From assembly GCA_947643245.1 (NCBI GenBank), contig CANRVI010000002.1, positions 1-41,298 of the forward strand: a stretch of DNA of 41,298 nucleotides, in the 5' to 3' direction. Made by a program: the position numbers and the translations under genes. Shown here piece after piece: positions 1-41,298 of the stretch; position 1 is the first letter of the stretch; every line of letters starts with the position of its first letter. The notes under the pieces are model-generated. The model made no database searches. It was not told where the DNA came from and saw only the letters and a program-made list of their open reading frames with translations. The DNA comes from an uncultured Clostridia bacterium (GTDB taxonomy: Bacteria > Bacillota > Clostridia > Oscillospirales > CAG-272).

Positions 1-2325
1 AAGCGGCGAAAGCGGGAGGCAGAAGAACAAGCGGCCCTGCGCCGGCGACTTCTTTGGTCGGTGATTATTCTGATTCCGCTGATGTATATTTCCATGGGGC
101 CGATGCTGTCCCTGCCGCTACCGCCCTTTCTGGCCGGGGAAGAAAATGTGCTGGTATATGCGCTCACACAGCTATTTCTCACCTTGCCAGTAATGCTGAT
201 CAACAGCAAATTTTTCCGTTCCGGTACGAAAGCTTTGTGGAAGCGTTCGCCTAACATGGATTCCCTGATTGCACTGGGATCTGCGGCGGCACTGTTATAC
301 AGCGTATACGCCATATATCAGATGGCATGGACGGCAGGCAGAGGCGCTTTGGACGGGCACTTGGCTCATTCTTTGTATTTTGAAGCTTGTGCCATGATTC
401 TTACCCTGGTCACCGCCGGAAAATACCTGGAAGCACGCTCGAAATCCAAAACTACGGCGGCGCTGGATAAGATGATGGATCTGGCGCCTGCTACCGCCAC
501 GGTAATCCGGGACAATGGAGAAGTGGAAATACCTGCCCGTGAAATCGTAGTAGGGGATGTAATTGTGATCCGGCCGGGAGACAGTATTCCCGCAGACGGA
601 ACGGTAATCAGCGGCAGCGGATATGTAGACCAGGCCGCCATTACAGGAGAAAGCATCCCGGTGGAGGTAGGAGCGGGCAGCGACGTAATCTGCGCTACAG
701 TGAACCAAAACGGAACCTTTCGTTTCACCGCCTCCAAAGTGGGCGCGGACACGACGCTGGCCCAAATGATTCGGCTTGTAGACGAGGCAGGCAGTTCTAA
801 GGCGCCGGTAGCGCGACTGGCAGATAAAATCAGCGGTGTGTTTGTGCCGGTTGTTATCGCTATTGCTTTCATTGTAGCTGTGGCATGGCTGATTGCCGGA
901 GCAGCGTTTTCCTTTGCCCTGTCCTGCGCCATTTCTGTGCTGGTAGTGTCCTGTCCCTGCGCGCTGGGGCTTGCCACGCCTGTGGCAATTATGGCAGGAA
1001 CCGGACGGGCCGCGGAGATGGGGATTCTCATAAAATCGGCAAAAGGGCTGGAAACTCTCCACAGTGTAGATACCATTGTGCTGGATAAAACCGGCACTAT
1101 TACCAGCGGACGCCCGGCAGTGACAGACGCTAAGGTACTGGATCCGAATCTGACTAGGGAGGATTTTCTCCGCCTTTCCGCTGCAGCGGAAGCGGGAAGC
1201 GAACATCCTTTGGCAGCGGCAGTACTGGAGTATGTACGCAGCCAGGGAATCGAGGTTCCCCAGGGGCAGTCCTTTGCCGCAGTACCGGGCCGGGGTGTGC
1301 GAATCACCTTTTCAGGAAAAGAAGTGTTGGCTGGAAACGAAGCATTTTTGATGGAAGAAGGCATCCTAGAGCAAGACCCTGCCGGGCTGCAAGAAGCTCG
1401 AACCCTGTCCGCGCAGCTGTCCGGACAGGGAAAAACCCCTATTTTGTTTGCAGCAGGAGGGAAAGTGGCGGGCATTGTTGCTGCGGCAGACGAAGTGCGA
1501 CCTACCAGTCGGGCGGCCATCGATACCTTTCACAAAATGGGGCTGCATGTGGTTATGCTTACAGGCGACAACCAGCAGGTAGCTCACGCTGTGTCCGAGC
1601 GTCTGGACATCGAAGAAGTGATTGCCGGGGTATTGCCTACAGGAAAAGAAGCCAGCATCCGCTCCCTTCAGGAACAGGGACGGACGGTAGCTATGGCCGG
1701 AGACGGGATCAACGACGCGCCTGCCCTGGTGCGGGCAGACGTAGGCATCGCTGTAGGAGCCGGAACGGATATCGCCATGGACTCAGCCGACATCGTATTG
1801 ATGCGGGACACGCTGCTGGACGCGGCAAGAGGAATTTCTCTGAGCCGCGCGGTACTGCGCAATATCCATATGAATTTGTTTTGGGCGTTCTTCTACAATG
1901 TGCTTGGTATTCCTGTAGCAGCGGGACTGTTGTATCCCGCCACAGGGCTACTGCTCAGTCCTATGCTGTGTGCAGCGGCTATGAGTATTAGCTCCCTTTG
2001 TGTGGTGACAAATGCCCTGCGGCTGCGTTTTTTCAAAGACAAATTAACAGATACGACAGATGCCGTCTCTGACGGCGATCTGCCGCAAAATATGAAAGGA
2101 GCTTCTACAATGACAAAAATTCTGACAGTTGAAGGTATGATGTGCGGACACTGCAAAGCGCATGTGGAAAAGGCGCTGGGAGAGCTTTCCGGCGTTTCCT
2201 CCGCTTTGGTGGATCTGGAGTCCAAAACTGCTGCTGTAACTCTTTCTGAAGTGGTGGAGGACGCTATTTTGCAGTCTGCTGTGGAAGAAGCGGGATATAC
2301 CGTGGTGTCCATAGCAGAAAAGTAA
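1..2325 (+). CDS. copA: Copper-translocating P1B-type ATPase (CopA family), 5'-truncated by the window edge, with an extra C-terminal HMA domain
   Basis: Frame 1 is open from base 1 (KRRKREAEEQAALRRRLLWS precedes the tracked GTG at 61), so the real start lies upstream. Motifs read in the translation: VVSCPCALGLATP (CPC), LDKTGTIT (phosphorylation site), MAGDGINDAPAL (hinge). The C-terminal ~70 aa carry GMMCGHC. Confidence 0.92.
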   Translation, partial: KRRKREAEEQAALRRRLLWSVIILIPLMYISMGPMLSLPLPPFLAGEENVLVYALTQLFLTLPVMLINSKFFRSGTKALWKRSPNMDSLIALGSAAALLYSVYAIYQMAWTAGRGALDGHLAHSLYFEACAMILTLVTAGKYLEARSKSKTTAALDKMMDLAPATATVIRDNGEVEIPAREIVVGDVIVIRPGDSIPADGTVISGSGYVDQAAITGESIPVEVGAGSDVICATVNQNGTFRFTASKVGADTTLAQMIRLVDEAGSSKAPVARLADKISGVFVPVVIAIAFIVAVAWLIAGAAFSFALSCAISVLVVSCPCALGLATPVAIMAGTGRAAEMGILIKSAKGLETLHSVDTIVLDKTGTITSGRPAVTDAKVLDPNLTREDFLRLSAAAEAGSEHPLAAAVLEYVRSQGIEVPQGQSFAAVPGRGVRITFSGKEVLAGNEAFLMEEGILEQDPAGLQEARTLSAQLSGQGKTPILFAAGGKVAGIVAAADEVRPTSRAAIDTFHKMGLHVVMLTGDNQQVAHAVSERLDIEEVIAGVLPTGKEASIRSLQEQGRTVAMAGDGINDAPALVRADVGIAVGAGTDIAMDSADIVLMRDTLLDAARGISLSRAVLRNIHMNLFWAFFYNVLGIPVAAGLLYPATGLLLSPMLCAAAMSISSLCVVTNALRLRFFKDKLTDTTDAVSDGDLPQNMKGASTMTKILTVEGMMCGHCKAHVEKALGELSGVSSALVDLESKTAAVTLSEVVEDAILQSAVEEAGYTVVSIAEK
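2110..2322 (+). other. CopZ-like HMA (heavy-metal-associated) module, in frame with copA, preceded by its own SD and ATG
   Basis: MTKILTVEGMMCGHCKAHVEKALGEL...EEAGYTVVSIAEK has the typical HMA length and a CxxC site. AAAGGAG at 2095-2101 lies 8 nt before ATG 2110-2112. Confidence 0.7.
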
Positions 2326-2356
2326 GAGATAATTCAAAGAATTTTCTGCTGAGTCA

Positions 2357-2385
2357 TTGACAGTTCCCTAGGGCATGTGTATAAT
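2357..2385 (+). promoter_or_regulatory. Sigma-A type promoter for the nucleoside hydrolase-like gene
   Basis: TTGACA (2357-2362), 17-bp spacer, TATAAT (2380-2385). Both hexamers are perfect consensus, about 88 nt upstream of ATG 2473. Confidence 0.6.
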
Positions 2386-2472
2386 GAATCCAACTATACT
2401 TTATTTTGCAAAAGCTCCGCATCAAAACTTTTCTTTCGTGCGGATCGTTCCTGCAAATCCTGGAGGGAATCA

Positions 2473-3378
2473 ATGACCATTGAACAATTTCTTGCGGATA
2501 TCAAAAGCGGCCGGACAAAAAAAGTCATATTAGATACAGACGCTTTCAACGAAATCGATGACCAATATGCTATTGCCTACTGCTACCTGGCAGATTCTAT
2601 CGATCTGCAGGCCGTATATGCCGCACCTTTTCACAATGATAAAAGCGACGGATTTGAAGACGGCATGGTAAAAAGCTACGATGAGATTAAAAAGGTTCTT
2701 GCCATGCTTGATCCGGATTATACTACACCGGTGTTTGAAGGCAGCCGCACGACTATCGAAGTAAGCGGCGGTCCGGTAGACAGCCCGGCGGCCCGTCATC
2801 TGATTGACTTTGTAAAAAACTCCGATGAGGTTGTATATGTGCTGGCAATTGGCGCCATTACCAATATCGCCTCCGCTTTGATGATGGATCCCTCTATCAA
2901 AGACAACATGGTGGTAATTTGGTTGGGCGGCAATCAGATTGACAGTGACAATCTGGGAGAGTTCAACTTGGTACAGGATTTCACTGCCGGCCAGATTCTG
3001 CTAAACTCCGGCGTGCCGCTGCTTTTGTGTCCCGCATGGTTTATCGTATGCGTGCTGACCACCAACATTGAACTGACCCGGGATTTGATGGGACACAACA
3101 CGGTTTGCGACTACCTTGCCGGAATTTCCGAACAGACATGGAAGGATGCAGGCTCTAATCCGGGATGGGTGCGCACCATTTGGGATATTGCCGCACCGGC
3201 CATTCTGGATAACCCGGACTGTGCCCAAATGGAGATTATTCCTGCGCCTATTTTTACCGATCAGCGTGTATACGCCTTTGACAGCACGCGTCATAAAATG
3301 CTGTATCTGAAGTCTATCAATCGGGAAAAGGTATTCGACGCTACCTGGAAAATTCTCAAAGCCCATAAGGATAAATAA
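2473..3378 (+). CDS. Nucleoside hydrolase (IUNH) family protein, non-canonical Asp cluster
   Basis: KVILDTDAFNEIDDQYAIAY resembles the N-terminal DxDxxxDD calcium/ribose motif, but with 5 rather than 3 residues between the Asp pairs. Start moved to ATG 2473 because GGAGGG lies 6 nt upstream and the consensus promoter sits inside the longer tracked ORF. Confidence 0.7.
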   Translation: MTIEQFLADIKSGRTKKVILDTDAFNEIDDQYAIAYCYLADSIDLQAVYAAPFHNDKSDGFEDGMVKSYDEIKKVLAMLDPDYTTPVFEGSRTTIEVSGGPVDSPAARHLIDFVKNSDEVVYVLAIGAITNIASALMMDPSIKDNMVVIWLGGNQIDSDNLGEFNLVQDFTAGQILLNSGVPLLLCPAWFIVCVLTTNIELTRDLMGHNTVCDYLAGISEQTWKDAGSNPGWVRTIWDIAAPAILDNPDCAQMEIIPAPIFTDQRVYAFDSTRHKMLYLKSINREKVFDATWKILKAHKDK

Positions 3379-3382
3379 AGAT

Positions 3383-3415
3383 AAAAAAGGGACTGGCACT
3401 GCCAGTCCCTTTCTC
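3383..3415. terminator. Bidirectional rho-independent terminator between convergent genes
   Basis: GGGACTGGC (3389-3397), loop ACT, GCCAGTCCC (3401-3409), with an A-run on the 5' side and TTTCTC on the 3' side. Confidence 0.75.
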
Positions 3416-3416
3416 A

Positions 3417-4250
3417 TTATAAAATGACGACTTCTCCTGCCGCCTGCGGATCGTCACGGATGATCTTTCCCACAGACGGAACGGTAATTCTGCCGCTCCA
3501 GGGATTTTTAATACTCACAACCGGTGTGGTAATTGCAGCCTGTACATGAGACTTTTCAAAAGCCAAATCGGTATTGTGCATCTCGCAATCAATTAGCGTA
3601 AGATCCTTACAATAGCAAAACGGCTGCGTGCCGGTGATTTTACAGTTGATCAGCGTAAGCCCATCGGAATACCATGCCAGATATTCCCCGCGGATTTCAC
3701 TGTTTTTCACTGTAATATTTTTCCCATGCCAAAAGGCATCTTTAGTTTGAAAAACACAATTTTCAAAAACAGCGTCCTGGATATACTGGAAGGAATATTT
3801 TCCACTAAGCTCCACATGGTCAAAATACAGGTTCGATCCACGCAGCAAAAAGTATTCTCCCGCTGCGGTGCATCGTTTCATGGAAAGTTCGGATACCGAC
3901 CAACCAAACTCCGGAGAAATAATATTGCAGTCCTGCATTTGTACGCCCCTGGACTCCCGCAGCGCTTTTATCCCATGCAGTTTCGTGTTTTCTATTGTCA
4001 CATAGTCACAATACCAAAGGGCGGCACGGCACTGCTGTGTCATCTCACAGCGACGAATAATAAGCCGGCTGTTGTGCCAAAACGGATACCGCAAGGCAAA
4101 ACAGGAATCCTCTGCGATAATATCTGCACTTTCTTTACAGGCGCTTTCCCCGTCTGCCGGACCATCAAAGGTACAGCGTATGATATGTATATTTTTTTCG
4201 CCGTATAAGGCACGTTCCGCATCAAAAATTTGATTTTCTATTGTTTTCAT
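3417..4250 (-). CDS. DUF3737-like right-handed beta-helix protein, function unknown
   Basis: MKTIENQIFDAERALYGEKNI...YPFWHNSRL plus repeated short beta-helix-like turns (NCKITG, DCEMHN, NSEIRG). AAGGAG lies 6 nt upstream of ATG 4250. The family name is from memory and unverified. Confidence 0.6.
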   Translation of the reverse strand: MKTIENQIFDAERALYGEKNIHIIRCTFDGPADGESACKESADIIAEDSCFALRYPFWHNSRLIIRRCEMTQQCRAALWYCDYVTIENTKLHGIKALRESRGVQMQDCNIISPEFGWSVSELSMKRCTAAGEYFLLRGSNLYFDHVELSGKYSFQYIQDAVFENCVFQTKDAFWHGKNITVKNSEIRGEYLAWYSDGLTLINCKITGTQPFCYCKDLTLIDCEMHNTDLAFEKSHVQAAITTPVVSIKNPWSGRITVPSVGKIIRDDPQAAGEVVIL

Positions 4251-4304
4251 CTTCTGCTCCTTGTGAACAGTAAAAGAGAACCGCTTCGCGGTTCTCTTCT
4301 CCAT

Positions 4305-5372
4305 TTAGCCGGAAATTTCGTCCAGCAGCGCATTCATCATTTTAAAGTATGCACGCTTTTTCTCACCTGCATCAACAATCGCCTGCTGCTCTTCTTTACC
4401 GTATGTCTCTAAGGCTTCCATACCTACCTTGCCTTTGTACAGCCGGTCTGCCGTCTGGGCCAAATTAATGTCTATTGAAACAATTTCGTTACCCTGCTCG
4501 CAAATTACCAAATTGGATTTTCCTGCAAGAAGCTCTGCCACAGCCCGAGAGCCCATTCTGGCACCTGCTATCCGGTCCCGCAGCGTTGGATTTCCGCCCC
4601 GCACCACATGGGCAAGACGCGCAAATTTTGTTTCCACGCCGGTTTTCTCCTGAATGCGCTTTGCAAACGCTGGATCTGCATAATCAGGGATCAACTCCGA
4701 CACGATTACAATAAAGCCCCGTTTACCAGCAGCCTTCAACCGCCTTATTTTCTCACACATAGCCTCTTCATCGAAAGGCACTTCGTTGATCACACAAGCT
4801 ACTGCGCCGCAGGCAATAGCTGTCTGTATAGCGATACCGCCGGCATTGTTGCCCATAACCTCCACTACGTTGCACCGAGCGTGGGATTCGCAGGTATCCC
4901 GCAAGCGGTCCACCATTTCTACTACGGTATTCATAGCGGTGTCATAGCCGATAGCATATTCCGTTGAAGTGATGTCGTTGTCAATGGTACAGGGTATACC
5001 AATGGTAGGAATACCCCGGTTGGAAAGATCGGTAGCACCTCGGAACGTACCGTCTCCACCGCAGGCCACAATTCCGTCAATTTCATATTTCTTGCATGTG
5101 GCAATCGCCCGCGCCATGCCTTCTTCCGTCTTAAACTCCGCGCATCTGTCTGAATACAGAATTGTTCCCCCCAGGGTTACCACATTGGAAACATCCCGGG
5201 CCGTCAGCGTACGTACATTGTCGTTTACCAGGCCGCTGTAGCCGCCGTTGATCCCAATCACCTCAACGCCGCTTGCAAGGGCGGCCCGCGTTACGGCACG
5301 CACTGCGTTATTCATACCGGGTGCGTCTCCACCGGAGGTGAGCACCCCGATTTTTCTAAAACGTGTTGCCAT
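4305..5372 (-). CDS. pfkA: ATP-dependent 6-phosphofructokinase
   Basis: KIGVLTSGGDAPGMNNAVRAV, ACGGDGTFRGA and GIPCTIDNDI are canonical PfkA motifs. GGAG SD upstream. Confidence 0.92.
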   Translation of the reverse strand: MATRFRKIGVLTSGGDAPGMNNAVRAVTRAALASGVEVIGINGGYSGLVNDNVRTLTARDVSNVVTLGGTILYSDRCAEFKTEEGMARAIATCKKYEIDGIVACGGDGTFRGATDLSNRGIPTIGIPCTIDNDITSTEYAIGYDTAMNTVVEMVDRLRDTCESHARCNVVEVMGNNAGGIAIQTAIACGAVACVINEVPFDEEAMCEKIRRLKAAGKRGFIVIVSELIPDYADPAFAKRIQEKTGVETKFARLAHVVRGGNPTLRDRIAGARMGSRAVAELLAGKSNLVICEQGNEIVSIDINLAQTADRLYKGKVGMEALETYGKEEQQAIVDAGEKKRAYFKMMNALLDEISG

Positions 5373-5472
5373 ATTTTTATCTCCTATCTGTATTGGTAAA
5401 ACATAGTAGTATTATTGTAATACCATACAGATGAAAAATCAAGGGTTTTCTGCGTTTTTGGCTATGTTGCTA

Positions 5473-7476
5473 TTACATACGGCGATATACAATTTTGTAA
5501 TACGTTTTAGCAGTCATAGAATATACAATGGCGTAAATCAGGGCAAACACCAAAACAGTGCATATGGTGCACACGAGAAACAAAAGCTCATTCTGCAAAT
5601 TCAGAAGATACAGCAGCTTTGTAAGAATGGGGAGGGCTGCAGCAATATGTACCACTGCCGCCAGCAACGGAATGAAAAAGACAATAACCACCTGGGCGCG
5701 TACCGTCTGCTTCACTTCCTGCCGGCTCATCCCCACCTTCTGCATAATAGAAAAACGCTCCTTATCGTCATATCCCTCTACAATCTGCTTATAGTAAATA
5801 ATCAGTACGGTCGCCATCAAAAACAACGCCCCCAGAAAAATTCCAAGGAAAAACAAGCCTCCATATGTGTCGAAAAAGCTAGAACGACTCAATTCTCTTC
5901 CGGAAAATGTGATTTCTTCGGCGCCGGGGAACTCCAGATTTCGTATTTCTTTCAGTTGTCCGGCCAGCTCCATTTTTTCTTCCTGGGTGCCGTCCGTATC
6001 AAATGCAATATGGCAGGTGAAGGAATCGTATGATTCCCCATACAGCTCTTTTGCAGCCGCCACCACAGGCGCTGCTGTATCCAGTTCATCGACCACCAGG
6101 TAGCAGATTTCCGCAAGATACGCAGTATATGTGCCGATTTCTGGAGAGACTCCGCCCATACCCGCCAGCTGGTAGGAGCATCCTAGGATATCGATAGAGT
6201 CCCACTCCTTTGCCTCTTTGCTTTCAAAAACATTCCCCAAGGCATATATCTCTCCCTCACCCACAGAAACATGCTCACCGGACAGTGCATAATAATCGTC
6301 TTTTGACAAAATGACAAGCAGATGAATTGCAGAAGAAACATCTTTATCACTGCCGGAAACAAAGGCATTGCCTTTTCGCTGGGTGGATATCGTCAAAGAA
6401 GTGGAAACCTCCATGTTTTCCACCTGCCGGCCTGCTTCGGATACCGTTCCTTCCACATAGGCCAGGAGTGCGTCTCTGTCAAAATCTGTTTCAGGAAGAT
6501 ACGTAGCCGATATGTCAATCTCCTGGGGGAACCGGGTATACAGTAAATCGTCTACCCCTACAAACATAGAAACAGTAGTAGAGATCATCACAAGCACTGC
6601 GGTGGATAAAATACAGATGCTGGCAAGACCGGCGGCATTTTGCTTCATTCGATAAATCATACCGGATATGGTAGTGAAATGGGCTGGCTTGTAATAATAT
6701 TTTTTATTTTTGCGCATCAGCTTCAAGAAAATGATGCTTCCAGCCGTAAACAGCAAATATGTGCCTATAATCACCAAAATCGCCGCTACAAAAAACATTT
6801 CAAAAGCATCCAGAGGGGATTCAATGGTTAGAGCAATCCAATATCCTGCTCCTAGGGTAAGGGCTCCGGCAAGAGCGGAAATCCACTTCGCCTTTGGTTC
6901 CTTTTCTCCGGCACTATTGTCCCGCAGCAATTGAATGGGATTGGCCAACCGCACCTGGAGCAAGTTGAACAAAAGATTCAATACTGCAATCCCCGCAAAC
7001 AATACCACAGTATATACAATTGACTGGGAGCTGATTTCAAAACTAAAATTGGGGTCAAAGTCCAAAATCCGGTATAAAATCAGCGTGACCAGCTTGTTGA
7101 ACAGCACGCCAAGCCCAAGCCCTAGAATCATACTGCCCAGATATACATATAGGCTTTCAAAAAGCATGGTAATTCCAATATGCTTTTTTTCTAAGCCTAG
7201 AATATTGTAAAGCCCAAACTCCTTTTTGCGCCGTTTAATTACAAAGCTGTTGGTATAGAAAAGAAATATAACTGCAAAAATAGCGGTTACACCCATTCCT
7301 ATAGACATAAGCGTGCTTAAATTGCTATTTCTAATGGTGGAGGTGTGAAAGGTCAGCGCACACATATTGTAAAACATCATGACTGTTCCGGCACAGGTGA
7401 GCAAATACGGCAGATATGTTTGCCGATTGTTTTTCAGACCGGTGGCCGCCAGTCGGGGAAGAAATCCTTTACGCAT
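5473..7476 (-). CDS. BceB-type ABC transporter permease (FtsX-like, 10 TM, large extracellular loop)
   Basis: About 667 aa. N-terminal MRKGFLPRLAATGLKNNRQTYLPYLLTC, four TM segments, a second FtsX block, and a ~200-aa soluble insert before the last TM cluster. ATG 7476 overlaps the upstream ATPase stop by 8 nt (ATGCGTAA), implying translational coupling. Confidence 0.85.
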   Translation of the reverse strand: MRKGFLPRLAATGLKNNRQTYLPYLLTCAGTVMMFYNMCALTFHTSTIRNSNLSTLMSIGMGVTAIFAVIFLFYTNSFVIKRRKKEFGLYNILGLEKKHIGITMLFESLYVYLGSMILGLGLGVLFNKLVTLILYRILDFDPNFSFEISSQSIVYTVVLFAGIAVLNLLFNLLQVRLANPIQLLRDNSAGEKEPKAKWISALAGALTLGAGYWIALTIESPLDAFEMFFVAAILVIIGTYLLFTAGSIIFLKLMRKNKKYYYKPAHFTTISGMIYRMKQNAAGLASICILSTAVLVMISTTVSMFVGVDDLLYTRFPQEIDISATYLPETDFDRDALLAYVEGTVSEAGRQVENMEVSTSLTISTQRKGNAFVSGSDKDVSSAIHLLVILSKDDYYALSGEHVSVGEGEIYALGNVFESKEAKEWDSIDILGCSYQLAGMGGVSPEIGTYTAYLAEICYLVVDELDTAAPVVAAAKELYGESYDSFTCHIAFDTDGTQEEKMELAGQLKEIRNLEFPGAEEITFSGRELSRSSFFDTYGGLFFLGIFLGALFLMATVLIIYYKQIVEGYDDKERFSIMQKVGMSRQEVKQTVRAQVVIVFFIPLLAAVVHIAAALPILTKLLYLLNLQNELLFLVCTICTVLVFALIYAIVYSMTAKTYYKIVYRRM

Positions 7477-8236
7477 GCTCCTCACCCCCCACAGACAGCA
7501 GGGTGAGGGAAGCGGCGATGTCCGCGTAAAAGGCTTCTTTGGTCCGTTCCCCCCGGTATAATTGGGTAAATACTTCCCCATCCCGGATAAACAGCACACG
7601 AGAGGCATGGCTCGCCGCTTTTACGCTGTGGGTCACCATAAGGATCGTCTGTCCCTCTTTGTTGATTTGCGAAAACATATCCAGCAGATTATCGGAAGCA
7701 CGGGAATCCAGAGCGCCAGTGGGTTCGTCCGCCAAAATAAGCTGCGGTCCGGTTATCAGTGCGCGAGCTACGGCGCACCGCTGCTTTTGTCCTCCGGAAA
7801 CCTCATAAGGATACTTTTCAAGAATATCTTCTATGTGCAGCTTCCTTGCAATGGGTTCCAGCCGTTCTTCCATCTTCTTGTAGTTCTCTCCGGAAAGCAC
7901 CAAGGGCAGAAAAATATTGTCCCGGATACAGAAGGTGTCCAGCAAATTAAAGTCCTGGAATACAAATCCCAGCTTTTTTCTTCGAAATACGGACAACTGC
8001 TTTTCCGCGATGGATGTTATATCCTCTCCGCCCAGCAACACTTTTCCTCCAGTAGGCCGATCCAGCGAGGCAATAATGTTGAGCAGCGTAGTCTTTCCCG
8101 ATCCGGATTCTCCCATAATAGCCACATATTCGCCATGTTCCACAGAAAAGTTTACTGCGCTCAGGGCCTGTACCTGCGCGCCTCCAAAGCGTGTGGTATA
8201 AATTTTCTTTACATTTTTTACTTCTAACAGCGGCAT
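7469..8236 (-). CDS. BceA-type ABC transporter ATP-binding protein
   Basis: Walker A GESGSGKTTLLN, signature LSGGQKQR, Walker B LILADEPTGALD. SD AAAGGA upstream. Confidence 0.9.
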   Translation of the reverse strand: MPLLEVKNVKKIYTTRFGGAQVQALSAVNFSVEHGEYVAIMGESGSGKTTLLNIIASLDRPTGGKVLLGGEDITSIAEKQLSVFRRKKLGFVFQDFNLLDTFCIRDNIFLPLVLSGENYKKMEERLEPIARKLHIEDILEKYPYEVSGGQKQRCAVARALITGPQLILADEPTGALDSRASDNLLDMFSQINKEGQTILMVTHSVKAASHASRVLFIRDGEVFTQLYRGERTKEAFYADIAASLTLLSVGGEEHA

Positions 8237-8269
8237 ATAAATATCGTCCTTTCTGTATAATCTGTAATC

Positions 8270-8343
8270 ATTGTACTAAACCGCTGATACAGTTTCCATA
8301 GATTCAGCTTACATTTTCCCTTCTATTCTTACATTTTTGTAAG
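8270..8343 (-). promoter_or_regulatory. Putative Bce-type target promoter with two response-regulator boxes
   Basis: On the minus strand: TGGAAA (8293-8298), 17 bp, TACAAT (8270-8275). Upstream, plus-strand CTTACATTTT occurs twice exactly 20 bp apart (8308-8317 and 8328-8337). The distal copy is part of the inverted repeat CTTACA-TTTT-TGTAAG (8328-8343). Confidence 0.45.
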
Positions 8344-8347
8344 GCTG

Positions 8348-9349
8348 TTATTCCACCTGCACATCCTGCCTGCCAAAGTGAACGCAGACACAGGTGCCCT
8401 CTCCCGGCTTAGAAGTGATGGAGAGTTTATGGCACAGCTTTTGACATACCATATTGCAAAGGTACAATCCAAGTCCGGTAGCCTTTTTATCGATCCGACC
8501 ATTGCTGCCGGTAAAGCCCCGCTCAAATACCCGTGGCAAGTCCTCGCTACGAATCCCGATTCCCGTATCCTGCATATGCAGCACCGTTCCTGCGTCGTCT
8601 GTCCATTCACTCCAAATGCGGATTTCCCCGGCGGCAGTATATTTCAGCGCATTGGATAAAAGCTGTTCCGTCACAAATACCAGCCATTTCTCATCGCTGA
8701 TCACAGTACGATCCAGCGCTTCGGTAACGATTCCAATCTTTTTATATATAAAAACAGGTGCGTATTTTTTTATCGCCTGACGGACCACATCGGATAAGTT
8801 ACAGGGCTGGGCACGCAAATCGGCGGCAATAGATCCAATTCGCAGATATTCCAGCGTTAGGCCGGCATATTGCTCAATTTTGAATAGTTCCTGACGCAGC
8901 TGGGGCACATCTAAATCGGTATTCTGCTGGAGCAGCAAACTCATGGCTGCAATCGGCGTTTTAATCTGATGCAGCCACAGGGTGTAAAAATTTTCTGCCT
9001 CTTGCTGCGTTTGCACCTGTTTGGCCAGAAGCATCTCCCTGTCCTGGCACAAACGCATGATAAGGGCATGAAAATCCTGCTCCTCCAAAGTTTTCGCTGC
9101 AGGGAGCTCTTCCAAAAGCACAATACCGCTGCTGCAGACTTGGCAAAGCCTGCGATGCTGCCTGCGGTAACGCATAAAATCCTTTACAGCAACAGGAACC
9201 CCTATAACGCAAAATAGAGCCGCTGCATAAAGTATCGCAGGGAGAGGGATTCGAAATAGGACAAACACCACCGTAAAAATAAGAATAAGCAAAAGCAGCA
9301 GGAAAAGTAGAATCCTGCGGTCTCGCAGATACTGAAAAAACATATGCAT
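8348..9349 (-). CDS. Intramembrane-sensing histidine kinase (BceS-like)
   Basis: Two N-terminal TM helices joined by a very short loop, H-box LWLHQIKTPIAAMSLLL, and a C-terminal HATPase (GTGIGIRSEDLPRVFERGF, GLGLYL). Start is uncertain: ATG 9349 has an AAGG SD, the tracked GTG 9379 has none. Confidence 0.85.
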   Translation of the reverse strand: MHMFFQYLRDRRILLFLLLLLILIFTVVFVLFRIPLPAILYAAALFCVIGVPVAVKDFMRYRRQHRRLCQVCSSGIVLLEELPAAKTLEEQDFHALIMRLCQDREMLLAKQVQTQQEAENFYTLWLHQIKTPIAAMSLLLQQNTDLDVPQLRQELFKIEQYAGLTLEYLRIGSIAADLRAQPCNLSDVVRQAIKKYAPVFIYKKIGIVTEALDRTVISDEKWLVFVTEQLLSNALKYTAAGEIRIWSEWTDDAGTVLHMQDTGIGIRSEDLPRVFERGFTGSNGRIDKKATGLGLYLCNMVCQKLCHKLSITSKPGEGTCVCVHFGRQDVQVE

Positions 9350-9390
9350 AATCCAACCTTTCTTCTCGGTCGATTTCACAGGGCATACTT

Positions 9391-10062
9391 CTACGGAATC
9401 ATATATCCTGCATTTTTCTTCGTTATAATAAAATCGGAAAGACCCACGTCTGCAAGTTTGCGGCGCAGACGGGTCATATTGACAGTGAGCGTATTGTCGT
9501 CAATAAAAGCGTCGCTTTCCCAAAGCCTGTGCATAATCGTGTCTCTTGAGACGATGCTCCCACCGTTTTCCATCAACAACTGCAGAATCCGAAATTCATT
9601 TTTCGTCAGTTCCGTTTTTTGATTTCGGACCTGAAGCGTAGCATCCGCCAAATTCAGGATAGCGCCTCCCCTCTCCAGTAGTTGAGCAGATGCGCCGAAT
9701 GAATAGGTCCGGCGCATCAATGCCTGAACCTTAGCACACAACACAGTAAGGTCAAAAGGCTTCGGGATAAAATCATCCGCCCCCATATTCATGGCCATGA
9801 CAATATTCATTTTGTCCCCCGCTGAAGATAAAAAGATAATCGGAACACTGGACAGGCTGCGAATCTGCTGGCACCAGTAATATCCGTTGAAAAAGGGGAG
9901 AGATATATCCAGCAGCACCAGTTGAGGATCAAAAGACGTAAAGGTTTCCAAAACATGTTGGAAATCCCCGGCGCACAGCGTTTTATATCCCCACCGAACA
10001 AGCTGATTTTCCACCGCCGTCGCAATGGCAGCGTCATCTTCGACAATCAATATTTTATACAT
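9391..10062 (-). CDS. OmpR-family response regulator (BceR-like)
   Basis: MYKILIVEDD, a receiver Asp in VLLDISLP, and a winged-helix C-terminus (TLTVNMTRLRRKL). GGAGG lies upstream of ATG 10062. Confidence 0.9.
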   Translation of the reverse strand: MYKILIVEDDAAIATAVENQLVRWGYKTLCAGDFQHVLETFTSFDPQLVLLDISLPFFNGYYWCQQIRSLSSVPIIFLSSAGDKMNIVMAMNMGADDFIPKPFDLTVLCAKVQALMRRTYSFGASAQLLERGGAILNLADATLQVRNQKTELTKNEFRILQLLMENGGSIVSRDTIMHRLWESDAFIDDNTLTVNMTRLRRKLADVGLSDFIITKKNAGYMIP

Positions 10063-10098
10063 AGCTTGGCTGGCCTCCGCATGTAAAACTGTATCAAT

Positions 10099-10127
10099 AT
10101 AATAACACAATCATTTTCCGAATGCAA
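10099..10127 (-). promoter_or_regulatory. Candidate promoter of the RR-HK operon
   Basis: Minus strand reads TTGCAT (10122-10127), 17 bp, TATTAT (10099-10104) with TG one base upstream of the -10 hexamer. Confidence 0.35.
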
Positions 10128-10286
10128 CAGAAGGGACGAACAAGGAATGTCTTTCTCCGTTCTCTTGGAAAGGATGCCTCCCTCTGTTACGTTGCGCAAG
10201 CGAAATGTAGGTCGCAGGAAAGGGAAAGATGATGCACGCCGCATCTTTGCAAACTTGTTAAATTTCATAAATTCCGGCCCTTTTTG

Positions 10287-10315
10287 TTGAAACGAAACCC
10301 TTTTCATGGTAGAAT
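10287..10315 (+). promoter_or_regulatory. Candidate promoter of the esterase/amidase genes
   Basis: TTGAAA (10287-10292), 17 bp, TAGAAT (10310-10315) preceded by TGG (extended -10). Confidence 0.5.
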
Positions 10316-10347
10316 ATTCACAGCAATCAATTTGGAGGACAATATAT

Positions 10348-11064
10348 ATGTTTGCAGACTCTTTTTCCTTTGAAACCTTTGAAGGCACAAAATGGACGGC
10401 TCCCTATCGCCTACGCCTGCCGGAAAACTACAGCATTGAAAAGAAATATCCCGTTGTGCTGTTTTATCACGCTGCTGGCGAACGGGGGGATGATAACATT
10501 ATGCAGCTTGCTATCGGACTGCCTGTAGCTATGCAGAATTCGAACAGCCCCTTGTACGACGCCATTATCATTGCTCCTCAATGTCCTAAAGACAAAAAGT
10601 GGGTGGACACAGACTGGAGACTGGGCAACTATCGTGTAGACGATACACCGGAGACAGTCTACATTCAAACCGCGCTGGAGCTGCTGGACTATACCTTAAA
10701 AAAATATAGCTGCGACAAATCCAGAATTTATATTATGGGTATTTCAATGGGATCCTTTGCGGTATGGGACACCCTGGCTCGTCACGGGGAACGGTTTGCC
10801 GCTGCTTTTGCCTGCTGCGGCGCAGGAGACCCGTCGAAGGCAGAACAGATGCGGAATATCCCTATTTGGACATATCACGGCGCATTGGATCCGGAAGTGC
10901 CTGCCGACGGAACCAGAAATATGGTGCAGGCCATTCAGGCGGCTGGCGGAGAAAAAATCCATTACACAGAATATCCCGATTTGAATCACTGGAGCTGGGA
11001 TGCTGCGTATTCCAGCTACGACGATATCCGCGCAATGTTTGAACAGCAAAAAAGCATACAATAA
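10348..11064 (+). CDS. Alpha/beta hydrolase (carboxylesterase / prolyl-oligopeptidase-like), cytoplasmic
   Basis: Nucleophile elbow GISMGSF, with downstream HGALDPEV and DLNHWSW as plausible Asp and His of the triad. No signal peptide. GGAGG lies 9 nt before ATG 10348. Confidence 0.7.
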   Translation: MFADSFSFETFEGTKWTAPYRLRLPENYSIEKKYPVVLFYHAAGERGDDNIMQLAIGLPVAMQNSNSPLYDAIIIAPQCPKDKKWVDTDWRLGNYRVDDTPETVYIQTALELLDYTLKKYSCDKSRIYIMGISMGSFAVWDTLARHGERFAAAFACCGAGDPSKAEQMRNIPIWTYHGALDPEVPADGTRNMVQAIQAAGGEKIHYTEYPDLNHWSWDAAYSSYDDIRAMFEQQKSIQ

Positions 11065-11094
11065 GCACTTGCTCCAGTAGGAGGGGGCACACAG

Positions 11095-11907
11095 ATGAAA
11101 AACTGGGGAAAATTTCTGGCACTATTTTTGCTTTTGCCCCTGCTCGGCAGCAGTTTTCTCTCCTGCCGCAACGCAGAGTCACATACGCCAAAGGACGATG
11201 CAGAGGATCAGCAAGAAGAAGACTTTCCCCGTACTGGGAAAGACGACATCACCGTATGTATCGACGCCGGTCATGGATTTGGCGATGTGGGGTGCGGACC
11301 AGCTTATATAGGTGCCTATGAATATGAAATCACCCTCTGCGTGGCACAACTGCTGCGGGACAAGCTGGAGAAAGAAGGAATTACCGTGATCCTTACTCAT
11401 GACGGAAGTACCTTTCCCTCCTCAGAAGAAATCAGTAATCTGGCAGACCAGCATAGTATTACCTATAAGCCGGAAAATATGATTGACAACAATGTGTTTA
11501 GCGCCTATGAACGGGTGATTTGGGAAAATGTGCTGGATCGTCAGACGGCCGGGGGGCTGGATCTCTTTGTGTCCTTGCATGTAAATTCCGTTGAAAACGC
11601 ACCGCAAGTTTCCGGCATGTCCATCGACTACTGCGAGGAAAACCCCAACCGCTCCTTTTTGCGGGGCTTTTCCAACAACTTAAAAAAAGCATATTTAAAC
11701 GCAGAACTAACCGACAGTTTTACCATATTTGAAGATACATACGAAGATTCCTTCATCGTTACAAAGTATACAGAGATTCCATCCGTCCTGATCGAGATGG
11801 GATATTCCACCAATATGGACGACGCACAAAGGCTACGTTCTGAAAAATGGCAAAATGCGTTTGCCTCTCTTTTATGTGAGAGAATCTGCTACGCTTTTGG
11901 GAAATGA
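11095..11907 (+). CDS. N-acetylmuramoyl-L-alanine amidase (Amidase_3 family) lipoprotein
   Basis: Signal peptide with a lipobox-like FLSC. CIDAGHGFGD, LFVSLHVNS and VLIEMGYSTN match the amidase_3 zinc-site blocks. Confidence 0.8.
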   Translation: MKNWGKFLALFLLLPLLGSSFLSCRNAESHTPKDDAEDQQEEDFPRTGKDDITVCIDAGHGFGDVGCGPAYIGAYEYEITLCVAQLLRDKLEKEGITVILTHDGSTFPSSEEISNLADQHSITYKPENMIDNNVFSAYERVIWENVLDRQTAGGLDLFVSLHVNSVENAPQVSGMSIDYCEENPNRSFLRGFSNNLKKAYLNAELTDSFTIFEDTYEDSFIVTKYTEIPSVLIEMGYSTNMDDAQRLRSEKWQNAFASLLCERICYAFGK

Positions 11908-12023
11908 TAGCGCCGATGCGTCGTGCTTTCTGTGCAAACTGGCGTATCCCTTCTGCAAAAGAAGGGGAAAACTGCGTTTTTTAACAAAATAAAAATTTCA
12001 TGCATTTAATTTTTTTCATCTGC

Positions 12024-12051
12024 TTGACATCCCGGTTTCTGTGGCTATAAT
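12024..12051 (+). promoter_or_regulatory. Candidate sigma-A promoter
   Basis: TTGACA (12024-12029), 16 bp, TATAAT (12046-12051). Confidence 0.55.
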
Positions 12052-12090
12052 GTTTACTATATCTAAAATGCAAAAGGTCAGGGTAAAGCA

Positions 12091-13167
12091 ATGAAAAAAA
12101 AGGTTGGCATCGTCGGATACGGCGGCATGGGACAATGGCATGCCTGCAGCATTACCGGCACCACATATTTGGAATCCATCCCCTTTGAAGAAAGCGATGT
12201 AGCAGAAGTCGCCGGTGTGTATGACATTGATCCAGAAAAAAGAAGCAAGGCCCAGGCAGACGGATATGCTGTATATCCATCTTTGAATGCGCTGCTGGCA
12301 GTTCCTGAAATCGATATCATAGTGGTGGCAACGCCCAATGATGTGCATGAATCCATTGCTGTGCAGGCAATGGAAGCAGGCAAACACGTTATTGTAGAAA
12401 AACCGGTGACCATGTCCTGTGAGGCTTTAGACGCTATGATCGCAGCAGCGGAGAAAAACGGCAAAAAATTTTCCGTGCACCAAAATCGCCGTTTTGATGA
12501 TTATTTTGTAGCTATGAAGCAGCTTGCAGATGAAGGCACAATTGGAGATATCATCAGTATCGAATCCCGGATTCACGGCGATCACGGTGTGCCGGGAGAC
12601 TGGCGCAAAACAGTGGAACAGGGCGGCGGCATGCTCTACGACTGGGGTGTTCATATGCTGGACCAGCAGCTGTGGATGCTGGGGTATGACGTTGACCGGG
12701 TATACGCCCGCTTCGACTATCTTACGGGGATTCCGGTAGATGACGGCTGCTTTGTAGATGTATATTTAAAAAGCGGTAAGGTGCTGCACACGGAAATCTG
12801 TACCTATAACTTTATCCCGCTGCCAATGATGTATATGCGAGGCAGAACAGGCACAGCCTTGTTCGGTACCTGGGGAGACGATGTGCAAGTCGTGCGCTGC
12901 ACGGAATGGGGCGACCACGACAACATCCTGCCGGTAAAGGCTGCGGCAGGACTCACCAAGACGATGGCGCCCCGGACAGGACGCTCCATGGAACAACTTT
13001 CTATAAAGCTTCCCAAAACAGACGTCCACGATTACTACCGCAATTTCTGCGCCGCTATTGACAGCAAAGAAGATTTGCTGGTAAACCACCAGCAAATGCG
13101 CGTAGTTATGCAGGTAATTATGGCGGCGTTTGAATCTGCCAAAACCGGTACTGTTGTGAAATTATAA
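12091..13167 (+). CDS. Gfo/Idh/MocA family NAD(P)-dependent oxidoreductase
   Basis: N-terminal Rossmann motif KVGIVGYGGMGQWH, the EKP motif (HVIVEKPV), and the typical ~358-aa length. Confidence 0.85.
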   Translation: MKKKVGIVGYGGMGQWHACSITGTTYLESIPFEESDVAEVAGVYDIDPEKRSKAQADGYAVYPSLNALLAVPEIDIIVVATPNDVHESIAVQAMEAGKHVIVEKPVTMSCEALDAMIAAAEKNGKKFSVHQNRRFDDYFVAMKQLADEGTIGDIISIESRIHGDHGVPGDWRKTVEQGGGMLYDWGVHMLDQQLWMLGYDVDRVYARFDYLTGIPVDDGCFVDVYLKSGKVLHTEICTYNFIPLPMMYMRGRTGTALFGTWGDDVQVVRCTEWGDHDNILPVKAAAGLTKTMAPRTGRSMEQLSIKLPKTDVHDYYRNFCAAIDSKEDLLVNHQQMRVVMQVIMAAFESAKTGTVVKL

Positions 13168-13220
13168 TGAAAAGCATCGGTTGAGCCTATATCTAACGCG
13201 TTGAAAGGTCCGCTAAAAAT

Positions 13221-13250
13221 AAAATGCCCTGTCATTAGACAGGGCATTTT
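13221..13250. terminator. Bidirectional rho-independent terminator
   Basis: AAAATGCCCTGTC (13221-13233), loop ATTA, GACAGGGCATTTT (13238-13250). It overlaps the stop codon of the minus-strand lipoprotein gene. Confidence 0.8.
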
Positions 13251-14022
13251 ATTCGTCTGCAGAAACTATGTCAACGATCTCCTGAAGGGAAAACAGTTCA
13301 TTTCCATATGGCTGTGTATTGTTTTCATCAGAGAACAATGTGGCATTGTCGGATTTTTCTTCTCGGGGCATATCCGGGTTGATTCTGGATACAGTCTCTC
13401 CGTCAGGTTCTATGCGAAAAAGAGATACTGTTCCCCGCACTCTTTGAAACGCCTGCTCCGGAAGTCCCGAGTTTGGATTCGTTGAATCTATAAAGTAGAT
13501 ATTATAGTCTCCCACTTGCGGGTCCGATTCCCCTTCATATGCTTCATGCAGTATCGTGTTTGCTATTTCTTCATCCGAAAACGATTCAAATATATGTACA
13601 TCATTATATCGGCTAATATGGTCCTGCAAGGGAATGTAACCTCCCCTGTGTAATATGGTTATAAGATCCCCCTGCTCCAAATCTCCTTTGTAGCATTCGT
13701 CAACAGCCAAACTTACTGCTGTAAAAGCATCTCCGTCGAAGGAGGTAAACACAACTTCCTGTATCACACCGCGTACGATTGCGTCAGCTTGTGCAGATAA
13801 CGTAGATATCTTGCTGTCGAACGCATAATCAGCTTGCGTATATACATCATAACAATTCACGTCATCAGATATCTCATATTTCACCGGAGCATCCGCGGTT
13901 AGATCCCGCTTTATCTGTATATCTGGTTTTAAATTAGGCGTGTCTTGCATATGACATCCAGAAAAAATCAATACACATATAAGAAGACTGCTACATATGA
14001 CCAATATCTTTTTTGCTTTCAT
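13249..14022 (-). CDS. Hypothetical lipoprotein, no recognisable domain
   Basis: MKAKKILVICSSLLICVLIFSGC has a good lipobox (FSGC). AAGGAGG SD upstream. The rest is acidic, and I recognise no motif. Confidence 0.6.
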   Translation of the reverse strand: MKAKKILVICSSLLICVLIFSGCHMQDTPNLKPDIQIKRDLTADAPVKYEISDDVNCYDVYTQADYAFDSKISTLSAQADAIVRGVIQEVVFTSFDGDAFTAVSLAVDECYKGDLEQGDLITILHRGGYIPLQDHISRYNDVHIFESFSDEEIANTILHEAYEGESDPQVGDYNIYFIDSTNPNSGLPEQAFQRVRGTVSLFRIEPDGETVSRINPDMPREEKSDNATLFSDENNTQPYGNELFSLQEIVDIVSADE

Positions 14023-14448
14023 AAAAACCTCCTTGAAATGTAATTATTATAGTATATACTTACTTATAATCGGGATATAAATGTATAACTGCAGCATTAT
14101 CAGCAGCGCTGGGAGTCTTTACAGTCCGACGATGCCCATACTGGCACATGATACTTGATTACTTTCTGTTTTATAATCCTTTGCTGTTTGTAATATCCTT
14201 ACAGGATTGCCGTCTCTAGCTGTAAAATGGGAAAGTCTTACTTGTAATTATAAACTCATGGGATTCACCCTTTCGTAACTTTATATTTTGATTATATGGT
14301 GTTTTTTTGGACAAAATCAACAGGATTTACGTCATATATTGTCGTTGATTTGATTTTTTTATTCAGCAACATTTCCAGTAGAAAATTTTCCCTCCACATA
14401 GCGATTCTTTTGTCAAAGCATCCCTTCGAAAAAATCTCCAGTCCCCCC

Positions 14449-14477
14449 TTGACAAGCGGCCCACGGTATGCTACGTT
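14449..14477 (+). promoter_or_regulatory. Candidate promoter of the thrS leader
   Basis: TTGACA (14449-14454), 17 bp, TACGTT (14472-14477). The -10 hexamer is weak. Confidence 0.45.
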
Positions 14478-14483
14478 GATATA

Positions 14484-14696
14484 TACAAATATTCATGCGG
14501 ACCATGTTGTCCGGTAGATTTTTATCTCGTCGTGCCAAGAGAGCCGCTTGGTGGGTGTAAAAGCGGACGCGACAGCCGGATGGTACCAGCCGCAGGTGTA
14601 AATTTATAATAATTGAGTGAAACGCTCGGGTGGAACCGTGCGGACATTGTCCTCACCCCGACACATTTTTGTCGGTGCGGGGATTTTTTCTTTTCC
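14484..14696 (+). promoter_or_regulatory. T-box riboswitch leader (tRNA-Thr responsive) with competing antiterminator and terminator
   Basis: AGAGAG box at 14538-14543. T-box sequence CGGGTGGAACCGTGCGG (14627-14643). Antiterminator: helix A1 TCGGG (14626-14630) with CCCGA (14657-14661), 7-nt bulge TGGAACC (14631-14637), helix A2 GTGCGGAC (14638-14645) with GTCCTCAC (14649-14656). Terminator: 14651-14663 pairs with 14670-14682, followed by ATTTTTTCTTTT. Tentative ACC specifier at 14585-14587, followed by A. Confidence 0.8.
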
Positions 14697-14730
14697 CGTA
14701 CCGTAAGAAAAAAGGAAAGGATAAAAAATT

Positions 14731-16665
14731 ATGCGGATTCAATTTGAAAACGGTCCAACAATGGAACCCGAACAGGTAGCTTCTATATACGACTTGGCTG
14801 CCCAGGCGGGCGCTATCTCCCGGGAGGTAATCGCTGCTGAAATCGATGGAGTGGTCATGGATCTTACTTCCGTAGTATCTCAGGACGCCAACATTCGCCT
14901 GCTTACCTTTGCCGATGAAGCAGGACAGCGGGTATTCAATCACACTGCAAGCCACATTCTGGCCCAGGCGGTAAAACGCCTGTATCCCGAAACGAAACTG
15001 GCAATTGGGCCTGCCATTGACAACGGATTTTACTACGATTTTGATTCAGAAATTTCCTTTACCCCCGAAATTCTTACAAAATTGGAAGGGGAAATGAAGA
15101 AAATTGTAAAGGAAAACCTACGTTTGGAGCGATTTACACTGTCTCGAGATGAGGCAATCGCCCATATGGAGGCTGCAGGAGAGCCCTACAAAGTACAGCT
15201 GATTTCCCGCGTTCCCCAGGGCGAGGAAATTTCTTTCTACCGGCAGGGGGAATTTACCGATCTGTGTGCTGGGGCCCACCTATTTGCTACAGGACTTGTA
15301 AAGGCCATAAAGCTTACCTCCTGTACAGGCGCTTACTGGGAAGGTAACAGCAACAACAAAATGCTGCAGCGTATCTACGGTACGGCCTTTCCCAAAAAAG
15401 ATCAGCTAAATGCATATCTGACTATGGTTGAGGAAGCAAAAAAGCGGGATCACAACAAAATTGGCCGGGAATTGGAGTATTTCACTACAGTAGATGTAAT
15501 TGGTCAGGGGCTGCCAATTCTGATGCCCAAGGGCGCAAAGGTAATCCAGACTCTGCAGCGGTTTGTAGAAGATGAAGAAGCCCGCCGAGGATACGTGCTT
15601 ACAAAAACGCCCTACATGGCAAAGCGTGAGCTGTACAAAATATCCGGACACTGGGATCACTACCGGGACGGTATGTTTGTTTTGGGCGATCCAGATGACG
15701 AAAGCAAGGAATGCCTTGCGCTGCGGCCGATGACCTGTCCCTTCCAGTATCAGGTATATCTAAATAAAAAGCGTTCCTACCGGGATCTGCCTATGCGGCT
15801 TGCAGAAACCTCCACCCTGTTCCGCAACGAGGATTCGGGAGAAATGCATGGACTAATCCGTGTACGCCAGTTTACGATTTCCGAAGCACATATCGTGCTG
15901 CGCCCCGACCAGCTTGCCCAAGAGTTCAAGGGCTGTTTGGAGCTTGCAAACTATATGCTTGAACTTTTGGGTCTGGCAGAGGACTGCACCTACCGGTTCT
16001 CTCAGTGGGATCCTAATAATCGGGAAAAATATGAAGGTACCACTGAACAGTGGGAGGAAGCCCAGGCAGTCATGAAAAACCTGTTAGACGAAATTGGGCT
16101 AGAATATAAAATCGGTATTGATGAAGCCGCTTTCTACGGACCTAAACTGGACATTCAGATCAAGAACGTCCACGGCAAGGAAGACACGCTGATCACCCTG
16201 CAGATTGATATGCTGCTGGCTGAAAAATTTGGTATGGAATATACCGATTCAGACAATACGCAAAAAACGCCGTATATCATCCACCGTACCAGCATCGGTT
16301 GCTACGAACGCACCTTGGCACTGTTGCTGGAAAAATATGCCGGCGCGCTGCCAGTGTGGATTGCGCCTGTACAAGTGACCGTGCTGCCAGTGTCCAATCT
16401 GTTTGAAGAATATGCTGTGCAGGTGCGCGATAAGCTGCAGACCGCCGGTATCCGGGTAGAAATGGACGCTCGCAATGAAAAGATTGGCTATCGTGTACGG
16501 GAAGCACAGCTCTCCAAGGTTCCGTATATGGCCATTGTAGGGGCCGATGAACAGGAAGCCGGAACAGTATCTGTCCGTGCCCGGAAAGAGGGAGAAGGCG
16601 GACTCCTGTCTGTGGACAACTTTATACAAAAGGTTCTCTTAGAAATCGCCGAAAAAAGAAAATAA
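14731..16665 (+). CDS. thrS: Threonine--tRNA ligase
   Basis: 644 aa. N-terminal TGS-like segment, second additional domain (HTASHILAQAVKRLYP), class II core (FRNEDSGEMHGLIRVRQFT), C-terminal anticodon-binding domain. AGGAAAGGA SD upstream. Confidence 0.95.
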   Translation: MRIQFENGPTMEPEQVASIYDLAAQAGAISREVIAAEIDGVVMDLTSVVSQDANIRLLTFADEAGQRVFNHTASHILAQAVKRLYPETKLAIGPAIDNGFYYDFDSEISFTPEILTKLEGEMKKIVKENLRLERFTLSRDEAIAHMEAAGEPYKVQLISRVPQGEEISFYRQGEFTDLCAGAHLFATGLVKAIKLTSCTGAYWEGNSNNKMLQRIYGTAFPKKDQLNAYLTMVEEAKKRDHNKIGRELEYFTTVDVIGQGLPILMPKGAKVIQTLQRFVEDEEARRGYVLTKTPYMAKRELYKISGHWDHYRDGMFVLGDPDDESKECLALRPMTCPFQYQVYLNKKRSYRDLPMRLAETSTLFRNEDSGEMHGLIRVRQFTISEAHIVLRPDQLAQEFKGCLELANYMLELLGLAEDCTYRFSQWDPNNREKYEGTTEQWEEAQAVMKNLLDEIGLEYKIGIDEAAFYGPKLDIQIKNVHGKEDTLITLQIDMLLAEKFGMEYTDSDNTQKTPYIIHRTSIGCYERTLALLLEKYAGALPVWIAPVQVTVLPVSNLFEEYAVQVRDKLQTAGIRVEMDARNEKIGYRVREAQLSKVPYMAIVGADEQEAGTVSVRARKEGEGGLLSVDNFIQKVLLEIAEKRK

Positions 16666-16666
16666 G

Positions 16667-16697
16667 AAAAGCGCTCCCGTAAACGGGAGCGTTTTTC
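16667..16697 (+). terminator. Rho-independent terminator of thrS
   Basis: GCGCTCCCG (16671-16679), loop TAAA, CGGGAGCG (16684-16691), then TTTTT. Confidence 0.8.
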
Positions 16698-16715
16698 GTT
16701 CCTACGGCGTAGAGA

Positions 16716-16747
16716 AATAAAAAAGAGGGACGATGTCCCTCTTTTTA
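16716..16747. terminator. Rho-independent terminator of hemW (hairpin usable in both orientations)
   Basis: AGAGGGAC (16724-16731), loop GAT, GTCCCTCT (16735-16742), flanked by A- and T-runs. It overlaps the hemW stop codon. Confidence 0.7.
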
Positions 16748-17950
16748 AAACTGATTCGCCGGAGAAATGGCGTTCAAATCCTCAAAGGTTAAAATATCAG
16801 ATAAAATATAGTTGGATACAAACATCCCCGCATGGGTCAGCGCAATGTTATCTCCTCGCCGTACCATATAACCCTTTTTCAAATAAAAGGGCAGCTTGGC
16901 GCCATATAATTCCAGAAAATCACTGCCAAAGGTGCGCTGAAATTCCCCCAAAGGCAGTCCGTCCGATAGGCGAAACTTCAGCATAATATATTCGCCCATC
17001 CGTGCTTTCCCCTTTATCTCTTCAGAAGAAACAGTAATACCAATATCACTTGCAATATGTTCAATTCCCTTGATATATGCCTGTACATTGGGAATAAAAG
17101 AAAACCGTGTCCCATTAAAAAAAGAATGCGCGCTGGGGCCAAGTCCCAAATATTCTTCGCAGTTCCAATATTTTAAATTGTGCTTACACATCTTCCCTGG
17201 TCGGGCAAAATTGCTGATCTCATACTGCTTGTACCCCCGCTTTTCCAGCATAGCACAGGCAGCGCGGTACATATCAAACTCCATATCCTCATCTGGAAGA
17301 GACAGCTGATGACGGAGCTTATAAAAAGGAGTGCCTGGTTCAATTTTTAAATTATACAACGAAACGTGCTCTGGCCGCAGCCGAGTAACATAATCAACGG
17401 ACCCAAGCAGACTTTCCTGCGTCTGCCGTGGGATCCCAAACATAAGATCCACACTAATATTTTCAATTTTTGCCCGCCGTGCGTCCTGGAAGCACTGCTC
17501 AAAGTCCCCACGGCTGTGGATCCTGGACAAACCCTGCAGTTCTCCTTCATGGGCAGATTGCAATCCGATACTAATCCGATTTACGCCGGCACGACGCATG
17601 CGGACTAATGTTCTATATGTGACAGTGGCGGGATTTACCTCTACAGAAAATTCTACATTTTTAGCCAAATGAAAAGTATGACGCACTCCACGAATCAACC
17701 GGAGCAGCTGCTCTTCCGGCAAAACTGTTGGGGTTCCGCCGCCGATATATACACTGTCCGGCGTGCGCTGAGATACAGCGCTTTTATAATATTCCATATG
17801 GGAAAGCAGGGCATTTACATAGCGTTCATAAATTGTTTCATCCCCGGGAGCGAAAGAATAAAAATCGCAATATGCACACTTGCTGCGGCAAAAAGGTATA
17901 TGCACATAGATCCCAAGCTTTCCGCCCACATTTTTTTGAACGACAGGCAT
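16745..17950 (-). CDS. hemW: Radical SAM heme chaperone HemW (coproporphyrinogen III oxidase-like)
   Basis: LGIYVHIPFCRSKCAYCDFYS (CxxxCxxC), then GGGTPT, and a HemN_C-like C-terminus. GGAGG SD upstream. Confidence 0.88.
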   Translation of the reverse strand: MPVVQKNVGGKLGIYVHIPFCRSKCAYCDFYSFAPGDETIYERYVNALLSHMEYYKSAVSQRTPDSVYIGGGTPTVLPEEQLLRLIRGVRHTFHLAKNVEFSVEVNPATVTYRTLVRMRRAGVNRISIGLQSAHEGELQGLSRIHSRGDFEQCFQDARRAKIENISVDLMFGIPRQTQESLLGSVDYVTRLRPEHVSLYNLKIEPGTPFYKLRHQLSLPDEDMEFDMYRAACAMLEKRGYKQYEISNFARPGKMCKHNLKYWNCEEYLGLGPSAHSFFNGTRFSFIPNVQAYIKGIEHIASDIGITVSSEEIKGKARMGEYIMLKFRLSDGLPLGEFQRTFGSDFLELYGAKLPFYLKKGYMVRRGDNIALTHAGMFVSNYILSDILTFEDLNAISPANQF

Positions 17951-18101
17951 AGTCGCTGCCTCCTTTCCCTGTTATCGCAATATTACACCAAAATACATGA
18001 TCACACTGCCTATGATACCACAAATTGAGATCCTGCGCAAGTCGTTTTCATGCCGAGTTCTTCTGAATGTCTGAATTTACTGTGAATTTACAGGGATTCT
18101 A

Positions 18102-18130
18102 TTGAAATAAAATGGAATTTATTATATAAT
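18102..18130 (+). promoter_or_regulatory. Candidate sigma-A promoter of metY-metA
   Basis: TTGAAA (18102-18107), 17 bp, TATAAT (18125-18130). This leaves only a ~50-nt 5' UTR. Confidence 0.55.
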
Positions 18131-18186
18131 GTATTGTGTGTTTTAATAGCACAAAAAATCCGGGTAACAGGAAAGGAAGAAAAATT

Positions 18187-19464
18187 GTGAAAGAATTTCA
18201 TGTAGAGACCAAGTGCATCCAGGAAGGCTGGAAGCCCTCCAACGGAGAAGCCCGCGTGCTTCCCATCTATCAGAGTACTACTTATAAATATGACAGCGGA
18301 GAGCATCTCGGTCAGCTGTTCGACCTGTCCGCACCCGGACATATGTATACGAGAATTTCAAACCCCACTGTAGCATGTGTGGAAGAGAAAATCGCTGCTC
18401 TAGAAGGAGGCGTAGGTGCTATGTGCACATCCTCCGGCCAGGCTGCTTCTCTGCTTTCTATTTTTAACATTACAAGTGCTGGAGAAAATTTTGTTTCCTG
18501 CTCCACCATTTACGGAGGCACCGTGAACTTGTTCGCCGTCACCATGAAGCGTATGGGTATTGAAGTGCGCTTTGCCAGACCGGACATGACAGACGAGGAA
18601 ATTCACGCTTTATTTGACGAGAAAACCCGGCTGGTATTCGGGGAAACCATCGCAAACCCTGCGCTGAACGTGCTGGATATCGAACGATTTGCCGCCATTG
18701 CACATACACATAATGTGCCGCTGATCATCGACAATACATTTGCTACACCAGTGATCTGCCGTCCTTTTGAGTTTGGTGCAGATATCGTCATCCATTCCAC
18801 CACAAAATATTTGGACGGACATGCTTCTGTAGTAGGCGGTGTCATTGTAGACAGCGGAAAATTTGACTGGCAGGCCAGCGGAAAATATCCCGAACTGACC
18901 ACACCGGACGAAAGCTATCACGGCGTAGTATACACCCGGGATTTCGGCAGCGCCGCATATATCACAAAAGCCCGTGTACAACTGATGCGGGATATGGGCA
19001 CAACTCCCCAGCCTATCGCTATGTATATTCTGAACTTGGGACTGGAAACACTGGCCCTTCGTATGGAGCGCCATTTTGAAAACGGCCTGGCCGTGGCAAA
19101 ATATTTAGAAGGGCATGATAAAATCAGTTGGGTCAACAATCCTGCACTGCCCTCGAACACACAATATGAAAGATGTCAAAAATATTTGGGCGGTAAGTCC
19201 TGCGGTGTTGTATCCTTTGGGGTGAAGGGCGGCAGAGACGCGGCTATGCGGTTTATGAATCACCTGCAGCTGGCACAGATTGTTGTACATGTTGCGGATG
19301 CACGCACCTGTGTACTCCATCCCGCATCTACTACCCATCGTCAGCTGACCGATCAGCAGCTGGTAGATGCAGGCATCGGTCCGGATTTGATCCGTATGTC
19401 GGTAGGTATAGAAAACATCAATGATATTTTGGCCGATATTGAAAACGCCCTGTCTCAGGTATAA
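18187..19464 (+). CDS. metY: O-acetylhomoserine sulfhydrylase (aminocarboxypropyltransferase), PLP-dependent
   Basis: ETKCIQEGWKPSNGEARVLPIYQSTTYKYDS and the PLP-lysine block IHSTTKYLDGH. Start set to GTG 18187, 7 nt after AGGAAAGGAAG. The tracked start at 18136 has no SD and would lie only 5 nt downstream of the predicted -10 hexamer (18125-18130), i.e. at or before the likely transcription start. Confidence 0.85.
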   Translation: MKEFHVETKCIQEGWKPSNGEARVLPIYQSTTYKYDSGEHLGQLFDLSAPGHMYTRISNPTVACVEEKIAALEGGVGAMCTSSGQAASLLSIFNITSAGENFVSCSTIYGGTVNLFAVTMKRMGIEVRFARPDMTDEEIHALFDEKTRLVFGETIANPALNVLDIERFAAIAHTHNVPLIIDNTFATPVICRPFEFGADIVIHSTTKYLDGHASVVGGVIVDSGKFDWQASGKYPELTTPDESYHGVVYTRDFGSAAYITKARVQLMRDMGTTPQPIAMYILNLGLETLALRMERHFENGLAVAKYLEGHDKISWVNNPALPSNTQYERCQKYLGGKSCGVVSFGVKGGRDAAMRFMNHLQLAQIVVHVADARTCVLHPASTTHRQLTDQQLVDAGIGPDLIRMSVGIENINDILADIENALSQV

Positions 19465-19509
19465 AAACAGATACCAAAGGCATAACTAACCATAACGGAG
19501 GATAAGCCG

Positions 19510-20433
19510 TTGCCAATTAAAATTCCAAACGCTTTGCCCGCAACGGAAACGCTGCAAAGCGAAAATATTTTCGTCATAACAGAAAATAGGGCTATCACCC
19601 AGGACATACGGCCACTGAAAATCGCCATCCTGAATCTGATGCCTACAAAAATTACCACGGAAACCCAACTCGCCCGACTCTTGGGCAATACGCCGCTGCA
19701 GGTAGAACTGGAGTTGCTGCATACAGCTACGCATATGGCACGCAATACATCCGCCGAGCATATGCTCTCTTTCTACCGTACTTGGGAGGATGTGCAGAAT
19801 GAAAAATTTGACGGCATGATTATTACCGGTGCGCCGGTAGAAAAAATGGAATTTGAAGCGGTTTCCTACTGGGACGAGTTATGCCAAGTTATGGAGTGGT
19901 CGAAAACGCACGTAACCAGCACCCTTCATATCTGTTGGGGCGCACAGGCCGGGTTGTATTATCATTATGGCATTGAAAAATATCCCCTGCCGGAAAAGCT
20001 ATCCGGGATCTTTCCGCATAAGAAGGACCGGAAAACCTCTATTCTACTGCGGGGGTTCGACGATAGTTTTATGATCCCCCACTCACGCCATACAACAGTG
20101 CAGCGGCAAGATATTGAAGCTGTGCCGGAGTTAAAAATTCTTGCCTCCGGGGAAGAGGATCGAGTAGGCGTATTCGCCGTATCCAATCAGGGCGGCAGTC
20201 AGATTTTTGTCACCGGACACCCGGAATATGACGGAGAAACCCTGAAAAGCGAATATCTGCGGGACAAGGCCGCAGGCCTTGCCCCGGCCCTGCCGGAGAA
20301 TTATTTCCCAGCCGGAGATGATACAAAGGATCCCATCGTCACTTGGCGCAGCCACGCAAACCTGCTGTATTCCAACTGGCTAAACTACTTCGTATATCAA
20401 ACCACACCTTATAACATCGAACAAATCGGTTGA
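19510..20433 (+). CDS. metA: Homoserine O-acyltransferase (MetA family; probably acetyl-transferring, given the adjacent metY)
   Basis: [11 protein letters not shown]...[20 protein letters not shown] is the typical MetA N-terminus. TTG start with GGAGGA SD. Confidence 0.9.
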
Positions 20434-20449
20434 ACAAAGGAGACTGGCA

Positions 20450-20710
20450 ATGGCAGATCAACCCCACGCAAAAACCCAAACCTTTTCCATTCATGACGAA
20501 AGGGACCGAACAATCCGAGATATTCTCACGGCGGTATATCAGGCGCTCCAGGAAAAAGGATACGACCCCATCAATCAGATGGTAGGATACATTCTCTCTG
20601 AGGATCCTACCTATATCACCAATCACAAAAACGCGCGGGCGCTGATTTGCCGGATTGACCGGGACGAATTGATGGGGGCCCTTGTGAAATACTATTTGGG
20701 ACTGGGCTGA
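20450..20710 (+). CDS. ireB: IreB family regulatory phosphoprotein (UPF0297)
   Basis: 86 aa. TQTFSIHDE...[34 protein letters not shown] matches the conserved UPF0297 core. AAAGGAG SD upstream. Confidence 0.8.
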
Positions 20711-20740
20711 GCTCTCAAAATTGGGCAGGAGATACGGCGT

Positions 20741-21691
20741 ATGATCGTTTATAAATTATCAATAAACGCCAAGACTGGCGCCCCTGCCTACACACAGGTA
20801 GATGCGCTTCCGCCAGGCGCCGCTGTGGCCCTGGGAAATTTTGACGGGGTACACAGAGGACATCAACAGTTGTTTTCCAAGGCAAAAACCGCAGGCTGCC
20901 CCAACAGCGCTGCGTGGACGTTTACGCGCCTTGCCAAACCTGTAGACACAGTACCCTTTCTTACCGATACGAAGACCAAGCTGCGGCTTTTTGCTGCGTG
21001 CGGTTTGAATTATGCGGTTTTAGAGGATTTTGAAGCAGTACGCTCCCAGACTCCCGCCGCCTTTGCAAGGCAGTATCTTCCCGGGCAGCTTCTGGCAGGG
21101 AGTGTGATCTGCGGTTTTAACTTTCGTTTTGGAAAAGGCGGAGTAGGAGACGCGGACACCCTAAAGGCGTATCTTGACCCTGCAGGGATCTCCGTCATGA
21201 TTGAAAAACCGGTCTTATGGAAAAACCGAATTGTTTCTTCCAGCGCTATACGCAGCTGTATATTAGACGGAGATATGGACATGGCCCATGAACTTTTAGG
21301 CCATCCTTTTTCCATATCCTTTCCCGTAGTGCGGGGCAAACAGCTTGGACGAACCATTGGTATTCCCACCATCAATCAAAGCTTTCCGGCGGGGCATATC
21401 ATTCCCAAAAGTGGGATTTATGCCTGTACCTGCAATGTAGGCGAAGACATTTTTTTAGGGGTAGCCAATATTGGCGTGCGGCCCACAGTTACGGGAGGGC
21501 ATGTTCCGGTAAATTGTGAAACCCATATTATTGACTATAACGGACTTCTATACGGAAAAGAAATTCAGGTGAATTTTTTTCACCGTCTGCGGGATGAGAT
21601 TCGATTTGCAGATATCTCAGAGTTGAAGGCGCAAGTGCAGCGCGATATACAAACCACAATTCATTATTTCGAAACTACATATGGCGGCTGA
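20741..21691 (+). CDS. ribF: Bifunctional riboflavin kinase / FAD synthetase
   Basis: ALGNFDGVHRGHQQL (FMN adenylyltransferase motif) and a C-terminal riboflavin kinase block (GRTIGIPTIN, GVANIGVRPT). Confidence 0.9.
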   Translation: MIVYKLSINAKTGAPAYTQVDALPPGAAVALGNFDGVHRGHQQLFSKAKTAGCPNSAAWTFTRLAKPVDTVPFLTDTKTKLRLFAACGLNYAVLEDFEAVRSQTPAAFARQYLPGQLLAGSVICGFNFRFGKGGVGDADTLKAYLDPAGISVMIEKPVLWKNRIVSSSAIRSCILDGDMDMAHELLGHPFSISFPVVRGKQLGRTIGIPTINQSFPAGHIIPKSGIYACTCNVGEDIFLGVANIGVRPTVTGGHVPVNCETHIIDYNGLLYGKEIQVNFFHRLRDEIRFADISELKAQVQRDIQTTIHYFETTYGG

Positions 21692-21708
21692 TGTCGCCCC
21701 GCTTGCAG

Positions 21709-21732
21709 CGCATCCGCTATGGATGCGTTTCT
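21709..21732 (+). terminator. Weak rho-independent terminator after ribF
   Basis: CGCATCC (21709-21715), loop GCTAT, GGATGCG (21721-21727), then TTTCT. Confidence 0.5.
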
Positions 21733-21756
21733 ATGTAAGAAAGGAGATAGAATCCA

Positions 21757-23067
21757 ATGCATAAAAAGAAAAGGCTTGCAGTAATCCTGATGTTCGCGAT
21801 ACTCTTTGCAGCAGGCGCCGTCCTCCTGTGCGCGCCGGTTGTGGCGCTGGAGGAACCTACTGTTTCCAACGCAAAAGGGATCTATCTCTACAATTTGGAA
21901 AACAATCAGGCAGTCTTTTCACTAAATGCCGAAGAAAAACTTTATCCCACCTCTACTGTCAAGATTATGACAGGCATTCTCGCCATAGAAAATCTATCCG
22001 ACAGACTGAATGAAAATATTACTGTAACAGCAGAAATGACGGCAGCGGTACGAGGGAACAATATTGGACTTGCAGCAGGTGAAGTGGTTACCATAGACAG
22101 CATGATCCGGGCGCTTCTGGTCAATGGTGCGAACGACGCAGCCTATGTGCTGGCTCATACCATATCTGGTTCGACTGAAGAATTTGTAATGTTGATGAAC
22201 ACAAAGGCCAAGGAACTGGGCGCCCATCATACTTACTATACCAATCCTACTGGGATGCACGATGAAAATATGTATTCTACTGCGGCAGATACGGCACAAA
22301 TCGCCAAATACGCTTACAGTCTGGATTTATTTATGGAGGCCACCTCATCTGTGCGGTATGTTATGCCCGCAACCAATCGTTCCGAGGCACGTACACTTCA
22401 TAACCGCAATTGCCTCTTGTCTGTATATTATGATAAAAATTATTATAACGAGCAGGCTCGTGGTATGAATGCGGGCTCTACTCCAGAAGGGGGGCACAGC
22501 GTTGTAACTGCCGCCACAGACGGAGAGCTGACCTATATCTCGGTGGTGATGGGAGCAGATACAATAGAGGGAAAGGTTTATTCCTACATTAATACAACAA
22601 ATTTGCTGGACTGGGCCTTTGATTCCTTTACATATACCCAAGTTCTCTCTCCCGAACAGATCGTGTGCGAAATTCCCGTTACACTATCTACGGCGGTAGA
22701 CTATGTAACGCTAGTATCAACAGATACGCTGCGGGTATATCTCCCTTCTGATATAAATGTAGAAGAAGAAATTGAAATCAGCTATATTACAAATAGTGAA
22801 TCACTGCAGGCCCCCGTTCACGAGGGACAGGTAGTAGGCAGTGTCACAGCCATCTATGACGGTGAAGTCATTGGTACTTCCCAGCTTGTTGCTACTACAG
22901 ATGTATCCAGAAGCGACCTGCTGTATGGGCTTCACAAAATTGAACAGTTTACAAAGAGCCGTTTCTTTATCGCTGCGCTGATTTCCGCAATTATTTTTAC
23001 ATTAATATATATTTTTGGCACAGCAATTCTACGTCAAAAGAAAGGAAAAAAGCGAATGCGGTTTTAA
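21757..23067 (+). CDS. PBP5-like (S11 family) D-alanyl-D-alanine carboxypeptidase homologue with degenerate motifs 2 and 3
   Basis: Signal/TM N-terminus. SxxK retained (YPTSTVKIMT). The expected SxN position reads GAN (LLVNGANDAA, 22126-22134) and the expected KTG position reads NAG (GMNAGST, 22468-22476). C-terminal TM anchor and basic tail. Confidence 0.8.
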   Translation: MHKKKRLAVILMFAILFAAGAVLLCAPVVALEEPTVSNAKGIYLYNLENNQAVFSLNAEEKLYPTSTVKIMTGILAIENLSDRLNENITVTAEMTAAVRGNNIGLAAGEVVTIDSMIRALLVNGANDAAYVLAHTISGSTEEFVMLMNTKAKELGAHHTYYTNPTGMHDENMYSTAADTAQIAKYAYSLDLFMEATSSVRYVMPATNRSEARTLHNRNCLLSVYYDKNYYNEQARGMNAGSTPEGGHSVVTAATDGELTYISVVMGADTIEGKVYSYINTTNLLDWAFDSFTYTQVLSPEQIVCEIPVTLSTAVDYVTLVSTDTLRVYLPSDINVEEEIEISYITNSESLQAPVHEGQVVGSVTAIYDGEVIGTSQLVATTDVSRSDLLYGLHKIEQFTKSRFFIAALISAIIFTLIYIFGTAILRQKKGKKRMRF

Positions 23068-23097
23068 GCCGCTCCCGTTGCTTTGCTTCCAATACCC

Positions 23098-24714
23098 ATG
23101 AAACGAAAACATTTGGCTCCCGTAGTCCTTCTGCTGTATTTATGCAGTCTTTTCCTGTGGAGCGGTTGTACGATTCAAGCAGAATACTTGATCGGAGACG
23201 TAAACGGAGATGGAATTGTAGACATGCGGGATGCATGTGCTCTGCATCGATACTTGTCCGGCCGATTCACTCCTATCTCTGCGAAAAACGCAGATTTAAG
23301 CTTTGACGGAGCAATTACAGATATAGATGCCGAGGTTCTGCGCCAGTATCTTGCAGGAATCAGTAATCCAGGCACCCGGTACGCTGCTATCACCATTAAT
23401 GGCGTGGAACTGAATGCATATCAGATCGTAGTATCCAAAAGCGACGGAGACTTTTCCTATTGGGCGGCAGATCAGCTTAGCGATACATTGGAAAACTTCT
23501 GCGGTGTGCGTCTGCCCATTGTTACAGACGATAAAGCGGAAACGGAATATGAGATTCTCATCGGTAATACGAATCTGATAGTCACTGAGGACAGCGCAGA
23601 GTTTCCCGCATTATCCTATATGATCTATGCAGAGGATACCAAAATTGTACTTTTAGGGCCCAATTTTATGGTTGGCGGCGGTGTGGGGTTTCTTACACAT
23701 GAACTGCTGCGCAGCAGTGATGCCTGGAACACACAAGTCGATATTACCATTCCCACAGAGAAACAAATACAAAAATACCATCCGCAAGCCGCGCAAAGCG
23801 TCATTCTAATCATTGGAGACGGCATGGGGCAAAACCATATCCAAATGGCCTGCGATCCAGAAGCGTACGTGCGAGACGAGGAGGGAATGGAAATGCCCGC
23901 TTCCAAAGAGGCTATCGAAACCTTTTGGGCGGCGCAGTTCCCGGTAGCGGGAACTGCTGCCACAAATAATATACTTGGTGGGGTGACAGACTCATCCGCA
24001 TCGGCTACAGCGTTGGCTACCGGTTGGAAAACCCGCAACGGCGTAATCGGTATGCGTCCAAATGCATTTTTAGGCGGCGAAACCGAGTCCCTACGTTCTG
24101 TACAAAATGTGCGGGAGCTTGCTTCCCTTTCCGGGAAAACCACGGCAATTCTTTCTACAGACAGAATTACCGGAGCGACCCCCAACAGTTTTTTGGTACA
24201 TCACAGCTACCGGTTTGATTACAATATTATAGAACAGCAGCAAGAGGCTCTTTCGGAAAGCGAGCTTGCATGTGATTTCCTTTGGTGCAGCTACGACGAC
24301 AATGCATTTTTGAGCCAGTTGCAGAAAGCCCTTCATGCAGCAGCCTCCAACAATAGCGGCTTTTTTCTAATGGCAGAGGAAGCCATGATAGACAAATATG
24401 CCACCAAGCTGGACTACAACGAAACCATTCGTACCGTTTCCAGGCTGAACGACTGTGTCGCCTATGCGGCTCTTACAGCAGTCTGTCATCCGGATATTGC
24501 TGTAATTGTGACTGCGGATCATGAAACCGGAGGTCTGACTGTTTCAGAGGATGGGGTCTATACCTGGACCTCTGACGGGGAGCACACGGGTACACCTGTA
24601 CCGGTATATGCAATTGGCGCTGGTACTGAAATGTTTCACAGTACCCTTGTAGAAAATACGGATATTGCCAAATACATTGCGTCTGTATTTGGTGCCTCCT
24701 CTTTTGGAGGATAG
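23098..24714 (+). CDS. Secreted or lipid-anchored alkaline phosphatase with an N-terminal dockerin and an intervening alpha/beta module
   Basis: Signal peptide MKRKHLAPVVLLLYLCSLFLWSGC. Dockerin duplicate DVNGDGIVDMRD / DLSFDGAITDID. PhoA-family blocks ILIIGDGMGQNH, VTDSSASATALATG (Ser nucleophile), GATP, EEAMIDK, VTADHETGG, EHTGTPVPVYA. No SD upstream of either candidate start (TTG 23083 or ATG 23098). Confidence 0.75.
   Translation: MKRKHLAPVVLLLYLCSLFLWSGCTIQAEYLIGDVNGDGIVDMRDACALHRYLSGRFTPISAKNADLSFDGAITDIDAEVLRQYLAGISNPGTRYAAITINGVELNAYQIVVSKSDGDFSYWAADQLSDTLENFCGVRLPIVTDDKAETEYEILIGNTNLIVTEDSAEFPALSYMIYAEDTKIVLLGPNFMVGGGVGFLTHELLRSSDAWNTQVDITIPTEKQIQKYHPQAAQSVILIIGDGMGQNHIQMACDPEAYVRDEEGMEMPASKEAIETFWAAQFPVAGTAATNNILGGVTDSSASATALATGWKTRNGVIGMRPNAFLGGETESLRSVQNVRELASLSGKTTAILSTDRITGATPNSFLVHHSYRFDYNIIEQQQEALSESELACDFLWCSYDDNAFLSQLQKALHAAASNNSGFFLMAEEAMIDKYATKLDYNETIRTVSRLNDCVAYAALTAVCHPDIAVIVTADHETGGLTVSEDGVYTWTSDGEHTGTPVPVYAIGAGTEMFHSTLVENTDIAKYIASVFGASSFGG
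23194..23358 (+). other. Dockerin type-I-like module (two EF-hand-like Ca loops plus helices)
   Basis: GDVNGDGIVDMRDACALHRYLSG...NADLSFDGAITDIDAEVLRQYLAG. Confidence 0.75.
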
Positions 24715-24759
24715 AAAAAACGGAGCTTAAACAGTTACACTGCTTAAGCTCCGTTTTTT
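24715..24759. terminator. Bidirectional rho-independent terminator
   Basis: 10-bp stem CGGAGCTTAA (24721-24730) with TTAAGCTCCG (24744-24753), flanked by A6 and T6. Confidence 0.85.
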
Positions 24760-24762
24760 AAG

Positions 24763-25200
24763 TTACCCGTGAGCGTTTTCATAAGCCTGTCTGATACTCT
24801 CCGGCATATCCTCCGGCTGCATAGACTGCAGACGTGCTTCATTTCCCTCTCGAATCGCCTCTTCATAATACCAGCACTTATAGGAAAGCATGTCCAACAC
24901 ACGGTTCATACGTTCTATCTCCGCTTCTACGCTGGCTTTTTGCTTAAGAAAAAGCTCCCTGCGCAGGGCATATGTCTGCGGGCCCTGTGCACACCACTCC
25001 ATAAATTGCTTAATTTCTTTGATCTCCATACCTGATTTTTTCAGACACTCAATTACCCGAATTGCCTCTATTTCCTTTTCATCAAACTGACGAACCCCGG
25101 AAACCCGTTTGATGTTCGGAAATAATCCCTCTTTGTCGTAATAACGCAAAGTGGAAACAGGCAATCCAAACAGCTGCGATACTTGACCGATAGTATACAT
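24763..25200 (-). CDS. MerR-family transcriptional regulator, NmlR/AdhR-like (single conserved Cys52)
   Basis: MYTIGQVSQLFGLPVSTLRYYDKEGLF is a MerR HTH. A coiled-coil dimerisation helix follows. Cys at position 52 (VIECLKKSGM). No metal-binding Cys cluster. Confidence 0.85.
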   Translation of the reverse strand: MYTIGQVSQLFGLPVSTLRYYDKEGLFPNIKRVSGVRQFDEKEIEAIRVIECLKKSGMEIKEIKQFMEWCAQGPQTYALRRELFLKQKASVEAEIERMNRVLDMLSYKCWYYEEAIREGNEARLQSMQPEDMPESIRQAYENAHG

Positions 25201-25242
25201 GATGCACCCTTTTCATTTTTTAAAAAAATTTTCAAAAAGGTA

Positions 25243-25273
25243 TTGACCTAAAGTTAAGTTTAGGGTTTATACT
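25243..25273 (+). promoter_or_regulatory. MerR-type promoter/operator (19-bp spacer with a central palindrome)
   Basis: TTGACC (25243-25248), 19-bp spacer, TATACT (25268-25273). The spacer holds the 18-bp near-palindrome CCTAAAGTTAAGTTTAGG (25247-25264, 8 of 9 pairs). Confidence 0.65.
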
Positions 25274-25326
25274 AATTGTATCAAAGAAAAGCTACCCTGT
25301 CAATCATATTTTACGGAGGCTTAAAA

Positions 25327-25869
25327 ATGGCAAAAAACGTTTTGATTATCAGTACCAGTTTGCGCAGCAGGAGCAATTCGGAAGCTCTTGCAGATGCTTT
25401 TCTTGCAGGGGCAAAAGCCGCGGGAAACACTGTAGAAAAAGTTACGCTGCAGCAAAAAAATCTATTCTTTTGTAAGGGCTGTCTGGCCTGTCAAAAGCAA
25501 AAAACATGCGTAATACAGGATGATGCTGGAGAAATTGTAGAAAAAATGCGGAAGGCGGATATAATCGCTTTTGCAACCCCCATTTATTATTATGAAATGA
25601 GCGGCCAGATGAAAACATTGCTGGACCGGGCAAATTCACTGTATTCCTCTGATTACGCATTTCAAGATATTTATATGCTCACAGCGGCGGCGGAAGATGA
25701 ATCCCATGTACCGGAGCGGGCAATTAGTGGGCTGCAGGGATGGATCGACTGTTTTGAAAAGGCTGCACTTGCCGGCACGGTATTTGCTGGCGGAGTAAAC
25801 GCCCCTGGAACAATTGATGGTCATCCGGCATTAGAAAAAGCGTACACCATGGGAATTACAATTCAATAA
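25327..25869 (+). CDS. Flavodoxin-like NAD(P)H-dependent FMN reductase family protein
   Basis: MAKNVLIISTSLRSRSNSEALA, ADIIAFATPIYYYEMSGQMKTLLDR and a CKGCLAC segment are typical of NADPH-dependent FMN reductase / iron-sulfur flavoprotein relatives. GGAGG SD before ATG 25327. Confidence 0.8.
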   Translation: MAKNVLIISTSLRSRSNSEALADAFLAGAKAAGNTVEKVTLQQKNLFFCKGCLACQKQKTCVIQDDAGEIVEKMRKADIIAFATPIYYYEMSGQMKTLLDRANSLYSSDYAFQDIYMLTAAAEDESHVPERAISGLQGWIDCFEKAALAGTVFAGGVNAPGTIDGHPALEKAYTMGITIQ

Positions 25870-25883
25870 AGGAGGCTTTTGAT

Positions 25884-26858
25884 ATGAAAGAAAATTTAAT
25901 TTTAGACAAAGAATGGGACAAAACATTTCCTCAAAGTGACAAGGTACACCATAGAAAGATTACGTTTCACAATCGGTATGGTATCACCTTGGCTGCCGAT
26001 TTGTATAAACCTAAAAAGTCGTCTAAAGAAAAACTGCCCGCCCTTGCAGTTTGCGGTCCATTCGGCGCTGTAAAGGAGCAGGCCGCCGGTTTATACGCAC
26101 AAGCAATGGCCGAGAGAGGATTTATTACAATTGCCTTTGATCCCTCTTTTATAGGAGAAAGCGGAGGGAGTCCCCGCTATGTTGCCTCTCCGGATATCAA
26201 TACAGAAGACTTCCAGGCCGCTGTAGACTTTCTGTCCGTCCAGGATACGGTGAACCCAGAAAAAATCGGTGTTCTTGGTATTTGCGGATGGGGCGGCATG
26301 GCACTGAATGCAGCTGCAACCGATACACGGATTCGGGCGACCGTGGCTGTAACTATGTATGACATGACCCGTGTAAATGCAAAAGGATATTTTGATGCGG
26401 AAGACAGTGCGGATATGCGCTATGAAAAACGCAAAGCTTTAAATGCACAGAGAACCGTAGATTACAGAAATGGAAGCTATGCAAGAGCGGGAGGAGTTGT
26501 AAACCCGCTGCCTGCAGATGCGCCTTTCTTCGTAAAGGATTATTACAATTATTATAAAACAAATCGTGGGTATCATAAAAGATCTCTTAACTCCAACGAG
26601 GGCTGGAATACAACATCTGCCCTGTCCTTTTTAAACATGCCTATTTTGCAGTACAGCAGTGAAATACGTAGTGCCGTACTACTTGTGCACGGAGAAAAGG
26701 CGCATTCCTGCTATTTCAGCAAGGACGCTTTTGAAAAGCTGACAGGAGATAATAAAAAGCTATTGATTGTTCCAGGGGCTGTGCATACAGATTTATACGA
26801 TAATACAGACATGATCCCCTTTGATACAATTACAGACTTTTTGATAGAACATATGTAA
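25884..26858 (+). CDS. Alpha/beta hydrolase with a Gly-x-Cys-x-Gly nucleophile elbow (dienelactone-hydrolase-like)
   Basis: Overall alpha/beta hydrolase layout. The elbow reads GVLGICGWGG (Cys where Ser is usual). C-terminal LLIVPGAVHTDLYD is a plausible catalytic His block. AAAGGAGG SD upstream. Confidence 0.7.
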   Translation: MKENLILDKEWDKTFPQSDKVHHRKITFHNRYGITLAADLYKPKKSSKEKLPALAVCGPFGAVKEQAAGLYAQAMAERGFITIAFDPSFIGESGGSPRYVASPDINTEDFQAAVDFLSVQDTVNPEKIGVLGICGWGGMALNAAATDTRIRATVAVTMYDMTRVNAKGYFDAEDSADMRYEKRKALNAQRTVDYRNGSYARAGGVVNPLPADAPFFVKDYYNYYKTNRGYHKRSLNSNEGWNTTSALSFLNMPILQYSSEIRSAVLLVHGEKAHSCYFSKDAFEKLTGDNKKLLIVPGAVHTDLYDNTDMIPFDTITDFLIEHM

Positions 26859-26874
26859 TGGCGGAAAAAGGAAT

Positions 26875-26906
26875 AAAAAGGGACAGCTTTTCTGCTGTCC
26901 CTTTTT
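26875..26906. terminator. Bidirectional rho-independent terminator
   Basis: GGGACAGC (26880-26887), 6-nt loop, GCTGTCCC (26894-26901), flanked by A5 and T5. Confidence 0.8.
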
Positions 26907-26927
26907 CCCTGCTTAGCCTTCAAGTAT

Positions 26928-27770
26928 TTAGTCTGCTTTTCCGTCTGAGCCGCAAAGCTGTATCTTGTGCTTACAAAGTGCAATTACAGCCTCTCTTGCC
27001 GGACCCATATATTTCTTAGGATCAATCATCCCTGCATCCTCCAAAGCGCTGCGCACTGCTTTTGTCGCTGCTGCACGCAGTTCTGTTGCAAAGTTTACTT
27101 TGTTGATTCCCAGTTCAATGGTACGGCGGATCATTTCGTCGGGAATGCCGGAACCTCCGTGCAGCACTAGAGGTGCATCGATTTTATCCCGCAGAGTCGC
27201 CAAAAGTTCAAAGTTCAGCTTCGGCTCTCCCTTATAGAAGCCATGAGCTGTCCCGATAGCAACAGCAAAAATATCCACGCCGGTACGGGTAAAGAAATCC
27301 ACTGCTTCTGCCGGATCGGTATATGCAATGTCTGCACTGCGTCCGTCTTCCTTGCCGCCTACTGTACCCAGTTCTGCCTCTACAGTAACACCACGGGCAG
27401 CAGCCATCTCCACTACCTTGCGGGTAAGTGTGATATTCTCTTCATAGGGCAGCTTGGAACCGTCGATCATTACGGAAGTGTATCCCTCCTGCACAGCATC
27501 CCGCACGCCCTCGAAGCTTTCACAGTGATCCAGATGAAGCGCTACCGGTACATCGGCAGCCTCTCCTTCAGCACGTACCATCGCCACTGCCTGACGCAGA
27601 GTAAGGTATTTTACTGTGGTAGGTGTAGTCTGAATCATCACAGGAGAGCGCATTTGACTGGCTGCTGCAACAATCGCCTGCACCATCTCCAGATTTTCTG
27701 CATTGAATGCAGGCACTGCATATCCCCCTGCACGGGCCTTTTGAATCATTTCTTTGCTTGTCGTATACAT
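26928..27770 (-). CDS. Class II ketose-bisphosphate aldolase family protein (FBA/TBP aldolase-like)
   Basis: GGYAVPAFNAENLEMVQA, the Zn-site block VALHLDHC, and LVLHGGSGIP. Confidence 0.85.
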   Translation of the reverse strand: MYTTSKEMIQKARAGGYAVPAFNAENLEMVQAIVAAASQMRSPVMIQTTPTTVKYLTLRQAVAMVRAEGEAADVPVALHLDHCESFEGVRDAVQEGYTSVMIDGSKLPYEENITLTRKVVEMAAARGVTVEAELGTVGGKEDGRSADIAYTDPAEAVDFFTRTGVDIFAVAIGTAHGFYKGEPKLNFELLATLRDKIDAPLVLHGGSGIPDEMIRRTIELGINKVNFATELRAAATKAVRSALEDAGMIDPKKYMGPAREAVIALCKHKIQLCGSDGKAD

Positions 27771-27851
27771 GTTTTTGGTACTCTATACCTTTCTTTGATT
27801 TTATGATAATTTCAGCATGGCTAAATACGGTATGCCTATACCGGCCAATGG

Positions 27852-28799
27852 TTATTCTAAAATATTGTCCGCAATCATTTTTTCTACGTTTTCCCGGGAA
27901 ATATCTCCTTCCATTGGACCAAAGGCAGCCGTATTAAGTGAGGCGGCAGCCGTAGCCATTTTGGCTGCGTCTTCAATGGACTTTCCCTCCAACAGAGCGC
28001 ATAGAAACGCACCGTCAAAACTGTCACCCGCTCCAGTAGCATCCAGCACGGGCACAGCATATACGCCAAATGCAAACTGTTTTTCCCTAGTATATATGAC
28101 GCATCCCTTTTTCCCATTTTTCAGCGCAATAATTTCCAAAGCAGGATGCACCCGAAATAGTTCCTGTACCGCTTCTTCAATATCCTGGCATCCGGAAAGC
28201 ATACGCAGTTCGCTTTTACCAGGCAGGAATACATTGGTCTGTTCCAATACCGCTGCAATAAGCTCCTTTGCCTCTGGGTCCTTCATCAGTTCCGGACGGA
28301 CATTGGGATCAAAGGATATCCTTGCGCCGGCAGCCTTAGCTGCCCGCATGGTTTCCACGATCCGGTGACCAAAAGCCATATCTGCCATAAGGGAACAGCC
28401 CATAATATGGAAAAATCCAAGACCTGCCAGCTTCTCCATTGATGGGGCAGGCGCCAGCACAGCAGGGGTGTTTCCAATATGAAAAATAAATTTTCTTTCT
28501 CCATCGGAGAAATATGTAACAAAGGCACATCCGGTGGAAATCCGATCATTTTTGATCACGGAAGAGCAGTCAACTCCATCTCCTTCCAGACGCTCCAAAA
28601 GACACTTTCCAAAATCATCGTCGCCTACACCGCCTACGATTGCGGCTCCATGACCCAACCGGGCTACTGTATCGATAAAAATAGCTGGTGCTCCAGAGGG
28701 ATATGGTCCACGGAACACGCCTGCCTTATCCAAGGGCTGATCCACACCGTCCCGCATGATCTCGACGATGATCTCCCCCATGGTCATAATTTCTGCCAT
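27852..28799 (-). CDS. PfkB-family sugar kinase
   Basis: MTMGEIIVEIM start, GGVGDDDFG, and the C-terminal anion-hole motif VLDATGAGDSFDGAF. Confidence 0.85.
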   Translation of the reverse strand: MAEIMTMGEIIVEIMRDGVDQPLDKAGVFRGPYPSGAPAIFIDTVARLGHGAAIVGGVGDDDFGKCLLERLEGDGVDCSSVIKNDRISTGCAFVTYFSDGERKFIFHIGNTPAVLAPAPSMEKLAGLGFFHIMGCSLMADMAFGHRIVETMRAAKAAGARISFDPNVRPELMKDPEAKELIAAVLEQTNVFLPGKSELRMLSGCQDIEEAVQELFRVHPALEIIALKNGKKGCVIYTREKQFAFGVYAVPVLDATGAGDSFDGAFLCALLEGKSIEDAAKMATAAASLNTAAFGPMEGDISRENVEKMIADNILE

Positions 28800-28827
28800 T
28801 GGTTTCTATCCTTTCTGCGCTCGCTGT

Positions 28828-29697
28828 TTAAGCGCCGACAAACTGTTTTTTTAAGAACACCAGAGAGTCTGCGATCATTTTGTCCATGCCCGCTTCATCT
28901 GCGCCGCCAGACAGGTCACGCCATACCTTAATGTCGCTGCCAACGGTGCCGCCGGATTTCATGAAGGGTTCCATAACAACCATCTTGTCATAGCCGATAT
29001 CACGCAGCGCCTGACCAATTTCGGCCCAGGGCAAGTGCCCCATGCCAGGCAATTTCCGGTTGCCCTCTCCCACATGTACATGGGCAAGAAGATTTCCAGC
29101 TTTTCGAATCGCACCAGGCAAATCATCTTCTTCAATATTCATATGGAAAGTATCTAAAAGAAGTTTTACTGAATTGCGGCCCACATCTTTGCAGAAGCGG
29201 ATGCCCTCTTCGCAATCAGTAAGCAGGATCGTTTCAAACCGGTTAAGAATCTCCAGACAGATGGTAATACCAAGGCGGTCTGCCTCATCTCCCACTTCCT
29301 GCATACCTTTAACTGCACGGTCCCACAGCGCATCTTTATCCAAATCCTTGAAATCATAGGGCCAGCAATTATACAGAGCACCGATCAAAGTATTACAGTC
29401 AATTTTAACCATCTGATGCATAATATCTACCAAAAACTGAACGCCGGCCTCACGAATTGCAGGATCTGCAGAAGATACGTCCTTATCTCTGGGAGGTCCA
29501 AGATTTGCGGAAATCTCCAGTCCCAGCTCTTTTGTTACGGTTCTCAGTTCGGCAAGCTGTGCGTCACTCATATTTACCAGATCACCGCCGCCAATTTCAA
29601 TAACATCAAAACCGGCTTTTTTCGCTTTTCTAGCCATTTCGCAGTAGTCTGCGCCCCAATTGCTTACCCAATAAGCATACAGTGTTCCAAATTTCAT
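28828..29697 (-). CDS. Ketose 3-epimerase (D-psicose/D-tagatose 3-epimerase family, TIM barrel)
   Basis: MKFGTLYAYW...AGFDVIEIGG, plus the four metal-ligand blocks of DPEase/DTEase: CLEILNRFE, LLDTFHMNIEE, HVHVGEGNRKLPG, VVMEPF. Close by eye to my recollection of Clostridium cellulolyticum DPEase. Confidence 0.85.
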   Translation of the reverse strand: MKFGTLYAYWVSNWGADYCEMARKAKKAGFDVIEIGGGDLVNMSDAQLAELRTVTKELGLEISANLGPPRDKDVSSADPAIREAGVQFLVDIMHQMVKIDCNTLIGALYNCWPYDFKDLDKDALWDRAVKGMQEVGDEADRLGITICLEILNRFETILLTDCEEGIRFCKDVGRNSVKLLLDTFHMNIEEDDLPGAIRKAGNLLAHVHVGEGNRKLPGMGHLPWAEIGQALRDIGYDKMVVMEPFMKSGGTVGSDIKVWRDLSGGADEAGMDKMIADSLVFLKKQFVGA

Positions 29698-29726
29698 TGT
29701 ATAATCCTTTCTTTCTTATATAATCT

Positions 29727-31766
29727 TTATCGTTGTCCATCAATCCCATACACAAACTGCATAGGGCTGACAGCAAGAGAAAAAGCTTTTTCAAGGCCGG
29801 TCTGGTTATATGTCACCGGAATACCAAGTTCGTTCACCATATCATACCATGTCCGGTATCCAGCCGCATAGGCTTCGCGCTGCGCTTCTGTACCATTTTT
29901 ATACTGATCCTCATATGTAGCGCTGTACCCCAAAAACAGCATATGTACCGACAAACGCCGGACATTTTCCCGCTCCCAGTCTGTCTCACAGGCTGACATA
30001 GCCTTTGCAAACAGTTCCTGCATCGTATCAAAGTGGGCTGCAAAATAGCTTTTTGAATAGATGTCAAAAGGATATTCATAGTCGTTGAGAACACAGCCCA
30101 TTTCGTCTCCAGCCTGGATGAGCATTTGAATATATGTATATATATGCGACCAGCCCGGTCCGTAATATGCTCGTAAATATTCTTCCATACGCAGGATGTA
30201 TTCTTCCTCTACCATACCGCCGTCCCACATAAGCTCAGAAAGAAGATATGCGTCCAGTCCCTCAAAAGAACTGCCGGCCGTGCCGACTACATAAAAACCG
30301 GTGGCTTTATGTTCCATAAACCAGACAAAGTCATTATATAGATTGGCAAGATTAGGCTGCGGACACAGCAAATAATAAATGTTTGTAGGATAGTACCAAA
30401 TATAAGTCTGCGAACAGTGCTCTGTCCATCCAAGATAATAGGCTTCTTCCTTGATATTGGAGTAGCCTAGACCGTTACCGCCCGCTTCACATTCCCCGCT
30501 GCCTATAGGATGGTTTGCACATCCATTCCAACAATACAGCAGTACGACTTCCTCATTCAGTACTGCATCTCTTGGCGGAATACGCACATCTCCATAGGCG
30601 TTGGTAATTACCCGAATGCCTGGGTACTCCTGGCGCAAGGCATCGTCAATTCGATTTACAAAGGGCACCAATACACCGGCCTGGCTTCCCTCTGCCTGAT
30701 AGGTAGCGCTGCACTCTGCACACACGCAAAATCGCCCCTCAGCAGAATAGGCACAGGAAATTTCTGTAATATCCTTCCCTACAACACCTCCGGCGGCAAT
30801 CCGCTCATCCAATAACTTTTTCATATTAAAAAGGCAGGTTTCATAAGAGGTTTCTGATGACAGACAAGGCACAGCTGCATCTGGAATAAAGTAGTCCAGG
30901 GAATGTGCGTTCAAAAACAGACGCTGAATTCCGTATCCATACTCTGGACGTAGCATACTGGATTGGGCGCTGCATCCGCTAAGCTTGCGTTTAATTACGG
31001 AAGAATATGTATAATCATTTTTAAAAGGATCGATGGTTACACAGCGATATCGTACCGAAGGAACCTGTTCGTCACGCATTCCATTTGGCAGATCCACCGT
31101 TTGGGCTGTATACAGCACTTTGTCGTCATACCCTAAAAATCGGTAGCCAACATATTCCTCCAACAGTTCGTATACACCATACATCACGCCTCTTGCAGCG
31201 CCGCCCATTATAGTCAGTATTCCATCAGAAACAGAAATGGAAAATCCGTCGTCTCCTAAATTGCGGGATCCGTCATCGGCGCATAGTACAATTTGATAGG
31301 GAGCAGAGGAGGTGCCCGCAGCAATGGGAAGTGTTCTGCCGCAGGCTTCCTTTACATATTTTTGCAGTTCCTGGGCTGCAAACACAATATTAGCGTTGTC
31401 GGGGTCTGCTGCCAAAATGGTATATTTCCCGATATTTTTTCCCGCAATAGTGATAGTTCCAACATTGGTATCGGGCACGGGATATTTTTCCGTTATATCA
31501 ATTGCTCCAGCCAAATGCAGTTTGAGCATCAAGCTATCCATCGCAAGTACCTCACCGTCTCCATCCACATCGGCAAGATCCAGTTCAATCCAATCAATTG
31601 CATTGGCAAGATATTTCATCAATTCCAAAGCGTCCAAAGGTGTCAATTCACCATCTTCGTCAATATCCCCCCGCACAAAGGATGCCGCACCAGCCGGCAC
31701 GGCAACAACAACAGCTGAGAGGAGCATGGAAAGAACCAGGAGAGCAGAAATCAGCTTTTTTTTCAT
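29727..31766 (-). CDS. Secreted dockerin-containing DUF4838-like protein (putative glycoside hydrolase-like)
   Basis: Signal peptide MKKKLISALLVLSMLLSAVVVAVPAGAA. Dockerin DIDEDGELTPLD / DVDGDGEVLAMD. Then a large domain with a CAYSAEGRFCVCAECSATYQAEGSQAGVLVPFVNRI block that I associate with DUF4838. The family assignment is from memory. Confidence 0.6.
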   Translation of the reverse strand: MKKKLISALLVLSMLLSAVVVAVPAGAASFVRGDIDEDGELTPLDALELMKYLANAIDWIELDLADVDGDGEVLAMDSLMLKLHLAGAIDITEKYPVPDTNVGTITIAGKNIGKYTILAADPDNANIVFAAQELQKYVKEACGRTLPIAAGTSSAPYQIVLCADDGSRNLGDDGFSISVSDGILTIMGGAARGVMYGVYELLEEYVGYRFLGYDDKVLYTAQTVDLPNGMRDEQVPSVRYRCVTIDPFKNDYTYSSVIKRKLSGCSAQSSMLRPEYGYGIQRLFLNAHSLDYFIPDAAVPCLSSETSYETCLFNMKKLLDERIAAGGVVGKDITEISCAYSAEGRFCVCAECSATYQAEGSQAGVLVPFVNRIDDALRQEYPGIRVITNAYGDVRIPPRDAVLNEEVVLLYCWNGCANHPIGSGECEAGGNGLGYSNIKEEAYYLGWTEHCSQTYIWYYPTNIYYLLCPQPNLANLYNDFVWFMEHKATGFYVVGTAGSSFEGLDAYLLSELMWDGGMVEEEYILRMEEYLRAYYGPGWSHIYTYIQMLIQAGDEMGCVLNDYEYPFDIYSKSYFAAHFDTMQELFAKAMSACETDWERENVRRLSVHMLFLGYSATYEDQYKNGTEAQREAYAAGYRTWYDMVNELGIPVTYNQTGLEKAFSLAVSPMQFVYGIDGQR
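31506..31670 (-). other. Dockerin type-I-like module
   Basis: GDIDEDGELTPLDALELMKYLAN...LADVDGDGEVLAMDSLMLKLHLAG. Confidence 0.75.
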
Positions 31767-31955
31767 AACAATCTCCCCAAATCATTTTTATAATTTTTCC
31801 TGTACAAAACGGCAATACAGTAAATACACACTGGTTTTATAGTGAAAAAGTCTACTTTTATTATAATATACCTTCCTGTTTTTTTCAATAGTTTTTCCCC
31901 TAACTGCCATAGAAAATCCTCTGTCTTGCAAGGCACAGTTTGATTGTAACGCCGG

Positions 31956-31985
31956 TTGACAAGCATACGCATATTTTGTTATAAT
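31956..31985 (+). promoter_or_regulatory. Candidate sigma-A promoter (extended -10)
   Basis: TTGACA (31956-31961), 18 bp, TGtTATAAT (31977-31985). Confidence 0.55.
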
Positions 31986-32016
31986 ATGGGTAGTTATTTA
32001 TAAAGGGGAAATCTGT

Positions 32017-32760
32017 ATGGACCAAAACGATCGCAAATGTGCACACATCAATTTTGCATCCACTCCAGGCACTCCTCTGCTGTTCTGTACACCTGCACAA
32101 GCGACTGCCCTACTTTGCGAAGAACGTAACCCTGTTTTCCTGGTGCGCCATGGTCTCACTGCATGGAACATGCAGATGCGACTACAAGGCAGGGAAGATA
32201 TCCCTCTAAATGAAGAGGGCCGAGAGCAGGCGCTATACTGCGCTTCTTTCTTGGGAAAAACACTTATTAACAGCAAACTGAAAACGCAAAAGGTATATAG
32301 TTCGCCTCTAATACGGGCTTACGATACGGCCTCTTATATCTGTGACAGTCTTAGTGTGGAAGGCCCTACTATTGAAGAGGGACTGATTGAGCGGGACTAT
32401 GGCTCCCTGTCTGGACTGACCCCCGAGAAAAAGAAAGAAATTTATCCCACGCCAGCCGAATATCCCAAAGATGTCGAAAGTATTCCCCATGCTGCCCGAC
32501 GCATGAAACGTACTCTTTCTCAGCTGTGTCTTACAAGCGACGAAGGGCTTATCGTGGCTGTAACGCATGGAGGTATTATGAACGCTTTGTTCTCCTCTTT
32601 GACTGGAGGCAGGGCTGGTCTAGGGCCAAATATCACGCGAAACTGTACAGTTGCTATGGTTGCTGTTGGGAAATATGATGTAATTCCATTATCTTTTAAT
32701 TTGACGGCTCATGTTTTTCCTGAGTATGTAAGCGAAATCAATTTCCCCATGTCTGTATAA
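32017..32760 (+). CDS. Histidine phosphatase (phosphoglycerate mutase-like) family protein with a ~38-aa N-terminal extension
   Basis: VFLVRHGLTAWN (RHG motif), a second catalytic His in AVTHGGIM, and AAAGGGG SD before ATG 32017. Confidence 0.8.
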   Translation: MDQNDRKCAHINFASTPGTPLLFCTPAQATALLCEERNPVFLVRHGLTAWNMQMRLQGREDIPLNEEGREQALYCASFLGKTLINSKLKTQKVYSSPLIRAYDTASYICDSLSVEGPTIEEGLIERDYGSLSGLTPEKKKEIYPTPAEYPKDVESIPHAARRMKRTLSQLCLTSDEGLIVAVTHGGIMNALFSSLTGGRAGLGPNITRNCTVAMVAVGKYDVIPLSFNLTAHVFPEYVSEINFPMSV

Positions 32761-32773
32761 ATTTATTTAAATA

Positions 32774-32805
32774 AAAAGCGCCCCGCTACGGTGGGACGCT
32801 TTTTA
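32774..32805. terminator. Bidirectional terminator-like hairpin (one bulge)
   Basis: AAAAAGCGCCCC..GGTGGGACGCTTTTT, with A- and T-runs on either side, between convergent genes. Confidence 0.6.
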
Positions 32806-32845
32806 TTTATTGAACAGGTTCATAGGATCCACAAAACTGCGAATT

Positions 32846-34018
32846 TTATCGCAGGCGGACTAAGCGGTGTATTTCATTGTCCAATACATCTGCAAATTGC
32901 GAAATCTCTTCCTCTGTATTCTGATGGGACAGGCTGATACGCAGAGAGCAATCCGCCTCGCGCTGGGTTAGCCCAAATGCCAAAAGAGTGGGGCTTATCT
33001 TTTTTGTTCGGGCGCTACAGGCGCTTCCCGCGCTGACGCAGATACCCGCAGCAGATAACGCCCGCAGCATCACTTCGCTTTTAATATCGGGAAGTGTTAT
33101 ATTGACAATAGCATCCACACCGTTTTTGGGCGCATTGATTTGTACCAACGAATGCAGTTTTTCCAAAAGAACAGTACGCAGGCGATGTAATACCTGAGCT
33201 CGCGTCTCTGCCTCCTGCATTCCCTCTAAAGCGGCTGCGCCAAAAGCGGCGATTGCCGGAACATTCTCCGTCCCGCTGCGCAATCCTCCCTCCTGGCCAC
33301 CGCCCATAAGCAAGGGAATGATCCGTTTTCCACGAAGCATTTCCGGAGAAATGTACAACGCCCCTGCACCTTTAGGAGCGTATATCTTGTGGGCGCTGAC
33401 CGATAACAGATCCACTCCCAGAGCAGCCGGTGTGACGGGAATGCGCATATACGCCTGCACTGCATCGCAGTGCACCACGGCTCCGGGACTATTCTGGCGG
33501 ACAATGTCCACTGCGGTTCGGATCGGATACAGAGCTCCGGTCTCATTGTTTACCAACATCATAGACGCCAAAATTACGCTACCGTCTGCTTCCTGCTCCA
33601 AATATTCCAAATCCAGCGCCCCATTCCGGGTTGGAACGCGCACTACAGTAAATCCATCTAATTCCAATCTTGCAGCGGTGTTTTCAACGGAGGGATGTTC
33701 TCCTTCCGTAATAAGAATCTTTCCTCTGCTTCCGTTTTTCTCTGGCCTATTTTTGGCATGGACAGTTCCCCAAATTGCTTGGTTATTTGCTTCCGTTCCA
33801 CAGGAACAAAATAAAACTTGCCCGTCTGTCTGCCGTCGCACTCCCAAAGATGCTGCCACATGCCGCCTTGCTTCTTCCAACAGACGATGGGCATCTATTC
33901 CAATCCGGTGGACGGAACCAGGATTTCCATAACATATGCACAAGGCTTCCCGCATTTTCTGCAGGGAAGCCTCTGAGGGTTTTGTCGTTGCGCTGTTATC
34001 CAAATAAATTTCTCTCAT
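32846..34018 (-). CDS. Cysteine desulfurase (NifS/IscS-like class V aminotransferase)
   Basis: IYLDNSATTKP, the PLP-lysine block SVSAHKIYAPKG, and the catalytic Cys loop VSAGSACSA. Confidence 0.88.
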   Translation of the reverse strand: MREIYLDNSATTKPSEASLQKMREALCICYGNPGSVHRIGIDAHRLLEEARRHVAASLGVRRQTDGQVLFCSCGTEANNQAIWGTVHAKNRPEKNGSRGKILITEGEHPSVENTAARLELDGFTVVRVPTRNGALDLEYLEQEADGSVILASMMLVNNETGALYPIRTAVDIVRQNSPGAVVHCDAVQAYMRIPVTPAALGVDLLSVSAHKIYAPKGAGALYISPEMLRGKRIIPLLMGGGQEGGLRSGTENVPAIAAFGAAALEGMQEAETRAQVLHRLRTVLLEKLHSLVQINAPKNGVDAIVNITLPDIKSEVMLRALSAAGICVSAGSACSARTKKISPTLLAFGLTQREADCSLRISLSHQNTEEEISQFADVLDNEIHRLVRLR

Positions 34019-34029
34019 ATATTTACGCC

Positions 34030-34557
34030 TTACTTAAATGCAAAATGCTCCAGCACCAGATCCAGTTCATCCAAATGATCCTCATAATACTTCGGGGTGG
34101 AAGTGTAGGTAATATAATATACATAGTTTTCTCGTACAGCAGCAACAATTATATATTGATATTCCTTTTCGTTCAGCGTTGCATCAAATGCATATTTCAT
34201 TCCATCGACGCCGCCTAATACCGTCTTTTCTTCCGCGGTCACTTCCATTTCTTCATAGATACTTGCAAACTGTTCCGCATAGCTTTCCCACCAAGAAGAA
34301 ACAGTATCGTCCGTCATATTCATGCCGAATGCTGTAACGGATATGCTGGTGGCATCTCCGGATGAAAAGTAGGCAGCGGCGTAAAGTGAGGATTTATCCA
34401 CGCGCCAACCTTCCGGTACGTAAAACAGATAATCCGCATCTTCCGATGAGGCAAGCTGCATACCAGCGGGAACACTCGAATCCTGTTTTTCACACCCACC
34501 CAGAACCATACTTAGGGCAAGCAGAAGCGTCACCAGAAAAAATCCTGTTTTCTTCAT
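34030..34557 (-). CDS. Hypothetical lipoprotein
   Basis: MKKTGFFLVTLLLALSMVLGGC has a lipobox (LGGC). GGAGG SD before ATG 34557. I recognise no domain with confidence. Confidence 0.6.
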   Translation of the reverse strand: MKKTGFFLVTLLLALSMVLGGCEKQDSSVPAGMQLASSEDADYLFYVPEGWRVDKSSLYAAAYFSSGDATSISVTAFGMNMTDDTVSSWWESYAEQFASIYEEMEVTAEEKTVLGGVDGMKYAFDATLNEKEYQYIIVAAVRENYVYYITYTSTPKYYEDHLDELDLVLEHFAFK

Positions 34558-34601
34558 CGTTATATCCTTACCTCCTTTGGATTCAAGCAAACTGCCCCCA
34601 C

Positions 34602-35846
34602 TTACTCATAGATAGGATATTGCTTGCAAATCTGTGTAACTGCGTCCCGGATATAATCTGCTTTTGCATCAAAATCTGTTGCTGCCAAAGCCATCAGGTT
34701 GGCTAAGGTCTTCATCTCAGAAACGCCCAGACCGCGCGTCGTCACTGCCGGCGTACCAACACGGATACCGCTGGTGACAAAAGGCTTTTCCGGATCGTTG
34801 GGAATGGAATTTTTATTAACCGTGATATACACCTGATCCAGTCTCTGCTCCATTTCTTTGCCAGTAATATGCATAGGCCGCAGGTCAACTAGCATCAAAT
34901 GGTTGTCCGTTCCCCCGGATACTAAATCAAAGCCCTCTGCAAGAAGCCCCTCTGCAAGAGCCTTTGCGTTTTCTACAATTTTTTTCTGATATTCCTTAAA
35001 AGTAGGATCCAAAGCTTCCCCAAAACAAACAGCTTTGGAGGCAATGATATGCTCCAGCGGACCGCCCTGCATACCAGGGAACACCGCTTTATTTATCTTC
35101 TTTGCTATCTCTTCGTCATTACAAAGAATCAATCCGCCTCTGGGACCGCGCAGTGTCTTGTGGGTTGTCGTGGTAACTACATCCGCATAAGGTATCGGAG
35201 AAGGATGAAGCCCTGCCGCAACCAGACCGGCAATATGCGCCATGTCCACCATAAACATAGCGCCTACGTTTTTAGCAATTTTAGAAATCCGCTCAAAATC
35301 AATGGTTCTAGCATATGCAGACGCGCCGGCGATGATCAATTTGGGAGTGCATTCTTTTGCGGTCTTTTCCATTACATCATAATCAATAAAGCCATTTTCG
35401 TCTACGCCGTAGGGAACAAAATTATAATTTATGCCGGAAAAGTTTACAGGGCTGCCATGAGTCAGGTGACCGCCATGTGCCAGGTTCATGCCCATAACGG
35501 TATCCCCATGAGAAAGCAGCGCCATATAAACGGCGGTATTAGCCTGTGCGCCAGAGTGAGGCTGCACATTAGCGAAGTTTGCGCCAAAAAGCTTGCAGGC
35601 ACGCTGAATGGCAATAGTTTCAATTACATCCACGCATTCGCAGCCACCATAATATCTGCGTCCTGGGTAGCCTTCTGCATATTTATTTGCAGGTGGAGTT
35701 GCCATTGCGAGCATGACAGCTTCCGAAATCATATTTTCGCTGGCGATCAGCTCCAAGCCTCTTTTTTCCCGCTGCAATTCTGCGGCAACAGCATTACCGA
35801 TCTCTGGATCTGCCTTTTGAAGTTTTTCAATTACTGACTGAACCAT
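34602..35846 (-). CDS. glyA: Serine hydroxymethyltransferase
   Basis: [23 protein letters not shown], and the PLP-lysine block [16 protein letters not shown]. Confidence 0.95.
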
Positions 35847-35897
35847 TATTATATCTTCCCTTCATTTTCGTTTTTTACTTCTTATAATAATACCTTT

Positions 35898-35926
35898 ATT
35901 ATACAGGATGTACTATCGCTTTGCAA
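35898..35926 (-). promoter_or_regulatory. Candidate glyA promoter
   Basis: Minus strand reads TTGCAA (35921-35926), 17 bp, TATAAT (35898-35903). Confidence 0.5.
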
Positions 35927-35959
35927 CAGAATTTTATGAACATCAGAAGGATTTTGCAC

Positions 35960-35995
35960 AAAAAAAGCCGCAGGTTTTTACCCGCGGCTTTTTAT
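35960..35995 (-). terminator. Rho-independent terminator of the cohesin-repeat protein gene
   Basis: AGCCGCAGG (35966-35974) pairs with CCCGCGGCT (35981-35989) with one mismatch. Flanked by A- and T-runs. Confidence 0.75.
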
Positions 35996-36004
35996 TCTAA
36001 AAAT

Positions 36005-38359
36005 TTATACCGTTTCCTTCTTCTTACGAATCAGGACAACTGCTGTACATGCTGCAGCTGCAACTGCTGCTGCAATAAAGATATACATCATGTTGTCGCC
36101 AGTCTGCGGAGGCTTTTTATTATCCCCTGCAGAAGCAGTGGTATCCTCTCCTTCGGGAGCAGTCGTTACAGGAGGTTCCGGTTCCGGATCTGTTCCGTTT
36201 TTGTCAGCCTCATATGCTTTATACAGGGCAAGATATGTTTCATATGCCTCTGCAGCACCAAGCTTAAATTGTGCTAATTCAACGGGAGACAATCCGCCAA
36301 TTGTAGCAATAATTTCTTCCAAAGCTGCTTTGTCAGCGTCTGTCATATCTTCATATGCCGGCAATGCAAGAATTTTTTCTTCCAAGCTAGCCAACAGTTC
36401 ATAATCTACATCTTCTGTGCCAAGAATTTCAACATACTTTGCAACGAGATCATAAAAAGTTTCCGGATAATTCAACGCAATATAATCAGAGTTTATGGAA
36501 TCCTCTTCTTCCATAAGTACGAGAGAATACAACAACTCGATTACCTGTGCTTTTTCTTCTGCTGTCGCTGTATCAGAAGCCAACAGTTTTTCTGCAGCTT
36601 CTAAAAATGCGTTTACTTGATCCATGTCTACTGTATCAGTACCGCCATAAACCAGTTTAAAGAATGCATTCACAAAGTTATCATATGCTTCGGGAACATC
36701 CTGTTTGAGCTGCGGAGCAAAGAAACTGCCCAATATGATCTCATACAGTTCTGTTACTTCATCCAGAGAGTCTTCTGTAATCTCTTCATAATCAGGAAGT
36801 GCTTCCAGACGCGCTATCAGCTCTTTTACCATCATATCCTGCTGATATAGCACATAGTTTGCCGCCAGTGCTGTGAGCGCATCTCCATAATTGTCCAACA
36901 AATACTGCTGGTCTGCAGTGTCTTCAATTGTTTTCATCAATGCTACCAGTTCCAGCATTTCTTCAACCTGGTCTTCTGTCATATCATAGTAGCTTGCAGG
37001 AAGTGCAATAATTCTTGCAGCCAATGCATCCAGTTCCTGTACGCGTGTATATCTGGCATAAGACTCCTGGAGTCTGGTGTAAGCATCGCTGTAATTTTCT
37101 TTAATATAGTTTACGTCTGCTTCAGGCATAGCATCAAGCTGTTCAACCAGTGCAAGCATCTCTTCAATCTGTGCTGCACTCATCTCTGCATATGCAGGCA
37201 GTGCTTCTACTTTTGCACCTACGGCTTTCAGATCCTCAATATGTGCATAAGCAGCCAAAGAAGCTTCAAATCTTGCATAGTCGTCTGCAAAAGTGTTTTT
37301 CACATAGGCCAAATCATCAGCAGCCAGGGCTTCCAGTTCTTCCTGCAAAGCCAGCATTTCAGTGATCTGTGCCTCAGTCATCTGGTCAAAATCCGGCAGG
37401 GCAGCCAATTTCGCGCCATATGCTTTCAATCCTTCCTCGTGCATAAATGCTTCATAGGAAGCTTCCAGGCGTGCAATTGCATCTGCATATGTAGTTTCCA
37501 CATATGTTTTTGCTTCACCTTCCAACGCAGCAAGCTCTGTGCGCAGCGTGAGCATTTCCTGAACCTGTGTTTCGCTCATCTCTGCATATGCAGGCAGCGC
37601 TTCTACTCTTGCACCCAACGCATCCAGTTTTACTTTTTCCTGCGCCCACAAATGTGCAGCATATAATCCATCAATCTTCTCAATTGCATCTGCATGGCTC
37701 TCTGCAAAGTAAGCCGCTGCTCTACCTTCCAGTGCATGAACATCTTCATAAAGGGCCAGCATAGCGGTGATCTGCTCGTCCGTCAATTCGTCATATTCGC
37801 CCAGTGCCAGCACATCAGCTGCCAGTTGATCCAATTCAGTTGTATCAATGGGAACATACTGCGGACACTCGTTGATAATCTCCATTGTGTGCGGAACTTT
37901 AGTTCCATCGTCTGTTACACCAAAAACTTCTTTGGGGTTAATAGACAGATTCACATTGAAGTCTGCATCCTGGTTAAGGATTTCAAAAGTGTAAACAGCA
38001 ACAACACCACTATTTGTATTGTTTACATTATAAGAAACAGACTGCGCATAATATGTTACAGGATTGCTGTTGATATTACCAGCAAGGTATTCCTGTGCAG
38101 ACCACACATCCTTGTTTTCAATGGATGTGAGCTTTAATGCGCTTGCATTGTAACCAACAAAGGTTCTGTAGCACCACAGGCCAGGGTTATTGCCCAGTGT
38201 TACCGTCATAGTCAACGTAGTTTTGTCGTCGCTGATTTCTCCTGTAATATGGGTATATAGATCCGAGTCAGGAAGATCAGCGGCCGTTCCCGGAACAACA
38301 GCTACAAGTCCGGCAACAAGCATTGCTGCAACAACCAGCAATGAAATAAGCTTTTTCAT
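36005..38359 (-). CDS. Sortase-anchored surface protein: signal peptide, cohesin-like module, ~8 helical 66-aa repeats, Pro/Thr linker, PPQTG sorting signal
   Basis: Start set to ATG 38359 (MKKLISLLVVAAMLVAGLVAVVPGTA) because it has a GGAGG SD, and a consensus promoter (38394-38422) occupies the longer tracked ORF. C-terminus: KKPPQTGDN, then a hydrophobic stretch (MMYIFIAAAVAAAACTAVVLI), then RKKKETV. Confidence 0.75.
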   Translation of the reverse strand: MKKLISLLVVAAMLVAGLVAVVPGTAADLPDSDLYTHITGEISDDKTTLTMTVTLGNNPGLWCYRTFVGYNASALKLTSIENKDVWSAQEYLAGNINSNPVTYYAQSVSYNVNNTNSGVVAVYTFEILNQDADFNVNLSINPKEVFGVTDDGTKVPHTMEIINECPQYVPIDTTELDQLAADVLALGEYDELTDEQITAMLALYEDVHALEGRAAAYFAESHADAIEKIDGLYAAHLWAQEKVKLDALGARVEALPAYAEMSETQVQEMLTLRTELAALEGEAKTYVETTYADAIARLEASYEAFMHEEGLKAYGAKLAALPDFDQMTEAQITEMLALQEELEALAADDLAYVKNTFADDYARFEASLAAYAHIEDLKAVGAKVEALPAYAEMSAAQIEEMLALVEQLDAMPEADVNYIKENYSDAYTRLQESYARYTRVQELDALAARIIALPASYYDMTEDQVEEMLELVALMKTIEDTADQQYLLDNYGDALTALAANYVLYQQDMMVKELIARLEALPDYEEITEDSLDEVTELYEIILGSFFAPQLKQDVPEAYDNFVNAFFKLVYGGTDTVDMDQVNAFLEAAEKLLASDTATAEEKAQVIELLYSLVLMEEEDSINSDYIALNYPETFYDLVAKYVEILGTEDVDYELLASLEEKILALPAYEDMTDADKAALEEIIATIGGLSPVELAQFKLGAAEAYETYLALYKAYEADKNGTDPEPEPPVTTAPEGEDTTASAGDNKKPPQTGDNMMYIFIAAAVAAAACTAVVLIRKKKETV
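36008..36112 (-). other. Cell-wall sorting signal (PPQTG, TM segment, basic tail)
   Basis: PPQTG (36098-36112) fits the (S/P)PxTG variant of LPxTG reported for clostridial sortase substrates. It is followed by a 21-aa hydrophobic segment and RKKKETV. Confidence 0.7.
36203..37840 (-). repeat. Tandem coding repeats, ~198 nt (66 aa) period, about 8 copies, diverged
   Basis: The anchor motif A-L-P/G-x-[YF]-x-[EDQ]-[ML]-[TS] recurs at tracked-ORF residues 206, 275, 341, 407, 473, 541 and 686, giving spacings of 69, 66, 66, 66, 68 and 145. A 41-nt segment is 39/41 identical at 37179-37219 and 37575-37615, an offset of 396 nt. Confidence 0.8.
37853..38275 (-). other. Cohesin-like beta-sandwich module (tentative)
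   Basis: LTMTVTLGNNPGLWCYRTFVGYNASALKLTSIENKD...GVVAVYTFEILNQD follows the pattern (V.V.L.NNPG....F.V.Y....L.L) that I associate with cohesin domains of Clostridia. Not verified by HMM. Confidence 0.5.
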
Positions 38360-38393
38360 CTGGATTTTACCTCCAAGTTTTTGATACATTTTT

Positions 38394-38422
38394 ATTATAG
38401 TTGTTTGCAGTCTGAATGTCAA
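38394..38422 (-). promoter_or_regulatory. Consensus sigma-A promoter of the cohesin-repeat protein gene
   Basis: Minus strand reads TTGACA (38417-38422), 17 bp, TATAAT (38394-38399). Confidence 0.6.
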
Positions 38423-38524
38423 GTCATTTTTCTTTTATTTCATTGAAAAATACAAGCATATTTTATAATATTTTGACTTTTTGTCCATTATTTTTTATTG
38501 TTTCCTACAATAGTTATTGAACGT

Positions 38525-38556
38525 AAAAAAGCCTCCACAAATGTGGAGGCTTTTTT
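38525..38556. terminator. Rho-independent terminator after the multi-LamG dockerin gene
   Basis: GCCTCCAC (38531-38538), loop AAAT, GTGGAGGC (38543-38550), flanked by A6 and T6. Confidence 0.85.
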
Positions 38557-38575
38557 CCTACTAAGCTTGTATAAC

Positions 38576-41298
38576 TTAGGCATTTTCCTCTGCAAGATGT
38601 TTTCTGATACGGAGCTGGTCTTTTGCATCAATAGAACCATCAAAGTTCACATCTGCTCTAGACTTAGCAGTAAATCCGTCTTCATCAATAATCTTTGCAA
38701 GATACTGTCTCATAAGAGCAGCATCGGATACAGTGATATCGTTGTCGCCATCTACGTCGCCATTCCAATCCTTGTTCCAGGAGAAGTCACGGCTACCTAT
38801 ATGGAAATCATCCATATCAAATGCTATACCATAGTTCCAGAAGTAGAAAGCATCAATCGCATCAGATCCATATTTGCACTGTGCCCAAGCGTCACGAGGT
38901 GCCATTTCTACAACCTTCACACCATTTACATACAAAGCAAATTCAGAATTCAGTATTCCTTCAGCCGCATCTTCAGGTGTATAGCTTCTTACCTCAAAGT
39001 TGTATTTTTCACCAGGAACCAGCTTAATCTTAGAACTGTCGGTACGCTTGAAAGCGTTATTATAACCTCTGATAAAGAATACTTCATTATCAGCATCGTA
39101 ACCAACCTGTGCCTGACCCAGCGCCTGTTTACCGACATTGAGAGCAAACACGTGACCATAGGACTCAGTTGCCCCAGTATCATAAGTATTGTTGAAAATG
39201 AAATCAAATCCAATGGTAAAGCCGTTATTATTCAGATCAGAACCATTGCGGTTTGTTCCCAGCTTAATACGGTTGTAGTTGCCGTCGCTATCGGTATATC
39301 TAGCAACACCATCTTCAAAGATAAAGGAAACTTCTTCCTTACTGGATGTAATCTGCATAAAGTCATCTGTAAAGTCATGGAAGAATGTCAGCACACCAGT
39401 GTAAGCCTCAACTTCAGGAAGAAATGCAAATCTCTTCTCTGTGCAACCACTGCTTGTTTTACATGTGGTGTAAATAATCTTGTTGCCTTCATCATTTTCT
39501 TCAACACGAGTGAAGTCATAGTCATAGTAGCTATGCTGCAGCTTTGCTACTTCTTTTTTGTCTTCAGTGCCGCCGCAAATATAACATGTATAGGTGTTTG
39601 TACCTTCATCATAGCACTTAGGCTCTGTTGTTCTTGCCCATCTGTACACATGGCCGTTTGCGTTGCAGAAGTCTTCTCCGGTTGCTTTTACATCGTCAAC
39701 CTTTGTATAGTAATCTTCTCCATCACCAATTTCAAATCCATCGGTCTTCTTTGTAAACTCTGCATCATAAATTTTATAGTTATTAATAACAGCAGTACCG
39801 TTATTCATATATAAAATGTTAATTCCATCAAAGAACTGCATGCCTGTATTAGCAGTGTAAACTTCTTCCTGGTCAATATACAGTGTTACACTACCGTATG
39901 CAACAAGAATTGCTACATTATGAAATTTACCAGCCGTCCAAGGAGCCATATTTTTTACAGCTTCAGGAGCACCTGTAGCATCTTCGCCATAGTACCACAG
40001 GTCTTTGCCCTTACCTACAAATTTATCACCAAATTTCACACGGCTATTATCACCGTCTCCCATTTTATTGACAATAAATTCGATCCATGTACCATTGTTG
40101 TACTTGTCGCTGAAGTTCGTAATATTTTCCTGGTCAGGATACAATGCCACGTCAAAAATCACAGCGTAGCTGGCAGCAGTGTAAGCGTTATCCTGGGTGA
40201 GGTATGCAGAGTTCGGTGTTTTCGGATTGGGATTCTTGTCGCTATTAAATCCACTCCGCAGAACAAAGCCTTCACCTCCTACGGTATCAGCGGTAATATG
40301 ATCAAAAAGGTTGATCTCAGGAACTTTATATTCGCCCTGTACCAGACCGTCGCCAGTAAAGGAACCTGCCCAGTCATCACCCTCAAAATCAATTACAGCA
40401 GCATTACCTACTTTAAGGTTATCCATAGCCAGGCCTTCAGCGGTGAAGGTAAAGCCAGTATCTGTAAGAGAAGCACCAGACAGCACAGGGAAATCGTTGC
40501 TTCCAGTTACTTCTACACCGTTTACGAAAATTTGTGTTTTTGTTGTGCCAACAGCATACTCTACATAATACCATTCGTCAGTCTTAAAGGTATAAGCAGC
40601 AGTTTCGCTTCCTACACCAATTGCATCACTGGTGATGGAAATGCCGTCGCCGTTAGATGTCAGTGCTTTTGTTGCATCGCCTGTAAAGCTGATATCAAAG
40701 CCAATTGCATAGGTGCCGTCTTCATTTTTCCAGTTATCACCCGCATTTACAGTGGTAGCAGCCGCTACTTCAGCAGATACCGCATGCTTCAAGCCCAGAC
40801 CACGTCTGTATTCAATACCAGTAATCTTATCGCCGCTAGCCTGCCCTGAGCCCTTCTCTGTTCCATCAAAATCACGTGAAAACTGCGTATCGTTACCATC
40901 GCTCATTGTGATGTTGTCCATAGCGACATTCAAACCGCCGCTAAATAAGGTTTTGATGTGGGGAAGCTGACCGTCTACCGTACCAATCTTCACATCGTTG
41001 ACGAAAATGTCCGTCTTACCTGCTTCAGCGCCGCCGGTTCTTATTTTAATGGAATACTTTGTGTTGATATCAAACGCATAAGGAATCGTTTTGTTTTCCT
41101 TATTTAGCTTGATACCGATTTCTGAAGAAGTAACATACCATCTGTCGTCACTACCATAAGTAGAGTCAGAACCGAGGAATCCATCTTCTGTCAGGAACCA
41201 CAAATCAAAGTGGAAATTGCGGTTCGCGGCAGAAAGACTACCGATCTCCAAATATGTTACTTTTGCAGCAGTCGATCCAAAGGGAACCGTATACACAT
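38576..41298 (-). CDS. Large secreted multi-LamG/concanavalin-like protein with a 4-Cys insert and C-terminal dockerin; 5' end outside the window
   Basis: The ORF is open to the window edge (more than 906 aa). At least four jelly-roll-like units end in the LamG-style strand (DIFVNDVKIG, QIFVNGVEVTG, TLYIDQEEVY, ALYVNGVKVV). C-terminal dockerin DVDGDNDITVSD / DVNFDGSIDAKD. Confidence 0.7.
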   Translation of the reverse strand, partial: VYTVPFGSTAAKVTYLEIGSLSAANRNFHFDLWFLTEDGFLGSDSTYGSDDRWYVTSSEIGIKLNKENKTIPYAFDINTKYSIKIRTGGAEAGKTDIFVNDVKIGTVDGQLPHIKTLFSGGLNVAMDNITMSDGNDTQFSRDFDGTEKGSGQASGDKITGIEYRRGLGLKHAVSAEVAAATTVNAGDNWKNEDGTYAIGFDISFTGDATKALTSNGDGISITSDAIGVGSETAAYTFKTDEWYYVEYAVGTTKTQIFVNGVEVTGSNDFPVLSGASLTDTGFTFTAEGLAMDNLKVGNAAVIDFEGDDWAGSFTGDGLVQGEYKVPEINLFDHITADTVGGEGFVLRSGFNSDKNPNPKTPNSAYLTQDNAYTAASYAVIFDVALYPDQENITNFSDKYNNGTWIEFIVNKMGDGDNSRVKFGDKFVGKGKDLWYYGEDATGAPEAVKNMAPWTAGKFHNVAILVAYGSVTLYIDQEEVYTANTGMQFFDGINILYMNNGTAVINNYKIYDAEFTKKTDGFEIGDGEDYYTKVDDVKATGEDFCNANGHVYRWARTTEPKCYDEGTNTYTCYICGGTEDKKEVAKLQHSYYDYDFTRVEENDEGNKIIYTTCKTSSGCTEKRFAFLPEVEAYTGVLTFFHDFTDDFMQITSSKEEVSFIFEDGVARYTDSDGNYNRIKLGTNRNGSDLNNNGFTIGFDFIFNNTYDTGATESYGHVFALNVGKQALGQAQVGYDADNEVFFIRGYNNAFKRTDSSKIKLVPGEKYNFEVRSYTPEDAAEGILNSEFALYVNGVKVVEMAPRDAWAQCKYGSDAIDAFYFWNYGIAFDMDDFHIGSRDFSWNKDWNGDVDGDNDITVSDAALMRQYLAKIIDEDGFTAKSRADVNFDGSIDAKDQLRIRKHLAEENA
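38597..38767 (-). other. Dockerin type-I-like module (C-terminal)
   Basis: NGDVDGDNDITVSDAALMRQYLAK...RADVNFDGSIDAKDQLRIRKHL. Confidence 0.75.

Follow-up and report, generated by a model that had tools for sequence, protein, structure and literature searches.

A putative wall-anchored single-cohesin scaffoldin with a helical repeat stalk, and three dockerin proteins, encoded in an uncultured Clostridia bacterium

Genes and features at the locus

The window, that is, the whole 41,298-nt stretch of DNA analyzed here, encodes one cohesin protein (C) and three dockerin proteins (A, B, and D), and a six-frame regular-expression and HMM scan of these 41 kb limited the cohesin signal to C and the dockerin signal to A, B, and D (Table 1). 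Protein A consists of a predicted lipoprotein signal, a dockerin, a GH20b-like domain, and an alkaline phosphatase domain. Protein B comprises a signal peptide, an N-terminal dockerin, a GH20b/GH67N-like domain, a DUF4838 domain, and a C-terminal helical region. In protein C, a signal peptide is followed by a cohesin, a helical repeat stalk, a Pro/Thr/Glu linker, and a sortase sorting signal. Pfam and segment scans of protein D revealed several ConA/LamG-like beta-sandwich segments, a six-cysteine insert, and a C-terminal dockerin; its full-length orthologue in the related locus L001 has 953 residues with a signal peptide. Domain and segment scans of the four proteins found no cellulase, xylanase, or amylase domain, in agreement with the original prediction made from this DNA.

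Table 1 Positions of the genes, modules, and signals in the window.
Feature	Position	Strand	Basis
Protein A, 538 aa	23098..24714 (ORF from 23083)	+	Dockerin_1, Alk_phosphatase
A predicted lipoprotein signal, Cys24	23167-23169	+	Conserved lipobox
A dockerin (ORF residues 38-90)	23194-23355	+	Dockerin_1 52.7 bits, E 5e-14
A GH20b-like domain	23380-23742	+	
A alkaline phosphatase domain	23770-24708	+	Alk_phosphatase 126 bits
A nucleophile motif DSSASAT	23989-24009	+	
Protein B, 679 aa	29727..31766	-	Dockerin_1, DUF4838, Glyco_hydro_67N
B DUF4838 catalytic-type domain	30132-31109	-	DUF4838 (PF16126) 108.1 bits, E 6.6e-31
B GH20b/GH67N-like domain	31164-31397	-	Glyco_hydro_67N 29.8 bits
B dockerin, N-terminal (residues 33-85)	31506-31670	-	Dockerin_1 39.4 bits, E 7e-10
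Protein C, 784 aa, putative single-cohesin anchoring scaffoldin	36005..38359	-	ORF list; ATG at 38359
C linker and cell-wall sorting signal	36008..36199	-	Gram_pos_anchor, TIGR01167, pLDDT
C sorting motif PPQTG	36098-36112	-	Followed by hydrophobic helix and RKKKETV tail
C disordered Pro/Thr/Glu linker	36113-36199	-	AlphaFold2
C stalk, all-helical (residues 172-720)	36200..37846	-	phmmer self-search, AlphaFold2
C cohesin, type-I-like beta-sandwich (residues 29-169)	37853..38275	-	Profile search, AlphaFold2/Foldseek
Promoter of C (TTGACA, 17-nt spacer, TATAAT)	38394..38422	-	12/12 match to sigma-70 consensus
Intrinsic terminator 3' of the D stop (GC-rich hairpin, then T-run)	38525..38556	-	RNA fold
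D dockerin, C-terminal (residues 846-901)	38594-38761	-	Dockerin_1 41.7 bits, E 1.4e-10
Protein D, >906 aa, N-terminus beyond window end	38576..41296	-	Dockerin_1, Laminin_G_3

Cohesin module of protein C

The sequence of the module that had been described as cohesin-like in protein C matched neither Pfam Cohesin (PF00963, cut-off 24.1 bits) nor, by phmmer, any PDB sequence, so that a direct check against the Pfam model failed, whereas the family profile and structure comparison gave clear answers. A homologue 65% identical to it (P0002) passes PF00963 at 32.3 bits. An exhaustive phmmer search collected 364 relatives, and 8 of the 10 top relatives scanned matched PF00963, several with 3–7 cohesin copies. 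A 48-sequence profile of the family (A1) retrieved 32 PDB sequences, all of them cohesins (best 4ums_A, E = 1.9e-12). The AlphaFold2 model of the module (pLDDT 96.1) had only cohesins among its 50 best Foldseek matches in the PDB (TM about 0.6–0.66); 2xdh and 2jh2 were among the structural matches, the best were type I cohesins, and the ScaE cohesin (2zf9) ranked 48th. Judged by transitive homology, profile search, and predicted structure, the module is a real cohesin. We regard the evidence for this identity as indirect but strong.

Stalk, linker, and sorting signal

The stalk of protein C spans about 550 residues in about eight units, some 66 aa long, that share the motif L..LGA.VEALP.Y.EMTE.Q..EML.L; in each unit AlphaFold2 predicts helices of ~16, ~10, and ~30 residues. 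Five clear and two degenerate repeats were recovered by a phmmer self-search which, together with the confidently modeled helices, bears out the long helical stalk originally proposed. The full-length model has a mean pLDDT of 83.7, with values mostly >85 over residues 30–590 and <50 over residues 726–784. The stalk gave only weak sub-threshold matches and no Pfam family above cut-off, its sequence had no match in the PDB, and a Foldseek search of protein C matched nothing apart from the cohesin part.

The predicted sortase signal holds, with scores of 26.8 bits for Gram_pos_anchor (cut-off 20) and 20.8 bits for TIGR01167 (cut-off 15.9). The pentapeptide is PVQTG in the orthologues of loci L002 and L008 and TPQTG in that of L003. 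An alternative is that C escapes sortase processing and is held in the membrane by its C-terminal hydrophobic helix, so that the stalk crosses the wall and does not extend beyond it. The non-canonical motif, whose second residue is valine in L002 and L008, would suit this, as would the search for sortase genes in the window and the fetched flanks, which found none. However, two curated models accept the tripartite signal, and the QTG-D core, the hydrophobic helix, and the RKKKETV tail are kept in all orthologues. Moreover, PPQTG, PVQTG, and TPQTG are similar to (S/P)PxTG and NVQTG, which SrtB of Clostridioides difficile processes (PMC4155245, PMC5118464). We regard retention in the membrane as unlikely.

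Dockerin-bearing proteins

All three dockerins exceed the cut-off of Pfam Dockerin_1 (PF00404, 22.9 bits) over nearly all of its 57 profile positions, each also matches dockerin chains of solved structure, and both calcium loops and both helices are kept in every one. They are true type I dockerins and lie where they had been predicted.

Protein B had been put forward as carrying a non-cellulolytic DUF4838 enzyme. The absence of cellulolytic character stands, but the description was understated: PF16126 forms the catalytic domain of the beta-N-acetylglucosaminidases in CAZy families GH163 and GH185, whose substrates are N-glycans and sulfated glycans, and its family is distant kin of the GH20 hexosaminidases (PMC10570127). 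For this reason, B is probably a glycosidase, non-cellulolytic yet glycan-active, and its domain content makes a GH163/GH185-type beta-N-acetylglucosaminidase the probable identity. The GH163 and GH185 enzymes BT1035 and Sp_0475 share the DUF4838 domain, which in B is preceded by the GH20b/GH67N-like domain; as described in PMC10570127 they are without a dockerin, whereas B has one.

Protein A matches alkaline phosphatases in the PDB down to E = 7e-23, and the combination of dockerin and phosphatase recurs in roughly 38 of the 120 best clusters. While these two modules agree with the original prediction, its picture of a simply secreted enzyme does not: the lipobox cysteine, 8–12 residues N-terminal of the dockerin, is retained by relatives that are at least 44% identical, and A is a predicted lipoprotein.

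In protein D, Laminin_G_3 scored 31.2 bits against a cut-off of 27.6 bits, and the segments S1 and S2 are homologous to each other (hhalign 86%, E = 4.8e-6).

Gene order and transcription units

The genes had been regarded as one 18-kb set. Instead, each of A, B, C, and D forms its own transcription unit, with housekeeping genes around them, and the adjacency of D to C is the only gene order conserved among the four. The start codon of C is preceded by GGAGG, a strong ribosome-binding site. Against a two-gene device, D and C are not co-transcribed: the terminator after D folds at −22.1 kcal/mol (z = −4.9), a stability reached by 0 of 200 shuffles, and C is served by a promoter of its own. D nevertheless lies directly upstream of C in four loci from two clades, namely the window, L001 (91.8% at the nucleotide level), L002 (about 71%), and L008 (C orthologue 61% at the amino acid level). 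C orthologues show 94% (L001), 58% (L002/P0004), and 60–61% (L008/L009/L007) identity. Across the two clades, the D proteins share only 47% identity. In L002, an additional free cohesin protein of 168 aa is encoded between D and C. The lineage of C-type scaffoldins is very small in public data.

The metY-metA-ireB-ribF-dac block that contains the A gene is fixed in species with as little as 44% identity, and A always follows the D,D-carboxypeptidase gene (dac), distant species included. Because this block is fixed and no cohesin lies nearby, the nearness of A to C looks like housekeeping synteny. Held by a lipid anchor, the dockerin of A would also lie at the cell membrane, a long way from a cohesin on the tip of a wall-anchored rod, and pairing of A with the C cohesin is doubtful.

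The same gene order bears on the reading that the whole co-location is a synteny accident that leaves some dockerins partnerless at this locus, with the dockerin of A, and possibly that of B, acting as a calcium-binding stabilizer or binding a non-cohesin ligand. The position of A after dac is kept regardless of C, B heads its own string of sugar-catabolism genes, and in L003, where the blocks are rearranged, the 10 kb around A hold no B-type (DUF4838) gene. Orphan dockerins are reportedly common in non-cellulolytic genomes. Such a frequency is echoed in PMC13487519. Against an accident, all three dockerins are significant Pfam matches with intact loops and helices, L003, which is another species, has both A and a C orthologue, and the presence of a cohesin means that a partner exists in principle. 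We consider coincidence for the entire set improbable.

Proposed arrangement and comparison with known systems

The reading that we favor, with moderate confidence, is that C is a sortase-substrate single-cohesin anchoring scaffoldin and belongs to a two-gene device of the ScaE/Sca2/cSca5 type that serves for adhesion or display. After secretion, C would be cut at PPQTG and joined covalently to peptidoglycan. The linker of roughly 30 residues would span the wall, the three-helix units would form a rod of a few tens of nanometers if extended, and the one type-I-like cohesin would sit on its outer tip, so that each stalk, with calcium, would hold a single secreted protein by its dockerin. The likeliest dedicated partner would be D, a large lectin-like LamG/ConA protein encoded immediately upstream, and the pair would assemble non-covalently into an adhesin, much as CttA docks on ScaE in Ruminococcus flavefaciens; B would be a plausible alternative cargo and A the least likely. 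With just one cohesin in C, a stalk should hold one dockerin protein at a time, and the stalks would form a mixed coat or a dedicated pair. A complex displaying the phosphatase, DUF4838, and LamG proteins together, as originally envisaged, does not fit this architecture.

The gene order resembles that of the sca cluster of R. flavefaciens, in which cttA reportedly lies directly upstream of scaE. ScaE is not known to have a helical repeat stalk. In R. flavefaciens and R. champanellensis, ScaE has, like C, a single cohesin and a C-terminal LPXTG-type sortase signal, and CttA, which binds substrate and is non-catalytic, ends like D in a C-terminal dockerin, is encoded at the same locus, and docks on ScaE for cell adhesion (PMC5301203). 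The ScaE cohesin binds both CttA and ScaB (PMC5301203) and accepts further dockerins. It is of type III, whereas the best structural matches of C are of type I; CttA carries an X-module-dockerin dyad and cellulose-binding modules, whereas the dockerin of D is plain and its other modules are LamG-like; and the cellulosome context of ScaE is not visible around C. Sca2 of the Ruminococcus bromii amylosome likewise combines one cohesin with a C-terminal sortase signal. It has been shown to bind dockerins from amylases and also from non-glycosidases, namely a peptidase and an LRR protein, and so acts as a general post for surface anchoring (PMC4611034). At 534 aa it is shorter than C, its spacer is different and shorter than that of C, and its main cargo is GH13 amylases, which are absent from the window.

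A further match is cSca5 of the Limousia pullorum mucinolysome, a very highly expressed anchoring scaffoldin of gut Clostridia with an N-terminal cohesin, a C-terminal LPxTG anchor, and non-cellulolytic cargo (PMC12997984). The perfect consensus promoter and strong ribosome-binding site of C parallel this expression. Limousia has 3–6 scaffoldins, at most 12 cohesins, and as many as 22 mucin glycosidases that bear dockerins (PMC12997984), compared with the one cohesin and three dockerins visible here, and none of the mucin GH families listed for it was seen in the window.

Such systems suggest that the C cohesin could instead anchor multi-cohesin adaptor scaffoldins encoded elsewhere, on which A, B, and D would be assembled through their dockerins; the window would hold just one part of a larger non-cellulolytic complex, perhaps resembling a mucinolysome. 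This arrangement is found in R. flavefaciens (ScaE-ScaB) and Limousia (cSca5-cSca1/cSca2), the relatives closest to the C cohesin, orthologues aside, are scaffoldins with multiple cohesins and small adaptors that combine a cohesin with a dockerin, the GH-type family of B acts on host-type glycans, and our view covers 41 kb of a genome that may encode other cohesins. On the other hand, a search of the window, the L001 flanks, and the loci around relatives of A found no second cohesin, the C-type lineage is sparsely represented, and the conserved adjacency of D to C favors a direct pair. We hold this larger system to be possible, but rather less than probable.

Cohesin/dockerin proteins of non-cellulosomal kind are known. 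As in the present case, those of Archaeoglobus fulgidus (2xdh) and Clostridium perfringens (X82) are used outside plant cell-wall degradation. The cohesins of the C. perfringens X82 cohesin-GH complexes are on the enzymes themselves, whereas here the cohesin is on a putative wall-anchored scaffoldin; most non-cellulosomal examples are without a dedicated one, which C would be by its predicted sorting signal. The system would be a small member of this known kind, with an unusual stalk and cargo.

Dockerin and cohesin modules

The original prediction placed duplicated dockerins on three proteins and a cohesin-like module on a fourth, designated here as A (dockerin-phosphatase), B (dockerin-DUF4838 protein), D (LamG-like dockerin protein) and C (784-aa scaffoldin), respectively. 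The coordinates of the three dockerins proved accurate, and their scores against Dockerin_1 (PF00404), 52.7 (A), 39.4 (B) and 41.7 bits (D), are above the cut-off of 22.9 bits. Each dockerin is composed of two tandem segments, in which a helix with the pattern x-L-x-[RK]-x-[YH]-L-[AS] comes after a 12-residue EF-hand-like calcium loop. The three modules span positions 2–56 of the 57 in the Pfam profile and each also matches solved dockerin chains. This end-to-end match and the matches to solved dockerins rule out generic EF-hand repeats. Neither a six-frame regular expression scan nor an HMM scan detected either module anywhere else in the window than in the dockerins of A, B and D and the cohesin of C.

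Coordinates of the features (window positions unless residues or a related locus are indicated; A, B, C and D lie within the 18 kb of the original prediction).
Feature	Position	Strand	Remark
A	23098–24714	plus	dockerin-alkaline phosphatase
B	29727–31766	minus	dockerin-DUF4838 protein
C	36005–38359	minus	single-cohesin protein
D	38576–41296	minus	dockerin and LamG-like; 5' end beyond contig
Dockerin of A	23194–23358		calcium loops DVNGDGIVDMRD / DLSFDGAITDID
Dockerin of B	31506–31670		calcium loops DIDEDGELTPLD / DVDGDGEVLAMD
Dockerin of D	38597–38767		calcium loops DVDGDNDITVSD / DVNFDGSIDAKD
Cohesin of C	residues 35–164		AlphaFold2 model
All-helical region of C	residues 174–720		AlphaFold2 model
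Disordered Pro/Thr/Glu linker of C	after helical region		AlphaFold2 model
Hydrophobic helix of C	C-terminal		AlphaFold2 model
dac-A pair, window	21757–24714		
dac-A pair, L003	8663–11617		
dac-A pair, L004	7417–10371		
dac-A pair, L005	8682–11611		
dac-A pair, L006	4339–7272		
Housekeeping genes, window			P-type ATPase, phosphofructokinase, ABC/FtsX exporter + two-component system, ThrRS
Housekeeping genes, window			HemN-like, MetY, MetA, RibF, PBP5-type D,D-carboxypeptidase, SHMT, IscS

The cohesin module of C (37853–38275) showed no match to PF00963 at E ≤ 10. A Pfam scan of the module by itself gave only a sub-threshold DUF2141 hit, and single-sequence phmmer against the PDB returned nothing beyond noise (cyanovirin, a phage tail tip protein). 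Of two homologues, P0002 (65% identical) reaches 32.3 bits with PF00963 and P0001 reaches 21.9 bits, the cut-off being 24.1. A word-indexed homologue search with the module yielded 3 close relatives and an exhaustive phmmer search yielded 364. PF00963 is matched by 8 of the 10 top phmmer relatives scanned, several of which have 3–7 cohesin copies, and two of those scanned are small dockerin-bearing proteins. When a 48-sequence profile of the cohesin family was compared with the PDB, all 32 matches were cohesins, the best being ScaB (4ums, E 1.9e-12).

The nine-stranded flattened beta-sandwich (jelly-roll) fold of cohesins is present in the AlphaFold2 model of the module (pLDDT 96.1, 10 strand elements). 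The top 50 PDB entries in a Foldseek search with this model are all cohesins (E down to 1.3e-7, TM 0.5–0.72); type I modules rank first and the type III module of Ruminococcus flavefaciens ScaE is far down. P0002, the family profile and the AlphaFold2/Foldseek comparison thus uphold the proposed cohesin, and the combined failure in HMM and structure comparison that would have spoken against it was not seen. The assignment stands on profile and structure, whereas the module's own sequence remains without a Pfam match.

Stalk and sorting signal of the scaffoldin

C has an N-terminal signal peptide, exactly one cohesin in a six-frame HMM scan, and no catalytic module. The helical region in the full-length AlphaFold2 model (mean pLDDT 83.7) comprises repeats of ~66 aa each, of which five are clear and two or more degenerate, with predicted helices of 16, 10 and roughly 30 residues per repeat. 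Because long helices bridge successive units in the model, the stalk is likely a rod. No Pfam family scored above its cut-off with the stalk repeats and no PDB sequence matched the stalk. Foldseek with the full-length model gave cohesins only, with no target for the stalk. Neither PDB sequences nor Foldseek tied it to a FIVAR, GA, DUF1542 or spectrin-type rod, and “spectrin-like” refers here solely to the predicted helix pattern. The word-indexed search with the repeats returned zero matches, with low-complexity words swamping the candidate list.

The sorting signal (PF00746, 26.8 bits vs. 20; TIGR01167, 20.8 vs. 15.9) consists of an LPXTG-like motif, a hydrophobic stretch and a basic tail, which are kept in orthologues (handles of the form L001–L009 denote loci in related genomes). 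The motif is non-canonical: PPQTG in the window, PVQTG in L002 and L008, and TPQTG in L003. These variants resemble (S/P)PxTG and NVQTG, the substrates of Clostridioides difficile SrtB (PMC4155245, PMC5118464). With both signal models above their cut-offs and one cohesin, the sequence of C supports the predicted architecture of an anchoring scaffoldin. No sortase gene was found in the 41 kb of the window or in the flanks of L001.

Transcription signals and gene order in relatives

A single operon of A, B, C and D is ruled out by strand, promoter, terminator and synteny. Specifically, a strong intrinsic terminator ends D; C is preceded by a GGAGG ribosome-binding site and by a promoter with perfect TTGACA and TATAAT boxes 17 nt apart; only 30 nt separate the start of A from the stop codon of dac (the gene for a PBP5-type D,D-carboxypeptidase); and B heads its own gene string. 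The hairpin after D was missed by the terminator scanner and confirmed by RNA folding.

The nearest genome, L001 (an uncultured Clostridia MAG), shows 91.8% nucleotide identity and full synteny over 13.5 kb. In a second clade (L002, L007, L008, and L009), C is ~60% and D is 47% identical. The order BacA-HD-D-C-SHMT-lipoprotein-IscS is kept in L002 and L008, and D keeps its place directly upstream of C at every divergence sampled (window, L001, L002, and L008). L002 also encodes, between its D and C orthologues (7312–7818), a free 168-aa protein with a signal peptide and a cohesin only; this protein passes PF00963, has no anchor, and lacks a counterpart in the window, L001 or L008. The order metY-metA-ireB-ribF-dac-A is kept even in species in which the identity of A has fallen to 44%, and no cohesin was found within 10 kb of A there. 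In L003, the C-SHMT block abuts the metY-metA-ireB-ribF-dac-A block, and A and C therefore co-occur in another species.

Cargo proteins

D passes Laminin_G_3 as a whole protein and contains at least three related beta-sandwich segments, a six-cysteine insert, a C-terminal domain and the dockerin. The insert is located between beta-sandwich modules (window about 39450–39670; residues about 543–620 of D and 592–666 of L001 D). Its cysteine pattern, C-x16-C-x9-C-x2-C ... C-x5-C, is zinc ribbon-like in look, and it has no significant Pfam match.

In B, a GH20b/GH67N-like domain precedes DUF4838 (PF16126; 108 bits). The families GH163 (BT1035, an endo-beta-GlcNAcase on complex N-glycans) and GH185 (Sp_0475, a 6-sulfo-GlcNAcase) both have PF16126 as their catalytic domain (PMC10570127). 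The same-strand genes 3' of B, separated by gaps of 28–81 nt (window 26928–31766, minus; L001 16543–20505), encode a D-psicose 3-epimerase (372 bits, cut-off 300), a tagatose-kinase-like PfkB protein (below cut-off) and a class II ketose-bisphosphate aldolase, and no transporter gene is present in the string. These genes may form one operon that couples an extracellular glycosidase to the catabolism of ketohexoses. The N-terminal layouts of A and B are alike (signal peptide, dockerin, and GH20b/GH67N-like alpha/beta domain), with 28% identity over 171 aa (E 2e-15; window 23098–23820 vs. 31101–31766). A hexosaminidase-type accessory domain before the phosphatase in A is unexpected.

A matches the alkaline phosphatase family PF00245 (126 bits, E 2.5e-36) and alkaline phosphatases in the PDB (down to E 7e-23). 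The motifs GDGMG, DSSASAT (nucleophile), DHETGG, and GEHTG are present, which we take, by reference to E. coli PhoA, to be the active and metal site. The signal peptide ends in the lipobox FLWSG-C24, and Cys24 is located 9 residues before the dockerin (window 23098–23355); A is thus a predicted bacterial lipoprotein. Every relative with at least 44% identity among P0154–P0185 has a lipobox cysteine 8–12 residues ahead of its dockerin. Dockerin-phosphatases further removed from A have ordinary signal peptides, and among the relatives that lack a dockerin many are lipoproteins. The dockerin-phosphatase architecture occurs in ~38 of the best 120 clusters, which are annotated only as “alkaline phosphatase”. 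The locus thus brings to light a conserved family of predicted lipoprotein dockerin-alkaline phosphatases. A dockerin beside the lipid anchor, as in A, is an odd topology for cohesin-mediated display.

An A-type gene follows a PBP5-type D,D-carboxypeptidase gene after 9–30 nt in the window, L003, L004, L005, and L006, and SpoVA genes are near dac-A in two relatives. This fixed position, the short gaps and the nearby SpoVA genes hint that A is co-transcribed with dac and has an envelope or sporulation link. In a less likely reading, this widespread and so far unremarked family, whose genes are often close to sporulation genes, would have a cohesin-dockerin role in envelope organisation or sporulation-linked functions, not in polysaccharide degradation.

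Comparison with known systems and proposed pairing

The best-known cohesin-dockerin systems are cellulosomes. The canonical cellulosome has a scaffoldin with two or more cohesins (PMC13487519), and its dockerins are fused to glycoside hydrolases acting on plant cell walls. In contrast, C has one cohesin with none elsewhere in the window, and the dockerins here are carried by an alkaline phosphatase, a DUF4838 (GH163/185-type) protein and a LamG-like protein. As proposed, the cargo proteins lack cellulase, xylanase and amylase domains: domain scans found no GH5/9/10/11/48 or GH13 domains on them. Use outside cellulolysis is established for Archaeoglobus, Clostridium perfringens, the amylosome (PMC4611034), and the recently described mucinolysome (PMC12997984); the latter two illustrate that gut Clostridia reuse cohesin-dockerin pairs for other substrates, and cohesins and dockerins occur together in about 1.5% of human-gut MAGs (PMC12997984). 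The locus is a new instance of this established non-cellulolytic use.

The architecture of C is that of the sortase-anchored monovalent scaffoldins ScaE of R. flavefaciens, Sca2 of the Ruminococcus bromii amylosome and cSca5 of the Limousia mucinolysome (PMC5301203, PMC4611034, PMC12997984). The Limousia mucinolysome combines multi-cohesin scaffoldins with dockerin-bearing enzymes of mucin-glycan GH families. No multi-cohesin scaffoldin is visible in the window; further scaffoldins of a larger system may be encoded outside the contig. GH163 and GH185 are not among the listed families of that mucinolysome, whereas the family of B includes a 6-sulfo-GlcNAcase and an N-glycan endo-GlcNAcase.

At the sca locus of R. 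flavefaciens, CttA bears CBMs and serves adhesion by docking on ScaE (PMC5301203). Because the conserved D-to-C order mirrors this CttA/ScaE locus, we favour by analogy a two-gene adhesin or display device formed by D and C. The conserved neighbouring LamG-type dockerin protein is likewise pointing to adhesion, not catalysis. The single cohesin implies one partner per C molecule. D, by its dockerin, would be the main partner, with B as a plausible second candidate. Of the three, A is least likely to pair with C, because its lipid-anchored dockerin would be at the membrane and the cohesin at the far end of the stalk. The lectin-like head of D would be attached non-covalently by dockerin-cohesin binding to C, a putative new kind of wall-anchored, spectrin-like helical rod, and heads such as the B glycosidase could be exchanged on one stalk. 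These wider readings, with D and C as a modular adhesin on a new helical rod and the dockerin-phosphatases in an envelope or sporulation role, are rather unlikely.

The locus stands out by its helical repeat stalk, its proposed LamG-type partner, a GH163/185-type dockerin enzyme and a family of predicted lipoprotein dockerin-phosphatases, and no description of any of these was found in the literature searched. The locus provides a minimal example with a monovalent, predicted sortase-anchored scaffoldin. Its spacer is a probable long helical repeat rod with no relatives detected outside its own small lineage in a limited search, and the predicted GH163/GH185-type glycosidase is unusual cargo. 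If the pairings are confirmed, the C system would be a simple natural display scaffold with one-to-one stoichiometry and would help to find divergent cohesins missed by Pfam.

Other features of the contig

The window is a complete metagenomic contig of 41,298 bp (GC ~46%), and housekeeping functions make up most of its coding content. A 257-aa protein (13249–14022) has no match in Pfam or NCBIfam. It is followed by 700 nt of non-coding sequence (14023–14730) upstream of thrS, where a T-box leader is expected; an Rfam scan of the whole window at gathering thresholds gave no match, including this region. A 186-aa apparent lipoprotein (MVLGGC; 34030–34590), also without a match in Pfam or NCBIfam, has counterparts of 168–176 aa between SHMT and IscS in L002, L003, L008, and L009. 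The P-type heavy-metal ATPase (1–2325) has its HMA metal-binding domain at the C-terminus (residues 688–747), not at the N-terminus. The GC content of this first 2 kb is 55.6% vs. ~46% elsewhere, and the segment may be acquired DNA.

Follow-up and report, generated by a model that had tools for sequence, protein, structure and literature searches.

The minus strand of the window, the whole 41,298-nt stretch of DNA analysed here, was found to encode an anchoring-scaffoldin-like protein of 784 amino acids plus a stop codon (positions 36005..38359), for which 21 homologues were retrieved. Counted from an upstream TTG the open reading frame extends over 36005-38422; as the start codon, the ATG at 38359 makes better biological sense than this TTG. 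Read from the sequence were a ribosome-binding site (GGAGG, 38370..38374, minus strand), located 10 nt before the ATG, and a putative signal peptide comprising residues 1-27 (38279..38359, minus strand), with an MKK start, a hydrophobic core and the terminal residues PGTAA/D. A sigma-70-type promoter, TTGACA-17-TATAAT, was identified at 38394..38422 (minus strand), which matched the consensus at 12 of 12 positions and was the sole perfect consensus match within 35500-39000; the 5' UTR of the gene is short, at ~27 nt. Downstream of the gene lies an intrinsic terminator (35955..35993, minus strand) comprising a 14-bp hairpin (35993-35962) and a U7 tract, with a folding energy of -22.1 kcal/mol (z = -4.5), though a consensus scan for terminators failed to pick up this hairpin. 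The original prediction had assigned the gene a consensus promoter and a terminator of its own, and both were recovered. Plus-strand open reading frames overlapping the gene were rejected as real genes, as they are wholly contained in the conserved minus-strand gene. Across the whole window, an Rfam scan returned zero matches at gathering thresholds and no tRNA genes were found.

Directly upstream, and in the same orientation as had been predicted, is a gene encoding a multi-LamG protein with a C-terminal type I dockerin (38576..41296, minus strand; Dockerin_1 E 1.4e-10, Laminin_G_3), the 5' end of which is cut by the window. This gene carries a terminator-like hairpin and T-run (38525..38550, minus strand), likewise read from the sequence, and because it thus has a termination signal of its own, the two genes look like separate transcription units. 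The remaining neighbours of the scaffoldin gene include glyA and other housekeeping genes, with no sca-like cluster. Three dockerin proteins are encoded in the window (23083-24714, 29727-31766 and 38576-41296), of which the two without LamG domains, an alkaline phosphatase and a DUF4838/GH67N-like protein, bear their dockerins at the N-terminus.

The 21 scaffoldin homologues shared 46-94% identity and were distributed over six GTDB species, establishing this as a real, conserved gene. Conservation differed by segment, from 84% in the signal peptide to 67% in the cohesin module, 57-72% in the stalk and 56% in the linker, the least conserved segment. Three related loci (L001, L003 and L006), at 94, 74 and 57% identity, were examined for synteny, and in all three the LamG-dockerin gene was located directly upstream of the scaffoldin gene.

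Residues 28-170 (37850..38278, minus strand) constitute a single cohesin module, assigned from an AlphaFold2 (AF2) model, Foldseek searches and Pfam matches in relatives. The model of residues 26-176 contained nine beta strands and zero helix (pLDDT 87.3, pTM 0.82), in keeping with the ~140-aa beta-rich N-terminal module of the original prediction, which had called it cohesin-like. Foldseek searches of the PDB with this model retrieved 64 matches at E<=1e-3, the top 50 of which were all cohesins, headed by 4ums (E 4.9e-8, TM 0.70). The leading matches were type I cohesins (TM 0.65-0.70), the R. flavefaciens ScaC cohesin ranked just 28th, and identities to the solved cohesins were low (10-18%). 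Pfam Cohesin (PF00963) was unmatched by the window protein even at E 10 and was matched by 11 of the 12 aligned family members (best E 1.9e-6). A search of the PDB with the cohesin profile gave a single match, to a C. cellulolyticum cohesin (E 0.42), a sequence search of the PDB with the whole protein gave nothing significant, and a word-index homology search with the cohesin profile gave fragments of the protein's own family only. The AF2 models of both the cohesin and the stalk were built from shallow alignments of 12-13 sequences. By structure prediction and fold search, the N-terminal module has a type-I-like cohesin fold, not that of a generic Ig or CBM domain. The family also possesses two invariant cysteines.

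The cohesin module is followed by a helical stalk (residues 174-722; 36194..37840, minus strand) consisting of eight repeats of ~66 amino acids (a 198-nt period), bordered at residues 174-242, 243-308, 309-374, 375-440, 441-508, 509-576, 577-653 and 654-722. Approximately eight acidic repeats rich in Ala, Leu and Glu had been predicted, and the composition of the stalk is consistent with this (pI 4.05, net charge -85; Ala 17%, Leu 13%, Glu 13%). Pairwise identity among the eight repeats was 16-47%, and the 198-nt periodicity persists in the stalk DNA at 63-78% identity. Tandem Repeats Finder did not detect the 198-nt (66-aa) period, reporting just a 6/12-nt GCTGCA run (36051-36075) in the Ala-rich membrane helix, from which it follows that the repeats are old and diverged. 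In the AF2 model the stalk was entirely alpha-helical (pLDDT 92.1), as the original prediction had anticipated, with each repeat forming a short hairpin packed on a long helix that runs into the next repeat, such that helices of ~40 residues span the repeat borders. The model departed from this regular pattern in repeats 6-7, whose helices may pack into a more globular domain. Given that the pTM was low, at only 0.53, the model does not fix the straightness and length of the whole stalk; helix arithmetic, as distinct from the coordinates, suggests that it would be a stiff rod of roughly 25-35 nm. Within the family, the motif PEAYxNFVNAxxKLxxGG of repeat 6 is nearly invariant, and one or two whole repeats are missing from some homologues. 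With a degree of conservation equal to that of the cohesin, the stalk is a folded element under selection rather than low-complexity filler.

In its predicted wiring, the stalk is like the three-helix-bundle arrays of spectrin, in that each unit's final helix continues without interruption as the opening helix of the unit that follows. Such unbroken inter-unit helices are the source of stiffness in spectrin-type rods. The likeness is one of analogy only: the stalk unit is ~66 aa compared with ~106 aa in spectrin, and neither spectrin nor any other solved repeat protein was matched by the stalk in Pfam or in Foldseek searches of the PDB (E<=1e-3). The top sub-threshold Foldseek match for the whole stalk was a designed Protein A-DHR14 repeat, and since its TM was only 0.11, global comparison of so long a rod is uninformative. 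The stalk repeat profile gave nothing significant against PDB sequences, and a word-index search with it recovered fragments of its own family only.

Profile comparison did, however, connect the stalk to a widespread but unnamed repeat, which qualifies the original statement that no family had been described for it: this holds for Pfam and the PDB, but the repeat has distant kin. Alignment by hhalign with the consensus of this INALP-type repeat (INALPxxxxVTxxDKxAIEAARxAYDALTxxQKxxV) gave a probability of 93.6% (E 2e-7, 44 columns), and an independent hhalign run gave 91%. Judged from these profile alignments, the stalk repeat is a diverged, lengthened and distant relative of the INALP-type repeat, which occurs in surface proteins of Firmicutes, where it is common, and Bacteroidota. 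Both begin with ALP-x4-(M/V)T, adopt a helix-loop-helix-loop-helix order and are arranged in tandem; they differ in the greater length and distinct third helix of the stalk unit, so that the alignment covers no more than the first 44 of its 66 positions, and in that the stalk repeats are far more diverged from each other. Matches from an exhaustive HMM search contained 2-22 INALP-type repeats each, and such repeats are found in secreted and surface proteins together with SLH, Big_2, Big_3, Flg_new or GLUG domains or C-terminal dockerins, whilst some weak matches to the repeat profile (TPR, IQ-motif and HTH proteins) are probably false positives. In Pfam scans of 28 INALP-related proteins, all lacked a cohesin or sortase signal, although one of them, P0036, terminates in APQTGD and a hydrophobic tail. 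For the INALP-type repeat itself Pfam offers no proper family, matches being confined to DUF3106 and LTXXQ with no single stretch significant, and its profile found no solved structure among PDB sequences, weak scores to Spy and to designed helical proteins being all that was obtained.

Beyond the stalk, a Pro/Thr/Glu-rich linker (residues 723-749; 36113..36193, minus strand) was recognized from its composition and is predicted to be flexible and to cross the wall; the AF2 stalk model ends at its start (residues 723-726), where the pLDDT falls. The C-terminus, residues 750-784 (36008..36112, minus strand), is a cell-wall sorting signal organized as the original prediction had described, with PPQTG (residues 750-754; 36098-36112, minus strand), a hydrophobic helix and an RKKKETV tail. 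It exceeded the cut-offs of Pfam Gram_pos_anchor (PF00746; 26.8 bits versus 20) and TIGR01167 (20.8 versus 15.9), and fell below that of NF033846, which describes ruminococcal NPXTG-anchored proteins (13.3 bits versus 23.5). As a sorting motif, PPQTG applies to the window protein but does not define the family, in which it was found in only six of 21 homologues, alongside PVQTG (11), TPQTG (3) and APQTG (1). QTGDN was invariant in all 21, so that the family motif is [P/T/A][P/V]QTGDN.

The (S/P)PXTG motif, which the original prediction had cited, has been demonstrated experimentally for C. difficile SrtB, which cleaves PPKTG and SPQTG best, between T and G, and leaves NVQTG uncleaved in vitro (PMC4155245). 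The PPQTG of the window protein fits the cleaved motif class, and a D follows the motif in both systems. The PVQTG, TPQTG and APQTG of the orthologues, however, lie outside (S/P)PXTG, and the cognate sortase must therefore differ somewhat in specificity from C. difficile SrtB. No sortase gene was found in the 41-kb window, nor within 10 kb upstream in the related locus L001.

Contigs from four mouse-gut metatranscriptomes covered both the scaffoldin and the LamG-dockerin genes, whilst ~13 kb of neighbouring genes were almost uncovered. Contig depth, a poor measure of expression, was 5-9 for the scaffoldin gene in the two runs that held most of it (<=2 in the other two), and 17-27 for the LamG-dockerin gene in that pair of runs (0-9 in the remaining ones), or ~3x that of the scaffoldin gene. 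The contigs of the two genes were not joined.

Sortase-anchored scaffoldins are known from several gut Clostridia, and include Sca2 and Sca5 of R. bromii (PMC12663171), ScaE of R. flavefaciens and R. champanellensis (PMC11557425, PMC13463774) and cSca5 of Limousia pullorum, which combines a cohesin at its N-terminus with a C-terminal LPxTG and is expressed more highly than any other gene of its genome (PMC12997984). The protein described here shares with ScaE, R. bromii Sca2 and cSca5 a signal peptide, an N-terminal cohesin, the lack of a catalytic domain, a C-terminal LPXTG-type signal and an origin in a dockerin-rich gut Clostridia genome. The very high expression of cSca5 (PMC12997984) is paralleled by a perfect promoter and visibility in metatranscriptomes. 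In having a single cohesin, a sortase signal and zero catalytic domain the protein resembles ScaE; it lacks the ruminococcal (type III) cohesin, its best fold matches being type I, and the location in a sca cluster. It is further set apart from ScaE, Sca2 and cSca5 by its x[P/V]QTG sorting motif and by ~550 aa of folded helical repeats between the cohesin and the wall signal. No description of such a folded stalk in an anchoring scaffoldin was found in the literature, where spacing in anchored scaffoldins, if described at all, is attributed to extended unstructured linkers (R. bromii Sca2/Sca5, PMC12663171). Sequence homology to the known anchoring scaffoldins was not detectable, cSca5 being compared by description only, and a genome scan with the family motifs yielded six loci only, none of which were labelled Limousia or Ruminococcus.

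From these features we infer that the gene probably encodes a monovalent scaffoldin on a rigid spacer, which would be anchored by a sortase and would capture dockerins. The protein would be exported via its Sec signal peptide, after which a sortase would cut x[P/V]QTG between T and G and couple it covalently to peptidoglycan, as the sorting signal suggests, with the 27-residue Pro/Thr/Glu linker threading through the wall. The eight acidic helical repeats, with their predicted spectrin-like wiring, would then form a stiff rod, carrying at its tip the single type-I-like cohesin indicated by prediction and fold search. This cohesin would capture dockerin-bearing proteins. The leading candidate is the LamG-dockerin protein, a probable lectin or adhesin whose gene is adjacent, conserved in synteny and strongly transcribed; an adaptor scaffoldin or another of the genome's dockerin proteins could also be a partner. 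Non-cellulolytic cargo would thus be displayed in a cellulosome-like manner, held at a constant distance from the wall. A bolder proposal, which we regard as rather doubtful, is that this is an undescribed rod stalk for cellulosome-like systems, in which a display distance of tens of nm is tunable by the gain or loss of whole repeats, and that together with the LamG-dockerin protein it forms a dock-on adhesin that ranks among the most abundant structures on the surface of this mouse-gut lineage.

The cohesin may alternatively serve only the dockerin borne by the neighbouring LamG protein, in which case the two genes would encode a modular adhesin, a lectin-tipped stalk for attachment to glycans of the host or the diet, as opposed to a scaffoldin for general enzyme display. 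This is a serious possibility, if somewhat short of an even chance, as the adjacency of the genes is strictly conserved over 57-94% identity, both belong to the small number of genes in the region that were seen in the metatranscriptomes (the LamG gene at ~3x depth), there is only one cohesin, and the neighbour bears LamG/ConA-like lectin domains. Each gene nonetheless has a separate promoter and terminator, further dockerin proteins are encoded nearby, and anchoring scaffoldins often have cohesins that are promiscuous or that bind adaptor scaffoldins (PMC12997984, PMC12663171). The two-gene adhesin is a narrower version of the anchored-scaffoldin reading.

Two other explanations would depart further from the anchored scaffoldin. 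A stalk that does more than provide passive spacing, acting as an interaction or oligomerization module that bundles laterally into a surface layer or binds a host or matrix ligand, with the cohesin secondary, appears unlikely: whilst the stalk matches the cohesin in conservation, the repeat 6 motif is nearly invariant and repeats 6-7 are irregular, the net charge of -85 speaks against self-association, the tolerated loss of one or two whole repeats fits a length-setting spacer, and relatives of the repeat are found across many unrelated architectures, as would be expected of a generic spacer. Quite improbable is a cohesin-like fold without dockerin binding, whereby the beta-sandwich would itself be the ligand-binding or adhesive tip of an ordinary sortase-anchored adhesin. 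The 10-18% identity to functional cohesins, the window protein's want of a Pfam Cohesin match of its own and the presence of INALP-type helical repeats in many non-cellulosomal surface proteins are all compatible with it; against these stand the top 50 fold matches, exclusively dockerin-binding cohesins, and a dockerin-rich genome in which one dockerin gene is syntenically locked to the scaffoldin gene and whose dockerins require a cohesin partner somewhere.

If the rod of the proposed anchored scaffoldin is real, a rigid element varying by whole repeats, as opposed to unstructured linkers, could determine the distance from the wall. The dockerin cargo seen here (LamG lectin-like, alkaline phosphatase and DUF4838 proteins) includes no cellulases, adding to the evidence for non-cellulose roles of cohesin-dockerin systems in gut Clostridia, such as the mucinolysome (PMC12997984). 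The cohesin of the window protein, being invisible to Pfam, is also a concrete case of a scaffoldin that screens of sequence alone would miss. Analysis of the stalk has in addition exposed a very widespread helical repeat of surface proteins that is still without a proper family or a solved structure.

The best-supported interpretation of the 784-aa protein encoded by the target gene is that of a monovalent, sortase-anchored scaffoldin, in which a stiff helical rod would hold a cohesin away from the wall. The reading frame ends at 36005 (minus strand) and was taken to begin with the ATG at 38359, chosen as a sensible start; a ribosome-binding site (GGAGG) was read from the sequence 10 nt upstream, and the N-terminus comprises a signal peptide (MKK-hydrophobic-PGTAA) followed by a non-helical module. 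Computation recovered a cohesin fold, helical repeats, a sorting signal, a dockerin context and conserved synteny, confirming the overall observation of the original prediction and lending support to its interpretation.

Searches of the target protein against Pfam and NCBIfam matched the C-terminal anchor only, with no cohesin call. When homologues of residues 26-176 were scanned singly, 11 of the 12 non-redundant sequences matched Pfam Cohesin (best E 1.9e-6), and a profile built from all 12 retrieved a single match from the PDB, the CipC cohesin of C. cellulolyticum (E 0.42). An AlphaFold2 model based on the same alignment contained nine strands and zero helices (pLDDT 87.3, pTM 0.82), and yielded 64 Foldseek matches in the PDB at E<=1e-3. 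A non-cohesin fold was not seen, because the best 50 of these 64 were all cohesins, and the module originally described as cohesin-like is, as modelled, a cohesin. The best match was the type I module Coh7 of P. cellulosolvens ScaB (E 4.9e-8, TM 0.70), followed by type I modules of C. cellulolyticum, C. acetobutylicum, A. cellulolyticus and C. thermocellum, with type II and R. flavefaciens cohesins ranked below type I. Two cysteines of the module were invariant in 21 of 21 homologues, namely Cys63 (38171-38173), in the GNNPGLWC segment where strand 3 begins, and Cys165 (37865-37867), within NxCPQ just after the last strand at the stalk junction; the pair may form a disulfide pinning the base of the stalk to the cohesin.

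The stalk aligned as eight repeats (residues 174-242, 243-308, 309-374, 375-440, 441-508, 509-576, 577-653 and 654-722) with pairwise identities of 16-47%, a 198-nt period still detectable in the DNA, a pI of 4.05 and a net charge of -85, in agreement with the approximately eight acidic repeats anticipated. No significant match to the stalk was found in Pfam, nor did the repeat profile match PDB sequences or the stalk model match the PDB by Foldseek at E<=1e-3. The AlphaFold2 model of residues 166-726 (13 sequences) was all-alpha (pLDDT 92.1). In repeats 1-5 and 8, a loop after 'ALP' leads into a 15-residue helix and then one of 10 residues; beyond a kink, the latter passes into a ~30-residue helix reaching the next 'ALP', such that neighbouring three-helix units would have one long helix in common, as in spectrin; repeats 6-7 have shorter helices and are seemingly less regular. 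The three-helix repeat that had been raised as a possibility was predicted for repeats 1-5 and 8. As the stalk model had a pTM of 0.53, its global shape is uncertain; helix arithmetic would give a rod roughly 25-35 nm long. Among the homologues, mean pairwise identity was 57-72% for the individual repeats, versus 67% for the cohesin; the stalk is therefore conserved as strongly as the cohesin, which argues that it is a folded element under selection.

Repeat number varied between homologues, a comparison that had also been proposed. Exactly one repeat was missing from P0006, P0018, P0019 and P0020, and two from P0021. Relative to near-identical full-length relatives in the homologue alignment (A1), these deletions were exact 66-aa units, with junctions falling within the conserved repeat motif ALPAYAEMT.AQV.EML, and may represent either repeat-number polymorphism from inter-repeat recombination or short-read assembly collapse.

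An exhaustive search with the stalk-repeat profile HMM, covering 1.84 billion representative proteins, matched 37 of them at E<=1e-3, with the target family reduced to a single representative (P0016) and fragments. Among the other matches, most carried 2-22 copies of a ~52-70 aa unit with the signature 'INALPxxxxVTxxDKxAIEAARxAYDALTxxQKxxV', and most of the 28 matches scanned had secreted or surface architectures (Big_2, Big_3, SLH, Flg_new, GLUG, DUF6273 or FIVAR), including C-terminal dockerins in P0031, P0032 and P0035. Profile-profile comparison of the stalk and INALP-type repeats gave a probability of 93.6% (E 2e-7, 44 columns; 91% in an independent run). The earlier statement that the stalk repeat has no described family stands as regards Pfam and the PDB, but by profile comparison the repeat is no orphan, being distantly related to this widespread surface-protein repeat. 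The INALP-type repeat itself matched only DUF3106 and LTXXQ in Pfam, each without any individually significant stretch, and had no solved structure by sequence (P0029-P0062); it is very common in surface proteins, at up to 22 copies per protein, and lacks an adequate Pfam family. No Pfam cohesin or sortase anchor was found in the 28 scanned relatives, so cohesin, stalk and sorting signal appear, from these sequences, to be combined in the target family only. A near-exception was P0036, with a C-terminus of AAKAPQTGD and a hydrophobic tail without a Pfam anchor call. This is an unrelated helical-repeat protein, showing that sorting signals of the xPQTGD type recur elsewhere among proteins of uncultured Clostridia.

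The stalk is followed by a TDPEPEPPVTTAPEGEDTTASAGDNKK linker, PPQTG (residues 750-754), a hydrophobic helix and RKKKETV. The proposed PPQTG sorting signal was borne out by scores above the cut-offs of PF00746 (26.8 bits versus 20) and TIGR01167 (20.8 versus 15.9), with Rumino_NPXTG below threshold (13.3 versus 23.5), and would mediate covalent anchoring. QTGDN was invariant in 21/21 homologues and the preceding residues varied (PVQTG in 11, PPQTG in six, TPQTG in three and APQTG in one). The PPQTG of the target belongs to the (S/P)PXTG class cut between T and G by C. difficile SrtB, which left NVQTG uncut in vitro (PMC4155245). No sortase gene was present within the window or the next 10 kb of the related locus L001, and the predicted sortase probably has a specificity of its own.

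Upstream of the target gene is a promoter, TTGACA-17-TATAAT (38422-38394, minus strand), matching 12/12 consensus positions and the sole perfect match of a consensus scan of the region; downstream is a terminator (35993-35962, minus strand) of a 14-bp hairpin followed by U7 (-22.1 kcal/mol, z = -4.5), overlooked by the consensus scan. Both signals had been noted before. As the upstream gene ends in a separate hairpin and T-run (38550-38525, minus strand), the target gene looks like an independent transcription unit. Assembled contigs from four mouse-gut metatranscriptomes covered both genes, with depths, a crude measure of expression, of ~5-9 for the target and 17-27 for the LamG-dockerin gene (~3-fold higher) in X23 and X24, which had the most coverage, and patchier depths of <=2 and 0-9, respectively, in X25 and X26. 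The contigs of the two genes were unjoined, and ~13 kb of adjoining housekeeping genes were nearly uncovered. This coverage fits the perfect promoter and, with the same caveat on depth, parallels Limousia cSca5, the most highly expressed gene of its genome (PMC12997984).

The target family comprised 21 clusters (46-94% identity). GTDB species representatives contributed six loci, each from a MAG of uncultured Clostridia or Eubacteriales. Carriers include a mouse-gut MAG, Candidatus Avispirillum faecium and a MAG with the isolate name Lapin-012, which may point to rabbit; the window sequence was also present in mouse-gut metagenomes. In the related loci L001, L003 and L006 (94, 74 and 57% identity), a ~950-aa LamG protein gene with a C-terminal dockerin lies immediately upstream, as had been noted for the window (38576-41296, minus strand; full length at 6924-9785 of L001), and glyA lies downstream. 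The cohesin would bind a dockerin, and the LamG-dockerin protein is the candidate partner. Two further proteins of the window, an alkaline phosphatase (23083-24714, plus strand) and a DUF4838/GH67N-like putative glycosidase (29727-31766, minus strand), each carry an N-terminal dockerin right behind the signal peptide, and such non-cellulolytic cargo suggests a cellulosome-like system with a use other than cellulose. ScaE, R. bromii Sca2 and Limousia cSca5 share the working principle of the target protein, though no sequence relationship to it was detected, and the target differs in its folded stalk, type-I-like cohesin and gene neighbourhood. No paper was found that describes an anchoring scaffoldin with a helical stalk.

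Between its LamG-like regions, the LamG-dockerin protein also has a Cys-rich mini-segment (CNANGHVYRWARTTEPKCYDEGTNTYTCYICGG...CKTSSGC), resembling a small insert stabilised by zinc or disulfides. Two ORFs of the window (13249-14022, 257 aa, and 34030-34590, 186 aa, both minus strand) had no Pfam match at E<=1e-5; the 186-aa one is conserved between glyA and the aminotransferase gene in L003 and L006. A weak T-box leader match in Rfam (14483-14663, plus strand; 25.8 bits versus a gathering score of 93, E 0.0012) sits in the 708-nt gap upstream of thrS (threonyl-tRNA synthetase, 14731-16665), and is probably a divergent T-box below the Rfam threshold.
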